A stretch of DNA of 64,000 bases. It comes from Phycisphaerae bacterium. GTDB lineage: Bacteria > Planctomycetota > Phycisphaerae > UBA1845. This document shows, piece by piece, positions 1-64,000 of the stretch. A model generated the notes under the pieces. It ran no database searches, was not told the origin of the DNA, and saw only the letters and a list, made by a program, of their open reading frames with translations. The stretch is from contig CAXXGO010000001.1 in NCBI GenBank assembly GCA_963666835.2, forward strand, positions 896,001-960,000, read 5' to 3'. The position numbers were made by a program, and so were the translations under genes. Each line of letters opens with the position of its first letter. The first letter of the stretch is position 1.

Positions 1-2
1 CG

Positions 3-3000
3 GGTTGGTTGTTGGCGGGTGATGTGAATCACGCCTTCGCGGCGGGGGTGACGCTCAGCGCCGGCGAATTCCTTGTTGTGGCCAAGGACGACGTGTTTCT
101 CGCAGGGACGGTGTCACCGGCGATTCCGGTTGGGGTCCAGGTGATCAAATGGGACAGCGGTGACTTACCGAACTCCGGTGGCGTTGTAGCGGTTGAGGAT
201 GATCTCTCCACGGAGGTGGATCGCGTTGTCTATGACGATGCCGCCCCGTGGCCTACCGGCGCGGACGGGTTCGGGCCTTCGTTGGAGTTGATCCACTCCG
301 ATTTCGACAATTCGTACGGTTCTGTATGGCGCGCTTCGGCGGCAACGAATGGCACGCCGGGTGTGGAGAACAGCGCGTACTCTTCTTCACCGGTGGTGCT
401 GAGCGAATCGCCGGCGCGGCTTTCGATTATTGCCAACCTGACGGAGGTGTCGGTCGTCTTCGCCGAACCCGTGCAGTCGGTGACGGCCAGCGATCTGGCG
501 GTTGATTCATCGCTGGCGACGAGTGTTGTGTGTGACACCTGTGTCGGGGGTGTTGGCGCCGGGCCGTATGTGTTCAGTGGTTTCACGGCGCCGACCACTA
601 GTCCGGTAAATGTGGCATTGGCACCGGGATCGATTGAGGATGAGAGCGGTCATTCGTTTGCCGGAGACACGTGGATCTACTCGTTTGAAATCCAGAACGT
701 GGTGATCAATGAGTTGCATTACAACCCGGACGGCGGTGACGATCTCGAGGAATTCATCGAGCTCCATAACGCTGAGCCTGATCCGGTGGATATCTCCGGT
801 TGGTCAGTAACGCATTTCTCGAATACCGGTTTTACGTTTCCGGCGTCCACGGTGCTGGCGGCTCGGGATTATGTCGTGATCGCTCGATACCCGGCGCACT
901 TATTGGCGGCAACGGGGTACACGACGGCGTATCAGTGGGACCCTGACGACAAGCTAAGCAACAGTGGGGAGACGGTTGCCCTGGAGACGCATCTGGGGAT
1001 CGTCGTTGACTCAGTGACCTACTCGGATTCGAACTCCGACCCGGCTTGGCCCGCGCTGCCGGACGGCGATGGGCCGTCGTTGGAGTTGCTCAATCCATCG
1101 CTGGACAACGAGCTGCCGGGTGCCTGGTCTGCTTCCGTGGGAACGCACGGCACGCCCGGAGCAGAGAACAGCGTGGCGACAGACGCTCCGCGGATTCTCA
1201 GTGAGCTGCCGGCTCGGGGTACTTCGGTTGAGTCATTAACAGACGTGACGGTGGTGTTCACGACGCCGGTGGAGAACGTCGTTGCCGGTGACTTGTTGGT
1301 CGCAGGTAGCGCGGCCACCACGGTCGTGCCGGCGAGTGGCCCTGCGGATACGTACACTTTCTCGGGTTTTGCAGTTCCGCCGGTTGGATCTGTCGTAGTC
1401 GTGTTGAATGCGGGGGCGATTGTAAGCGAGGAAGGTGGCATACCGTTCGGAGGGGCCTATTGGACGGTTTCGGCAGGTTTGGTGGTGTTGATCAACGAGA
1501 TTCACTATCACCCTGCGGCTCCCGACGACGATGTTGAGTTCATCGAGTTCTACAACGCTGGCGCCAATACGGCGGTGATGGATAACTGGACGATGTGCGA
1601 CGGGGTCGAGATGACGTTCCCGACGGGGACGACGTTGCCGCCCGGCGATTATCTGGTCATTGCGTTTGACACGACGCTGTTGGAGTCGGTAACCGGTTAC
1701 GCGGATGGGCTCGGCTGGAGTGACGGGCGTTTGTCGAATGGAGGGGAGGGGCTTGCACTTTGCGATGACGTTGGCAACGTGCTGGATGCGCTTACGTACG
1801 GTGACAGTGCGCCCTGGGCGTCGAGTACCGATGGTGACGGATCATCGTTGGAACTGATAAGTCCGCTTCTCCCCAACGAGTATGGAGGAGCCTGGCAGGC
1901 CTCGGTGGGGACGCATGGAACTCCGGGGGCGGAGAACAGCACGTACCAGCCGGCGCCACCGCCGATTATCCTCGATCCGATTCACGACCCACCCATCCCG
2001 GCATCAGATCAAGACGTGTTGATTACGGTTACGGTGATCGACGACGCGCCCGACCCGACCGTAACGCTGAACCACCGACAGGATCAGGAACCCCCTGTTG
2101 CGTATACCCTGACCACGATGTACGACGATGGCTTCCACGGGGACGGCCTGGCGGACGATCATCTGTACGGCGCGATTGTCGCCGGTTTGGCAGACGGCGA
2201 GCGCCTGGACTTTTTCATCTCGGCGGACGATGGGGCTGGTACCTCGATAGCCCCGGTGGGGCACTCGGTGCCGGATGGATCGGGGTACCCTTCGCAGACC
2301 TTTTTGGTCAAGTTCTCCGATGACGCGCCGGATCTCGAGTTCCCGACGTATCACCTGATTACCACTCAACACACCCGCGACTTGCAGGAGACGATAGATC
2401 GGACGTCCTACGACGCAACCTTCGTTCAGTGCGATACGAGCGGGACTTGCGAGGTGTTCTATAACGTCACCGAGCGTTACCGTGGCCACAGTACGTTGAC
2501 GGACACGCCGCACGGGTTCCGGATTGACTTCTCAGATGATCATCCGCTGCAATCCGAGATGGGATTCGAGATTACGGATCTCGTTCTGATGTCGCAGGAG
2601 ATCGATCGGCAGCATCTGGGCTACGAGTTCTTCAGAGAGGTCTTCGGCGGAGCGTTGCCGGCGTCGATGACGCAGTTCGTCAGATTGAATACGAATCCGC
2701 TCGCCCATGGAGGCGCGCAGAACTGGATTTACATTAACCTGGAGCGGGTCGACGATCGCTTCCTGGATTCGCAAGACGGCGGTGTCGGGGCGATGCGGTA
2801 TCCGAAGTTATGTAGCGATAATGGGGCTTCCTGCGACAACGACAGTGATTGCGTCGGCTCGTGCGTGAATCGGGCGAACGGGAATCTCTATCGAGCACGG
2901 CACACGGGCAATCTCGATTACCGAGGAGAGAATCCGGACGACTACCGAGCAACCGAACAGCCGGAAGGTGGCACGGACTACGGATACGACAAGGAGACGA

Positions 3001-6000
3001 ACGAGGCGGAGGATGACTGGACCGACCTGATCGATCTGTGCTTCGCTATCGATGCCGCAACGACGGATGGCGAGGATCTGGAAGCAGCCTTGGAGTCCCT
3101 GATTGATGTGGATCAATGGCTCCGCTGGTTCGGCGCTCACATGCTGCTTGCCAACGGAGAGGGCGGGTTGTACCGGGATAGTGGGGACGATTACTTCGTT
3201 TACTTCGAGCCGATCGAGTCGCCCAATGGGCACAATGCCACGCTGATTCCCTGGGATCTCGACGGTGTCTGGGGCGGTCACTGGTACAGAGACAACTACT
3301 GGGAACAGCCGACGATCTGGCGGACGGGCTGCGGGCACCCGTGCAATCCCTTCATGTCATGTCCTTCCCCGTTGGCTGACACTTCAGGCCGTTTTGTGCG
3401 TTCGAATGCGTTTGCAGGGCGTATGGTAAACGCTATTTGGGAGCTACTCGATAACGAGTTCACGCAGGCCAACGTAGACGCGATGGTCGACGCGATTCCC
3501 GACAGCGTTCTCGCCCAATCGATCTACTACGCCACCGCCGAGGACCGAAAGGCTCAGTTGAAGAGCTGGGCCGCGGACCGGCGAACGACGGTCCTCAATG
3601 AGATCGTCTCTCAGATGACATTGGACGGCCTGCCGTCGAGTCCGTACTCGGCGGCCGACCCGGTGATAGCGTTGAGCGGCGATCTCGATCAGCGCGGGAC
3701 ATATCAGGTTGTCCTGAATGATGAGCCCGTTGACTACTACAGCGTATTCAAGAACCCGTATCCGGATGAGCCGTGCGGATGGGGATCGGCGGGTGCCGAT
3801 TGGTCCAAGCAGCTCGTGTTGGGTCCCGGCGTGAACGAGATCATGGTCCAGTGTCTGGATCACGAAGGGGCGGAAGTGGATCGGGTCGAGGACACGGTGA
3901 CTTATTCGCCGTCGCCGTGGAATCTCCGTTTGACCGCGCCGAGCCGAATGGTGGCGGATAAGACGCTCACGCTGAAGGCGGAGTTGTTGGACCTGGCCGG
4001 TGAGATTCACTGGCGGGAGTGGAACACGGTAGGAACGGTATCGGCGCAACTGGTCTCGGACGGGACCCCGATTCCGACTACGATCACGGTGTTTGAATCG
4101 CATGCGGACGGGGTGGGGGGCGGCGTTCCGGCGGAGGACTCGATCCGGCTGTATAACGGGGTCGGGAGTGTATCGATCACGTTGGACGATCCGGCTTCCG
4201 TTGCCGGTCAGGCGATCGAGATCTTCGTCAACGTTGACGGGCTGGTGGCATCGAAGGTTGTCACGGTGCTCGAGAACGTCCCCGGCAACTTCAGGCAACT
4301 CTCCGGGACGCTCACCGGTGCGGATCTGGTTTGGGGGCCTGGCGATGGCGTGATTCATCTTACGGGTGACGTCACGATTCCCACGGGAGAGACGCTTTCG
4401 TTGGCTGCCGGTACGCTGGTAATGGTAGACGCCGGGTCGGAGGCGGCGGGCACGCGGATCTTGCTCAGCGGCAGTGCGGTGGACGCGCAGGGAACGGTGG
4501 CGAATCCGCTTTTCTTCTTCCCGACGGAGGGTGCCGCGGCGATGGCGTTGCCGCAGGGGCTGAACGAAAAGAACAACTTCTTCTCGTGGCGGGGATTCGC
4601 ATTCGAAGGGGCCGGTTCATCGACGTTCTCGTACGTGTTTCTCACGGGTGCCGGGAACGGTGCGATCGAATTCCATCCGCGCCCACCGGTGCTCTACCTG
4701 GCGGAAGGCGGAACTCACTCTCTGACGCTTACCGATTGCGTGTTCGCGGATGCGCCCGGAGAGATAGTATTCGCGAAGGGCAGCGGAACGTACACGATCT
4801 CGCGTTGTCTGTTCTCGCGCGTGGGGATCGGCGGCGAATTCGTAGGGGGGGATGACTACACAGTCCTCGTAGAGGACAGTTGGTTCACGCGGATCGGACG
4901 GGCTCCGGAAGAGAACAACGTAGACGGAGACATGCTCCATCTGGATCAGGTGACGACGGTTCCGCAAACCGTTCGGCGATGCATCTTCACGGACGGCGGC
5001 GACGACGTAATCGACCACAGCAACGGTGCGCATCCGGTGATTGAGGATTGCATCATCTACGATGCTCGGGACAAAGCGGTCAGCTTGTATTACAGCGGCG
5101 ATATCACGATGACGAACTGTCTCGTGTTTGATGTCCCCAACGGTATCGAGGCAACCGGCCGGCCCGTGTACCTTACCAACTGCACGTTCGGCCGTAATAC
5201 GCAAATCTCGAATCGCCAATGCAGTCTTAGCGACATAGACAAGTGTATTTTCTGGCCTATCAGCATTGTTACATGCTGCAACTACGTTGACTACACCCTG
5301 ATCGGCAGCGCCGGGCACCTTGGCTGCGGCACGTGCAATCTGGTTAAAGAAGCCGAAGAGCCGCTGTTTGTGGACTCGGCCGGCAACGATTTCAACCTGC
5401 ACCCGGATTCACCGGCCGTCGACGTTTGCGGACAGGGGCGGATTGGCTGGCTGGGCTTCCCGAGTGCGACTGCGTGTGCGACGGATGGGGATTGCGACGA
5501 CAGCGATGCGTGTACGATAGATGCATGCCATGTCGGCGTCTGCGTGCATGGAGGCCGGGACTGCTCCGCTTATGATGATGCGTGCAATGTCGGGGTCTGC
5601 AATGGCGGCACGGGCGAGTGCGAACCGCAGCCGGTGGCGGACGATACGCCGTGCTCCGACGGAGAGTTCTGCAACGGGTCCGAGACCTGCCAGGCGGGGC
5701 TCTGCGTTCCCTCGGCGGGTCCGTGTAATGACGGGGTGGATTGTACCGACGATTCGTGTGATGAGGTTGCGGACACGTGCAGCTACGTTCCCAACGACGG
5801 TCTTTGTGACAACGGTTTGTTCTGTGACGGCGCCGAAACCTGCGACGAGATCAGCGGGTGCGTGGACGGCGCGGAGCCGTGCGTAGACCAAGCCCACTGC
5901 GATGAAGCAGCGGACGCTTGTCTGAGTTGCGTCGAGGACGCGGACTGTGACAACGGGCTGTTCTGCGATGGGGTCGAGACGTGCGTCGACAACGAGTGTG

Positions 6001-7199
6001 TGGCGGGCGTCGATCCGTGCGACGATAGTGTGGCGTGTACGGATGACAGTTGCGAAGAGACTACGGACATCTGCAGCCACGTTCCGAATGACGGTCTTTG
6101 CGGCAACGGGTTATTCTGTGACGGCGCTGAAGCTTGTGACGAGATCAACGGGTGCGGAGACGGCGTCGATCCGTGCGTGGATCTGGCTCATTGTGACGAG
6201 GATTCGGACGTTTGCTACGAGTGCGTTATCGACGACGAGTGCGATGACGGCGCATACTGCAACGGAGCCGAGACGTGCGTTGACAACGAGTGCGTGTCGG
6301 ATGTTGATCCGTGTGGTGATCCTTGCGAGCAGTGCGACGAAGCCCGTGACACGTGCGAGTGGTGCATCTTCGAGCTGGACGGCGACGGCTTCATCGGCCC
6401 GGGTGATTTCTCGTTCTTTGCGGGGTGCTATGGGGACAGCTACAGTTGCGATCCACCCACTTATCGAACCGGTGCTGACGGCTGCTGTATAACGAACTTC
6501 GATGAAAGTTCCGACAGTTTCGTGGGGCCCGGTGACTTCTCCGGGCTCGCAGGTTGCTACGGTGATTACTGCGACGCTTGTTCCCTGTGCTGGGGGGCAC
6601 AGGGGCGCTACGGCGGTATTGCGGCGCAGGAATCCACACCGGCGGCGTCGCTGGCCTTGGTAGCGACTTCGACGCTTCACAGTTCGGAGGTTGCGGCGGA
6701 GCTTCCGCGTTCGGAGAACTCGTTCCGGATTGGAAGTTCCTTCTATATTGAACTCTGGGCGCGGGCGGGTCAAGGCGAACGTGGTCTGGCCGCCGTGCAT
6801 GCGAACGTGCGGCTGGATGTCTCGCGCTTGGCTGTGGAGCAGGTTCTACCGAGCGGCAAGTTCGGGTTGTTTTCTCGGAGCGCGTTTGATCCATCTGATG
6901 GACAAGTGGGATTGCTTGGTGGCTGTGCGTCGCTAAGTGAAAGTTCCCTGGACACGGAAACCTGGGTGCGCGTGGGGAGTATCAAGGTCCGCGCCACGGA
7001 AGTTGGCTCGACGAGCATAAAGACCGTTTCGGCGGGGAAGAAATACGGGGTCGCCATGGTGGAGGGGCTAGGCCTGTTGGATGCGGCGAAGATCTCGTTT
7101 GGGGAGGTCTCGCTGAGCGTGTACCGCCGCACGCCGGTTGTGGATCAGACGGAGGAGGCGGAAGTCAAGGGCAGGCGAGGAGCACCGGGCCGGCCGTAG
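3..7199 (+). CDS. Giant secreted multidomain protein, 5' end outside window: 3x lamin-tail domain with Ig-like spacers, CotH kinase, Ig-like, right-handed beta-helix, Cys-rich repeats, dockerin-like EF-hand pair, C-terminal cohesin-like domain
   Basis: Frame is open to the window edge. LTD motifs VVINELHYNP..EFIELHN and LSNSGE..DG.G.SLEL. CotH-like RYRGHST, YINLERVD, IPWDLD. Beta-helix DGDMLHLD..GGDDVIDH..DKAVS. EF-hand pair [21 protein letters not shown] / [23 protein letters not shown] at about 6363-6590. Cohesin-like FYIELWA..WVRVGSIKV at about 6650-7130. Confidence 0.85.
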   Translation, partial: GWLLAGDVNHAFAAGVTLSAGEFLVVAKDDVFLAGTVSPAIPVGVQVIKWDSGDLPNSGGVVAVEDDLSTEVDRVVYDDAAPWPTGADGFGPSLELIHSDFDNSYGSVWRASAATNGTPGVENSAYSSSPVVLSESPARLSIIANLTEVSVVFAEPVQSVTASDLAVDSSLATSVVCDTCVGGVGAGPYVFSGFTAPTTSPVNVALAPGSIEDESGHSFAGDTWIYSFEIQNVVINELHYNPDGGDDLEEFIELHNAEPDPVDISGWSVTHFSNTGFTFPASTVLAARDYVVIARYPAHLLAATGYTTAYQWDPDDKLSNSGETVALETHLGIVVDSVTYSDSNSDPAWPALPDGDGPSLELLNPSLDNELPGAWSASVGTHGTPGAENSVATDAPRILSELPARGTSVESLTDVTVVFTTPVENVVAGDLLVAGSAATTVVPASGPADTYTFSGFAVPPVGSVVVVLNAGAIVSEEGGIPFGGAYWTVSAGLVVLINEIHYHPAAPDDDVEFIEFYNAGANTAVMDNWTMCDGVEMTFPTGTTLPPGDYLVIAFDTTLLESVTGYADGLGWSDGRLSNGGEGLALCDDVGNVLDALTYGDSAPWASSTDGDGSSLELISPLLPNEYGGAWQASVGTHGTPGAENSTYQPAPPPIILDPIHDPPIPASDQDVLITVTVIDDAPDPTVTLNHRQDQEPPVAYTLTTMYDDGFHGDGLADDHLYGAIVAGLADGERLDFFISADDGAGTSIAPVGHSVPDGSGYPSQTFLVKFSDDAPDLEFPTYHLITTQHTRDLQETIDRTSYDATFVQCDTSGTCEVFYNVTERYRGHSTLTDTPHGFRIDFSDDHPLQSEMGFEITDLVLMSQEIDRQHLGYEFFREVFGGALPASMTQFVRLNTNPLAHGGAQNWIYINLERVDDRFLDSQDGGVGAMRYPKLCSDNGASCDNDSDCVGSCVNRANGNLYRARHTGNLDYRGENPDDYRATEQPEGGTDYGYDKETNEAEDDWTDLIDLCFAIDAATTDGEDLEAALESLIDVDQWLRWFGAHMLLANGEGGLYRDSGDDYFVYFEPIESPNGHNATLIPWDLDGVWGGHWYRDNYWEQPTIWRTGCGHPCNPFMSCPSPLADTSGRFVRSNAFAGRMVNAIWELLDNEFTQANVDAMVDAIPDSVLAQSIYYATAEDRKAQLKSWAADRRTTVLNEIVSQMTLDGLPSSPYSAADPVIALSGDLDQRGTYQVVLNDEPVDYYSVFKNPYPDEPCGWGSAGADWSKQLVLGPGVNEIMVQCLDHEGAEVDRVEDTVTYSPSPWNLRLTAPSRMVADKTLTLKAELLDLAGEIHWREWNTVGTVSAQLVSDGTPIPTTITVFESHADGVGGGVPAEDSIRLYNGVGSVSITLDDPASVAGQAIEIFVNVDGLVASKVVTVLENVPGNFRQLSGTLTGADLVWGPGDGVIHLTGDVTIPTGETLSLAAGTLVMVDAGSEAAGTRILLSGSAVDAQGTVANPLFFFPTEGAAAMALPQGLNEKNNFFSWRGFAFEGAGSSTFSYVFLTGAGNGAIEFHPRPPVLYLAEGGTHSLTLTDCVFADAPGEIVFAKGSGTYTISRCLFSRVGIGGEFVGGDDYTVLVEDSWFTRIGRAPEENNVDGDMLHLDQVTTVPQTVRRCIFTDGGDDVIDHSNGAHPVIEDCIIYDARDKAVSLYYSGDITMTNCLVFDVPNGIEATGRPVYLTNCTFGRNTQISNRQCSLSDIDKCIFWPISIVTCCNYVDYTLIGSAGHLGCGTCNLVKEAEEPLFVDSAGNDFNLHPDSPAVDVCGQGRIGWLGFPSATACATDGDCDDSDACTIDACHVGVCVHGGRDCSAYDDACNVGVCNGGTGECEPQPVADDTPCSDGEFCNGSETCQAGLCVPSAGPCNDGVDCTDDSCDEVADTCSYVPNDGLCDNGLFCDGAETCDEISGCVDGAEPCVDQAHCDEAADACLSCVEDADCDNGLFCDGVETCVDNECVAGVDPCDDSVACTDDSCEETTDICSHVPNDGLCGNGLFCDGAEACDEINGCGDGVDPCVDLAHCDEDSDVCYECVIDDECDDGAYCNGAETCVDNECVSDVDPCGDPCEQCDEARDTCEWCIFELDGDGFIGPGDFSFFAGCYGDSYSCDPPTYRTGADGCCITNFDESSDSFVGPGDFSGLAGCYGDYCDACSLCWGAQGRYGGIAAQESTPAASLALVATSTLHSSEVAAELPRSENSFRIGSSFYIELWARAGQGERGLAAVHANVRLDVSRLAVEQVLPSGKFGLFSRSAFDPSDGQVGLLGGCASLSESSLDTETWVRVGSIKVRATEVGSTSIKTVSAGKKYGVAMVEGLGLLDAAKISFGEVSLSVYRRTPVVDQTEEAEVKGRRGAPGRP

Positions 7200-7428
7200 C
7201 CTGGCCACGGTAGTCTGAGCCGCGAGTATGGGAGTTGAGAGCGAGAAAACTCAATCGTTATCGAGCGATTGGGCAGTGATAATGCGTCGGACGTACGCCA
7301 TGCTCGATTCGGTTGAATGGAGCGGTGGCGATGAGTCGTAGGAGGACCCGGGAATGGTAAGAAGCTTACATCGGTTGACTGTGAATCAGAGTTCATTTGA
7401 TGACGCCCTTCTGGCGAGGAGGAAAGGC

Positions 7429-10400
7429 ATGAAGCGCTGTGTTTGGCACCTGGCAATAGTATGTTTGGCATTGTGCCTGTGTTTTGGAAGTGGGACTGCG
7501 GTGATGGGCGCCGATACGGAGCTGCTATCGGCTACCTACCCGACATCGGAGCCGGGCCTTTGGACTACTACTCCTGCGGTCGTGGGTTTGCCGACGGGGG
7601 CGTTTAACACCGATCATGTGGACGTCGGTGACCCGACGAGCGAAGCGACGCATGCGATGGATGTATGCGACGACGATGGGAACGCGGCCGGTAACGCATG
7701 TTACAACGGCGATTGTTCTGCGCACGAGTGGGGCGGAGTCTGTACCTGGCTATCTGGGCGAACCATCCGTGCCATGTGGGAGCATGACGGGGTTGCCCCA
7801 GACGAGTCCGATCCCGGCGCTACAATGACATTGGATTTCGGCACGCTGGCGGTCAACAAGTACGTGGCGGTGCTCTGGAACCGTGGATCCGGCAATGACA
7901 GTTTCGACATCGAGATCGAGGGCGACGCTGGCGGTCCGTACCATGTAGCGTGGCTTTCGGGTTCGGGCAACAACGCCGCGATTACCGGCGTTTTTGATGT
8001 TGGGGTCCAAACCGGGGTGCAGATCGTGACGTTTACGGCGACTGAACCGGCTTGGAGCATGCAGAGTACTTATGCCCAGGCAATGGTCAGCGAGGTTGCG
8101 GTGTGGTCGGCGCCGGAGCCCGGCACGATTATCGTTGAGAAGCAGACCGATCCGGATGGCGCTGCTCAGAGCTTCGATTTCACCGGGGACGTGGCCGGGA
8201 CGATTGGGGATGGGCAGCAGCTTAGTGTTACGCTTCCGCCGGGGACCTACACATCACAGGAGACCTTGCTTGCCGGTTGGGAATTGACGTCTATCGTCTG
8301 TGACGACGGCAATAGCAGCGGCGACGTGGGGACGGGTACGGCCACCTTCCAGCTCGAAGAGGGCGAGACGGTTACCTGCGTCTTCACTAATACTCAGGTA
8401 GCGTTGTCGGCACCGGTCATCCTTAACGAATACAACGCCGTCGGTTCCAGCAAGTGGCTGGATTGTGATGGGCTCGAGTGCAGCGATGCCGAGGACGTCT
8501 ACTTCGGCCGCGTCGAGGGCAACGGGGGTAACTGGATCGAGTTGGTCGTGACCCAGGACAACCTCGACATGCGCGGTTGGTCCATCGAGTGGGTGGAAGA
8601 TACCGACTCCGGCACGATCACGTTTACCGATGATGATCGCTGGGAGAGCATGCAGGCCGGTACGATCATCACGTTAACGGAGCTATGCACCTCCGAAGGT
8701 GGGTTGGACACGCAAGCATTCTTCCACCCCGTCACTGACTGGTGGATCAACATCAATACTCTGTGCGAAGGCGTAGCTCAGGAGACGTACGTCACTACGA
8801 CGCATAGCAGTGCTCCGAATGGTAGTTTCTCGGTAGGGAATGACGACTTCCAGTTGACTATTCTGGACGAGACGTCCGCCGTGGTCTTTGGCCCGGTGGG
8901 CGAGGGGGTCTGCGATTTCGACGGCGTGGGAAGCCGCGAGGTCGGCAAGTTGGAAGAAGATCCCTCGCCGTCCGTTACCGCTTGTTCGGATTACAATGAC
9001 GGCACGTCGAGTAGCTTTGGCCATCCCAACCTGTGGGGCGACGGGGGCAACAGGCAGCGGTTTAACGATCTGCGCGGAGAGATTGTTAACATCGAGCTGG
9101 TAACGCTGAGCACGCCCAGCACAAGCGACGCAGCCGGGTTCAGTGTCTGCATGGCGGGCTTGGAGATGGGGCAGCCCTGCGCTGACGATTCTGATTGTAC
9201 GTTTGGCGGTGATGGATCTTGCCGCGGATTGCCCGAATTGCCGATATCAGAAACGCAGTTCGGCGTGGGCAGTGAGTTCTATCTTGAGGTGTGGGCGCAG
9301 ACGACTGAGCCTGGCGGATTGAGCAGTGTCTTTGCGGATATCGACTATGACCCGTGTGTGGTGACGGCGAATGAGATTGTCCATACTATGGCGTTTACGG
9401 CCAGCGGCTACGAACCCGAAGGGACGATCGACAGCGCGAACGGTGTTATAGACAATGTCGGCGGGCCCCATTTCGATGGAAGTTGTTCGACGGGTTTTGG
9501 CGTAGGACCGAATTGGGTTCGGGCGGCGTATATCGAGTTCACCGCGGATGCGCACGGCACTCCGTTGTTCACAAGTCGCAACACGGATTCGGGGTTCGAT
9601 AACGCCATTTGCGGTGTTCTCGGCCTTGTAGATCAAGACCGGGTTAGCTACGGAGAGCTGGCCGTGCAGGCGGGCGCGGAATCTGGGGACCTGGTTCTTG
9701 CGGTGCCGGCGGCGCCGCAGATTGTCGGGGTTGGCCAGCAGGTCACCGTAGACCTGAACGCGGCTAATCTGTCGACGGCAGTTTCCGGTGTCCAGGCGTT
9801 GATGCACTACAACACCCAGAACCTGAGTCTGGCCGGGGCAGCTTTGGTGTTGCCGTGGGATAATGAAATCAGCGTTCTGTACGGTGTGTGCGTGGGTGGC
9901 GATAACGAGGGAGCCCAATGCGGATTCAGCGGCGGCTTCGATTGCAGCGTTGGCGGCGGTTTGTGCGCCGAAACCGGAGATGTCCTGTTCAGCGCCGGCA
10001 TTGCCGGAAGTTCGACCGACGTCGACGGGACGGTCGCGACCTTCACCTTCAATGCAGTGGAAGACAGCTCGCCGGTCGTGAGCTTCCTCGAGGATATGCC
10101 CGCGGCATATCCCAGCATTTGCACGAAGTTGACTGATGCAAGCACCGCGGAGTTCATCAGTCCGAGCCGGACCGACACAATCGACGGCGACATCCAGATC
10201 CTGGACGGGGAGTGTTACATCGACGGCCAGTGGTATGACGACGGCGATCCGAACCCGCTTAACGAGTGCGAATTGTGCGATACGGCGACCGGTCTTTCTG
10301 CGTGGACTCCGGCCGCCTCGGGTTCGTCATGCGGTGCGACGCCGGGCGACTGCGAGAATCAGGATACTTGCGACGGTGCCGGCAGCTGTGTTGATAACGG

Positions 10401-13400
10401 GTTCGTGGCTTCGGGTACGGAATGTCGAGCTGCGGCGGATGAATGCGACGTAGCGGAGTATTGCACGGGTTCCGATGCGGATTGCCCGGCCGATGCTTTC
10501 GAGACTGCGGGTACGTCCTGCGGTGCGGTGCCGGATGATTGCGAGAATCAGGATACTTGCGATGGTGCCGGCCTCTGTGTCGACCAGGGGTTCAAGGCCG
10601 CCGGGACGGAGTGTCGCAGCGCCGCCGGCGTTTGCGACGTAGCGGAAGTCTGCGATGGCTCGTCGGCGGCTTGTCCGGTCGATGAGTTTGAGACCGCGGG
10701 GACGGAGTGCCGCCCGGCCGTGGATGACTGCGATGTAGCTGAGACCTGCACGGGCTCGGACGCTGATTGTCCGACCGACGGGTTCGAACCGGATGGCACC
10801 TCGTGTGATTTGGATGGTCTATTCTGTACGGGTGACACGTGCCAGACTGGAGTCTGCACGGCCGGTGGCGATCCATGTTCCGGTGGTGAATTGTGTAACG
10901 AGGCGGAGGATGTGTGTTGCCCGGGGAACGAGTACGGGCTGCCGGACGCCGAGATGATGGACAGTGGGTTCGGTGATCTCGGCTGGGTTGCGGCCTCCTC
11001 GCTGGACTCGAAGACGTTGATCGACCCGGGCGTCGAGTTTGCGATCACGCTGGGTAGCACGTCGGGAGACAAGATCGGTATCGGCGATGATTACCCGGTC
11101 GGGGCGCTGGCGGGATTCGACTTGGATGATGATCCGAGTGACCCGGATGCGTTGGGCGAGCAGACCAGTCTGGCGGCGTATGAGGCCTATCAGATGGTCG
11201 TTACCTACGTGTCGGGGCCGGCGGACAGCGATATCGACTTCAAGCTGCATCTAAACACCGGGCTAACCGGTGGAAGTGGGTACCCGTCCGGTGACTGGAC
11301 GAACGACACTTACTGGGGCGGTACGTGGATTGGCCTTAGTGTTGGTCAATCCGCTATTGCGATTCACGACTTCGAGAGTGCTGAGGCATGGAACATCGGT
11401 GACAACGAGGTTCCCCACACCGGTGGCGGGCTTGGTTGGACCGATGGCGGATTGTACGCGATCAATAGCCGCGATCGGAACGAGATCACAAACATCGGCT
11501 TCGAGGTCAACGACTTCGATGACGATGCCCGAAGCGGTCAGATTGTCATCCGTCTTGAGATGCGGCTGAGCGGCTGTTTGATTGACGATGTGTGCTACGA
11601 CGAAGGCGAGTTGAACCCGTTGAATGACTGCGAGTTCTGCGATCCCCAGACCAGTACGACTTCCTGGACTCCGGTGGTGGCCGGCACGCTGTGCGGGGCC
11701 ACACCCGATGTTTGCGAGAATCAGGATACCTGTGACGGGGCCGGAACCTGTACCGACAACGGCTACAAGACCACCCTATGCCGCGATGCTGTGGGTGATT
11801 GCGACGTGGCGGAGTACTGCGATGGTTCTTCGCCGGCCTGTCCTGCCGACGTTGTGGCTGGGGTCGGTATCGAATGCCGCGCACAGATCGGTGATTGCGA
11901 TGTGGCGGAAGTCTGCGACGGCGTGTCCACCGAATGCCCGGTTGACGAAGTAGCGGGGAGCGGTACCGAATGCCGCGCGGCAACGGGGCTTTGCGACGCG
12001 GTGGAAACGTGCGACGGTGTATCGGTCGATTGTCCCGCTGACGAAGTGGCGGCGAACGGTACGGAATGCCGGGCTGCAACGGATCTTTGCGATGTGGCGG
12101 AAGTCTGCGACGGCGTATCGGGTGTTTGCCCGGACGACGAAGTGGCGGCAAACGGCACGGAATGTCGGGCCGTGGTGGGTGACTGTGACGTTGCCGAGGT
12201 TTGCGACGGCGCATCGGTCGATTGCCCGACTGACGAGTTTGCGGCGAGCGGCACGGAATGTCGTGAGGCAACGGGCCTTTGCGATGTGGCGGAAGTTTGC
12301 GACGGTTCATCGGCCCTCTGTCCGGCCGATGAGGTGGCGATGGGCGGTACGGAATGTCGAGCGGCGTTAGGCGACTGCGATGTTGCCGAGGTCTGTGACG
12401 GGATATCCGGAGACTGTCCGGAGGACGGCTACGAAGCGGCGGGCACCGAATGCCGCGCGGCAACGGATCTTTGCGATGCGGCGGAAGTCTGCGATGGCAT
12501 GTCGGCTGATTGCCCGACTGACGAGTTTGCGGCGAGCGGTACGGAATGTCGGGCCGCAACGGGTCTTTGCGATGTTGCGGAAGTTTGCGACGGTTCCTCG
12601 ACCGCGTGTCCGGCTGATGTCGTGGCTGCTGCTGATACCGAATGCCGCGCACCGGCTGGTGATTGCGACGTAGCGGAAGTCTGCGATGGATTGTCGGCCT
12701 TCTGTCCGGCCGATGAAGTGGCGTCGAGCGGCACGGAGTGCCGGGCCGCAACGGGTGATTGCGACGTGGCGGAAGCCTGCGATGGTATATCGGCCGATTG
12801 CCCGGCTGATGTATTTGTGGCAAGCGGTACGGAATGTCGGGCCGCAACGGGTGTTTGTGATGTAGCGGAAGTCTGCGACGGCATGTCGGCCGATTGCCCG
12901 ACTGACGAGGTTGCGACGAGCGGTACGGAATGTCGGGCCGCGGCAGGTGATTGCGATGTTGCCGAGGTCTGTGATGGGATGTCCGGGGCTTGCCCGGCGG
13001 ATGGCTACGAAGTGGCGGGTACGGAATGCCGTGCGGCAACGGATCTTTGCGATGTGGCGGAAGTCTGCGATGGTGCATCGGCTGGTTGTCCGGCTGACGC
13101 TGTAGCGGCTGCCGGTACGGTATGCCGGAGCGCCGCAGGTGACTGTGATGTGGCAGAAGCCTGCGACGGTCTGTCGGTTACTTGTCCGGTGGACGAGTAT
13201 GAAGATGCCAGTACCGTTTGTCGCCCGTCGGCAGGGGTCTGTGATCCAGCGGAGTATTGTCCTGGTGACGGGCCGGACTGTCCGGATGATGTGGACGACA
13301 TCTCGCAAATCGACGTGACTATCGAGATTGACGCGCTCACGAACGAGGTGAGTCGGGATGTCACGTTTGTGCTCACGGATTGTGAGGGCGCGACTGAGAC

Positions 13401-14223
13401 GCGGGTTGAAGAAGTCCTGTTTGCCGGCGGCGGGCCGGGAACGGTCTCGTTGTACAACGTCGATACGGAAACCGATTGGATTCAGGTCAAGGAAGGGCAC
13501 ACCTTAAGTGCGCTGTTGCCCGTGTCGTTTGAGGCCCCGGATTACTGTTACGCTAATGTAGAGTTCACCGGGGACGAGAAGCTGCTATCGGGTGACTTCT
13601 CGAACGCCTGGGTGGCGCAGGACAATCTCGTCGATATTCAGGATTTCGCGATCCTGTCGATCGAATGGAATAGCCTGGTGGATCCGGACTTAGGGACGCT
13701 CGCTGATGCCAACGGTGACGGGATTCAGGACGGATTCGACTTCGCTCCGATTCAAGCGAACTTCGCCCTGACCGGCGATGCCGAAAGTGAATGCGTCCTG
13801 GCAGTACGCAAGGACGTCAGTGGTGGCCGATCGCACTTCATCACCTCGACCGGTAGTCAGGTCCGAGGCGGATCCGTTGCGGCATCCGGTGGCGTGGCGT
13901 CGTCTTCGCGGACGTCGGCGGATGTGAATGGAAAGGGGTCCGGAAACGAGGCCAACTACGTACAGGGTTCCGGCACGGTCCGCGTCGATCCTGGATCAGG
14001 GCGCGTCAACCGCCGGGCGGTACGCACGCGGGTCTCGGTAGCCGAACTCGCCGTTCCGAACGCGGAGCTGGCCGACATCAACGGTGACGGGGTGGTTAAC
14101 GCGTCGGATATTCGAGCTTTTGCTGACGTACATGGTTTGGTCTTGACTCCACAGTTCAGCGCGAGACTTAGCCAGTTCGAAACGAACGAGCTGAATGGAG
14201 AATCTGATTCGCAGCACGAATAG
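7429..14223 (+). CDS. Giant secreted scaffold-like protein: signal peptide, N-terminal beta domain, SpaA/prealbumin-like domain, atypical LTD, two cohesin-like domains, disintegrin-like Cys repeat arrays, dockerin-like EF-hands
   Basis: ATG 7429 follows RBS GAGGAGGA and gives signal peptide [88 protein letters not shown] repeats; ADANGDGIQDGFDF and ADINGDGVVNASDI. Confidence 0.85.
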   Translation: MKRCVWHLAIVCLALCLCFGSGTAVMGADTELLSATYPTSEPGLWTTTPAVVGLPTGAFNTDHVDVGDPTSEATHAMDVCDDDGNAAGNACYNGDCSAHEWGGVCTWLSGRTIRAMWEHDGVAPDESDPGATMTLDFGTLAVNKYVAVLWNRGSGNDSFDIEIEGDAGGPYHVAWLSGSGNNAAITGVFDVGVQTGVQIVTFTATEPAWSMQSTYAQAMVSEVAVWSAPEPGTIIVEKQTDPDGAAQSFDFTGDVAGTIGDGQQLSVTLPPGTYTSQETLLAGWELTSIVCDDGNSSGDVGTGTATFQLEEGETVTCVFTNTQVALSAPVILNEYNAVGSSKWLDCDGLECSDAEDVYFGRVEGNGGNWIELVVTQDNLDMRGWSIEWVEDTDSGTITFTDDDRWESMQAGTIITLTELCTSEGGLDTQAFFHPVTDWWININTLCEGVAQETYVTTTHSSAPNGSFSVGNDDFQLTILDETSAVVFGPVGEGVCDFDGVGSREVGKLEEDPSPSVTACSDYNDGTSSSFGHPNLWGDGGNRQRFNDLRGEIVNIELVTLSTPSTSDAAGFSVCMAGLEMGQPCADDSDCTFGGDGSCRGLPELPISETQFGVGSEFYLEVWAQTTEPGGLSSVFADIDYDPCVVTANEIVHTMAFTASGYEPEGTIDSANGVIDNVGGPHFDGSCSTGFGVGPNWVRAAYIEFTADAHGTPLFTSRNTDSGFDNAICGVLGLVDQDRVSYGELAVQAGAESGDLVLAVPAAPQIVGVGQQVTVDLNAANLSTAVSGVQALMHYNTQNLSLAGAALVLPWDNEISVLYGVCVGGDNEGAQCGFSGGFDCSVGGGLCAETGDVLFSAGIAGSSTDVDGTVATFTFNAVEDSSPVVSFLEDMPAAYPSICTKLTDASTAEFISPSRTDTIDGDIQILDGECYIDGQWYDDGDPNPLNECELCDTATGLSAWTPAASGSSCGATPGDCENQDTCDGAGSCVDNGFVASGTECRAAADECDVAEYCTGSDADCPADAFETAGTSCGAVPDDCENQDTCDGAGLCVDQGFKAAGTECRSAAGVCDVAEVCDGSSAACPVDEFETAGTECRPAVDDCDVAETCTGSDADCPTDGFEPDGTSCDLDGLFCTGDTCQTGVCTAGGDPCSGGELCNEAEDVCCPGNEYGLPDAEMMDSGFGDLGWVAASSLDSKTLIDPGVEFAITLGSTSGDKIGIGDDYPVGALAGFDLDDDPSDPDALGEQTSLAAYEAYQMVVTYVSGPADSDIDFKLHLNTGLTGGSGYPSGDWTNDTYWGGTWIGLSVGQSAIAIHDFESAEAWNIGDNEVPHTGGGLGWTDGGLYAINSRDRNEITNIGFEVNDFDDDARSGQIVIRLEMRLSGCLIDDVCYDEGELNPLNDCEFCDPQTSTTSWTPVVAGTLCGATPDVCENQDTCDGAGTCTDNGYKTTLCRDAVGDCDVAEYCDGSSPACPADVVAGVGIECRAQIGDCDVAEVCDGVSTECPVDEVAGSGTECRAATGLCDAVETCDGVSVDCPADEVAANGTECRAATDLCDVAEVCDGVSGVCPDDEVAANGTECRAVVGDCDVAEVCDGASVDCPTDEFAASGTECREATGLCDVAEVCDGSSALCPADEVAMGGTECRAALGDCDVAEVCDGISGDCPEDGYEAAGTECRAATDLCDAAEVCDGMSADCPTDEFAASGTECRAATGLCDVAEVCDGSSTACPADVVAAADTECRAPAGDCDVAEVCDGLSAFCPADEVASSGTECRAATGDCDVAEACDGISADCPADVFVASGTECRAATGVCDVAEVCDGMSADCPTDEVATSGTECRAAAGDCDVAEVCDGMSGACPADGYEVAGTECRAATDLCDVAEVCDGASAGCPADAVAAAGTVCRSAAGDCDVAEACDGLSVTCPVDEYEDASTVCRPSAGVCDPAEYCPGDGPDCPDDVDDISQIDVTIEIDALTNEVSRDVTFVLTDCEGATETRVEEVLFAGGGPGTVSLYNVDTETDWIQVKEGHTLSALLPVSFEAPDYCYANVEFTGDEKLLSGDFSNAWVAQDNLVDIQDFAILSIEWNSLVDPDLGTLADANGDGIQDGFDFAPIQANFALTGDAESECVLAVRKDVSGGRSHFITSTGSQVRGGSVAASGGVASSSRTSADVNGKGSGNEANYVQGSGTVRVDPGSGRVNRRAVRTRVSVAELAVPNAELADINGDGVVNASDIRAFADVHGLVLTPQFSARLSQFETNELNGESDSQHE
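11779..13290 (+). repeat. Intragenic array of 16 x 96-bp (32-aa) disintegrin-like Cys repeats
   Basis: Counted 16 units of CRxxxGxCDVAEVCDGxSxxCPxDxxAxxGTE in the translation. Confidence 0.9.
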
Positions 14224-14532
14224 GGGGCAAGGAGGTTGCCGTGGGCGCGGGCTGACCGCGCCTACGGCTTTCCTACGGAGCTTCCGTTCTAATCCTCGGT
14301 GTGCGGCCGGCGAGCTGGGTGGCTCGTCGGCCGCCGTGCCGGGAAAGAGGGGAACTCGTTTCCTTTACGGCGGACTGTCAGGCGGGGGATTGCGACGTAG
14401 CTTACCCACTTGTCGTCCTGTTTCTGTTAACGACTGGGGGGCTTCGGCGCGATCCTCATGCGACCGGAGTATGTGCTTCTGCGAGAGGGTGAATAGGGCA
14501 GAATGGTCCTGGAAGCCTTGGAGGGCGTCTCG

Positions 14533-17500
14533 ATGTTGCATAACGTACGGCGAATTGTGGCTATCGGTGTAGTCTGCTTTGTGGTGCTGAGCGTTCCGGC
14601 CTACAGCGATATTCCGTCCGGCGGTCCGCTTCGGCTGACGGCGCCGGCCAAGATGGTCAAGGACAAGACACTCACGCTGAAGGCTGAGTTTCTTGATCAG
14701 TACGGATGCAAGGCTGCCATTGACTGGCGCAAGTGGAGCGTGGTAGGTGTGGTATCTGCACGCCGTGTTTCAGATGGCAGGGACGTACCCCTGTCTATTA
14801 CGATATTCGAGACATACTACAAGGGCGCTGGTGGAGGGACCCCGCCGGAGGACTCGATCCGCTTCTACAACGGTGTGGGTAGCGTGTCGATTACCCTTGA
14901 CAATCCCGATGCTGTTGCGGGCGAAGATATCGAAGTTGTCGTGACCGCCGACGGGAAGACGGCATCGAAGGTCGTGGCCGTCCTGGATAATGTCCCTGGC
15001 ACGTTCCGCGAGCTTTCGGGGACGCTGTCCGGGGATGATCTTACGTGGGGACCTGGGGACGGCGTGATTCACCTGACGGGTCATGTGACGGTGCCCTCGG
15101 GCAGCACCCTGACTATCAATGCCGGTACTCTGGTGATGGCGGATAAGGGTACGGCCCAGCAAGGGGTCAGGATTGACGTCAATGGAAGTCTCAACGCGGA
15201 AGGCACCGCTGACGCCCCGGTCTTCTTCTTCGCTACCGAAGGGCCGCCGGCGATGGAGCTGATCTCGGAAAACGAGAACTCGTGGGGGGGGATCTACCAT
15301 GACGGGCCGGGAACTTCGACGTATTCGTATGCTATTATTACCGGGGGGGGCAACGGCTACGGGGGGCAGTGGCATCTGTATCCGCCGATGCTGCGATTCT
15401 ACAATGACCACTCGCTGCTTATGTCGCACTGCATCCTTGCAGATGCTCCTGCCAAGCTAATCCTGGGAGATTACGGTAGCGGTTCGTTCACGATCTCGCA
15501 CAGCTTGCTCACGCGCGGTGGCTTCGCGGCCACGTTCGGAGCCTTCGATGAAGCCCGAGCGCACATGCCCGTGCTCTTTGAAGACACGTGGATCACTCGT
15601 GTCGGGCGAGGCGATGAGAGCCAGGACCTCGATGGAGACGCCCTGCATTGGAATAGCGATAGTGCTGACGGGTTGACCTTTCGGCGTTGCATTATCACCG
15701 ATGTTGGTGATGACTGTATCGATGGTTCGGATTCCTTCTATATCAAGTCATATGTATATGACAGTATCGTCTATGATCTCGACGATAAGTTTACAACCTA
15801 CTGGCCGGGCGATATCTACGCTAACAACCTGCTGTTGTTCGCCTGTAACAAAGGGTTCGAATCAGTCAACGGATATCCAACGCAATCGACGCTGGCCGAC
15901 ATACGTCCGTTCCCGGAGGACTACGGCGGGGACTGGTGGGTGGAGCGGTGCATTGCCTCGCCGGGCGGGACGCAGACCGGGTATACCTGCAGCAGGTTCA
16001 GCGCGGATTACACCGTTCTGGCAAACGCGGATCATCAGAGCTGCGGTACGGGGAACGTTGTCGGCGATCCGTTGTTCGTCGATCCGATGACCGGGAGTTT
16101 CCCCCCGGCGACCGGCGATTACCGGTCGAGCTATGATTACAACCTGCAGGTGGGTTCGCCAGCATTGACTGCCGGACCGTTCGGAGAACGAGTCGGCTGG
16201 CTGGGCTTTCCGGCGGCCGAACCGTGTACAAGTGCCGCGGATTGCGGGAGCGGCGGGACGTATGATGATGACAACCCGTGTACGGCCGACACCTGCGAGG
16301 TTGGGGTCTGCGTACACAGCCTGATTGACCAGTGTATTGCGTGCTGTGACGCGGGGGACTGCGATTATGGTGATCCGTGCGTCATCGGCACTTGCGAGGC
16401 CGATGGCATCTGTTCGTTTGTTAACAACGAGGGCGGCGAATGCGATGACGGGCTGTTCTGCACGGAGACGGACACCTGTCAGGGCGGCGTGTGCATCGGA
16501 AGCGGGAACCCATGTGCGCCACTGACCTGCGACGAGGTTGCGGACCAATGCACCGGTTGCGAGAACGACCAGCAGTGCGCTGACGGAGTCTTCTGCAACG
16601 GGGTGGAGACCTGCGATGCGGGAAGCTGTGTTCCCGGGAGCGATCCATGTGATGACGGCGTGGGTTGTACGCAGGATTCCTGCGATGAGGAAAGTGATGC
16701 ATGCACCAATATCGCCGACGATTTAGCATGTGACGATTCGAATGTATGCACGGCGGACACGTGCGATTCGAGTTTGGATTGCCAGTACGTAGACCTCACC
16801 GGAGCGTGCGACGATGGCCTGTTCTGTACGCTGGTCGATGCGTGCGTGGATGGGACCTGTGTTGGGACCGGCGACGCGTGCGACGATGGCTTGGAATGTA
16901 CCGAGGATTCTTGTGACGAGAGTGCGGATGAATGCACCTATGTTCTGCAAGATGGCTGGTGTCTGATTGATGGCGTCTGCTTCGCGGACGGTGCAGTGAA
17001 TCCAGCGAATGGGTGTGAGTACTGCAGTGCGGTGGCCGGTGAAGGGACCGCCGCCGGAGTGACACTTCAAGCGGTTGCGGATCCCGTCGGCTCACCGCGC
17101 GGGCTGGATGTGGCGAATCAGATGTACGTGGACGGCTACGAAGACACCTACGACTACTCCAGCGCCAGTGTATCAGTCGACTTCTTTACCGGAGCGCAGA
17201 CGCTGCATGGAACTCTGGTAGCTAGTGGGCTGAAGCCGAACTTCGCGTACCAGTTCAAGCTGTACGGCATTCCGGAGACGAATTCAAACGAGCAGATCGG
17301 GCTGACCGGCAGGTGGAATGAAGAGGAGTGGGATGGCTCCGTTTGGGTAGATAATGGTAATCTGAACAGCAAGGGGGACGGATCGTCGCCCAATCCCAAT
17401 GATGTCGTCTACTTCGCGCGCCGGGATGTGCTCGATGATATTGGGGGTAGCCCGACCGGTAGGAAGTATCGCTATACGGGCTATTTGGTATTCGATTACT

Positions 17501-18402
17501 TCATCACGAACGAAGCCGGGAATGCCACGTTGGTATTTGCCCAGGATAGCAGCTATCACGTGTTGTTCAAGACGTCCCAGAGGACCCGCACCGCCGATGA
17601 TGGGCCGATCAAATCCTATACGTTCGTGGGTGGTAATCCGGATCCGGTGTCTGCCTATGATACGGTCTATAGCGAGACGACGGAGGAGGTTTTCGGCGAA
17701 TGGGAACGTCTTCCGGCTGGGGGCATGCAGCTTCCATCGGCGCATTATGAGGGGAAGTTCTGGTTGACGGAGGAGTCCTTTCACGGAAGTGGGGTGGCGG
17801 GATCTTGGGGTGCGGCTATGGAAGGGGCGGTGAGCTTCGATTTAGGATCAACCAGCGCGACTTCATGGTCGCCCCGACCGTCGGGCACACCGTGTCCGGA
17901 TGGGCAGTTCTGCAACGGAGAAGAAGCATGCGAGGATGGTACGTGCATTGCGGGTGTGGATCCGTGCCCGGGTTTGGTGTGCGACGAGTTGAATGACGTT
18001 TGCGTAAGCGGGGAGTGCGTGGAGGACGCGGACTGTGCCGACGGCGTATTCTGTAACGGCGAGGAGCTGTGCGTTGATCAGAGTTGCGTATCCGGTGCAA
18101 CGCCTTGTTCTGGCGTCTGTGAGGCTTGTGACGAGTCCACGGATTCGTGCATGTGGTGCATATTCGATCTTGACGGCGACGAGTTCATTGGTCCTGGGGA
18201 TTTTTCGTTCTTCGCGGGTTGCTACGGGGGCAGCTATGCGTGCGATCCTCCGAACTATCGATCGGGAGCGGATCCGTGCTGCATAACGAATTTCGACGAA
18301 AGCGCCGACAGTTTCGTTGGTCCGGGTGACTTCTCGGGCCTGGCGGGTTGCTACGGTGGTGGGTGCGGCGAATGTGCGAATTGTTGGGGGCAGGGCCGGT
18401 GA
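14533..18402 (+). CDS. Secreted protein: Ig-like domain + right-handed beta-helix, Cys-rich repeats with an inserted globular domain, C-terminal dockerin-like module
   Basis: ATG 14533 follows GGAGGG and gives signal peptide [26 protein letters not shown]-terminal half is paralogous to the segment of the first gene from about nt 3920 onward ([30 protein letters not shown]). C-terminal [21 protein letters not shown] pair. Confidence 0.85.
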
Positions 18403-18632
18403 CGGGCGGCGGCGAGAAAGACGGGTCCTGCAAAGGCGGAGTATCGCTGGTTCGTAGCGCCCAAAGCGGCGCTGGTGCGGCGACGGGGTTGTTAGGAGGG
18501 CGTAGGATGACGCGTGGGCGGCGAAGCGTGTTTGCGCTCGTTTTGAGTTGGGCGTGCGTGTTCGGTATGGGCAAAGCTGCTGATGGGGCGGATCCGATGA
18601 TCACGGAGTTTATGGCGTCGAACAGCAGCACG
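17979..18632 (+). repeat. 654-bp near-identical repeat A, copy 1 (dockerin tail + intergenic + next signal peptide); copy 2 at 22862-23515
   Basis: Direct match at offset 4883. Mismatches seen at 18192, 18210, 18306 and 18484. Confidence 0.95.
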
Positions 18633-21600
18633 ATTGCAGATGAAGATGGCAATTCGAGCGACTGGCTGGAGGTTTATAATCCGAACGCGACAAGTCTGGA
18701 TATTGGGGGATGGTATCTTACGGATGACGCAACAGACCTGACGAAGTGGGCGTTTCCAAGCACGACGATAGGACCGGACGAGTATCTGATTGTGTTTGCG
18801 TCAGGCAAAGCACGTGCTACGAGTGGGGCCCAACTACATACGAACTACAAACTGTCCGCGGATGGGGAGTACCTGGCGCTGGTACACCCCGACGGTGTGA
18901 CCGTGGCACAGGAATACGCGCCTGAGTATCCACCGCAGCGTTGCGATGTTTCGTACGGAGAACTTGCCGGGGGTTACGGGTATTTTGGAACTGCGACGCC
19001 CGGGGCAGCGAATGACGCAACGCAGTATCCAGGCTTCGTTGAGGATGTCGTTCTGAGCGTTGAGCGGGGGTTTTACGATACCGCGTTTTCCCTGGCAATG
19101 GCGACAGCAAGTGCCGGCGCACAAATACGGTATACGACCAATGGCGCCACGCCTACGCCGACGACGGGTTTGGTGTACGACGGCCCGATTGTGGTTGATG
19201 AGACGGCGATCGTTCGGTCCAGAGGGTTCAGGCCCGATCTACTGAGCTCGCGGACGACAACCAGCACGTATGTTTTCGTCGCCGACGTAGCCTTGCAATC
19301 GCAGGACGGTGCAAAGCCAGGCTCGGATTGGCCAGACCCCTATGGGCCGCACACGGGGTTTCACGATCCGCAGGATATCGATTACGGGATGGATCCGGAC
19401 GTAACGACCGATCCGAGGTATGCCGATTTGATCGACGACGCGTTGCTGGCGATTCCAACAATGTCGGTCGTGACGGATCTTGAGCATTTATTCGATCCGT
19501 CCTCCGGTATCTACGTAAACGCAAAGGGGCGTGGTGAGGAATGGGAGCGCCCGGTCTCGCTCGAGTTGCTTCAACCGGACGGTACTGAAGGATTCCAGAT
19601 CGATTGTGGTGTACGAATACGCGGTGGATGGAGCCGCTGGGGCAGTTGCCCGAAACATGCACTGCGGTTCTATTTCGATTCGGCTTATGGGCCAAGTCGG
19701 CTGGAGTATCCGCTTTTTGGCGATGAAGGTGCGGCAGCGTTTGCGAAAGTCGATCTGCGTACCGCGCAGAATTACTCGTGGAGTTTCAAGGGGGATTCTC
19801 GGAACACGCTCGTTCGCGACGTTTTCTGCCGAACTCTGCAGCGGGAGATGGGCCAGCCGTATACCCGAAGTCGGTGCTGTCATCTCTATATCAACGGCCA
19901 ATATTGGGGGCTTTACCAGACGCAGGAACGGGCCGAGGCGCACTTCGGGGCAACATACTTTGGTGGCGAGCGAGACGACTATGATACCATAAAGGTCGGA
20001 GACACGCTCGATATGAGGGGTGAAGTGGAGGTGGCGGACGGTGACTGGGAAGCATGGGATGCTCTGGTTGCCGCCGCCGCGGCCGGTTTCGCCAGTGACG
20101 CAGCCTACTATTGCGTACAGGGCCTGCATGCGGACGGGACACCCGATCCGGCGTGTGAACGGCTGGTGGATATCGACAATCTTATCGATTACATGATTAG
20201 TATCTACTACATGGGAACCGACGATTCGCCGATCACGAGCCATCTGAGCAACACGTGTAACAACTTCTACGGGCTGTACAATCGGAATAACCCGGCGGGA
20301 TTCACATGGCTGACGCATGACAATGAACATGTCATGGACATCACCGGACTGAGTTACGACCGTACGTCGGACCTGGCGGTGTATGACGGGGATTGGTCGC
20401 AGTATTTCAATCCGCAGACTCTGCATCAGGAGCTGGACGCACACCCGGAGTATGTGATGCGGTTCGCCGATCACGTGCATCGGCACTTCTTCAATGGGGG
20501 AGCATTGGTGCCCGAGCGCCTGGATGTGTTGGCGCGGGGGTTTATAGAGGTCATTGACACGGCGATTATTGCGGAATCGGCGCGGTGGGGTGATGCGAAA
20601 ATTTCTTCCGGGGCTCCATTGACGAGAGATGATGATTGGGCGCCGCGTATCGACAACATTTTGGACAGTTTTATCCCACAGCGTACGGCGATTGTGCTGG
20701 AGCAATTCAGGAATCGCGGATGGTACCCGGATGTCGACGCGCCGACGTTCTTGATAAACGGTTCGTATCAGCACGGAGGTTCGGCGAGTGCGGGTGACGT
20801 GCTTACGATGGTGAATCCGGGTGGTAGCGGGGCGATTTACTACACTTTGGATGGCACTGATCCACGTTTGGTGGGCGGAGGAGTGAGCGCGACGGCGGTG
20901 CTGTACGATGGTGCGGGGGTGCCTCTTTCATCAAGCGTGGTGGTTAAGTCTCGGGTGCTGGACGGAGTGGAGTGGAGTGCGCTGAACGAGGCGAGCGTCG
21001 CGGTAAGTAGCTTACCGTTGGTTATTAACGAGATTATGTATAACCCCGCGGTCGCCGATGGCGCTGAGTTCGTGGAGGTTTACAACCCGTCTTCATCGCT
21101 TGGGGTTGATGTATCAGGGTGGCGGTTGGATGGGGTAGGTCTGACGTTTGCAGAAGGGACGGTTGTAGCGGCGGAGAGCTACTTGTTGGTGGTGCGTGAT
21201 TGGGCTGTATTCGAGAGCGTTTATGGTTCCGGGGTTAATGTTACGGCGGAGTATTCGGGTCGGCTGGACAACGGAGGCGAGAACCTGGTTCTGCGCGACT
21301 GTGACGGGGTGGCGATCGATTCTGTTCGTTACGACGACGACGCTCCCTGGCCGACGAATGCTGACGGAGTCGGGTATTCGTTGGAGCTGATCGACGTCGA
21401 GTCGGATAACGACCGGGTGGCGAACTGGTCGGCGAGCTTGGTGGAGCATGGTACTCCGGGTACGGCTAACGGGGTGGCGGGGGTTTCTGCCGCGGTACCT
21501 CCGCTGTGGGTAAACGAAGTTGTTTCGGTGAACACGTCGGTGAACGTGGACGAAATGGGTGAGTACGATCCATGGATCGAGATTTACAATTCGTCTGATA

Positions 21601-23285
21601 GCGCCGTTGATGTTGGGGGCATGTACTTAACGGACGACTACGGTGATCCGACGAAGTGGTCGCTGCCGGCGGAGACGGTTATTCCGGGGACGAGTTGGCT
21701 GGTGGTTTGGGCTGATGGTGAGCCGGTTGAAGGTCTGTTGCACACGAGTTTTGCGTTGAGTTCACAGGGCGGCTCGGTGGGTCTGTACACGGCCGGTGGC
21801 GTTATTGTTGACTACCTGAACTATGGGGTACTTAGCGGAGACACCGCTTACGGCAAGTTTCCGGATGGGACGTCGTTGCGTCGAGTGCTATCGGTAGCGA
21901 CGCCGGGTTATGGGAACATGAGCGCGGTATCGCGCGTGATTCTCAACGAGTACAACGCGGTGAGCAGTTCTAACTACCTTAAGGACGGAGGCAGCGACAC
22001 ATGGTTCGGCCGGGTAGAGGGTAACGGTGGTAACTGGTTCGAACTGGTAGTTACGGAAGACCACACGGACATGAGTGGATGGTCACTGGAGTGGTCGGAG
22101 GAGAACGACTCGGGTTCGCTGACGCTGACGTCGGCTTTAGAGTGGAGTGATCTTCGTTCGGGGACAATCGTAACGTTCTCGGAATCGGACAGCAGCGCGG
22201 GTGGTTTGGACACGGACGCAAGTTACGATCCGGAATCTGGAGATTGGTGGATTCACATCAATACTTTGTCGGGCGGTGTCGCTCAAGAGAGTTATGTAAC
22301 GACCACGACGAACGTATCGGGTGATGGTCCGGGCAATTTTTCGGTTGGTAACGACGGTTGGCAGTTGCGGATATTGGATTCGTCGCAAGAGTTGGTGTAC
22401 GGTCCGGCCGGGGAAGGGATTTCGCCTTTGAGTGGTATCGGCAGCGACGAGGTATTCAAGTTGGAGGAGGATCCGAGTCCTCTGATCCATCCTTATTCTG
22501 ATTACAACGACGGCACGTCGAGTACTTTCGGCTCGCCGAACATCTACGCTTCGGGAACGGCGGTGCAGGATCTGACGGTTTTGCGGAACGTGTTCGTGGC
22601 TTGCGAGCACGACGAGGATTGTGAGGACGGTTTGTTCTGCAACGGCGAGTCTTTCTGCGTGGATGATGTTTGTGTGGCGGGTGAGGCTCCTTGCGACGAT
22701 GGTGTGCAGTGTACTGATGATTTGTGCGACGAGAGTACTGACAGTTGCACGTATACGCCGAATGACTCTCTTTGTAGCAACGGTTTGTTCTGTGATGGGG
22801 TTGAGGCTTGCGATGCGTTGTACGGATGTCAGGCGGGGACTGATCCTTGCCCTGGTTTACCGTGCGACGAGTTGAATGACGTTTGCGTAAGCGGGGAGTG
22901 CGTGGAGGACGCGGACTGTGCCGACGGCGTATTCTGTAACGGCGAGGAGCTGTGCGTTGATCAGAGTTGCGTATCCGGTGCAACGCCTTGTTCTGGCGTC
23001 TGTGAGGCTTGTGACGAGTCCACGGATTCGTGCATGTGGTGCATATTCGATCTTGACGGCGACGAGTTCATTGGCCCTGGGGATTTTTCGTTTTTCGCGG
23101 GTTGCTACGGGGGCAGCTATGCGTGCGATCCTCCGAACTATCGATCGGGAGCGGATCCGTGCTGCATAACGAATTTCGACGAAAGCGCGGACAGTTTCGT
23201 TGGTCCGGGTGACTTCTCGGGCCTGGCGGGTTGCTACGGTGGTGGGTGCGGCGAATGTGCGAATTGTTGGGGGCAGGGCCGGTGA
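18507..23285 (+). CDS. Secreted CotH kinase protein: LTD, chitobiase/Fn3-associated domain, CotH, chitobiase-like, 3x LTD, Cys repeats, dockerin-like tail
   Basis: ATG 18507 follows [16 protein letters not shown] (LTD); [58 protein letters not shown]. Confidence 0.88.
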
Positions 23286-23306
23286 CGGGCGGCGGCGAGA
23301 AAGACG
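20734..23306 (+). repeat. 2573-bp near-identical repeat B, copy 1; copy 2 at 25395-27967
   Basis: Offset 4661. Shadow ORFs in several frames are identical between copies (e.g. 21114-21449 and 25775-26110). Only two mismatches noticed, both in the dockerin coding part; not checked base by base. Confidence 0.95.
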
Positions 23307-23515
23307 GGTCCTGCAAAGGCGGAGTATCGCTGGTTCGTAGCGCCCAAAGCGGCGCTGGTGCGGCGAGGGGGTTGTTAGGAGGGCGTAGGATGACGCGTGG
23401 GCGGCGAAGCGTGTTTGCGCTCGTTTTGAGTTGGGCGTGCGTGTTCGGTATGGGCAAAGCTGCTGATGGGGCGGATCCGATGATCACGGAGTTTATGGCG
23501 TCGAACAGCAGCACG
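22862..23515 (+). repeat. Repeat A copy 2
   Basis: Matches 17979-18632. Confidence 0.95.
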
Positions 23516-26500
23516 TTGGCAGACGAGGATGGGGAGTACTCAGACTGGCTCGAGATATACAACCCCGGGCCGGCCGCTGTTGATCTGAGCGGCTGGTACC
23601 TTACTGACGATTCCGCAGATCTGGAAAAATGGTCGTTTCCCGCGGTTGCTATTGCTGCGGGAGACTATCTTGTAGTTTTTGCATCCGGAAAGGGGCGGGC
23701 GGTTACCGGGTCGGAACTGCATACAAACTTCAAGCTCGCTGCGGACGGAGAGTATCTGGGGCTGGTAGACGATGCCGCGGTTATTCGGGATGAGTATGCG
23801 CCGGCCTATCCGGAGCAGCGTGCGGACGTTGCCTACGGTGTCAGCGGGGCGGAGCGGGGTTATTTCACGACGCCGACCCCCGGTGCGGCGAACGTGAGTA
23901 CGGTATACGAAGGATTCGTTCCGCGGCCGGTCGCGAGTGTAGAGCGGGGATTCTACGATACCGCCGTTGATGTGGTGCTCGGGTGCGCGATGTCCACGGC
24001 CACGATACGGTATACGCTGGATGGTAGCAGGCCTACTACGACTAGCACGGCGTATAGTGATCCGATTACGATAAGTGCGACGAGCTGCTTGCGAGCGGCG
24101 GCATTTCGCACGGGATGGCTTCCTTCCTCGATCGCGACGCATACGTACTTGATCGGTGCTAGTGCGGCCGTCAAATCTCTGCCGGCAATGTCCATTGTCG
24201 GGGATGAGGGCGAGGATTTGTATGAGCCGAACGGGATCATGGCTATCGTTGGGGGGCATTACGAAGACAGCGGGTATAGTTGGGTGGCGGATGGGCCGGA
24301 GGATTACAACAACCCAATCCAGGAGGGGATTGACTACGAGCGAAACGTGTCGTTTGAGATTATGAACGCGGACGGCAGCGGTGGTTGCCAGGCCGACTGT
24401 GGTATTCGCGTTCAGGGGAGTGAGTGGCATCGCCCGGCGTATCACCGTTGCGCGTGGGACGCGCATGGCTGGTGCCGGTTCAGCTACAAGCTGTATTTCC
24501 GGGGCAGATATGGTGCGGATGCGCTTGAATACCCGGTGTTTCCGCTTGCCTCCGAGGATGAGTTCAATCGCTTGGTGCTCCGGGCCGGATGGGACGACGG
24601 GTATAATCCGTTCATCAAGGACGAGCTGATCAGGCGTTTACACCATGATATGGGATATGTGAGCAGCTTGGGGTCAATAACCAATCTCTTCGTCAATGGA
24701 GAGTATGTCGGATATTATAATCCATGCGAGTTCTACGATGAGGGTTTCTTTCAGACCGTAGACGGAGAAGACGTTGAGTGGGATGTGATTCCGTACCACC
24801 TGGAACCGCGCGACGGCGATTTGGTTGCATGGGGCGAACTGTATGACCGGGCGACGAACTATGACCTGTCGGATTCGGAGAATTATGGGGAGGTTGCAGA
24901 TCGTCTGGATATCGTGGCGTTCATCGACTATCTGATTCTGGAGTTGTATGTCGGGAATCGGGACTGGCCGAATAACAACTGGGTCGCCGCGCGGAAACGC
25001 GTAGATGGCGAGAAGTTCCGGTTCTACGTTTGGGACGTTGAAGCCAGCATGAGGGCGGACGATCAGAGCGAAACCGGATTCGCGGATTTTCCGCCGTGGT
25101 TTGATGCCGGGGAGCGTGGGCTGGACGATATGGAAACGCATTTGGCGCAAATATATCGCGGGCTGAAGGCGAACCCTGAATTCGAGCAGTTATGGGCGGA
25201 CCGCGCGCACGCTCTGTTCTTCAACAATGGGCCGTTGGCGGAGGAAAACGTCGCAGCGCGGTTCTGGGAACTTGAGGAAAGGATCGACGCTGTGGTTCTC
25301 GGGTCGGGGGTCGATACCTATATCCCGAACACGTGGATTCCGCAGCGGTGGGGCATCGTTCGAGATGCGTTTGTGGCGCGAGGTTTGTGGCAGTTCGACG
25401 CGCCGACGTTCTTGATAAACGGTTCGTATCAGCACGGAGGTTCGGCGAGTGCGGGTGACGTGCTTACGATGGTGAATCCGGGTGGTAGCGGGGCGATTTA
25501 CTACACTTTGGATGGCACTGATCCACGTTTGGTGGGCGGAGGAGTGAGCGCGACGGCGGTGCTGTACGATGGTGCGGGGGTGCCTCTTTCATCAAGCGTG
25601 GTGGTTAAGTCTCGGGTGCTGGACGGAGTGGAGTGGAGTGCGCTGAACGAGGCGAGCGTCGCGGTAAGTAGCTTACCGTTGGTTATTAACGAGATTATGT
25701 ATAACCCCGCGGTCGCCGATGGCGCTGAGTTCGTGGAGGTTTACAACCCGTCTTCATCGCTTGGGGTTGATGTATCAGGGTGGCGGTTGGATGGGGTAGG
25801 TCTGACGTTTGCAGAAGGGACGGTTGTAGCGGCGGAGAGCTACTTGTTGGTGGTGCGTGATTGGGCTGTATTCGAGAGCGTTTATGGTTCCGGGGTTAAT
25901 GTTACGGCGGAGTATTCGGGTCGGCTGGACAACGGAGGCGAGAACCTGGTTCTGCGCGACTGTGACGGGGTGGCGATCGATTCTGTTCGTTACGACGACG
26001 ACGCTCCCTGGCCGACGAATGCTGACGGAGTCGGGTATTCGTTGGAGCTGATCGACGTCGAGTCGGATAACGACCGGGTGGCGAACTGGTCGGCGAGCTT
26101 GGTGGAGCATGGTACTCCGGGTACGGCTAACGGGGTGGCGGGGGTTTCTGCCGCGGTACCTCCGCTGTGGGTAAACGAAGTTGTTTCGGTGAACACGTCG
26201 GTGAACGTGGACGAAATGGGTGAGTACGATCCATGGATCGAGATTTACAATTCGTCTGATAGCGCCGTTGATGTTGGGGGCATGTACTTAACGGACGACT
26301 ACGGTGATCCGACGAAGTGGTCGCTGCCGGCGGAGACGGTTATTCCGGGGACGAGTTGGCTGGTGGTTTGGGCTGATGGTGAGCCGGTTGAAGGTCTGTT
26401 GCACACGAGTTTTGCGTTGAGTTCACAGGGCGGCTCGGTGGGTCTGTACACGGCCGGTGGCGTTATTGTTGACTACCTGAACTATGGGGTACTTAGCGGA

Positions 26501-27946
26501 GACACCGCTTACGGCAAGTTTCCGGATGGGACGTCGTTGCGTCGAGTGCTATCGGTAGCGACGCCGGGTTATGGGAACATGAGCGCGGTATCGCGCGTGA
26601 TTCTCAACGAGTACAACGCGGTGAGCAGTTCTAACTACCTTAAGGACGGAGGCAGCGACACATGGTTCGGCCGGGTAGAGGGTAACGGTGGTAACTGGTT
26701 CGAACTGGTAGTTACGGAAGACCACACGGACATGAGTGGATGGTCACTGGAGTGGTCGGAGGAGAACGACTCGGGTTCGCTGACGCTGACGTCGGCTTTA
26801 GAGTGGAGTGATCTTCGTTCGGGGACAATCGTAACGTTCTCGGAATCGGACAGCAGCGCGGGTGGTTTGGACACGGACGCAAGTTACGATCCGGAATCTG
26901 GAGATTGGTGGATTCACATCAATACTTTGTCGGGCGGTGTCGCTCAAGAGAGTTATGTAACGACCACGACGAACGTATCGGGTGATGGTCCGGGCAATTT
27001 TTCGGTTGGTAACGACGGTTGGCAGTTGCGGATATTGGATTCGTCGCAAGAGTTGGTGTACGGTCCGGCCGGGGAAGGGATTTCGCCTTTGAGTGGTATC
27101 GGCAGCGACGAGGTATTCAAGTTGGAGGAGGATCCGAGTCCTCTGATCCATCCTTATTCTGATTACAACGACGGCACGTCGAGTACTTTCGGCTCGCCGA
27201 ACATCTACGCTTCGGGAACGGCGGTGCAGGATCTGACGGTTTTGCGGAACGTGTTCGTGGCTTGCGAGCACGACGAGGATTGTGAGGACGGTTTGTTCTG
27301 CAACGGCGAGTCTTTCTGCGTGGATGATGTTTGTGTGGCGGGTGAGGCTCCTTGCGACGATGGTGTGCAGTGTACTGATGATTTGTGCGACGAGAGTACT
27401 GACAGTTGCACGTATACGCCGAATGACTCTCTTTGTAGCAACGGTTTGTTCTGTGATGGGGTTGAGGCTTGCGATGCGTTGTACGGATGTCAGGCGGGGA
27501 CTGATCCTTGCCCTGGTTTACCGTGCGACGAGTTGAATGACGTTTGCGTAAGCGGGGAGTGCGTGGAGGACGCGGACTGTGCCGACGGCGTATTCTGTAA
27601 CGGCGAGGAGCTGTGCGTTGATCAGAGTTGCGTATCCGGTGCAACGCCTTGTTCTGGCGTCTGTGAGGCTTGTGACGAGTCCACGGATTCGTGCATGTGG
27701 TGCATATTCGATCTTGACGGCGACGACTTCATTGGTCCTGGGGATTTTTCGTTTTTCGCGGGTTGCTACGGGGGCAGCTATGCGTGCGATCCTCCGAACT
27801 ATCGATCGGGAGCGGATCCGTGCTGCATAACGAATTTCGACGAAAGCGCGGACAGTTTCGTTGGTCCGGGTGACTTCTCGGGCCTGGCGGGTTGCTACGG
27901 TGGTGGGTGCGGCGAATGTGCGAATTGTTGGGGGCAGGGCCGGTGA
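23390..27946 (+). CDS. Second secreted CotH kinase protein; same signal peptide and C-terminal ~850 aa as 18507-23285 but a divergent LTD-CotH core
   Basis: ATG 23390 follows [54 protein letters not shown]. Confidence 0.88.
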
Positions 27947-27967
27947 CGGGCGGCGGCGAGAAAGACG
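25395..27967 (+). repeat. Repeat B copy 2 (includes the third copy of the dockerin tail, 27523-27967)
   Basis: Matches 20734-23306. Confidence 0.95.
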
Positions 27968-28194
27968 TGAGAACTGGAACGCGTTGATCGCCGGTCTTTT
28001 CGGGGATCCGCGGGGTGCTGGCGGGTGTGAGAGGATGCCTTGTGAACGGCGACAAAGACGGCCCGCGTGGGCGGATACGCTTTCTGGTTGGCAGGGCAGG
28101 CGAAGATGCTCAGACGCGGTGGAGGTGGCCGGGTTTGAGGTCCGCAACGTGAAGTCAGCGGAAGTTGCGGGACTGTAATACGAGGAGATGGAAG

Positions 28195-31100
28195 ATGAGA
28201 AGACTTCTGATTGAAACACGGTTCATTGGTTGCTTGTTTCTGGCGCTCGGTGTCACGGGGACGGGTGTATTGGGCGATTACGGCGACCCGGACGGACTCA
28301 TCAACGGCCCGTTTCCGCCGACGGAGCCGCATCCGCGTTTCTCGGTTTCACCGGATGTGACTGTACTCCCCGCGGGTGCGGTATTAGTCGACTACGTGGA
28401 CATTGGAGACCCATCAAATGACCCATACGGGTTTGGGGACGAAAGCGCACACTTGCTTGAGCCGGCGTGCCCCCTCGATTGTTCCGGTACGGAATGCGGG
28501 ACGGGAACGGGAGACAGTTGGGGCCCGGTGTGCAGTTGGTCTGATGCGTCCCTGCGGGCGATCTGGGAATGCGGAATGGCAGGAACGACGAGCGAATCCG
28601 CGACGATCAACATGGATTTTGGACCGACCGTCGTGAACAAATACATCGCCCTGCGGTGGCAAGGCGGTGCGGCCGACGACAGTTTCAGTATGGAGATAGC
28701 AGGAAACCCCGGCGTCCAGTATCAGGTGCAGCACCTCCAGGCGGGCTCTAACGCGTGCTTCAATATCGGCGTGTGGGATGTGGGAATTCTGACAGGGTTG
28801 CAGACTCTTACGCTTACGGCAACGGCTTCAGCGTGGGCGAGCCAGGAAGTCTATGGGCAGGTGATGATCAGCGAGATTGCCGTGTGGGAAGGTCCTTCCG
28901 CACCGTCACGGACTGTCGAAATAGACCTGGTGGCTTTGAGCACGCCGAGCAGCAGTGACAGCGTAGGATTCACCGTTTGCATGAGTGGGTTGGAGTTCGG
29001 GCAACCGTGCAACGATGATTCCGATTGCACGTTTGGCGGCGAGGGTGCTTGCAGGGGGCTTGCGGAGCTGCCTGTGTCGGAAACCCAGTTCGAGGTGGGG
29101 GAGACGCTCTATCTTGAAATGTGGGCCCAGACGACTAATGCAGATGGTCTGGCTGCGGTCTACGCTGATGTGCACTTTGATCCTTGTATTCTAACGGCAA
29201 CACAGATTTTCCATAGCATGGCTTTCACCGTCGGGGGTTTCGAGCCGGTAGGCGCCATCGACAATGCTGCGGGGTTGATTGACGATGTGGGTGGTCCCCA
29301 CCTGGATGGTCAATGCACAACGGAGTATGGATTCGAGCCGATGTGGGTGCGGGTGGCCTATGTGGAGTTTACGGTCGAGGGTGACGGCGCGATCGAGTTT
29401 TCCAGCAGTGATACCGGCAGCGGATTCGGCAGCGCAATCTGTGGAACGCTGGGCGTAGTGGATGCTGAGGAAGTGGAGTTCGGAGAAGTTGGCGCGCAAG
29501 CAGGTACAGAAGCAGCGGAGCTGGTGCTTGATATTCCGGGCGCTCCCGTCGTTGTACAGATGGGTGAACAAGTGGATGTCATGCTGAAAGTCGCCAATCT
29601 GACAACGGCGATTAATGGCGTCCAAGCGCTTATACACTATGATGACAGCGTATTGAGCTTGGTTGGGATTATACCGGCACACCTCGGGCTGGATAAACAC
29701 ATAGTGAGCAATGCGGCGATTGCATCCGTGGCCCCCAGCCGGCGGGGGGGTACGCAAAAGAGACGGCAATGGGGACGGTCAGCCGTGCCGGCGACGGACT
29801 CAACGGATGCGGTGTTAGCATCGGCCGCGGCGGGGTGGGTCGAGATTAGTGAGAGCGACGTCGGAGGGGACATTGCCTATGCGGCGCAGATCCAGGGAGG
29901 TTCGACGACGGCAGACGGCACCGTGGCGACGTTGACGTTTGAGGCTGTTGCCACGGGAACGCCGGTGATAAGTTTCCTGCCGAACCGCCCACCCGCCCAT
30001 CCGACGCTTTGCACGAAAGTCACTGATGCAAGCAATGCGCAGGCGATCTTCCCGGTGAAAACGGATACTCACCGCGGGGATATCAGCATAGGGGAGGCAC
30101 AGTGCTTTATTGACGGGGAGTGGTACGACGCCGGGGAACTGAATCCGGAGCAAGAATGTGAGTGGTGTGTGCCGTCGGTAGGCGGGACATCGTGGACGCC
30201 ACGCGCGGCAGGCACGAACTGCGGCGACGCACCTGACCTGTGCGAGGAGCAGGATGCGTGCGACGGAGCGGGAGAGTGTGTGGCAGGCGGAAGCAGGGCG
30301 GAGGGCACGGAATGCCGGGCGTCGGTCGGCGAATGCGATGTGGCGGAAGTTTGTGATGGCATTAGTGCCGAATGTCCGGTCGACGGGTTTGCAGTCGCCG
30401 GGACGGACTGTGGAGCGGCGCCGGATGTATGTGAAGAACGAGACACATGCGACGGAGCGGGCGTATGTTCAGACAATGGCGTGAAAGCAGCAGGCACAGA
30501 ATGCCGTCCAGCCATCGGTGAATGTGACGTGATGGAAGTCTGCGATGGGGTGAGCGCGGCATGTCCGGCTGATGGTTTTGCGGTAACGGGCAGCCATTGC
30601 GGTCCGGCTCCGGAGGTCTGCGAAGAGCAGGATACGTGTGACGGTGCTGGGAGCTGTGTGGATAACGGGATCAAAGTGGCCGGCACCGTCTGCCGCGAAG
30701 CGGTAGGGGATTGTGACGCTACGGAGTCCTGCGATGGAGTAAGCGGGAGCTGTCCGGCGGATGCGTTCCTTGACGCAGGTGTTTCTTGCGGATCGGTGTT
30801 GGGGCCGTGCGATGGCCAGGATACGTGTGACGGCACAGGTGGATGTGTCGATACGGGTTTCGTGGCTGCGGGAACGGAGTGTCGGGCCGCTTCCGGGGTG
30901 TGCGATGTGCCGGAAGTGTGTCCTGGAGATGGGCCGGAGTGTCCGGTGGACGCGTATGCCGGGGCGGGCGTTGAGTGTCGAGCGGCCGTAGGCGGTTGCG
31001 ACGTGGCGGAGTACTGCCCGGGTGACTCGGCGGAGTGTCCGACGGATTCAGTAGCAAATGGCGGTAACGAGTGTCGGGCAGTGGCCGGTGCCTGCGATGT

Positions 31101-32331
31101 GGCAGAAGTCTGCGACGGTGTTGCCCATGCTTGTCCGGCCGACAGCTATGCGGATTGGAGCCGGGAGTGTCGAGCGGTTGCGGGTGGTTGCGATGTGGCG
31201 GAGTACTGCCCCGGTGATAGTCCGGATTGCCCTGCGGATGTTGTAGTTGCGGGTGGCACTGAATGCCGCGCAGTTGCGGGCGTCTGCGACGTTGCAGAGG
31301 AATGCGACGGTGTGAATGCGGTCTGTCCGGCTGACGCCTTTGCTGATTACACCACGGAATGTCGTGCGTCGAGCTGGGCTTGTGATCCGGCGGAGTTTTG
31401 CCCCGGGGACGGACCGGACTGTCCACCGGATGATCCCGATGCGACGTATATAGATGTGGAAATCGAGGTTGGAGCGTTGACTGGCGCGGCGGGTGTATAC
31501 GGCGTGACGGCGGCCTGCCCGTTACGCGATTGTGTTACACGAGATGTGACGTTTATCATCGGGTCGTGCGGAGGACCAGAGGAGGTCCGTATTGTGCCCG
31601 TGACGTTCACCGCGGATTTACTGAACAACGTTGGTGTCGGGTATGCGACGCTGGCTGATGTCGATAACAACGCGGAGTGGATCCAGGCTACGGAGGGGCA
31701 CGCGCTTAGCCGTATGCTGCCCCTGGTGTTTGACGGTGCTGGCGGTTGCTCATCTGCTGCCAGCTTTACCGGGGCGAGTCGCTTGATCCCCGGTGACTAC
31801 TCGAATGCGACGGTGGCGCAAGACAACTTGGTTGATATCACTGATTTCTCCATTCTGGCGATTGAGTGGAATCAGACGGTTGCTGCGGACCTGGGAAGTT
31901 TGGCTGATGCGACGGGTGACGGTGTTCAGGATTCTTTCGATTTCGCGCCGTTACAGATGAGCTATGCCCAGACCGGTGATGACAGAGATGTCTTCTGCGA
32001 AAGGGGCGGCATTGCCGGCGGCGGCGATGAAGCCGGCGTCTCTGTCTTGGCTGGCGTTGACGTTTGGCGCCAAGGTGCCGGTGCGGTCGGCGGTGAGCTC
32101 GGCTCAGCCGGGCTTTGTCGCATGGCGGCCCGCACGCGGATCGCGGTGTCCGATCTTAGCAGCAGGAACGCGCAACTGGCTGACATCAACCATGACGGTG
32201 TGATTGACGCATCGGATATTCGAGCTTTCGCCGACGTGCATGGTTTGGTGTTGACGCCGCAGTTCAGCGCGAGACTTACCGCGTTGGAGCTGAGCGGAGT
32301 ATCTGGAGAACTTGAACTGGAGCACGAATAG
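28195..32331 (+). CDS. Secreted scaffold-like protein, shorter paralog of 7429-14223: N-terminal domain, two cohesin-like domains, disintegrin-like repeats, dockerin-like EF-hands
   Basis: ATG 28195 follows GAGGAG; signal peptide MRRLLIETRFIGCLFLALGV. LYLEMWAQ..WVRVAYVEF; INGVQALIHY; C-terminal ASDIRAFADVHGLVLTPQFSARL is shared with 7429-14223. Confidence 0.85.
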   Translation: MRRLLIETRFIGCLFLALGVTGTGVLGDYGDPDGLINGPFPPTEPHPRFSVSPDVTVLPAGAVLVDYVDIGDPSNDPYGFGDESAHLLEPACPLDCSGTECGTGTGDSWGPVCSWSDASLRAIWECGMAGTTSESATINMDFGPTVVNKYIALRWQGGAADDSFSMEIAGNPGVQYQVQHLQAGSNACFNIGVWDVGILTGLQTLTLTATASAWASQEVYGQVMISEIAVWEGPSAPSRTVEIDLVALSTPSSSDSVGFTVCMSGLEFGQPCNDDSDCTFGGEGACRGLAELPVSETQFEVGETLYLEMWAQTTNADGLAAVYADVHFDPCILTATQIFHSMAFTVGGFEPVGAIDNAAGLIDDVGGPHLDGQCTTEYGFEPMWVRVAYVEFTVEGDGAIEFSSSDTGSGFGSAICGTLGVVDAEEVEFGEVGAQAGTEAAELVLDIPGAPVVVQMGEQVDVMLKVANLTTAINGVQALIHYDDSVLSLVGIIPAHLGLDKHIVSNAAIASVAPSRRGGTQKRRQWGRSAVPATDSTDAVLASAAAGWVEISESDVGGDIAYAAQIQGGSTTADGTVATLTFEAVATGTPVISFLPNRPPAHPTLCTKVTDASNAQAIFPVKTDTHRGDISIGEAQCFIDGEWYDAGELNPEQECEWCVPSVGGTSWTPRAAGTNCGDAPDLCEEQDACDGAGECVAGGSRAEGTECRASVGECDVAEVCDGISAECPVDGFAVAGTDCGAAPDVCEERDTCDGAGVCSDNGVKAAGTECRPAIGECDVMEVCDGVSAACPADGFAVTGSHCGPAPEVCEEQDTCDGAGSCVDNGIKVAGTVCREAVGDCDATESCDGVSGSCPADAFLDAGVSCGSVLGPCDGQDTCDGTGGCVDTGFVAAGTECRAASGVCDVPEVCPGDGPECPVDAYAGAGVECRAAVGGCDVAEYCPGDSAECPTDSVANGGNECRAVAGACDVAEVCDGVAHACPADSYADWSRECRAVAGGCDVAEYCPGDSPDCPADVVVAGGTECRAVAGVCDVAEECDGVNAVCPADAFADYTTECRASSWACDPAEFCPGDGPDCPPDDPDATYIDVEIEVGALTGAAGVYGVTAACPLRDCVTRDVTFIIGSCGGPEEVRIVPVTFTADLLNNVGVGYATLADVDNNAEWIQATEGHALSRMLPLVFDGAGGCSSAASFTGASRLIPGDYSNATVAQDNLVDITDFSILAIEWNQTVAADLGSLADATGDGVQDSFDFAPLQMSYAQTGDDRDVFCERGGIAGGGDEAGVSVLAGVDVWRQGAGAVGGELGSAGLCRMAARTRIAVSDLSSRNAQLADINHDGVIDASDIRAFADVHGLVLTPQFSARLTALELSGVSGELELEHE
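30200..31430 (+). repeat. Intragenic Cys-rich array alternating CG..CE.QDTCDG.G.C and disintegrin-like CRA..CDVAE.C.G..CP.D units
   Basis: Seen in the translation; boundaries approximate. Confidence 0.85.
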
Positions 32332-32826
32332 GAAACCAAGAGGTCGTCAGCGGAGCGGGTCAATTGCTCTTGTTGTTTCCGGGGCGGACGCCTCTGCTTC
32401 GATGATCTGAGGGCGGCTGAGAAGTCGGATTGCCTCCTGCGATGTGATTAGGCGGCGGTGTCCTGATGGGCCTGTGGTTGGGAGCGACGATCGGACGTGT
32501 GCGCGAACATGGTGCCGCCGTTGCAGCAGGCCGGCGAAACCACTGATTGGTTGTGACGCACGGGACGGTTTGACGGGATGGCAATTCGGAGTCGCAGGGC
32601 GTCAGAGAGAATAGCAAGGATGTGTCGTTATTGATACGTAGTGTGGGGCGAAACAAAGTCGGACGTTACGAAATTGTCTTCCAGGCTTGCAGGAGGCAAG
32701 GCAGATTGGGTAGAATGGGGCATTGCGCCATCGGGAACGCGTACGATGGAGTTAGTGGCACGGAGGTGGCCATCGCTTGATAGCGGTGGCGCAGTGGGGG
32801 CTTTTGCCAGTAGGAAGGGTGAGGGA

Positions 32827-34050
32827 ATGAGCGGAAGGAAGTCGGTTGTTGCCACGGTGCTTGTGGTTTCGTGTGTGTTGGTGGCTCCGATGCAGGGTGC
32901 CGTTGATTTGGAGTTGCGGCCGGTGGCGCCGGCGTACGAGATTGGTGACACTGTACAAGTGGGGATCTACGCGTCGGCGGATGGCGAAAGCGGTGAGGTG
33001 GTCCGGGCCGTCAACGTGATCCTGGAATGGGATCCGGGGGTCATGGAACTCATCGGTGTTGACGATGCGGGCCCGTACGACTGGCTCATGTCTGGGTTTT
33101 TCAGCGATGCGGAGTTGGACGGCTTGAACGCCGATTGTGGGCCGGAGATCTTCTGCGAGCCTTACACTTATCTTCCGTACAACGATGGCGACGGGTACTA
33201 TCAAGCGATCGGGAACTTCAGCAACACTGCTGTTGCGCCGCCCTCGGGATTGCTGGTTTCGATTCTGGAGTTTCGCGCTTTGTCGATGGCTCTCGGAAGC
33301 GAGCTACGAATCGTTAGCGACGTAGGTGGGGTCACGACGACGGCCGTGGTCGGCGAATCGGGTCAGGACGTGCTTGGGGCTCTGGGCACGTGTTCGGTCA
33401 ACATCAATCCGGCTGTCGATTGGGGCATGCTCTCATTGTCGGCGCCTGTCAACACTTGCCTCTGGGCGCCGCCGGGTGGCTCTACGTATGTTGATCTTGT
33501 CGTGTCCGATCTGGCACAGTCGGTGAACGGCGTTCAGGCGTTGGTGCAGTATGACGAAACGCGATTGACTTTTGTCGGCGCGACGGGCGGGGATGGGTTG
33601 GGTTCTCCGTGGGATGCTGCGGCTGTTGCTGCTACCCAACTTGATGACGGCGTCGTGTCTGTCGGTGGCGTGTTGCTTGGCGGCAGCAGCGACGCCGACA
33701 GTGTTGTCGCGGAGCTCGAGTTCGTCACGGCGCCGGATATCACGTCGGGCCTGACCAGCGTCGAACTTCTTGTCCAGTTTCCACCTTTGGTTACGAAACT
33801 GACCAATGCGGCGACGGCGGAGGACGTTTATCCGGAGGTTTCGGGTCTGCAGATTGTAGAGCTGGCGGGCGACATAGATGCGGAGGGCGACGTTGATCTC
33901 GCCGATTATGCGGCCTTCGCGGTTTGCTATGGCTCCGATGTTGAGCTGGGAGACTGCTGCTGCTTTGACTTCGATTCCGATGGCGATGTTGACGGAGACG
34001 ACTACTACTTCCTCCACTCTGCTTGGACCGGGCCGCTTTCCATTCCATAG
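32827..34050 (+). CDS. Small secreted adaptor-like protein: two cohesin-like domains + C-terminal dockerin
   Basis: ATG 32827 follows GAGGGA; signal peptide MSGRKSVVATVLVVSCVLVAPMQG. VNVILEWDPGVMEL; VNGVQALVQYDETRLTF; GDIDAEGDVDLADY..FDFDSDGDVDGDDY. Confidence 0.8.
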   Translation: MSGRKSVVATVLVVSCVLVAPMQGAVDLELRPVAPAYEIGDTVQVGIYASADGESGEVVRAVNVILEWDPGVMELIGVDDAGPYDWLMSGFFSDAELDGLNADCGPEIFCEPYTYLPYNDGDGYYQAIGNFSNTAVAPPSGLLVSILEFRALSMALGSELRIVSDVGGVTTTAVVGESGQDVLGALGTCSVNINPAVDWGMLSLSAPVNTCLWAPPGGSTYVDLVVSDLAQSVNGVQALVQYDETRLTFVGATGGDGLGSPWDAAAVAATQLDDGVVSVGGVLLGGSSDADSVVAELEFVTAPDITSGLTSVELLVQFPPLVTKLTNAATAEDVYPEVSGLQIVELAGDIDAEGDVDLADYAAFAVCYGSDVELGDCCCFDFDSDGDVDGDDYYFLHSAWTGPLSIP

Positions 34051-34056
34051 GGCGGG

Positions 34057-34076
34057 TGAGTAAGCGCCCATCAGCA
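34057..34076. repeat. 20-bp direct repeat TGAGTAAGCGCCCATCAGCA, left copy (putative island boundary)
   Basis: Exact copy at 57546-57565; similarity extends a few bases further (cat-x-ggc). Confidence 0.8.
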
Positions 34077-34309
34077 ACATAGGCTGGGGCCGGTGGTTGC
34101 GGCTGGAGCGCGGGGGGCTTAGGCGCGCAGGTCCACGAGAGCGGGTCCAGAATGTCGCGGGCTCGCCGGATCTGTCGTGTGGATGTGGTTCGGAGCGACG
34201 TGCGCGTCGAGGCTCAGTCGCGGCGGGAGCATGCGTGACGCCGGGCGCGTAGGGGCATCATGCGCGACTGGCGTCGGTGGTGCGATGGGTTGTGCGGCGC
34301 GATCATGTC

Positions 34310-35401
34310 TCAAGCAGCGTTGCGATAGTAATGCCGCAGCAAGCCCCCGAGGAATTGCTGGCATCGGATGGTGGCGGCATTGGGGATCGGATCAATCGGT
34401 GGAGGGTCCGGTGATCCGGTTGCCGCAGCGGGGATCGTCAGGTTACCGAGCCCCTGGTGTGGGCGGTATTGGTTGTGGAAACGAACATGCGACTGACATA
34501 TGTAGTTCAGATGGTCCAGGCCGAAGCACAGGAAGTAGTTCAGGGTCTCTCTTTTTAGTCCGCCGATCCATGATTCGATGAACGAATTGGCGTCAGGGGC
34601 CAGGAGGGGTGTTCTCAGGCAGCGCGTACCGGCACTCTTGAACAGTCGGCGGAAGCCGGCCGAGAACTTGGTGTCGCGATCATGGATGAGGAACCGGGCG
34701 TGAATCTGATTGTCCTCAAGCCACATCATCACGTTCCGCGCTTGCTGTTGGACCCACCTGTCGTTCGGATGATACGTGGACGGACTGAGAAACACCTCAC
34801 GCGTGCCGACATGAATGAACGCAAGACAGTAGGCGACGCGGATTCCGAAGGGGGTGATCACGTTTTTCGTAAAGAAGTCGCAGGCGATGAGCGTGTCAAG
34901 ATGAAGGCGGATGAACTTCTGCCAAGTCGTCTCGTTGGCTTTCCCTCGACGGGTGGGGGAGGGCGTAAGCCCCTCTTCCTTCAGGATTCGACGGACCGAG
35001 GATCGTCCGAGCTTGAACCGGAGCTTCCGCAGCTCGCCGACGATGCGGCGATAGCCCCAACCGGCGTTCTCCTTGGCCAATCGGATGACAACCTCGCGCA
35101 TGTTGCGGGCGATCTTCGGCCGGCCGACACGTTTCGGTCGGCGCCCTTCACGGAACTCCGTCACCCAGCGACAATACGTCCGAGGCGTGACGATGCCGAT
35201 CACGTCGGCAACGTCGTGGTCGAGCTCCTGGCCGATTGCCAACAGCCGGGCGCGGTCCTCCGGGCTGGGAATGACCCGGTTGCCGCCGAGCTTGCGTCTG
35301 AGGATCTCGACTTGGGCTTTGAGGAAGCGGATGCGGTTATCGCGGCGCGCGGCACCGGCTTCAAAGAGGAGATGCAAAACGACGTAGAACCAGCGAACCA
35401 T
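34310..35401 (-). mobile_element. Integrase core (rve/DDE) domain transposase-like gene
   Basis: LAKENAGWGYRRIVGEL, ACDFF, FLIHDRDTKF, NSFIESWIGGLKRE, RPHQGLGN, LGGLLRHY. Terminal inverted repeats not identified. Confidence 0.9.
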
Positions 35402-35452
35402 TGTTTATGAATCCTGAAGAAGAACCAGTGAAAACACGGCAATGAGAACCCT

Positions 35453-35488
35453 CCGACATTTTGGACCTCCGCCCAAACCGAGGCAACC
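35453..35488. repeat. 36-bp direct repeat, left copy (33/36 identical to 53197-53232)
   Basis: CCGACATTTTGGACCTCCGCCCAAACCGAGGCAACC vs CCGACATTTTGAACCCCCGCCCAAACCGAGGCGACC. Confidence 0.85.
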
Positions 35489-35580
35489 CACCGCCGGCCT
35501 GGGCTATGGCCCCGACCTGCCGCTGGCTGAGCTCAGAATCACGCCTGCATGCAAGTGTGCAGTCCCTCCTGCTGTGTCAG

Positions 35581-35665
35581 CCCTGTACTTGACGCTATCT
35601 ACAGGGGTGTCCAAAATGAGGCCCAAGATGATGCTCTACATGTTGAACATGTTGCACATGTAGAG
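35581..35665. promoter_or_regulatory. Cluster of dyad sites: CCCTGTA..TACAGGG around TTGACG-N17-CAAAAT, and palindrome CTCTACATGT..ACATGTAGAG containing three ACATGT at 9-bp period
   Basis: Read directly. Function (recombinase arm site, operator or promoter) is inference. Confidence 0.5.
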
Positions 35666-35717
35666 TTGGGAAATCGAAGCGCAAACTTCTGAAAACGCTG
35701 TAGGTTACGTGCTGACA

Positions 35718-35761
35718 AGGACTTAGCTCCTTCTCAGCTCGTAAGGCTCATAACCCGGAGG
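35718..35761 (+). other. att-like site containing a tRNA-Met(CAT) anticodon-arm fragment
   Basis: AGCTCGTAAGGCTCATAACCCGGAGG resembles initiator tRNA AGCTCGTCGGGCTCATAACCCGAAGG; T-arm and acceptor stem are absent. Preceded by AGGACTTA. Confidence 0.65.
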
Positions 35762-36159
35762 CAAGCACGGAACGCCAGCCCGGCCAGAGCTTGGACAGCC
35801 ACACCCAGAAGATCCGGTCCCGGCGCCGTCGCTAACCAGGTAGTAGCCTAAGACGGATCTGGCTTTTGCGTTGCCGCGGGGGCGACCCGTAAAGCGGCAT
35901 CGATTCCCCCCAACCTCACGAGGACGTGCGCTGGCCGATCGCGATCTGGTTCGGCTTAGGAGCCTCTCCGCAACGCCAGAGCGCGGGGGAGAAAGTCGGA
36001 CACGTCGTACCGGTACCCCGGGCCGTCTCTCTCAGGTCGGGTTGTCCCGCGTAGTCAGTTGATCCGTGTACCTGCTGGACGGCCGGCGTGCGACGACGGA
36101 GAATAATATCCAAGTCTCATTCGCACAGCTTTCGACTGAATTCAAGGAGAGAGTCTCCG

Positions 36160-39102
36160 ATGGGCCGTTTGGACGACATCCTGGCAAAGCTGCGGGAGTA
36201 TCGCTGGATAAACTACTCCGGCTATGACCGGATAGCTGATTACGTCCGAGACGGAAGTGACGCTGCTCTGCGCGCTATTCCCGCTCCGGGCCAATACTCA
36301 TACTGGACGTCAGAACTCACTCGCGCACTCCGCGATCCGGCAGACTGGCGCGAAGAAGATTGCCGCCTAGCTCATGTTCTCTTGCATCTCGGTGCGGACA
36401 ATGTGCTTTGGGAGTGGCTTGACCACCTTCTGGCTCGTGAAGGCCCAAGTCAAGATTTCTTTACCGTAGTCGCGCGCGAGTGCAGAGGTTGGTCTACATC
36501 CAAGGTGGCGGCGAACGCACTCCAGCGATTGGGGCGTTTCGTTCGCGATGGACAGCCGACTTCATTTGGCCGGTACCTCCTCGCCCTGAGTAAGAAGGAC
36601 TTGGAGCGCGCGGTGAAGAGCGCAGAGTGCGCGAACGCGGCTGAGTTCGTAGCGTTACTGCTTGATCATGGCCCGGAGCGATTGGACGCGGTATTGTCAA
36701 CCGTCTTGGATCGTTTGTGCTTGAAGTCCGACCGGGCGCAAGTATTCCAGGTTTTGCTACAGAAGTGCGGCGACCGGTACGAGCAGTTTATTGCCAAGCG
36801 AACAGAGAAGGAGAAGGACCGTTGGGCTCAGTTTTGCGCATTGCAGGTTCTTCACGCCTACGCGCCTGAGCGATACGGGTCAACAGCCCTCGCGATCTCA
36901 CGTCGTGCGTTAAAAGGCAATTGGCAGAAGGTAAACCGGGACCAGGTGGCTGAGTGGATGGCGGGCAACCTCGGCGTTGAGGTCGTCCCGGATCTGACCG
37001 AATTCGCTGGCAAGGCAACCCGGCAACACGACGTGGCCGGAATGGCCCACACCGCAGACACCCAACTTGGTTCTGCGGCCGTTCCGGTCTTCAAGGCTCT
37101 GCTTGCGAACGAGAACGCTGACGTCCGCGCGGTCGGCGTGGAATCGCTAATGCGTTTGCAGTCTCCTGAACACGAACAGGCCGTCGAGGCCGAACTCCGG
37201 AGGGAATTGGGCGAGAAGAGCGCGGACCGCGTGCTCAAGAGCCTGACGCTGGCGATGAAGTGGAAACCCGAGCGCATCCTAGATGTTCTGTGGAAGCTGC
37301 TGGAGCATAGATCAAGGCCGGTGCGAATGGCGGCCGCTCGCAGCATGGCGAGTTGCGGAGACGCTGTCGTGGATGAGTCGGCTGCACTTCTTGTGCACAA
37401 GAAAGCCGATGTGCGTATTGCGGCAGTGGAGATACTCGCATCCATCGGATCCGAACGTGCGACGACCGCCCTTGAACAACGCCTGGATGAAGAGTCGAGC
37501 GAAGACGTACGCGACCAGATGCTCTTTGGGCTTGAAGCGGCCTGGAACGCGCAAGGCCGTGAGACCACCAAGACGGATATCGCGGCGCGAATCAAGCGTA
37601 CCAAAGACAAGCTCGAGGACCCTGTGGCTGACTGGCTTGCTGAAGATACTCTTCCGACGCTCAAGTGGACCGATGGTAAGCGACTGTCCAATCGCGAAGT
37701 GCGCTACTTGCTCTACCGCCAATCACGCGCGAAGGAGATAAGGCCGGATCCTGAGGCCGCCGCGGTATACCGACTGATCGATCGCAGCCGCAGCGGTTCC
37801 TTCGCCGCCGCGGTTCTCGCGGCGTTTCTCCAAAGTGGCCAAGAGGCAACGGACCGCTGGGCCATGACGGTGGCGGGCATGCTCGGAGACGACGCCGTTG
37901 TCCCAGTGCTGGCGGCACAGATCCGAAGCTGGGCAGAGAGCAACCGGGGGAAGATGGCAGAGTGGGCCGTGCAGGCGCTAGCTCTGCTGGGGACCGACAG
38001 CGCGCTGCTTGCCGTTGATGCGATGGCGATCCGGTATCGCACCAAGATGAAGAACATCGGCCGCGCTGCCGCGGAGTCGTTCGCGCTCGCTGCCGAGCGG
38101 ATGGGCGTAACACCGGACGAACTTGGCGATCGCGTGGTCCCATGGCTGTGTTTCGCACCGAACGAAACGTGCCTGATCGATGCCGGGCAAAAGCAGTACG
38201 AAGTGCGGATCGGACCTGATCTGAAACTGCGCTACATCGAAACGAAGAAGGGCAAGGCCGTCAAGAGCCTGCCGAAGAGCGTGTCAGCCGATGTAAAGAC
38301 GGAAATGAAGGGAGTCGCAGCCAACCTACGCGAGGTGGTCAAGGCTCAGACCTTACGATTAGAGAACCTGCTCGTGCGGCAGCGACGTTGGTCGGCGACA
38401 CGTTGGCGTGAGCTCTTCCTCCCGCATCCAATCCTCTTGCCGTTCGCGACCCGGCTAGTTTGGGGAACGTACGATGATTCCGGTCAACTCTGCGGACTGT
38501 TCCGAGCTCTGGAAGATCGTACTCTCACCACCAACGCCGACGACGCGTATGAGTTGCCCGACGACGCGAGCGTTGGGCTTGTTCATCCGCTCGAAATTGA
38601 CGACCAAACACGCACAGCTTGGCTCACCCACCTGGCCGACTACGAAATCGAACCGCCGTTTCCACAGCTTGAAAGAGAAGTTGTGAACGCTGCGGAGGAC
38701 CAACACGATCAGAAGAACTACCTGGCGCTTGACGGCGCCGTGCTCAATGGCATGACGTTCAAGGGCCGTGCCGAGCGCCTCGGCTGGGTGCGTGGCTCGG
38801 TTGTCGACGCCGGCTCGGTGAGCGGTTATCACAAGAGTTTTCCCACTGCGGGCGTTGACGTAATCATCGGCATAGAAGGCATGTTCATGGGCATGGACAT
38901 GTACGACGAGATTACGCTCGGCCCGGTTCTCTTCGTTCGTGATGGCACCGTCAAGTACGGCAGCTACCAGTACGATGAACCGAGTGACGAGAGTGATCCG
39001 CGCGTCATGCGTTTTGGCGATGTCGCTGCCATCGCCTTCTCCGAAGCCATGGGCGACCTTAGACGCATTGCCGGCGAGAAGGCCGGCAACTCATCGGAGT
39101 AG
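36160..39102 (+). CDS. DUF4132 domain protein with HEAT repeats (YehI/MolR-like)
   Basis: ATG 36160 follows AAGGAG. HEAT repeats (DVRIAAVEILASIG); DELGDRVVP, RLENLLVRQRRW, HPILLPFATRLVWG, HPLEI, DYEIEPPFPQLER, FSEAMGDL. Confidence 0.85.
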   Translation: MGRLDDILAKLREYRWINYSGYDRIADYVRDGSDAALRAIPAPGQYSYWTSELTRALRDPADWREEDCRLAHVLLHLGADNVLWEWLDHLLAREGPSQDFFTVVARECRGWSTSKVAANALQRLGRFVRDGQPTSFGRYLLALSKKDLERAVKSAECANAAEFVALLLDHGPERLDAVLSTVLDRLCLKSDRAQVFQVLLQKCGDRYEQFIAKRTEKEKDRWAQFCALQVLHAYAPERYGSTALAISRRALKGNWQKVNRDQVAEWMAGNLGVEVVPDLTEFAGKATRQHDVAGMAHTADTQLGSAAVPVFKALLANENADVRAVGVESLMRLQSPEHEQAVEAELRRELGEKSADRVLKSLTLAMKWKPERILDVLWKLLEHRSRPVRMAAARSMASCGDAVVDESAALLVHKKADVRIAAVEILASIGSERATTALEQRLDEESSEDVRDQMLFGLEAAWNAQGRETTKTDIAARIKRTKDKLEDPVADWLAEDTLPTLKWTDGKRLSNREVRYLLYRQSRAKEIRPDPEAAAVYRLIDRSRSGSFAAAVLAAFLQSGQEATDRWAMTVAGMLGDDAVVPVLAAQIRSWAESNRGKMAEWAVQALALLGTDSALLAVDAMAIRYRTKMKNIGRAAAESFALAAERMGVTPDELGDRVVPWLCFAPNETCLIDAGQKQYEVRIGPDLKLRYIETKKGKAVKSLPKSVSADVKTEMKGVAANLREVVKAQTLRLENLLVRQRRWSATRWRELFLPHPILLPFATRLVWGTYDDSGQLCGLFRALEDRTLTTNADDAYELPDDASVGLVHPLEIDDQTRTAWLTHLADYEIEPPFPQLEREVVNAAEDQHDQKNYLALDGAVLNGMTFKGRAERLGWVRGSVVDAGSVSGYHKSFPTAGVDVIIGIEGMFMGMDMYDEITLGPVLFVRDGTVKYGSYQYDEPSDESDPRVMRFGDVAAIAFSEAMGDLRRIAGEKAGNSSE

Positions 39103-39111
39103 CCGAGCCGA

Positions 39112-41154
39112 TCAGGCAAACCGTCGGCTCCAGACTGCCGTGGTTTCTTGCTGCAGTGCGAGACGCAGGATGAAGCTGCATTCGAGCAGCCTTTCAGCGG
39201 TATCGGCGGTTTCGAGACCGCGGCGTGACTGTTCCAGGGCAGCCACGGTCCGCCGGAGAGCGTCGCGGCACGTTGTCAGACTCAACGTATCGAATGCCTC
39301 GCACGCGGCGCGTAGCGGAGCGAGGTCGCGCTGAACGCGCAGACCCGCCTCCGCAACGTCCTCGAGTCGGTCGAGCGTCTGCCGCAAGAGCAGGCCCACG
39401 CGAGAGTTGGGAGTATCGGGAACGTCGAACTCACGTTTGGCGTTCGCCTCGGAGTCATCCTTGGCAAAAGACGCGGTCGTTGAAGTTGCCTTACGTGAAG
39501 TCGTAACGCCGTCAAGCGTAATGTGTATGAACCGATCTTCGGTGATCAGAGTCACCGGTTCAACGTGTACGCCGTCCACCCCGGCTCGCAGCAGCGCCAG
39601 TACGGCTACCAGCTCATCGGATCCGACCGTCTCTATATGTTCGACGGCTTTGGGGATGCTCTCTTGGTAGGCAAGTCGTAGCGGAAGTACGCGCTCATCC
39701 GGGTCGATCAGCGCACGCTGCATAGCTTGGTTCACCGCGTCGAAAACCGGGTCCGCGACACGCGCGGGTACTACCAGCACAACGTCGTCGTTCTCTACCT
39801 GCTGCGTCAGCCCGCCCCCGAAGATACGCTCGATCCGGGGAACTAGCTCCGGCCATTGGCGCACGCATGATACGTGCGAAAGCTCCGTGTCCCCCACGCG
39901 CACCGCACGGGCTCCGTGCCGTCCGGACAGTCGTCCGACCGGATTGCGGAATACACCCGATACACGGTAACGCGAGCGACTCGCTTCTCGCGGGTTACGC
40001 ACTCCGGGCCACGGAAACTCCTGGGTGTATCGAGCGCTCGGATCGAACTGCTGTTCTGCGGGACGGGTATCGGTCCAAGTGTTCCAGCGTTGGGCATGCG
40101 GCTCCCAGAAATACACCGTTAGGCCTTCATAGCCGCTGTGCGTCCGCCACTGTCTGGCGCCAACGCCGATCAACTCCAGCTCGCCGGCAACTTGTTCGTA
40201 CTTGGTTCGATGGACGCCGATCAACTCAGGGGTAGGCTGTGCCAACGCCGTGGCAAGCGCCCAAGTATGCGCCCCAACCTGCAAGATGCGTGTGGCGTCT
40301 CCCTGGGCGTCACGTCTCAGCAACAACTCGGTTTCGGTCGCGAGGACGCTCAGCATCCGCTCCAGACGCGGGAGGTCGACGCCGTGTGCGGAGACTCCAA
40401 GTGTCTTCAGGCGGTTCTGCGTTGCCTCGGATACGCGTTCAAGTCCCAAGGCGACCATCTCGTGCAGAACCTGCCGAACGGCTTTGAGTACTTCGTCACG
40501 GCTGCGTGGTGCACCCGCTGAGGTTTCTAGAACACGCGCGGGCAGCTCCGGCAACGTGCGTCCCTCCCGCGCCCAAAGGGCCAAGACGGCCGACACCTTG
40601 TGCTTGCATGCACCGGCTGCGTGACACGTGCACAACATCCCGTCCAGCCCCTGACCATTTAGCCAGCGCACTGTTGCGTTCTGGACCGGAAGCGTGATCA
40701 CAATCGTTGCTCCGATATTGAAGCGTGCATCACCGCGTGGAGCCTGCAAAGCTCGCCGAAAGAGTGTCTTTCCCGCCCAGGACTCCAGAGCTTCCGGACT
40801 GAGGTCCATGATCTCGGTTAGCGGATCGCCAACCGGAGTCAATGACGGTTCTTCCACTGATGGCGTCATCTGGTCACGCAAGTACAGCAACGTGACCAAC
40901 ACGTGCCTGCAGACCGAGCTTGCTCCGCAGTCACACTTCGCCGCCGTCGGAACAGCCCCGAGCAGGACGCGATGGCCCTCCACGTCAAATGTGAGCTGAT
41001 CTCCGTCCGCCCCAGTGTGCCGCGGGACACTCTTCTGAAGGTCTTTATGGGCTCGCCGCACTAGCCCCTTGTTGGCCAGGGCCGCCAACGCATCGTCGTC
41101 CAGCGCGGCTACCTGCCTAGCCAGCGCGGTTAACTCAGGGCTTTTGCCAGCCAT
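39112..41154 (-). CDS. SWIM zinc-finger protein (YehQ-like)
   Basis: LAALANKGLVRRA; two SWIM-type motifs CDCGASSVCRH and CTCHAAGACKH. Confidence 0.8.
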   Translation of the reverse strand: MAGKSPELTALARQVAALDDDALAALANKGLVRRAHKDLQKSVPRHTGADGDQLTFDVEGHRVLLGAVPTAAKCDCGASSVCRHVLVTLLYLRDQMTPSVEEPSLTPVGDPLTEIMDLSPEALESWAGKTLFRRALQAPRGDARFNIGATIVITLPVQNATVRWLNGQGLDGMLCTCHAAGACKHKVSAVLALWAREGRTLPELPARVLETSAGAPRSRDEVLKAVRQVLHEMVALGLERVSEATQNRLKTLGVSAHGVDLPRLERMLSVLATETELLLRRDAQGDATRILQVGAHTWALATALAQPTPELIGVHRTKYEQVAGELELIGVGARQWRTHSGYEGLTVYFWEPHAQRWNTWTDTRPAEQQFDPSARYTQEFPWPGVRNPREASRSRYRVSGVFRNPVGRLSGRHGARAVRVGDTELSHVSCVRQWPELVPRIERIFGGGLTQQVENDDVVLVVPARVADPVFDAVNQAMQRALIDPDERVLPLRLAYQESIPKAVEHIETVGSDELVAVLALLRAGVDGVHVEPVTLITEDRFIHITLDGVTTSRKATSTTASFAKDDSEANAKREFDVPDTPNSRVGLLLRQTLDRLEDVAEAGLRVQRDLAPLRAACEAFDTLSLTTCRDALRRTVAALEQSRRGLETADTAERLLECSFILRLALQQETTAVWSRRFA

Positions 41155-42284
41155 TCGGCCAACCTCTGCGGAGTCAATGCCGCGACCTCAGCTCCGAGGT
41201 CCACACAGCGGGCTGCGAGCCCGTGGTCATAAAAAGGCTCAGCCTTAGAATCCAAGGCCGCCAGCCCGAGCACGCGCGCTCCGGATTCTCGTATCCGCTT
41301 GATGGCCCCCAGCATCCGATCTTCCGGTGCACCCTCGCAGAAATCCGTGACGAGCACAACGACGGTGCGCGTTGGCTGCCGCACGAGGGACTCGCAGTAC
41401 ATCAGTGCCCGCCCAATGTCCGTACCGCCTCCGAGCTGTACACTCATGAGCACCTCGACCGGGTCACTCGCGACTTCCGTCAGATCAACCACCTCCGTGT
41501 CGAACGCTACCAGACTGACCCGCATGGCCGGCAACGCTTTGAAGATTCCGGCCATGACCGCCGAGTGGATTACCGAATCGACCATCGACCCACTGCAATC
41601 GACGGCCATGATGATGTGCCATTTGATATGGTGCTGAATGCGCGAATGGAAGAACAGCTCGCTGAGGACGATTTGTTTCTTCTCTTTGTCGAAGTTCTTC
41701 AGGTTCGCACGGATGGTTCGACGCACGTTCAGGTTCTTGGCGACCTTGAGCAGACTGCGGCGTTGCCGGTTAAGTCGGCCCCATAGCACCTGTTTGACGT
41801 CCTTCGCAAGTTGGCGAGTAAGGTCTTCAACAACCTGCCGCACAACGCGCCGAGCAGCATCTAGCACATCGGCGTTCATCATGCCGCGGTACGTCAGGAC
41901 GGCTTTCAGCAACTCGTAGTTCGGTTCGAGTTTCTCAAGCACCTCGCGGTCGGTTACCAGTTCTGTCATGCCGTAGCGGTCCAGCGCGTGACGCTCGACC
42001 ACTTCCACCGTCTCTCGCGGAAACAAGTCGCGAACTTCTGCCAGCCAATCTGGGAGAATCAGCACACTGGGATCCAGTCCGCCCCGGCGACCTGCGCCGG
42101 GACGGCGCACGCCCCTCGCGGCGTATTCGCGGCCGTAAAGGTATTGGAGTACGCGGTCCATGCGGTCGTATCGTGAACCTGTCGGCCCCTCCGGCTCCCC
42201 GAGTTGCCCCTCGGCAAAGCGACCGAGTACCAACCGCCATCGCCCTAGCGCGATCATGTCTTCCGGATTACGTGTCTGGCTCAT
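41130..42284 (-). CDS. VWA/CoxE-like protein (YehP-like)
   Basis: RWRLVLG, MIDAS DCSGSM, QLGGGTDI, VTDFCEG. Confidence 0.9.
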   Translation of the reverse strand: MSQTRNPEDMIALGRWRLVLGRFAEGQLGEPEGPTGSRYDRMDRVLQYLYGREYAARGVRRPGAGRRGGLDPSVLILPDWLAEVRDLFPRETVEVVERHALDRYGMTELVTDREVLEKLEPNYELLKAVLTYRGMMNADVLDAARRVVRQVVEDLTRQLAKDVKQVLWGRLNRQRRSLLKVAKNLNVRRTIRANLKNFDKEKKQIVLSELFFHSRIQHHIKWHIIMAVDCSGSMVDSVIHSAVMAGIFKALPAMRVSLVAFDTEVVDLTEVASDPVEVLMSVQLGGGTDIGRALMYCESLVRQPTRTVVVLVTDFCEGAPEDRMLGAIKRIRESGARVLGLAALDSKAEPFYDHGLAARCVDLGAEVAALTPQRLAEWLAKALS

Positions 42285-44737
42285 TCCGCACCTCCTGCGG
42301 CTGTCAGCCCGCCGAGCCCATCACGCTTCAGAGTCTGCTTAAGACGAGCTTCAAGGTCTAGCGCCAGTAGCAAATCCCGCTCGGAGAACTGAGCCGTTTC
42401 CGGTACTCGATCTGGTTTTACACCGATGCGATCGGCGACGGTGGCGGACAGTTCGTTGCACTCGCGCGGTGTCAGGTCGGCAAACGCCAGACGCAAGTCC
42501 GGCACCTGCCGTACGAATTGCTCCTCAGGCCACGACCGCAGCACCTCATGAACCGCATCGGTTGCTTCCGGCAGTTGCCGGAACAGGCTGCGCGCAGTCC
42601 GCATAAGGCCGCGTAGGAACGCAGGTCCATCTGATGTGTTCGTACCGACCAGATGACCCCGCAGGTGCCGGATCACCTCCTCGGCCGCCAATTCACCATC
42701 GCCATGCAGCGTACCCGCCGCCGCCCCCCGAATGGCGGCATTACCGCCAACGCTGTTGATCACTTCACGCAACGCACTGTGACGCAACTCACGGCGGACT
42801 GTCGTATCTCCAAGCGTCGTTGCTGATTGTGCCAACGCGTTCAGGGCATTGAGTACGGCTTCCGTTTGCTCCTCGGCCGTGGCCGTCAATTGCGGCAGAA
42901 GGTACACCGCCCGTTCATAAGCCTGCTCCGCCAACGCGGTGACGTCCGTGAGGTTGTGTGCCTCCAGTGGCTCGCGGGAGACATGCAGGGCCAACAACGT
43001 TTCTATAGCCGTTACCAGCGATACGAAATCGGCATCTTGCGCGATCAAGGCCCGTGTGCGCTCCAGGAGTTCCCGCGTGTGCCGATGCAATCCCATCCGA
43101 CATGCCTCGAGCAGCAACGCGGTTGCCACATCGGCACGCCGTCCCTGTCCCTGGGCCTCCGCTTCAGCGAATCGTTCCTGCAAGAGCGCCGCAACCGCCT
43201 CCTCGATGCTTGCGCCATAGACACTCTGTTCAATCAGCGTCGACTCGGCCGCCGGTGACCAGTGATACCGCCACACTTCCTGTATGCGATCCAGGTCCTT
43301 GCCTCCTACGAAGTCCGGGCCACGCACCAGTTCGGCAAAGGGCACGTCGAGGAAACGCAGACGGTAGAAGAACCGCGAGAGCGCGCGGTGCCGCGCTTTG
43401 CGGTAGAGGTCTAGAACAGACTCCCGAGCAACCACCAGATCGAGACCGACCTTCAGGCGTTGCGCTGTTGCGCGGAAGTCCTCGACAATTGGTGGTTGTC
43501 CGGCATCCGGCGGAATATCGCCTACGGCGTCGCCGGCCAGTAGCTGACGCGCGATAGCGAGCACCATGATTCCCTCGATGTCGATGGCACCCTTCACAAA
43601 GCAAGAACGGATCGCATCGAGAGCGTCTTCGCGCGCCGGCCGAGTATGCCCGCGGAGCTCCGCTAGTCGCCTGCAATGCTCCAATGCCCCAATCTCCTCC
43701 GCGACGGAAAGCTCAATGCGCCGCTTGCGACAACGTCGACCCAGCTCAACAAAAAGCCCCGCGATATCTCTGTTGTCCCAAAGGTGCTGATAGAAGGCTG
43801 GGGAAGGCATGCCGGACGCGTAGCCGTTCAGGCGATCGAGTTGCTCGAATCCGTACCGCATCAACACGACGAGCGCATCCTTCTTGGCCACATCGACCTT
43901 GCGTAAAATGCGCGGTTTCGTCTTAGGCAGCGCGACAGAGTGAAACCCGCCGGTCACTACAACGATACGTTTGGCATCTTCGCGTTTGATGGCGGCAGCC
44001 ATGGCGTGTTCGCGTGCCAGAGTACCGTCGGCTTCCAGTGCGTCGGCTGTATCGCCGTGCCTAGCAAGCGCGCAGTAAGTTAGTACGCCGTGCATGAACT
44101 GCGCGGTCGGCATGGACTCGTAGTCCACCTCGTACAGGTGATCCCACAATTCGTCCGGATTCCGCGTTCCACAGCGGCCACACAAAGCCTGCAGGAACCG
44201 GCTATGTGATAAAGCCCGTTCATCAAAGAGGCTCTGGGCTTTATCGCTTTCGCTGGTTCGTCCTGCCCGCACCATTTCCGGATAGGTCAAGTCGATAAAC
44301 CTCGCGGTCGCTCCGACCTCAGCGGCCGCCTGCAAGGCGGCCAGTTCAGGGGAGTAAGAACAGAGAGGGTAGTAGGCCGCATGGCGCCGCGGCAGCGCAT
44401 CGGCAGTGCGCTCAACGTAAGTGGTGTAGATCGCAACTGGGCACTTTGTCTCCGGATGCAGCAGCATCGGGATCAACGGCGTGGCGTCGCGTGGTCCCTC
44501 GATGAGCACAGCCGCCGGCCGCACCTGCCGTATCAGCTTTTCCACATGATAAGCACACGCCGGACTGTGGTGACGCACGGGAAAGTAGATCACCCGCGCT
44601 CCCAAATCAGGCGTTTCCGGCGGCACGAATTTCGGCAAAGCGGCAGGGGGGGCGGACTCGCCGTCATTACCACCATCATTCCGAGCCTTGCGCTGGGTTA
44701 ACGCAGAGCGCGTCGTGCTTTGAAATACTCGTTCCAT
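42281..44737 (-). CDS. DUF5682 family protein (YehM-like); start uncertain
   Basis: FPVRHHSPAC, VLIEGPRD, YSPE, VVTGGFH, NGYASGMPSPAFY. Confidence 0.85.
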   Translation of the reverse strand: MERVFQSTTRSALTQRKARNDGGNDGESAPPAALPKFVPPETPDLGARVIYFPVRHHSPACAYHVEKLIRQVRPAAVLIEGPRDATPLIPMLLHPETKCPVAIYTTYVERTADALPRRHAAYYPLCSYSPELAALQAAAEVGATARFIDLTYPEMVRAGRTSESDKAQSLFDERALSHSRFLQALCGRCGTRNPDELWDHLYEVDYESMPTAQFMHGVLTYCALARHGDTADALEADGTLAREHAMAAAIKREDAKRIVVVTGGFHSVALPKTKPRILRKVDVAKKDALVVLMRYGFEQLDRLNGYASGMPSPAFYQHLWDNRDIAGLFVELGRRCRKRRIELSVAEEIGALEHCRRLAELRGHTRPAREDALDAIRSCFVKGAIDIEGIMVLAIARQLLAGDAVGDIPPDAGQPPIVEDFRATAQRLKVGLDLVVARESVLDLYRKARHRALSRFFYRLRFLDVPFAELVRGPDFVGGKDLDRIQEVWRYHWSPAAESTLIEQSVYGASIEEAVAALLQERFAEAEAQGQGRRADVATALLLEACRMGLHRHTRELLERTRALIAQDADFVSLVTAIETLLALHVSREPLEAHNLTDVTALAEQAYERAVYLLPQLTATAEEQTEAVLNALNALAQSATTLGDTTVRRELRHSALREVINSVGGNAAIRGAAAGTLHGDGELAAEEVIRHLRGHLVGTNTSDGPAFLRGLMRTARSLFRQLPEATDAVHEVLRSWPEEQFVRQVPDLRLAFADLTPRECNELSATVADRIGVKPDRVPETAQFSERDLLLALDLEARLKQTLKRDGLGGLTAAGGAE

Positions 44738-45843
44738 ACCTCGTCCGAGTTCGCTCGCCCGCGAACAGCCGTGTCGAAATAGCGTCGAAGCTTCTTCAGG
44801 TCGTCCGGGTTGTCCTTCGTCACTGTGCCGCCGAGGTGTCGCGCGAGGGCGGCTGGAGTGAGCGTCTTGTCGCCGTAGTAATACGAATCCAGCCCCGCAG
44901 AGAGCGTTACCGCCACCGCCTCGGCCGTCGACATTATGGCGGTGGGTTTCTCAACCTGCACTCCGTCTGCGGTGACCCCCTCACGCAGGTCCTGAAACGT
45001 TGTTACGAGCAACTCGATCACCTTCGGCGGACAGGCGACCGGCGCTTGTACCTCGCCGAGCAGACGTTCCGCTTCGCGGGTGACCAGCTCCACCTCCAGG
45101 TTCAGCTCGCGGATGGGGGCAACGGTCTCGAAGTTGAACCGGCGTTTCAGTGCCGACGACATCTCGTGCACTCCCCGGTCGCGAATATTCGCCGTCGCAA
45201 TGACGTTGAAGCCGGGTGCTGCGAGCAGTTGACGATCATCGCCGGTTAGCTCTGGCACGAGAAGGATCTTTTCAGACAGAACCGAGACCAGCGTGTCCTG
45301 AATTTCCGGAGGACAGCGCGTGATCTCCTCGAACCGCACCAGAAGACCCTGCTGCATACCCACATAAAGCGGCGCCTGCACGAGCGCCCGAAGGCTCGGC
45401 CCCTCCGCCAGCAGGAGCGCGTAGTTCCAAGAGTACTTAATCTGGTCTTCAGTCGTGCCGGCAGAGCCCTGTATCGTGTTAGTCGAGTCGCCGGAGATCG
45501 CGGCCGCGAGCAGTTCGGAGAGCATACTCTTGGCAGTACCGGGTTCGCCCACGAGCATAAGACCTCTATTGCCCAACAGCGTCACAATGCACCGATCGAC
45601 CAGCACATCATCACCGTAGAACTTGCGGGCGATGACGGTCTTGTTGCCCGACTTGGACTTCTTGTTAGCCCACTTTGTGGCCGCCAGCCCGTCGGTTCCG
45701 ACGATAAAGGCTCGCACAGCGCGCGGCGATAGTTGCCAACCGGGCGGCTTCGGGTAAGGATCAAACTCCCTGAGGGCCGCCAACTCGTCTCGATAGAGAA
45801 GTTCAGCCGGCTGTCGCAAGACTGCGGTGCTTCTATCACTCAT
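44698..45843 (-). CDS. MoxR-type AAA+ ATPase (YehL subfamily)
   Basis: Walker A GEPGTAKS, FEEITRC, ATANIRDRGVHEMSSALKRRFNF. Confidence 0.92.
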   Translation of the reverse strand: MSDRSTAVLRQPAELLYRDELAALREFDPYPKPPGWQLSPRAVRAFIVGTDGLAATKWANKKSKSGNKTVIARKFYGDDVLVDRCIVTLLGNRGLMLVGEPGTAKSMLSELLAAAISGDSTNTIQGSAGTTEDQIKYSWNYALLLAEGPSLRALVQAPLYVGMQQGLLVRFEEITRCPPEIQDTLVSVLSEKILLVPELTGDDRQLLAAPGFNVIATANIRDRGVHEMSSALKRRFNFETVAPIRELNLEVELVTREAERLLGEVQAPVACPPKVIELLVTTFQDLREGVTADGVQVEKPTAIMSTAEAVAVTLSAGLDSYYYGDKTLTPAALARHLGGTVTKDNPDDLKKLRRYFDTAVRGRANSDEVWNEYFKARRALR

Positions 45844-46038
45844 GTCGGCGATTCCATTCGTTGTGTCATTAGTATTCGACCGCGGACTCCAAGTACGGAT
45901 TGTGACCGCTACCCGGCATTATTCTTCACGCCGCTCATGCCGCATGCTGCGCGTCCATGGCGGCGCAGGTGCGACCCGCTCCGCCGCCAGAGCGGTTGCC
46001 TCGCAGCTCGTGCTGCAAGGCGCGACTCAAAGATGTCG

Positions 46039-47031
46039 TCACCGCTTCATGCAACACTTCTTGTACTTCTTTCCGGAGCCGCAAGGGCAGAGGGTGTTCG
46101 GACCGACCTTCTCTCCGGCTCTGATCGGAAGACCTTCGCTCCAACCCGGCAAGGGTGCGCGGGAGGTGCTCCGCAAACCGGACGACGTTTGCGTGGATGC
46201 CGCACTCGCTGCCCGATCAACCGCTGAATGCTGTCCGGCGGGCCTTCTGCCTTTCCGGATGATCCTCTTGCCGATCTTCTTGACCTCGTTATACCGGCGC
46301 TTCAGTTCGTTTAGGACGTTGGGGTAAGCAGCCTGCCACTGTCCAGCCAGCGAGGCGGCGTGCGACTCCGAACAGCAAATGAGCTCGTCTATCTCAAGCT
46401 GTCTTCCGAAGGGCAGCGTCGCCCGGAAGAGCTCCGGTGCGACCTCTGAATCGTCTCCGTCTTCCCCGTACCTCAGAAACAGAAGGCTGGCCTTGTTGCA
46501 TCTGCACCGTGGATTGGCGCAGTAGAAATCCTCTACGAGGTAGGTCTGCCCCTCGTATGTGAATGAAAACGAGGGCCGTCTGGTTCCCGAGGCAATCTCC
46601 TCAGGTGTTCGGAAAATGTCGGAGAAGGGAACCAGGATGCCCTGCGTGACCTCTTCGACAGGCATAGTGAAGGAGGCCAGTGCTCTCGCTCTGCTCATGA
46701 GCTTCTCATGCCTCTCCCGGAACGTTGTCTTCATCTCATCGGAGAGGTTGGCGAGGAAGTCCTCCACGAGCCGGCTCGCGAGGTCGCTCAGCTTGGTTCT
46801 CTCGGATAGCGTGTCTTCGCGCCAGGTATCGATATTCAGATAGAGGGAGAACCGTATGGGATCGGGAATCGCCGCCCCGTCCCGGTTCGTCTCCATGAAC
46901 TCCAGGTTGACGATCCGACACGGACAGTCGGGGGTAGTGCAGTATGATTCGGTCATGGCGAAGTAGTGATAATCCGCCGACAATCGTATGACTTCGCGGC
47001 CGGCGTTTACGGATGTGTCTCCCATCGGCAC
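46039..47031 (-). CDS. SEC-C metal-binding motif protein with two internal CxxPxCxC motifs
   Basis: C-terminal GPNTLCPCGSGKKYKKCC; YCTTPDCPC and YCANPRCRC. Confidence 0.8.
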   Translation of the reverse strand: MPMGDTSVNAGREVIRLSADYHYFAMTESYCTTPDCPCRIVNLEFMETNRDGAAIPDPIRFSLYLNIDTWREDTLSERTKLSDLASRLVEDFLANLSDEMKTTFRERHEKLMSRARALASFTMPVEEVTQGILVPFSDIFRTPEEIASGTRRPSFSFTYEGQTYLVEDFYCANPRCRCNKASLLFLRYGEDGDDSEVAPELFRATLPFGRQLEIDELICCSESHAASLAGQWQAAYPNVLNELKRRYNEVKKIGKRIIRKGRRPAGQHSAVDRAASAASTQTSSGLRSTSRAPLPGWSEGLPIRAGEKVGPNTLCPCGSGKKYKKCCMKR

Positions 47032-47033
47032 CG

Positions 47034-47825
47034 TTACTCCTTGCGTTGCCGTGTCAGCTCACGCCTGCGACGCAGATCATCGAGGTTGTTCCTGGCTAGC
47101 TCATCATCGTCCGGTGCAAGCTCGACAGCCTTCTGCAGGGCTTGCTCCGCTTCGTTGTATCTCCCTGCATCCATCAGGCTCCAGCCCATGTCGTTCAGGA
47201 AGATGTGGTTGCGCGGCTCCAATTCCACCGCGCGCCGGAAATGCTCGACAGCCTGTTCGCGTCGGCCGAGTTTCCCGGCGCAGTAGCCCAGGGTATTGTG
47301 GTAGAGTGGCACCGCCGGATGGTTATCGATGGCCGCAGTGTAGAGCGCGATCGCATTCTCCATATCGTTTCGGTCGATGAGGAAATCGCCAGCCTTATCG
47401 ACGATCGCCGGCAGATCTTCCTTATCGGGCGCCAGGGTCGGGAGCGTGAGAAACATCTGCATGGCCTCGGCCACACGCCCCAACTGATACTCTACTGAAC
47501 CGACAGTGAGCAAAGCAGGTGCACACTCCGGATCGATCGCCAAGGCAAGCACCACTCCTGGACACGGACCCGCGGGTTCGGCCACGGGATAGCCGCTTCC
47601 ACTGGGCAGCCGGGAGATGGCGTCATCGAACATCTCCGTGGCAAGACCTCTGTGGTATTCGTACAGGGCCGCCAAGCGTCTTCTCTCTTGGGGCGCCGAC
47701 TGGTATTCTCTGCGCAAGTTCAGCAGCTCGGTGTCCTCTTCAAGCAAGCGTTGAAACGGAACATCGTGCAGTGTCAAACGTCTCGATTCGTCTCCTTCTG
47801 CAGGCCTGCGCGGAGTGACGTTCAT
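47034..47825 (-). CDS. TPR repeat protein
   Basis: YHNTLGYCAGKLG..AVEHFRRAVELEP; LNDMGWSLMDAGRYNEAEQALQKAVELAP. Confidence 0.8.
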   Translation of the reverse strand: MNVTPRRPAEGDESRRLTLHDVPFQRLLEEDTELLNLRREYQSAPQERRRLAALYEYHRGLATEMFDDAISRLPSGSGYPVAEPAGPCPGVVLALAIDPECAPALLTVGSVEYQLGRVAEAMQMFLTLPTLAPDKEDLPAIVDKAGDFLIDRNDMENAIALYTAAIDNHPAVPLYHNTLGYCAGKLGRREQAVEHFRRAVELEPRNHIFLNDMGWSLMDAGRYNEAEQALQKAVELAPDDDELARNNLDDLRRRRELTRQRKE

Positions 47826-47930
47826 GTCGAAGTCCTTTCGTACTCGCCATCCAGGCTTGGTTCTCACCGGCCCGGAAGCCGCGACCAACGACTGCACGAG
47901 AGTCGTCCGTGTCGGCTGATTCCCTCGAAC

Positions 47931-49052
47931 TTACTGTTTCAGCAAAGCCAGTGCGGCCAGCGGTCGCGCCTGCAAGTTAAGTCGTCCCGCCGTTGCCTCC
48001 CATCGATACACGCTCGCCGTCGATACGCCCAGACGACGGGCAAAGTCGGCTGCGGAGAGACCCAGTTGTCTACGGAGCCGGGCCACGGACTTACCTGTTG
48101 GACGAATCCTCGGCGCAGCGTCGCCCGGGTCTCCGCTCCGCGCCTGGGCACCGGCCTCCACCTGAGCGGGGCTTTTGCGGGTGGCGGCTCTACGTTCTGT
48201 CTTCCTGGATCTCACGGACCGGCTCACAGTCGGCGCAGGTTTGCGCCGCACCGCAGAGCCGGCTTTCCTCTTGGTGCTGGTCGAGGCGTCACGCCTGGCC
48301 GCACGACGACGTTTCCTCGACCGGGTCTTCAGGGCAGGTTGCGGCTCTGCCCCGTCGTCCAGGTCAATGCCGAAGATGTCGCCGAGCTGATCGTCGTCCA
48401 GCCGATCGCCCGTGGCGGTAGCGGCCGGAACGGCCATCTCGGTGGAGATCAGCTCCTCCGCATCGACGTCGCGAAGGAGGAACAACAGCTCCGGCCGGCT
48501 GTCGAGCCGACTGCCAACGCCGTAGAGTGCGGCGGCCACGTGCTTGCACATCACCGCCCAGTCGGGGCAATCGCAACTTAGTTGAATCTCACGCGGTTGC
48601 GGGAACAGACCCTGCGCGCGATCCGTCACCACGGTCATGACCTGGTCGGACAATCGGCCCTGCAGCAACTCCAGCACGGAGCCGATCCGCCCGGAGCATT
48701 TGTTCTTGACAGACCTCCAGGTGGACGGTTTCAGCTTCTTGACGCGGATGCTGATGTTGTATAGTTCGGAACCGATGACGATGGCCTCGATCCGTCCAGG
48801 CTGGATGGCCAAGTGGCATACCGAGCCGTTGCGCACGTAGGTTCGCCCCCGCGGCAAACGGTTCTCGAAATCGGAGAACGATTCCAGATGGTCGCACCAT
48901 CCCTTGCCCCAGAAACTCCGTGCGATCGTCCGTCCTTCGATCTCGATCGGCTGAATGTCCCTGCCCTTCTTACGGAGCTTCCCCATCTCTCGCAAGGCGT
49001 TGGCCCGCCGCCGGGCTACGGGAACATATGGCGCCCACTGTCTCCAAGCCAT
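47931..49052 (-). CDS. SNF2-associated SWIM zinc-finger protein with basic linker and C-terminal XRE-type HTH
   Basis: NRLPRGRTYVRNGSV, CDCPDWAVMCKHVAA; LRRQLGLSAADFARRLGVSTASVYRWE. Confidence 0.88.
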   Translation of the reverse strand: MAWRQWAPYVPVARRRANALREMGKLRKKGRDIQPIEIEGRTIARSFWGKGWCDHLESFSDFENRLPRGRTYVRNGSVCHLAIQPGRIEAIVIGSELYNISIRVKKLKPSTWRSVKNKCSGRIGSVLELLQGRLSDQVMTVVTDRAQGLFPQPREIQLSCDCPDWAVMCKHVAAALYGVGSRLDSRPELLFLLRDVDAEELISTEMAVPAATATGDRLDDDQLGDIFGIDLDDGAEPQPALKTRSRKRRRAARRDASTSTKRKAGSAVRRKPAPTVSRSVRSRKTERRAATRKSPAQVEAGAQARSGDPGDAAPRIRPTGKSVARLRRQLGLSAADFARRLGVSTASVYRWEATAGRLNLQARPLAALALLKQ

Positions 49053-49066
49053 CACATCCTCACCTC

Positions 49067-51748
49067 CTAAACGCTCGCCCGCGTAACGTCGAGCCGGACG
49101 AGCTGCAATAGTTCGTCATCAGGCAGTTCCGTCAAGTTGACCTCGCCTTCGGAAGTCAGTACTTCGTCAGCCATCTGCCGCTTCTCCGCGATCATCGCGT
49201 CTATCCGCTCCTCCACGGTTCCGTTGGTGACAAACTTGTGCACCAACACGTTGCGTTTCTGGCCGATGCGGAACGCGCGGTCGGTAGCTTGGTTTTCTAC
49301 CGCCGGGTTCCACCAACGGTCGAAGTGGATGACGTGTGACGCCGCGGTCAAGTTCAGCCCCGTTCCGCCCGCTTTGAGTGACAGGATGAAGAACGGAGGT
49401 CCGTCCTCATCCTGAAACTGCTCGACCACATCCTTGCGCTTCTTCACACTCGTTCCGCCATGCAACACCAGCCCCGCGCGATCGAAGATCGTGGCTAGGT
49501 GGTCCGCCAGTGGATCGATGATCTCGCGGAATTGCGTGAAGATCAACATCTTGTCCTGACGCTGGGCCAGTTCGTCGCAGATCTCGCCGAGGCGGATGAA
49601 CTTGCCGCTGTCGGAGGGGATGTAGTCGCCGTCGCCAGTAAGTTGGCTGGGGTGGTTGCAGATCTGTTTCAGTCGCATGAGTGTTTGGAGCACCAGCCCG
49701 CGCCGGGCCATGCCGTCGGCACTGTCCAGGTCCGACCGCATTTGCCGTACGGCCTGTTCGTACAGTGCGATCTGTTTCTTCGTCAGACTGCAATGTCGTG
49801 TTGTCTCGGTCTTCTCCGGTAGGTCGGCGATGATCGAACGGTCTGTCTTCAGGCGGCGCAGGATGTAGGGTCCAACCAATCGTCGCAAAGGCTCGAACTG
49901 GTTCTGTTGCCGGGCTTGCAGATTCTTGATGAATGACTTGAACACGCCGGCCGAGCCCAACAGGCCGGGGTTGAGAAAGTCGAACAGCGACCACAGATCA
50001 CCGAGGCGGTTTTCCACCGGCGTGCCGGTTAAGATGATCCGCGCTTGGGCGCGGAGCTTCTTCGCCTCCCTACTCTGGCGCGTCGTCGGGTTCTTGATCG
50101 CCTGGGCCTCGTCGAGAATCACCAGCCGCCAATCCAATCCCGTCAGCCATTTCTGGCGGATCAGCATTGAATACGTCGTGATAGCCAGATCGGTATCCCG
50201 AAGATGCCGATCGGGAGACTCTGCGATGCGCTCGAGCGTCTGGCGATCCGTCTCCGCCGGATGCAGAAACGTGAGCTTTACCGACGGTGCGAAACGCCGC
50301 GCCTCGGCGCGCCAGTTGCTCAGGAGCGAGGCGGGCACGACCAGAAGCGACGGCTTCCGGGGTTTCCTGGATTCCCTGTCCCGGTCACATAGCAGGAGCG
50401 CCAGCACTTGAATCGTCTTGCCCAGCCCCATGTCGTCGGCCAGGCACGCCCCCAGTCCCAGCGTCGTCAGAAACCGCAGCCACGCCAAGCCGACGCGCTG
50501 ATATGGTCGAAGTGTCCCCCGCAGTCCGTCAACAAGCTTGACCGCATCCAGTTGACCAGGCTCACGCAAACCTGTGAGGATTTCCTGCATCGCTTCGCCG
50601 GCGGAAACGTGTACCCACGGGCGTTCCTCGTCGATCCGTTCTTCATTCTTCAGGTCGGCTGATGTACCGGCCAGCAGACGCATTCCCTCGATGAAGGAAA
50701 TCTCGCCATCGCCCGCCTTCCGCTTTAGGGCTTGCCAGTGGTCGAGTGCCTCCCGCAGCTTCTCGCGATCCACTTCGACCCATTGACCTTTGAGCAGTAC
50801 CAGCCCGTCGTCGCCGGTCAACAGCTCAGCCAACTCCTCCGGCGAGAGGGTCTCATCCCCCAGGGCGAGCTTCACGTCGAAATCCAGCACCGCGTTGACG
50901 CCGAGCGCGGATTGCCTCTTCTGGCCGATCGTTACCGATACCTGTGGCCGGGCGCGTTTCCGCCACCAGTCCGGCAACCGGACCGACAGGCCGCTGTCCT
51001 CCAGTTCCGGCACGGTTCGCAGAAACGTGTATGCCCGCCCCGCCGTCCACGCCGTCGGCTGATACAATTCGCCGGAATCCACCAGTCTCATCACCCATTC
51101 GCACCGTTCGGCGGCCTGCTGGACCGGTGCGAGGAGCTTGATCAGCGCGGATCGGTTCTTTGCACCGGCGTATTGCTCCAGCGCCTTGCGCAACGGCAAG
51201 TGCTTGAGCCGCCCGCCGGCGCCAAAGCCGGTCGCGTAAGTGGCTAGGAATGCGAATGGACGTGCCTGATCGTTCTTGTTCTCAGCTAGGTGAAAGCACA
51301 CACGACCTACCTGATGCCATTTCGGCGCTCGCGCCGCCAGGAACGCTTCGAGCCCACCAGCCGAGCGAATCGCCTCCCTAGCCCACCGGTCCAACGCGTT
51401 CCAGATAGTCAACAGAGCTTCTGCGGTCAGATACTCCCCCCCCTGCATAGGCGGCGCCGTGAGCACCAGCGTCGCACACTCAGCCGGTGATGGTGGCTCA
51501 ACCTCGATCTTCTCGGTAGACCCGGGGATGTGGCACAGTGCGGTGAGATACCGATCTGCCACGCCCTGCCAGTAGTGCAGTGTCAGCGAATCGCCCTTGC
51601 CGATCTTCTCGGCCGCCAGCGTGAAGAGGCCCTCTCGCCAGTCAATAGAGAAGACCTTGCGCAACCCCGACAGTCGTCCAGGCTCGGAGTTGCCGTCCAG
51701 TGTCTTCCAATGCAGATTCCCGGTTGGTGTTAGTCGGATCTCTGGCAC
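49067..51748 (-). CDS. SNF2-family helicase/ATPase
   Basis: LRPYQ, LADDMGLGKT, DEAQAIKN, TGTPVEN, AGGTGLNL, WWNPAVENQATDRAFRIGQ. Confidence 0.95.
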   Translation of the reverse strand: MPEIRLTPTGNLHWKTLDGNSEPGRLSGLRKVFSIDWREGLFTLAAEKIGKGDSLTLHYWQGVADRYLTALCHIPGSTEKIEVEPPSPAECATLVLTAPPMQGGEYLTAEALLTIWNALDRWAREAIRSAGGLEAFLAARAPKWHQVGRVCFHLAENKNDQARPFAFLATYATGFGAGGRLKHLPLRKALEQYAGAKNRSALIKLLAPVQQAAERCEWVMRLVDSGELYQPTAWTAGRAYTFLRTVPELEDSGLSVRLPDWWRKRARPQVSVTIGQKRQSALGVNAVLDFDVKLALGDETLSPEELAELLTGDDGLVLLKGQWVEVDREKLREALDHWQALKRKAGDGEISFIEGMRLLAGTSADLKNEERIDEERPWVHVSAGEAMQEILTGLREPGQLDAVKLVDGLRGTLRPYQRVGLAWLRFLTTLGLGACLADDMGLGKTIQVLALLLCDRDRESRKPRKPSLLVVPASLLSNWRAEARRFAPSVKLTFLHPAETDRQTLERIAESPDRHLRDTDLAITTYSMLIRQKWLTGLDWRLVILDEAQAIKNPTTRQSREAKKLRAQARIILTGTPVENRLGDLWSLFDFLNPGLLGSAGVFKSFIKNLQARQQNQFEPLRRLVGPYILRRLKTDRSIIADLPEKTETTRHCSLTKKQIALYEQAVRQMRSDLDSADGMARRGLVLQTLMRLKQICNHPSQLTGDGDYIPSDSGKFIRLGEICDELAQRQDKMLIFTQFREIIDPLADHLATIFDRAGLVLHGGTSVKKRKDVVEQFQDEDGPPFFILSLKAGGTGLNLTAASHVIHFDRWWNPAVENQATDRAFRIGQKRNVLVHKFVTNGTVEERIDAMIAEKRQMADEVLTSEGEVNLTELPDDELLQLVRLDVTRASV

Positions 51749-51851
51749 GGTTTCTACTTTCCCTGTCCGTCCAGCGGTAGTCTATTCGCCCATCCGGACA
51801 ATCGGGCCGTATTGACGATGCACGCCAACGAGCCGTTCATCCCAGGACGTG

Positions 51852-53087
51852 TTACAACAACCCAACCGGGATCGCCGCGACTCTCTCGGCGAGCGGTAGG
51901 CATTCGCGACAGAGGCACACGACACCCGCCTCGGATCGCCCGGGCTTGAGCCGGTCGAGCGCTGTGAACGACTGGGCCCATTCCCGTCTGGGACTTGCGG
52001 ATTTCTTGATCTCCACGGGGTAGATAACCTGATCCTGCACCAACAGCAGGTCGATCTCCTTGCCGTCTTTGTCGCGGTAGTAGTAGATTGACGGCTGCTT
52101 TCCCCGGTTCCACCAGCTCTTGAGCACCTCTGCGACAACGTATGTCTCCAGGATGGCACCGCTCATTGCCCCCGCTTCGAGCGTCTCCGGCGATGACCAC
52201 TCCGTAAGATACGCACAAAGCCCCGTGTCGAGGAAGTACAACTTCGGTCTTTTGACCAGGCGTTTGGTGATATTCGTGTGATACGGCTGCAACAGCAGCA
52301 CCTGGAAGCTAGCCTGAAGGATCGATAGCCAGTTCTTGGCCGTGTTCACTGCCACATCCGCGTCGCGGGCAAGATCCGTCAAGTTCAGCATCTGCCCCGT
52401 GCGTGCCGCACAGGCCTTCAGGAAGCGGATGAAACTCGATTCGTTGCCAACCTGGGCCAGGTCCTTCACGTCGCGCTGGAGGTACGTCTGCAGGTACGAG
52501 CTGTAGAAAAGGTCGCGATCGCGAATCTGCTTCGTCACCAGCGCCGGAAAAGCCCCCGACCAGATGTCAGCATAGAGTCGTTTGAGAGTCATCGCCGGTG
52601 CCGAGGACTCCCTCTGCTTCAACAGGCGTTTCGAAGGCAAAAACGGAGCGCGGGCGAACTCGCTGCGACGCCGCTCACGGCTCGAGAGGCCGAGCAGCGA
52701 CAAGATTGCCACGCGGCCGGCCAGTGTCTCGGAGACTCCCTTCATCAGGTGGAACTGCTGCGAGCCGGTCAACCAAAACAAGCCCCGCCGCCGCTGCCCG
52801 TCGACGGCCATCTTAATCAACGGAAGAAGCTGGGGCGCATACTGGATCTCATCGATCAACACCGGCGGTTCGTATCGCTCCAGGAACAAGGCCGGTTCCG
52901 TCTGGGCCAAGGCCCGCACGGCCGGATCGTCGAGCGTAACGTAGCGTCGTTTCTTCTCCGCCAGTTGCTGCAGAAGCGTGGTCTTACCGACCTGCCGCGG
53001 GCCGGTAACGAGAATCACGGGGAACTGCTCCGAAGCCGCCGTGCAGCAGTCACTCATTTCGCGAGCGTAGAACATGACATCGTCCAT
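51852..53087 (-). CDS. AAA_14/DUF4143 ATP-binding protein
   Basis: GPRQVGKT, IDEIQY, LTGSQ, KLYFLDTGL, EIDLL..PVEIK. Start is ATG 53087 or 53075, downstream of a promoter. Confidence 0.9.
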   Translation of the reverse strand: MDDVMFYAREMSDCCTAASEQFPVILVTGPRQVGKTTLLQQLAEKKRRYVTLDDPAVRALAQTEPALFLERYEPPVLIDEIQYAPQLLPLIKMAVDGQRRRGLFWLTGSQQFHLMKGVSETLAGRVAILSLLGLSSRERRRSEFARAPFLPSKRLLKQRESSAPAMTLKRLYADIWSGAFPALVTKQIRDRDLFYSSYLQTYLQRDVKDLAQVGNESSFIRFLKACAARTGQMLNLTDLARDADVAVNTAKNWLSILQASFQVLLLQPYHTNITKRLVKRPKLYFLDTGLCAYLTEWSSPETLEAGAMSGAILETYVVAEVLKSWWNRGKQPSIYYYRDKDGKEIDLLLVQDQVIYPVEIKKSASPRREWAQSFTALDRLKPGRSEAGVVCLCRECLPLAERVAAIPVGLL

Positions 53088-53103
53088 TATGCAATTAGAA
53101 CGC

Positions 53104-53132
53104 ATGATAGACGGAACCGGTGATCCTGTCAA
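53104..53132 (-). promoter_or_regulatory. Sigma70-type promoter TTGACA-N17-TATCAT, followed by dyad ATGC-N9-GCAT before the ATG
   Basis: Minus strand reads TTGACAggatcaccggttccgtcTATCATgcgttctaattgcataATG. Confidence 0.75.
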
Positions 53133-53146
53133 GCCCGGCATTTCGG

Positions 53147-53190
53147 AGGACTTAAGCGCCGGGGAGCATATCAGGCTCACAGCCCGGAGG
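53147..53190 (+). other. Degenerate second att-like site (AGGACTTA-N18-AGGCTCACAGCCCGGAGG)
   Basis: Same motif and same 18-nt spacing as 35718-35761; 16/18 identity in the tRNA-like part. Confidence 0.6.
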
Positions 53191-53196
53191 GGCTTG

Positions 53197-53232
53197 CCGA
53201 CATTTTGAACCCCCGCCCAAACCGAGGCGACC
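53197..53232. repeat. 36-bp direct repeat, right copy
   Basis: 33/36 identical to 35453-35488. Confidence 0.85.
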
Positions 53233-53416
53233 GGCCGACCGAGTCTGTTGCCCGGGTCCTTGGCCAATCGACTTGCGCGGTCGCTCGAACGCGGTAGAAT
53301 GCGGCAACGACTGCCACAAACTGCGTAAGCTGACAGTCAACGACGGCGAGTGTGGGTGCGTCGAACGGCTGAGTGGATGTCTGGAGTTTTTGCGAACTCG
53401 ACGGGCTCGCCGGTGA

Positions 53417-53674
53417 TCACTCGGCTACCTGTTTCTTCCACTTCGCTCTCATCCGCTCTTCGAACGAGGTGTGGCATTCGGGCCGCTCGCCCGTCACGAT
53501 GGCTTCGAATGCGCCGATGAAGCTGTACTTCCGCGATTGGTCTTTCCGCACACGCCCAACCAGTGACTGCCAGCTTTGCTCTTGTCCGTTCTTCTCGTAG
53601 AGCTTCTTGGCCTGCACAAGGTGTTCCAGTGCGTACCTGTAGTACTTGCTCTTGCCCGCGACGACGATGCGCAA
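53417..53674 (-). pseudogene. C-terminal fragment of a helical hypothetical protein, 5' truncated
   Basis: GKSKYYRYALEHL..AKKLY..RKYSFIGAFE looks like a real protein tail; TTG start without an RBS and abrupt beginning. Confidence 0.5.
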
Positions 53675-53742
53675 CCGTGTGAATCAGAGGGTCCGCTTTC
53701 TTTCGTCTCGCCATGTTTGTCGATCCGGCTCCAGGAGCAGCG

Positions 53743-54234
53743 TCAATCCTCGTCCGGCACGTCCCGGACGTGAGTGGTTGGTTCCTCGCATAACTCATCT
53801 TCGGGGACGAACGTGATGCGCATGCCCCAGCCGGCATGCACACAAAGGAGCCGCCCAAACTCGCGAAGAGACAGCTCGTGGTCATCGATATACACGGTAG
53901 CTTCACCGTCTTCGCCGCCGTCACTCACTACGCACCGGAGCACATCGCCTCGCGGGACCCACTGATCCCCGCGCTCAGAGTACCTGATCTGCGGGCGTCC
54001 CTCCGGAATCTCCGTGGCGAAGTACACGTGCTCAGCCGCAAGCTCCCGCCGAGCGCGCAGGATTTCGTTGTGAAGATCCAGGATCTGCTGATCCGTCGTG
54101 TCCCGGATTTCATCTCCGATCTCGAGATGAACCGTGGCAACCGTCGGATCCCCATACTCGATCACGGCGCTCGTGTTCTCTCGGCCTATTCGCACCTCAT
54201 CGATGTTCGCGACACAAGGCCTCTTCTTGCGCAT
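53743..54234 (-). CDS. Hypothetical protein
   Basis: Natural composition, AG-rich RBS upstream; WVPRGDVLRC..IDDHELSLREFGRLL..GWGMRITFVP. Confidence 0.7.
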   Translation of the reverse strand: MRKKRPCVANIDEVRIGRENTSAVIEYGDPTVATVHLEIGDEIRDTTDQQILDLHNEILRARRELAAEHVYFATEIPEGRPQIRYSERGDQWVPRGDVLRCVVSDGGEDGEATVYIDDHELSLREFGRLLCVHAGWGMRITFVPEDELCEEPTTHVRDVPDED

Positions 54235-54342
54235 GGCTGCTCTACCTCACTCTTTCCTTTCGACCCGGGGGCTTCCTCGGACAGCGGCCGGCCAATTGCC
54301 TGAAATCCGTAGTACTGATACTCGCTCACGATTCATCTCTCT

Positions 54343-54489
54343 TCACGCGCCGCCGGCCCGGTGACGGTACGCTTCGATCCACTCGGCGCCCGGTTCGTTG
54401 TGGCAATCCGCCGTCGCTTCCTCGATGAGCGCGGCGAGGCGTCTTCTGTTTGAGGAGGACCGCTCTATTCTCTTGAGCTTCTCAGTCAT
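54343..54489 (-). pseudogene. 48-aa ORF, probable internally deleted remnant of a small conserved protein
   Basis: MTEKLKRIERSSSNRRRLAALIEEATADCHNEPGAEWIEAYRHRAGGA with strong RBS AGGAGGAGG; below the ORF-track cutoff. Confidence 0.55.
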
Positions 54490-54509
54490 CCACCTCCTCC
54501 TTAACCGTC

Positions 54510-55661
54510 TTAGCTAATACTCTCAAGCAGACGCGAGGCGGCCACAGCGGTGACGCGTTTGTGCATCGGAAACGTCTTGTCGCCGGCATGCACTAAGAAG
54601 GCCTTTTGAATCCCCAGCGTTTCGATGGCGGTGTGCAGTGAACTCGTGAGCTTGGGCGACGACGTGCGTTTGAACTCGAATCCCCAGCGGCGGCGGCCAT
54701 GGACCCAAAGTAGATCAAGCTCGGCACCGGAATGCGTTGCCCAGAAGAAGCACTCCTCGGGGGCGGCGCCGACGTGCTCTGTCACCTGTTGCAGCAGAAA
54801 GCCCTCCCAAGACGCGCCGACCTTTGGATGTCGTTCAAGATCTCTGCGCTCCCGGATGCCGAGCAGTCCATGTAGGATGCCCGAATCCCGCACGTAGACC
54901 TTCGGCGACTTCACCTGCCGCTTGCGGACATTCTCATGCCACGGTTGCAGGACCTTCGCTACCTGCGCAGCCTGAAGTGTGTCCAGGTAGTGCCGCACGG
55001 TCTTATCGCTCACGCCGAACGAGCGGGCAAACTCGGCGCCGTTCCATACCTGGCCGTGATAATGAGCCAGCATCGACCAGAACCGCGACAGCGTCGGGGC
55101 CGGAACGCGCACGCCAAGCTGGGGCAGGTCCCGCTCGAGAAACGTACGGATGAAGCTCTGTCGCCATGCGAAGCTGGCATTATGGGTTCTGGCCAGGTAG
55201 GACAGCGGGAAGCCGCCACGCAGCCAGAGACGATCGAGCTGATCGAGCCCGACCTCACTCATGTTGAATCCGCCGAGCGTGTAGAATGTGATTCGACCCG
55301 CCAGCGTCTCTGACGATTGACGAAGCAGCTCCGGCGAGGCGCTGCCCAGGACGAGAAAGCGTGTCCGTCGCGGCCGCCGATCAGCGAGAACGCGCAGAAC
55401 CGGGAAGATGTCCGGTTGGCGCTGAATCTCGTCGATGACCACGAGTCCCTTGAGATCAGCCAGGGCCAACTTAGGGTCGGAAAGGCGAGCCAGATCGGCC
55501 GGATCCTCCAAGTCGAAGCGTTCGCCCAGTGGTTTGGTCTGCCTCAGGATCTCCAGGGCCAGGGTGGTCTTCCCCACCTGCCGGGCTCCCAGAATGGCCA
55601 CAATGGGGAACTGCCGGAGCAGACGCCGGACGGTGTTCAGATGTCGCTCTCGTGAGACCAT
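54510..55661 (-). CDS. Second AAA_14/DUF4143 ATP-binding protein
   Basis: GARQVGKT, IDEIQR, LGSAS, RGGFP, KVYVRDSG, ELDLL..GFEFK. Start is ATG 55661 or 55673. Confidence 0.9.
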   Translation of the reverse strand: MVSRERHLNTVRRLLRQFPIVAILGARQVGKTTLALEILRQTKPLGERFDLEDPADLARLSDPKLALADLKGLVVIDEIQRQPDIFPVLRVLADRRPRRTRFLVLGSASPELLRQSSETLAGRITFYTLGGFNMSEVGLDQLDRLWLRGGFPLSYLARTHNASFAWRQSFIRTFLERDLPQLGVRVPAPTLSRFWSMLAHYHGQVWNGAEFARSFGVSDKTVRHYLDTLQAAQVAKVLQPWHENVRKRQVKSPKVYVRDSGILHGLLGIRERRDLERHPKVGASWEGFLLQQVTEHVGAAPEECFFWATHSGAELDLLWVHGRRRWGFEFKRTSSPKLTSSLHTAIETLGIQKAFLVHAGDKTFPMHKRVTAVAASRLLESIS

Positions 55662-56185
55662 GGATCGGATCATATCGGAAAAATAGGAGGCTGTCTCCGA
55701 GATTTCACGCAGGAATCGGGACTTTTTTTGCCCGGTGTCGGGAGTCACACCGCCGCCGGGCATGCAGCAGACGGTGCCTCGTGCCGCCGAGCCACTGAAC
55801 CTGCCGCCAGCGAGAGAAGCCGGCCAAGACGTAGGGGCGCGTCGGCACCGGAAACCTGCGAAGCGGGCCGCGCGTGTGATCGGGTTACCGCGGTCGCCGT
55901 GGGAGGGAACCGCCTTGGGGACGGTTGACACAAGCCTGCCGGCCAGGTCCGGGAACGGCCCCCGCCAAGCGCGGCCGGGCGCCGTCTCCTGCCTCGCGGG
56001 CGGTGCGGCGGCGGCGCAAGAGTGCGACGACCCGGCCCCCCGCCATAACCTCCGGTACAGCCAGAGTCTGTCGCCCCCCAAGCCCCGCCCGTAAGATGGC
56101 CTCCGGGCGCGCTTCCCCCGATGCCCGCTTTCGGCGGTCCAGCGGACAGCCGCCCGGGACGAAGGAACCGCACGTGGAAACGAAC

Positions 56186-57406
56186 ATGGACGCGTGGGTA
56201 CTTGTGGTGTTCGCCTTGGTCTATGTAGGCATGATGCTGGGGCGTTGGCCTGGGCTCGCCGTCGATCGGACGGGCGTGGCGCTTCTGGGGGCGATCGTGC
56301 TGCTGGCGACCGGCCGCACGTCCATCGAGGAGGCCTGGCGGGCCATCGACGCGCCCACGCTGGCGCTGTTGCTCGGTCTCATGGTCGTCTCAGCGCAGTT
56401 CCGTCTGGCTGGCATGTACTCGGCCATTACCCACCACCTGGCCAAATCGAATGTCAGCCCGCCATGTTTGCTCTTCTTCCTGATAGCCGTGGCCGGGGGC
56501 CTGTCAGCCGTGTTGGCCAACGATATCGTGTGCCTGGCGATGACGCCGTTGCTCGTTGAAGGTTGTGCGCGACGCGGTCTGCGGCCCTTGCCCTTCCTTC
56601 TCGGCCTCGCCTGCGCCGCGAACGTTGGTTCGGCTGCTACACTGATCGGCAATCCCCAGAATATGCTGATCGGACAGAAGCTGTCGCTGGCGTTCGCAAG
56701 CTACCTGCTTTCGGGAATCCCTCCGGCCGTGCTGGGCTGTGTCGCAACATGGGGGGTGCTCAGCTGGCAGTTCCGTAACCGCTGGGAAGCTCCTCCAAGC
56801 GGACTGGTTGTGGCCGTGCCGCCCTTCAACCTCTGGCAGTGTGGCAAGGGCGTGCTGGTCCTCGGTGTGCTAATCATGCTGTTTCTGGTGGGGCCCTGGC
56901 CGCGGGAGGTTGTCGCATTGGCGGCAGCCGCCGTGCTTCTCATGAGCCGACGGATGCACTCGCGGGAGATGCTCGCGCTAGTCGACTGGCAATTGCTTGT
57001 GCTCTTTGCAGGTCTGTTCATAGTCAATCATGGACTTGCGGCATCTAGTTGGTTCGACACGGGCGTGGCTCGACTGGCCGGCGCAGGCGTGGACATACGC
57101 CGGCCCGGCTGGTTGTTCGGCTCTACGGTAGTCCTATCCAATCTCGTATCGAATGTGCCGGCCGTCATGCTTCTGCTGCCTGCCGCCGAGCATCCGCAGG
57201 CCGGCGCCATCTTGGCTCTGGCCAGTACCTTGGCTGGGAACCTCATCATCGTCGGCAGCATTGCGAACATCATCGTAGTGGATCAGGCAGCGCGCCTGAA
57301 CACCCGGATAACGTGGCTCGATCACGCACGCTCCGGGGTGCCTGTCACAATCGTCACGCTGGCTCTTGCTGCCGGCTGGCTCTGGCTCTTAGTCCGAGTG
57401 GCTTGA
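56186..57406 (+). CDS. Anion transporter (ArsB/NhaD/CitMHS, IT superfamily)
   Basis: Many TM helices; SAVLANDIVC, AANVGSAATLIGNPQN, SNLVSNVPA, STLAGNLIIVGSIANIIV. Confidence 0.9.
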   Translation: MDAWVLVVFALVYVGMMLGRWPGLAVDRTGVALLGAIVLLATGRTSIEEAWRAIDAPTLALLLGLMVVSAQFRLAGMYSAITHHLAKSNVSPPCLLFFLIAVAGGLSAVLANDIVCLAMTPLLVEGCARRGLRPLPFLLGLACAANVGSAATLIGNPQNMLIGQKLSLAFASYLLSGIPPAVLGCVATWGVLSWQFRNRWEAPPSGLVVAVPPFNLWQCGKGVLVLGVLIMLFLVGPWPREVVALAAAAVLLMSRRMHSREMLALVDWQLLVLFAGLFIVNHGLAASSWFDTGVARLAGAGVDIRRPGWLFGSTVVLSNLVSNVPAVMLLLPAAEHPQAGAILALASTLAGNLIIVGSIANIIVVDQAARLNTRITWLDHARSGVPVTIVTLALAAGWLWLLVRVA

Positions 57407-57545
57407 GGCAACCGCACTTGCGAACGTCGCCGCCAGATCATCGCCCATTGCTGCTGCTCGTCCGGATGCATGATCAGTTCCCGTCTGATCTCGACTTCGG
57501 CGCCGATGTAGTCGTCCTCAGAGAACCTGATACGTAGCGTGGTGA

Positions 57546-57565
57546 TGAGTAAGCGCCCATCAGCA
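57546..57565. repeat. 20-bp direct repeat, right copy
   Basis: Exact match to 34057-34076. Confidence 0.8.
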
Positions 57566-57716
57566 CCATGGGCGGCCGTCAACGGTACCGAGGTGCGGTT
57601 CTTGGCGGACAATTGCCGAGAGATTGCGCCGGCGGCATGCGTGACGGCGTGCGTCTGAGCGCGGTAATTTCACTGGAGACCGATGGCACCGGTCATGGAC
57701 TCCGGCAGTCTCCGGA

Positions 57717-58190
57717 CTACTCGCGCTTCCTTGCTTTCAGCTTCGCATGCACGCCTTGCTGCAGAGTTTTGAATGTATTCTCGACCATTTCGACGCCCAA
57801 CAGGACGACCACTCCAAGAAAGGCAACTTTGATCCCCGTTGCGTGATACCCCGAAGCGACGGTGACCCCAATCGCCGCAAGTATCCATATCGCGGCTGCC
57901 GATGTGACCCCAATCACAATTCCATTGCGGGACATCATCACACCTGCGCCGAGGAAGCCAACTCCGGTGATTATCTGCCCTATAACACGCGACGGATCCG
58001 TGACTTCCGAGGCTGCGGCGTTTGCGATCGAGACGAAGATATAGGTACTCAGACAAATCAGCGTACTGGTGCGTATGCCGACAGGTTTGCCAAAGACCTG
58101 CCTCTCCAGGCCAATGATTGCACCGCATGCCATCGCACTCAGAATACCCGGCCAGCTCAACGGGGTGATCGTCAGAATGTCGTCAAGCAT
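57717..58190 (-). CDS. MgtC/SapB family membrane protein
   Basis: IIGLERQ, GIRT, DPSRVIGQIITGVGFLGAG, GVTSAAAIW. Confidence 0.92.
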   Translation of the reverse strand: MLDDILTITPLSWPGILSAMACGAIIGLERQVFGKPVGIRTSTLICLSTYIFVSIANAAASEVTDPSRVIGQIITGVGFLGAGVMMSRNGIVIGVTSAAAIWILAAIGVTVASGYHATGIKVAFLGVVVLLGVEMVENTFKTLQQGVHAKLKARKRE

Positions 58191-58227
58191 GGGACTTCCT
58201 CACTCCGGCCGTCTCGGCCGACCCGCA

Positions 58228-58737
58228 TCAAAGGGACTTCACGTAGATTACCTTGTCATCGCCGGGCGAGTAGAAGTCGGGCAGGACGGCCGCCCGAGTG
58301 TAGCCCATACGTTCATAAAACGCCCTCGTCGAAACATACGCATCCCGGCCGGAGGTGTCAACGTACATGCGGGTTCCGCCCTTATCTGCAATCCATCTCT
58401 CGATATCGTCCAGTAGTCGCCCGCCGATTCCGGAGTGCTGCCAGGAGGGATGCACAGCAATCCAATACAAGTCGTAACTTGAGACGGTGCATGGAATGGG
58501 GCCGAAGCACGCGTAGCCGATGACATCGCCCTCGGACTCCGCAACCGTAAAAAGATAGCCGGAGTTAGCTCCTTCCTTGAGAAACTCACTGACCAGTTCG
58601 GCTGCGATTTGAATCTCCGCAGGACTGAACATCTTGGTCGCCTCAACGAGCGTGCGGATTGCAGGCAAATCGGAGCCCCTGAGATGTGATCGTAGTGTGA
58701 CCGCCAGCTCTGATGGGGTAGGTTTGCGGATGCTCAC
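58228..58737 (-). CDS. GNAT N-acetyltransferase
   Basis: DLYWIAVHPSWQHSGIGGRLL, TRAFYERMGY, DFYSPGDDK. Confidence 0.9.
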   Translation of the reverse strand: MSIRKPTPSELAVTLRSHLRGSDLPAIRTLVEATKMFSPAEIQIAAELVSEFLKEGANSGYLFTVAESEGDVIGYACFGPIPCTVSSYDLYWIAVHPSWQHSGIGGRLLDDIERWIADKGGTRMYVDTSGRDAYVSTRAFYERMGYTRAAVLPDFYSPGDDKVIYVKSL

Positions 58738-60533
58738 ATTTTGGTCCTTACTTTGGAGGAGGGGCTGCCAGCGTGGGATCGTGGGTTTACCGCAAGATGT
58801 CCCTCCACCAATCCGTTGAAAAACGAACGCGCATTCACACCAAGCGTTCGAGTACGGTATCCGCCTTCCTGCACGACGAGCGTCGGCAGATGCAATTGCC
58901 CGATCAACCGACCGTTCTCCTGGAAATCACGCACTCCTAGCGCCCATGTTCCAGTTGGATCACCTTTGGCAGTATCGAGCCCCAATGTCACCACAAGAAA
59001 CCGCGGGGCGAATCGGCGGATTTTGGAAAGCGCCTTACTCAGCGTGGCTCTGAACCGCTCTCCAGCAACGGCTTCCGGCAGTGGGAGATTCACATTTAGT
59101 CCTTCGGCGCTTCCCTTGCCTCGATCGTCCTCGAATCCGCTGAAGTACGGATACGCAAAGCTCGGATGGCCGTGGAGGGAGATTGTGAGCACATCGCAAC
59201 GGTCGTAGAAAATGTCCTCCTGGCCGTTGCCGTGATGGTAGTCGATGTCGAGAATCGCAACGTTCCCGTGCTGAGTCAAGAAGTGAGCCGCAATCGCGGC
59301 ATTGTTGAAATAGCAAAAACCTCCGAACGAGCGACGTTCAGCGTGGTGGCCCGGCGGGCGCACGAGGGCATACGCAAGTCGTTCTCCCTTGAGCAGCTCT
59401 TCCGCCGCCGTAAGAGTGCAGTCGACTGCTCGCTTTGCAGCGGGGAACACGTTCTGGTTAAGTGGCGTGAACGTGTCGATGCAATAATAGCCCGCGCGTA
59501 CGGAGAGCTCCTTTGGCGGCCGAGCCTGATTGCGGATCGGAAACACATACGGGTATACGGACTTTCCCGAGGGAACCGACTGGCAGGCCCGTTTAAGATA
59601 GTCGACGAATGCGTTGTCATGAACAGCACGAATATGGCGTTCTGCAAACTCTCGCGGTACAACCGTGCGAAACAGTCCCGTCTTGTTGAGTTCACCTTGG
59701 ATCGCGGCGATACGAACCGGCGCCTCCACGTAGCCGCGATCCCGGATGTGGTGAATATCATGCCTGTCGTTTACGACGAGAGCAATACAGGCCCTTATTG
59801 TGATTGACCGTGTGCCGGCTTCTTTGTGGCCTTCATCGGGTCTGTGGTATCGGAACTCTCTGAGACGGACAGGGTCCTCCCGAAGCGAGTCGACTACGCG
59901 CGCGATGTAATCCGGTGGACATACTTCCCCGTACTTGCGCTCCAGTATAGCGCGAACCACCTGACGGGCCTTGCCTCTCGCCAGATGGTGCCCCCTATCC
60001 AGGCCGTCGTACATCAGGTACGGCATATCGAGCTGCCCGGGCTTGATTGGCGCGTGATACTGGTTTCCGGTCAATGGGCGTACGCCGAAACGCTCGTAAA
60101 ACCGGAGTCTTGCGATATTCTGTTTAAGGAGGGACTGATCCTCTACGCTCTCCGGATCATCCGGAAGACACTCGAAAAAGAGGCCAATGGTATCGCTGGC
60201 CGCCGCCTCCTCGCGCACGCGAGTGTACAGCGCTCCCCCGACGCCACCACCGGTGCCGCGCAGGCTCGCGGCGATGTAATCGAGATACCAGAAACGAATT
60301 TCCGGCTCGTGCAACACCAAGGCGAATCCGCGCACGTTGCCGTTCACATCGTCGGCGACGTAGAGAAACGAGCGGAATTTGTGCTTTAAGGGATTCCGCA
60401 GCTTCTCCGGCAAAGACTCAATCTCGTCGGCATCGATGTCGGGGAACTGGTCCCGCAACATTTGCTGGACCTGCGCGATCTCACGTGCATCAATGGGAAG
60501 CAGATCATCGAATACCCGGCGAATCCTAAGCAT
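58734..60533 (-). CDS. GNAT-like domain fused to histone-deacetylase-family (acetylpolyamine amidohydrolase-like) domain
   Basis: N-terminal GGGVGGALY..RLRFYERFG; HDAC motifs RPPGHHA, GGFCYFNN, DIDYHHGNG, GLDT, QEGGY. Confidence 0.9.
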   Translation of the reverse strand: MLRIRRVFDDLLPIDAREIAQVQQMLRDQFPDIDADEIESLPEKLRNPLKHKFRSFLYVADDVNGNVRGFALVLHEPEIRFWYLDYIAASLRGTGGGVGGALYTRVREEAAASDTIGLFFECLPDDPESVEDQSLLKQNIARLRFYERFGVRPLTGNQYHAPIKPGQLDMPYLMYDGLDRGHHLARGKARQVVRAILERKYGEVCPPDYIARVVDSLREDPVRLREFRYHRPDEGHKEAGTRSITIRACIALVVNDRHDIHHIRDRGYVEAPVRIAAIQGELNKTGLFRTVVPREFAERHIRAVHDNAFVDYLKRACQSVPSGKSVYPYVFPIRNQARPPKELSVRAGYYCIDTFTPLNQNVFPAAKRAVDCTLTAAEELLKGERLAYALVRPPGHHAERRSFGGFCYFNNAAIAAHFLTQHGNVAILDIDYHHGNGQEDIFYDRCDVLTISLHGHPSFAYPYFSGFEDDRGKGSAEGLNVNLPLPEAVAGERFRATLSKALSKIRRFAPRFLVVTLGLDTAKGDPTGTWALGVRDFQENGRLIGQLHLPTLVVQEGGYRTRTLGVNARSFFNGLVEGHLAVNPRSHAGSPSSKVRTKM

Positions 60534-61539
60534 GAAACGCCACTTCCCTTCGTGTACACGGTGTGAACACCACCGAGATGACGCGCTGAATCACCTCGTC
60601 GACCGCCAGGCCGCGACGTTGAGCGGCGGCCATGAACCCCGCGTCCATCGAGAGACACGGATTCACGTTAACTTCCAGGACCCACGGCTGCCCAGACCGG
60701 TCGACGCGAAAATCCACCCTCGCGTACCCCTGTAACCCGAAGTGATGCCAGCACTTCGCCGCCAGCGTTCGCAGTCTCTCAAGGAGATCGTCGTCGGAAT
60801 CGGCAAGGTCGAACCGCCGCCGCGTCGCGCCGTACTCAAAGGAGCCTTCACGCCACTTCGCGGCGTAACCGACGATGCACGGCTTATCCGCAGGAAAATC
60901 AATGAACTCAATCTCGGCCACGGGAAGCACTTCGACATCGTGGCCGTCTGCAAGAAGTGACAGATTGAACTCGCGTCCCTCGATAAACTGTTCTGCGAAC
61001 GACTCTCCGGAGCGTGATGAAGCCCGTTGGAGTACTGCATCGAGTTCACCGTCCCGCTCGATTCGCGTAACTGCGCTGTCCTCAATTCCGACGGACGCGT
61101 CCTCCCACACGGGCTTGACGATGCAGATACACGGAGGTGTGATGTCCAGAAGCGGGGGCACCTGCAGACAACGCCAAGCGGGCGTGGGAATCCCGCACTG
61201 ATGCAGCCACGCCTTCGCCAGCGGTTTGTTCGTCGTCACCAGGCACGCCGTGCCCCCGCTGCCCGTGAACGGAATCCGCCACGCCTCGAGCATCGCCGGA
61301 ACGACATGGATCAGTCGACCATGTCCCTCCAACGATTCGACAAGGTTAAACACGAGGTCGGGTGTCGATCGCCGGAGCTTGCTGGATAGCTCCGCAAGAT
61401 CAAGACCCACCTCTGCCGTGCTGACCCGGTGACCCAACTCGCCCAGCACATCCCCAACAAGCTCTGCCTGATGAAGTGCGTCAACTTCGTCGGGCCTGCT
61501 GCTTTCATTCACGGCGTCGTGTAAGATGACGATTCTCAC
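60526..61539 (-). CDS. D-Ala-D-Ala ligase-like ATP-grasp enzyme
   Basis: LVFNLVES, VKPVWEDASVGI, EQFIEGREF, YARVDFR, LEVNVNP. GTG start overlaps the upstream TGA (GTGA). Confidence 0.88.
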   Translation of the reverse strand: MRIVILHDAVNESSRPDEVDALHQAELVGDVLGELGHRVSTAEVGLDLAELSSKLRRSTPDLVFNLVESLEGHGRLIHVVPAMLEAWRIPFTGSGGTACLVTTNKPLAKAWLHQCGIPTPAWRCLQVPPLLDITPPCICIVKPVWEDASVGIEDSAVTRIERDGELDAVLQRASSRSGESFAEQFIEGREFNLSLLADGHDVEVLPVAEIEFIDFPADKPCIVGYAAKWREGSFEYGATRRRFDLADSDDDLLERLRTLAAKCWHHFGLQGYARVDFRVDRSGQPWVLEVNVNPCLSMDAGFMAAAQRRGLAVDEVIQRVISVVFTPCTRREVAFHA

Positions 61540-62561
61540 GTTGATGACACCGGTGTAGACAACGCGTGAACGTCGCCGCAAGGCTTGTCTACCACTCGCT
61601 GCAGCGCGGAATCCACGATGCGACCAATCAGCTCGACGTAGGTCATGCCGACGGCCGTGCACAGCATGGGCAAATCTGAATGCGTGGGGTGCAACCCCGG
61701 CAACGGATTGATTTCGAGAACGAAGAGTCTTCCCTGTTCGTCGGCGCGCAGATCAACCCGACCGCCGTCGCGGCAGCCCAAAGCGCGCCACGCCGCAAGC
61801 GCCAGGGGTTCCGCATCTGTACTTACGGAGCGTGGGGCGAGAGCATATCGGCATAGACTTTCACACTGTTCCTTGTTGACATATGTGCAAGAGTGCTGCT
61901 GCGCCCCTTCGAGCAGCCCGACTTCCAGTGTTCCGATGGCAGAAGCTTCGTTTCCGGTGCCCGTAATTCCGACCGTGAATTCTCCGCCGGGAAGGAATGG
62001 TTCGACCAACGCCGGTTGCTCGAACTCCGCCAGGACGCGTTCGCATGCGCGCCGAAGCTCGGTCTGACTCGTGACCCGGGAAGAGCTGTCAATTCCTTTC
62101 GACGTTCCTTCCGCCACGGGCTTGACAAAGAGCGGAAAAGGCAAATCAATGCTGCCGATGTCGTCCATCTCGCGGACTTCACAGAAGAGAGTCGTGCGGA
62201 TCCCGCAGTCCCGCAGAATTCGCTTGGTCAGCGCCTTGTGTAGCGTCAGCGATGACACCAGCGGGTCGGAAAAGGTATAGGGGATCTGAAACGTCTCCAA
62301 GATCCCCGGCACCTGCGCCTCACGTCCAAACCCGCGCAGCCCCTCGGCGATATTGAAGACGAGGTCCCAGCGCTCGCCTAACGCCAGACGGCTTACGAGC
62401 TCTCGGGCGTGACCGACGCGTTCCGTTTCGTACCCGAGGTCCCCCAGTGCGGTTTCCAGCTCATCGATGGTTTCACCGCGGTCGAATTCGGCAGTTTCTT
62501 CGTCGCCGTATCCTTCGGCTAAGTAGGTTTCACGTAGATCGTACGTCATTCCGATTGTCAT
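61536..62561 (-). CDS. D-Ala-D-Ala ligase-like ATP-grasp enzyme
   Basis: TAEFD, FNIAEG, VKPVAEGTSKGI, GRVDLR, LEINPLPGL. Confidence 0.9.
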   Translation of the reverse strand: MTIGMTYDLRETYLAEGYGDEETAEFDRGETIDELETALGDLGYETERVGHARELVSRLALGERWDLVFNIAEGLRGFGREAQVPGILETFQIPYTFSDPLVSSLTLHKALTKRILRDCGIRTTLFCEVREMDDIGSIDLPFPLFVKPVAEGTSKGIDSSSRVTSQTELRRACERVLAEFEQPALVEPFLPGGEFTVGITGTGNEASAIGTLEVGLLEGAQQHSCTYVNKEQCESLCRYALAPRSVSTDAEPLALAAWRALGCRDGGRVDLRADEQGRLFVLEINPLPGLHPTHSDLPMLCTAVGMTYVELIGRIVDSALQRVVDKPCGDVHALSTPVSST

Positions 62562-62613
62562 AATGCATCATTCCAAGGTGTTTCTAGAGTCGCCAAGCTG
62601 CTCGCCCTGTAGC

Positions 62614-63909
62614 CTACTGACTCGGGTCGAAGTATCTAAACTCCTTCCCTTCGTAGTTTCTGAGCACCGCATAATCACCGTCGCGCTGGATGAGGGCCTC
62701 GCAGGAAAGGGGGATCTTACCCCCGCCGCCCGGGGCATCCACCACGAAGGTGGGAACTGCATAGCCGGTTATGAAACCACGGAGCCCGGCGATGATCTGT
62801 AAGCCCTTCTCGATTGGTGTCCGCAGGTGCGCGGAGCCGGAAATGGGATCGCATTGGTAGATGTAATAAGGCCTGACGCGAATCCGAAGCAAGCCAAGCA
62901 CCAGACGTCTCATCGTCTCTACATCGTCGTTGACGCCGCGTATTAGCACGATCTGCGCCCCAATTGGTATACCAGCGTCTGCCAGCCGCCCGCAGCCCTC
63001 GGCTACCTCTGGTGTGAGCTCAGCTGGGTGCATGAAGTGGATGCTCATCCACAGTGGATGATAACGCCGCAACATCTTGCAGAGTGCGGGCGTGATCCGC
63101 TGAGGGAGTACGGCTGGGATCTTCGACCCAACACGCAGGAACTCTACATGTGGGATCGCATGCAGCCGCGAGAGAATCCACTCGATACGGTCGTCGCTCA
63201 TCGTGAGCGGATCACCGCCGGAGAGAAGCACGTCACGGATCTCAGCGTGCGCTTTGATATAGGCAATTGCCTTCTCGTATTGCTTCGGGTTGAAATGGTG
63301 TTCGCCGGTCTGCCCGACCATTCTCGCTCGCGTACAATAGCGACAATAGGTAGCGCAGAAATTGGTTACCAAGAAGAGCACCCGGTCCGGGTAGCGATGA
63401 ACCAGACCCGGCACCGGCATGAAAGCATCTTCGGCAAGGGGGTCGTCGGCTTCGCCGGGGCCGATGTGGAATTCACCGGGAAGCGGGATCATCGTCCTTC
63501 GAATGGGATCGTTGGGATCATCGCGGCCCATGAGCGATGCGTAGTAAGGGGTGATCCCGACGGGCAGGTACCCTCCGAGCGCCTGAACCGCCCTACGTTC
63601 TTCATCCGAGAGCGCAAAGATCCTCTCCAACCCGGTCAGGTCACGTACCCGCTTCCGCAATTGCCAGCGCCAATTGTTCCACTCGTCGAACGTGATTTCG
63701 CGGAAGAACTCTTCGCGGAACCGGGTGGTGACGCTTCGGTCCGACGTGGAGCGCGTTTGCCTCCCGCGCTGTGCCACAGCGCGCACTGAGGGCGCCTTTC
63801 CGTTTCGTTCTGGCTTGAGCGATAGCGGGTTTTCGAGAACCGTCAGAAAGACATCGTTGCGGCGACAGCCGCCAGGCTCCCGATCGGAGCCGCCGGATTG
63901 TGCGTCCAT
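62614..63909 (-). CDS. kamA: KamA-family radical SAM/PLP 2,3-aminomutase (lysine 2,3-aminomutase-like); start uncertain
   Basis: HRYPDRVL, CATYCRYCTR, SGGDPL, YIYQCD, VDAPGGGGKIP. Confidence 0.9.
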   Translation of the reverse strand: MDAQSGGSDREPGGCRRNDVFLTVLENPLSLKPERNGKAPSVRAVAQRGRQTRSTSDRSVTTRFREEFFREITFDEWNNWRWQLRKRVRDLTGLERIFALSDEERRAVQALGGYLPVGITPYYASLMGRDDPNDPIRRTMIPLPGEFHIGPGEADDPLAEDAFMPVPGLVHRYPDRVLFLVTNFCATYCRYCTRARMVGQTGEHHFNPKQYEKAIAYIKAHAEIRDVLLSGGDPLTMSDDRIEWILSRLHAIPHVEFLRVGSKIPAVLPQRITPALCKMLRRYHPLWMSIHFMHPAELTPEVAEGCGRLADAGIPIGAQIVLIRGVNDDVETMRRLVLGLLRIRVRPYYIYQCDPISGSAHLRTPIEKGLQIIAGLRGFITGYAVPTFVVDAPGGGGKIPLSCEALIQRDGDYAVLRNYEGKEFRYFDPSQ

Positions 63910-64000
63910 CTTCCTTCGGAGGACCTCACGTGGGCGCCGCCGGTTCGCCCCGTCCGACTTACACACGGACGATACTCTGGCCGATTGTGCTAGCGCACCA

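Follow-up and report, generated by a model that had tools for sequence, protein, structure and literature searches.

Seven neighboring genes (A to G) in a window of 64,000 nucleotides from a Phycisphaerae bacterium (G000) encode proteins that, with a probability of about 60%, form a tiered, non-cellulosomal complex that is likely anchored at the surface, with CotH and beta-helix domains as its cargo at this locus. An enzyme, scaffold and adaptor hierarchy had been put forward in the original prediction, and it is still the best reading in view of the gene order in related genomes and a syntenic locus in another family.

RESULTS

Within the window, seven long open reading frames lie next to each other, all on the plus strand and where the original prediction had placed them. 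Six starts (7429, 14533, 18507, 23390, 28195, and 32827) each show, as judged by eye, a purine-rich stretch resembling a ribosome-binding site and a signal-peptide-like N terminus. Gene A has its start 193 nt upstream of the first position of the window (G000:C1:895808), and its product comprises about 2,460 amino acids. All seven products are large and likely secreted, in line with the co-oriented secreted giants described before.

Gene A (1..7199) encodes a signal peptide, several LTDs, a Glu-variant CotH domain, a beta-helix, and Cys-rich repeats, and it ends in a dockerin-like module (dockA) followed by a cohesin of class X (post-dockerin subclass). The product of gene B (7429..14223) resembles a primary scaffoldin and consists of an N domain (no useful match in a PDB sequence search), a prealbumin-like domain, an LTD variant that is 55% identical to a domain in D and E, cohesins X and C, disintegrin-like Cys repeats, an unnamed domain, a Y module with dockB, and an extra EF-hand tail. 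Gene C (14533..18402) has a beta-helix and no CotH, followed by Cys repeats, an unnamed domain (17056-17847) that matched only unnamed clusters in an ESM Atlas search, and a terminal dockA. An LTD, an Fn3-associated domain, CotH (19611-20627), further LTDs, Cys repeats, and a terminal dockA (23031-23282) are encoded by gene D (18507..23285), and gene E (23390..27946) has a D-like layout with a different CotH (24560-25288) and a terminal dockA. Gene F (28195..32331) is a paralog of B with an N domain, X (28918-29505), C (29512-30093), Cys repeats, Y-dockB (31429-31977), and a tail EF-hand. The adaptor-like gene G (32827..34050) encodes cohesins G1 (32899-33411) and C (33421-33870) and a generic dockerin, dockG (33862-34032).

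The four genes originally listed as enzymes (A, C, D, and E) do share a Cys-rich EF-hand pair, but C has a beta-helix and no CotH. Likewise, the proposed split into enzymes and scaffolds is not clean: in A the dockerin is followed by a C-terminal cohesin, and B has LTD-like and unnamed domains. As in the original prediction, catalytic CAZyme families were not recognized, here by Pfam, in any of the seven proteins; catalytic GH, PL, or CBM3 families were absent from them, as was any peptidase family.

The C-terminal halves of D and E share a direct repeat of 2,573 bp with 99.9% identity (copy 1, 20734..23306; copy 2, 25395-27967; plus strand), which, judged by its sequence, is a recent duplication or conversion. 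An assembly artefact was considered and rejected because contigs break at the repeat borders and the depth is about twice that of the flanks in runs of two studies. An IS3/IS481-like transposase is encoded at the cluster edge (34310..35401, minus strand; NCBIfam E values of 3e-20 and 3e-24, below cut-offs), and a second transposase lies ~4 kb upstream of gene A.

The locus has seven cohesin-like modules, which belong to three classes (X, C, and G1). For the X of A (6642..7124, plus strand; AlphaFold2 [AF2] mean pLDDT of 90), comparison with cohesin 2vo8 gave a VIA Z score of 15.6 (rmsd 2.0, 130 aligned), and the best Foldseek matches were cohesins. The model of G (AF2 mean pLDDT of 87) yielded Z scores of 15.8 for G1 against 2w1n (rmsd 2.1, 133 aligned) and 17.4 for C against 2vo8 (rmsd 2.2, 133 aligned). 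In both wide fold searches, the top 16 rows were cohesins only, followed by pilin and adhesin domains at Z scores of 10-12, i.e., cohesins lead by about 4-6 Z units. The modeled X, G1, and C are thus nine-stranded beta-sandwiches that fit cohesins better than Ig-like or CBM folds. A CBM or Ig identity was rejected by these comparisons (Z scores of 15.6-17.4 to solved cohesins), which was the structural check attached to the original prediction. One member of each class was modeled (X of A; G1 and C of G), and the X and C modules of B and F were placed in these classes by homology. Accordingly, the cohesin-like domains proposed at 6650-7130, 9085-10200, 28915-30090, and 32900-33860 are borne out by profile and fold matches.

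At the sequence level, the C profile matched cohesin 3l8q (E value of 4e-11), and hhalign linked the X and G1 profiles to the C profile with probabilities of 94% and 97%, respectively. PDB sequence searches gave no match for X and nothing useful for G1. Against Pfam PF00963 (gathering threshold of 24.1), G scored above (29.9) and F and B below (23.0 and 19.2), and X was not listed. The tandem cohesins of B (9085..10203, plus strand) were assigned by profile matches and, for the N-type subclass of its X, by a tree. In this tree, X of the B/F type clusters with anchor X and separately from post-dockerin X (support of 100/99, the bootstrap being not fully settled), with one post-dockerin row inside the former group. 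Post-dockerin X is a subclass of its own and diverges more than anchor/scaffold X. One protein elsewhere, P0067, consists of four X in tandem.

The tails likewise fall into three dockerin-like classes, dockA, dockB, and dockG. The dockA of A (6354..6602, plus strand) is a Cys-rich module with duplicated calcium-loop/helix segments, and 7 of the 8 invariant columns in the dockA alignment are Cys. It is divergent, with Gly at loop position 9 and a second loop two residues longer than the first, and it is modeled as three helices. The best PDB match of both the dockA and the dockB profile is dockerin 2y3n_B (E values of 0.0017 and 4e-8, respectively). The dockA-X fold searches returned no dockerin chain, their matches being filled by the X domain, so that they probe X and not dockA. 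The Y module, dockB, and tail EF-hand of B (13288..14169, plus strand) resemble the X-module/type II dockerin layout. Pfam Dockerin_1 is above the cut-off for B and F only, with A, C, D, E, and G not listed, and it has 60 matches at an E value of ≤0.1 genome-wide, so that dockerin-like tails as such are not peculiar to the locus. A duplicated calcium loop plus helix is found in dockB (Pfam), dockA (segments and model), and dockG (three helices in the G model), which upholds the dockerin-type assignment of the tails. Since C, D, and E have nearly the same dockA DNA (99% identity; A, 76%), the shared tail does not represent four independent occurrences. In G000, dockA is rare (five copies, four of them in the locus).

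Gene order in relatives suggests which modules fit together. Of 23 X-first genes, 21 come after a dockA gene and none after a dockB gene, with the limit that X loci were fetched for their X or dockA matches and that related genomes are not independent samples. Of 35 G1-first genes, 20 come after a dockB gene and one after a dockA gene (15 are not preceded by dockB), and 7 of 20 C-first genes follow a dockG gene, none a dockA gene. The window repeats this pattern from A to B, from E to F, and from F to G. Among 61 genomes, the 12 with dockA at an E value of ≤1e-9 coincide with the 12 that have X below 1e-36, a threshold picked after seeing the data; nine further genomes have weaker X matches and no dockA at the cut-off. 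Of these genomes, 35 have both G1 and Y-dockB, 21 have neither, and 5 are discordant. All five dockA and all five X of G000 belong to this locus or to one X-dockA-X gene. Fusions of dockA and X are frequent, and fusion by itself gives co-occurrence. Taken together, gene order and co-occurrence suggest the pairings dockA-X, dockB-G1, and dockG-C, the last being the weakest (7/20). Furthermore, the syntenic locus of another family (G280) encodes, in turn, a CotH giant, phosphoesterase-dockA-X, LTD-X-C-Y-dockB, and G1-C-dockG. A complex prediction for the X of F with the dockA of D and two Ca ions scored 0.08 and 0.06 (mark, 0.32) and, with its controls not folded, carries no weight either way.

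The seven locus proteins have no sorting signals, and no anchor gene is present at the locus. Cohesin-only proteins elsewhere in G000 and in relatives, together with two full-length exosortases in G000, point to exosortase-type anchors. Eight X-only proteins have IPTL-CTERM-like ends (TIGR04174 listed for seven, above the cut-off in three), and G1-only proteins have PEP-CTERM-like ends (TIGR02595 above the cut-off in 3 of 11 scanned). G000 itself encodes a C-C-IPTL-CTERM protein (C1:2000508) and a PEP-CTERM protein with a weak G1 match (C1:1994498; E value of 1e-3). Literature searches joining cohesin and dockerin with PEP-CTERM found no report, those with exosortase nothing beyond an archaeal review, and those on IPTL-CTERM unrelated work only.

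With respect to the cargo, CotH is found above the Pfam cut-off in A (2475..3503, plus strand; E value of 2e-27 and alignment to 5JD9), D, and E only. Catalytic positions were mapped through 5JD9 by motif and a 23-residue spacing, with residue roles taken from part of PMC7821199. D and E keep both the N-x-D motif and the Asp of the W-D motif and are likely to be active kinases whose targets are surface or scaffold proteins. In A, N-x-E replaces N-x-D at the D228-equivalent position and the W-D Asp (D251 equivalent) is kept; by its sequence, this CotH falls in a clade that has Glu in place of the catalytic Asp and is likely a pseudokinase or an enzyme of altered chemistry. The right-handed beta-helix of A (4272..5480, plus strand; Pfam PF13229 and alignment), with conserved Asp-rich motifs, is related to that of C (44% over 825 columns). 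No informative PDB sequence match was found for the beta-helix, and an ESM Atlas search placed that of C in generic beta-helix clusters only.

DISCUSSION

The tiered assembly would proceed as follows. After Sec export, disulfides and Ca2+ would fold the tails, and the dockA of A, C, D, and E would bind the N-type X cohesins of B and F. The Y-dockB of B and F could then bind G1, either of G or of the G1-like PEP-CTERM protein at C1:1994498. In turn, the generic dockerin of G would bind a C-type cohesin; one candidate is the C-C-IPTL-CTERM protein (C1:2000508), whose attachment to the envelope would be carried out by an exosortase. C cohesins left free on B, F, and G would take up some of the genome's roughly 90 generic dockerin proteins. 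Further observations speak against this reading. Polyvalent scaffoldins have three or more cohesins, whereas B and F have two each and no locus protein exceeds two. CotH pairs also occur without a nearby cohesin of the X, C, or G1 classes (G009 and G272). Moreover, an extracellular supply of ATP for the kinases is a puzzle. The criterion of three or more for a primary scaffoldin agrees with a portion of PMC11557425, and the ATP puzzle has also been noted for cellulosomal CotH in a section of PMC12774918. A more far-reaching version, in which Phycisphaerae have a multi-tier surface docking system of at least three mutually orthogonal, disulfide-stabilized cohesin-dockerin pairs that is reflected in gene order and attached to a diderm envelope by exosortase signals, and in which a kinase/pseudokinase module (D and E plus A) phosphorylates and regulates the surface assembly, appears doubtful.

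The strong presence of CotH might instead indicate a dedicated extracellular kinase machine, in which docking modules assemble CotH kinases with their substrates, e.g., for surface-coat patterning. Three of the five CotH genes of the genome lie at the locus, a count that is, however, inflated by recent duplication. A-type CotH giants also occur inside cohesin/dockerin clusters of G003, G055, G163, and G280, mostly with a second, canonical CotH close by, with metallophosphoesterases adjoining the A-type gene in G280 and G292, and five further CotH-dockA proteins are among 61 dockA homologs. In contrast, the query used detected A-type CotH in no more than 6 of 251 class-level genomes, the docking tails of orthologous CotH giants differ from genome to genome, and 8 of the 12 dockA-bearing genomes gave no CotH match. 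Among 16 dockA proteins scanned from loci of relatives, 5 are S8 peptidases; dockA is also attached elsewhere to GH116, a multicopper oxidase, a di-haem peroxidase, FG-GAP proteins, and a metallophosphoesterase, and dockA proteins with S8 and P domains are present in relatives. We therefore consider a kinase machine unlikely, and the original view of a system built around CotH rather than glycoside hydrolases does not hold as a principle, since dockA tags varied cargo and most dockA genomes gave no CotH match, even though CotH-bearing clusters recur in a few other genomes. Within the tiered assembly, CotH is likely locally amplified cargo, and cargo appears interchangeable between genomes.

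The direct succession of dockA and X, a very common unit with a gap of 12-22 residues in 20 of 21 cases, would also fit a self-polymerizing adhesive mesh, in which the proteins with both a dockerin and a cohesin (A, B, F, and G) chain head to tail or self-close, stiffened by Cys and Ca and with CotH in a structural role. The single-chain model of dockA-X of A (pTM of 0.88; two of five models confident) hints that the two modules have a defined packing, A has Glu at the catalytic Asp, and a structural role is among those listed for cellulosomal CotH in part of PMC12484212. However, post-dockerin X is a subclass apart from anchor/scaffold X, gene order ties dockA to the N-type X of the next gene, and D and E keep both catalytic Asp residues, which makes a mesh quite unlikely. 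That the proteins do not assemble at all, the tails being general Ca2+-binding tags for export or stability and the cohesin-fold modules stalks gathered by duplication in an IS-flanked island, would suit the at least 60 dockerin-like tails genome-wide, the transposases on both sides, the near-identical repeats as signs of recent reshuffling, and the pilin and adhesin domains in the fold lists, but it is very improbable given the lead of cohesins over adhesin domains, cohesin proteins with sorting signals and the four-X protein P0067, which make sense mainly as receptors, and a class-specific gene order (21/23 versus 0/23) that needs explaining.

The tiered complex comes closest to the "planctosome," a non-cellulosomal cohesin/dockerin system proposed for Phycisphaerae (Nemodlikiaceae) in 2019 by Andrei et al. 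(PMC6461901). According to parts of that paper, where the system is hypothetical too, both have LTD giants, a cohesin-plus-dockerin adaptor, and non-CAZyme cargo; the planctosome has M12B/M14 peptidase cargo and anchoring assigned to LTD. The locus differs in its three cohesin and three dockerin classes, apparent IPTL- and PEP-CTERM anchors, and CotH and beta-helix cargo, with no P-domain-activated peptidase. If the pairings hold, they provide the planctosome idea with a concrete parts list, namely, plug-socket fits and a means of fixing to a double-membraned cell. The modules are small and expressible for binding tests, and designer enzyme scaffolds would profit from new orthogonal, disulfide-stabilized cohesin-dockerin pairs.

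The tiers of cellulosomes (enzyme dockerin, primary scaffoldin with X-dockerin, adaptor, and anchoring scaffoldin) are established and are described in part in a section of PMC12484212. Complex cellulosomes of Acetivibrio cellulolyticus and Clostridium thermocellum share with the locus the cohesin fold, an accessory module before the scaffold dockerin, a cohesin-dockerin adaptor, and separate anchors. In contrast, the locus has no recognized dockerin-bearing cellulase or hemicellulase and no CBM3 or cellulose-binding scaffoldin, two cohesins per scaffold, Cys-rich dockerins and linkers, and cargo that may bear its own cohesin, in a diderm host with exosortase-type rather than SLH or sortase anchors.

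The idea of CotH-dockerin proteins is not new: a table in PMC6083626 lists Cthe_0239 (LTD-LTD-Fn3-CotH) and CseP among the C. thermocellum dockerin type I proteins. The layout of D and E (LTD, Fn3-associated domain, CotH, dockerin) is nearly that of Cthe_0239 as given there. Cellulosomal CotH proteins (Cthe_0239, CseP, Ccel_1101, and fungal CotH-dockerins) are minor cellulosome members, whereas CotH proteins dominate one locus here, and the Glu-variant CotH with beta-helix fusion of A represents a distinct clade. The part of an Omnitrophota giant-gene preprint that was covered here has no CotH. With the spore-coat kinases of Bacillus subtilis and B. cereus (5JD9), A, D, and E share Pfam CotH and the D251-equivalent Asp, and D and E share the D228-equivalent Asp, which is Glu in A; unlike these kinases, the locus proteins are secreted multidomain giants. 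The host organism is not known to sporulate. The locus also offers a test case for the role of dockerin-borne extracellular CotH, including the widespread Glu-variant clade.

The best structural matches of the modeled modules are non-cellulosomal cohesins, namely, those of Clostridium perfringens glycoside hydrolases (2vo8 and 2w1n) and of Archaeoglobus (2xdh), at 8-16% sequence identity. As in A, enzymes there bear their own cohesin, with different cargo.

Gene cluster architecture

Positions 1-34050 of the window (contig C1 of genome G000, G000:C1:896001-960000) are occupied by seven long open reading frames in the same orientation, here named A (1..7199, with a start 193 nt upstream of the window), B (7429..14223), C (14533..18402), D (18507..23285), E (23390..27946), F (28195..32331), and G (32827..34050). 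Inspection by eye revealed a signal-peptide-like start and an RBS-like stretch in each of them. Pfam searches assigned CotH and LTD domains to A, D, and E, a beta-helix to A, Dockerin_1 above the cut-off to B and F, and Cohesin above the cut-off to G and below it to B and F. Gene C, in which Pfam found no CotH, was assigned a beta-helix by homology to A. The cluster is a real feature, and homologous loci and proteins carry the titles Phycisphaerae or Planctomycetota, from which G000 is assigned by inference to that taxon.

Both sides of the cluster are bounded by IS3/IS481-like transposases. Since the coding-strand GC skew is also high (0.09 to 0.27) and GC content falls to 57% across D/E versus 61% for the genome, window positions 1-34000 resemble an island. 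Beyond the transposase, a DUF4132/HEAT-repeat protein (36088-39102) opens an unrelated gene block.

Cohesin- and dockerin-like modules

Iterated profiles distinguished three cohesin-like classes, namely X (in A, B, and F), C (in B, F, and G), and G1 (in G), and three dockerin-like classes, namely dockA (in A, C, D, and E), Y-dockB, which has an additional EF-hand tail (in B and F), and dockG, of a generic type (in G). The class C profile matched solved cohesins in a PDB sequence search (3l8q, E 4e-11), which returned no match for the X and G1 profiles; in profile-profile comparison, X matched C at 94% and G1 matched C at 97%. AlphaFold2 models of one domain per class gave cohesins as top fold matches: 2vo8 for X (Z 15.6, rmsd 2.0, 130 aligned), 2w1n for G1 (Z 15.8, rmsd 2.1, 133 aligned), and 2vo8 for C (Z 17.4, rmsd 2.2, 133 aligned). 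The top adhesin/pilin rows reached Z 11.8 and 10.8. The putative cohesins of the original prediction thus match more than CBM or Ig folds, and a cohesin fold is close to certain.

The best PDB match of dockB was the dockerin 2y3n_B (E 4e-8), which was also the best match of dockA (E 0.0017). An alignment of 30 dockA rows contains seven invariant Cys, has Gly at position 9 of the loop, and shows a second loop of greater length; AlphaFold2 predicted three helices. We regard dockA as likely a dockerin, although this assignment is less firm. The model of dockA-X of A (pTM 0.88) hints that the two modules are packed in a fixed way, from which cis closure or chaining could follow.

D and E have 2,573 bp in common at 99.9% identity. 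The borders of this repeat coincide with contig breaks in sequencing runs from two studies, read depth over it is about twice that of the flanks (27 versus 14 to 19 and 15 versus 7 to 10), and the contigs of those runs contain both unique CotH segments; the repeat is genuine and of recent origin. At the DNA level, the dockA-coding regions of C, D, and E share 99% identity, and that of A is 76% identical. The expected EF-hand tail is present as dockA in all four genes and, given these identities, counts as two versions rather than four.

Probable module pairing in related genomes

The data directly show the module layout, the folds of the three modelled cohesins, the order of the genes, the motifs of CotH, and the sorting signals that proteins with cohesins alone carry. 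Assembly through cohesin-dockerin contacts is inferred, with a probability of roughly 0.75. Proteins A to G would be exported, dockA would bind the N-terminal type of X on B and F, Y-dockB would bind G1, and dockG would bind the C cohesin; these particular tiers are favored with less confidence. The assembly would be anchored by exosortase via genes outside the locus, and D and E would act as kinases on surface proteins.

dockA was detected at E ≤ 1e-9 in 12 of 61 genomes, and exactly these had X below 1e-36, a threshold picked post hoc for related, non-independent genomes in which X and dockA are often fused; nine others had weaker X only and 40 had neither. G1 and Y-dockB occurred together in 35 of the 61, were both missing in 21, and were discordant in 5. 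Gene order was class-specific in the loci analyzed, which were chosen from module hits so that nearness, unlike adjacency and direction, is partly selected. The gene before an X-first gene carried dockA in 21 of 23 cases and dockB in none. G1-first genes were preceded by dockB in 20 of 35 cases (dockA in 1, none in 14; 6 more had no upstream DNA), and C-first genes by dockG in 7 of 20 (dockB in 3, none in 10; 2 had no upstream DNA). The window order, in which B follows A, F follows E, and G follows F, agrees with that of the relatives.

A tree of 49 X domains placed the X of B and F with N-terminal, anchor, and X-C copies, and the X of A with post-dockerin copies, the two groups being separated at 100/99, with one exception to the split and bootstrap not fully settled; the consensus also differs between these groups. 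Genome G280, from another family, contains the same series (CotH giant, phosphoesterase-dockA-X, LTD-X-C-Y-dockB, and G1-C-dockG). The C termini of eight X-only proteins are IPTL-CTERM-like (TIGR04174 was listed for seven of them and exceeded the cut-off in three), and 3 of 11 G1-only proteins scanned passed TIGR02595, with the motif visible by eye in others.

Protein P0067 combines four tandem X cohesins with one C cohesin and is thereby a polyvalent, scaffoldin-like representative of class X. In L043, a record titled Acidobacteriota, a G1 gene likewise comes after a dockB gene, so the system may extend beyond Planctomycetota. Orthologs of A (G280:C6/L093, G163:C5/L095, G055:C5/L050/L018, and G292:C153/L097) have a dockerin-like module of a fourth type and, C-terminal to it, a beta-rich domain that did not match the X, C, or G1 profiles, possibly a further cohesin-dockerin class.

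Within G000, Pfam yielded 60 Dockerin_1 matches at E ≤ 0.1 and the dockG profile 93. There are only five dockA and five X modules, all of them located in this cluster or in a single X-dockA-X gene of contig C6. C cohesin and dockB occur in nine further genes, two with a G1 gene directly downstream. G000 also encodes two full-length exosortases, a C-C protein with a C-terminal IPTL-CTERM above the cut-off, and a weak G1-like protein with a PEP-CTERM-like tail. A G1-dockG protein (L083:2684-4279, minus strand; G000:C3:657684-659279) has a partial peptidoglycan-binding anchor family match between its modules (E 4e-5) and is a possible alternative anchor.

Comparison with known systems

The system resembles complex cellulosomes in its way of working but does not qualify as one, since it lacks cellulases and none of its proteins has more than two cohesins. 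The "planctosome" idea set out in PMC6461901 fits it; similar proposals appear in PMC8542988 for Cloacimonadota, and a two-cohesin scaffoldin is noted for Limihaloglobus in PMC11557425. The searchable literature yielded no paper that links cohesin and dockerin with PEP-CTERM. The findings of greater use here are the pairing pattern of the three module classes, the anchors of exosortase type, and the CotH clade with the Glu variant described below.

CotH domains and other cargo

Dockerin-borne CotH of unclear function is known from clostridial and fungal cellulosomes (PMC6083626, PMC12484212, and PMC12774918). In a set of 61 dockA homologs no longer than 2,000 amino acids, we found CotH in 7 (2 from the locus), S8 peptidase in 7, FG-GAP in 4, and GH116 and multicopper oxidase in 1 each; 16 dockA proteins from relatives' loci included five S8, one CotH, one GH116, one oxidase, and one di-haem peroxidase. 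CotH gave no match in 8 of the 12 dockA genomes (completeness, 89 to 100%). With this varied cargo, the original prediction of a system built around CotH kinases is overstated as a rule. At cluster level it fares better: A-type CotH giants, mostly with a second CotH, recur in the cohesin/dockerin clusters of G003, G055, G163, and G280, but with docking tails swapped. A-type genes were found with the query used in 6 of 251 class-level genomes, and G009 and G272 have CotH pairs without X, C, or G1 cohesins nearby. G000 has five CotH genes, three of them in the locus.

In two genomes, the direct neighbor of the A-type CotH gene encodes a metallophosphoesterase giant (L093:2482-11088, minus strand; L097:6598-10422, plus strand), a possible kinase/phosphatase pairing. 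A domain of ~170 amino acids (window 7594-8109 and 28372-28890) had no Pfam or PDB match; in G003 it occurs as four tandem copies in a dockB protein and once in a GH116-dockA protein, which suggests a carbohydrate-binding module. The domain at 17056-17847 is also found alongside dockG and within the G003 GH116 protein, and that at 10927-11568 had no homolog among 59 loci.

Activity of Bacillus subtilis CotH requires D228 and D251, according to PMC7821199. Mapped via 5JD9 by motif and spacing, these correspond to the N-x-D and W-D aspartates, both of which are kept in D and E, with other changes nearby in D. The CotH of A (window 2475-3503) has Glu at the first (N-x-D) catalytic Asp, as do 24 of the 25 A-clade rows covering the site (26 rows, one truncated there, including A itself and some near-duplicates). 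In most A-clade rows, the paired lysines of the canonical motif, a motif with an ATP-binding role, are absent as well. As the Glu is conserved, a pseudokinase or altered chemistry seems more likely than decay. The Glu-variant subfamily (window 2475-3503 and P0214-P0232) is broad and often beta-helix-fused, with further members bearing the names Omnitrophica and Hinthialibacter, making it a candidate pseudokinase or altered-chemistry clade.
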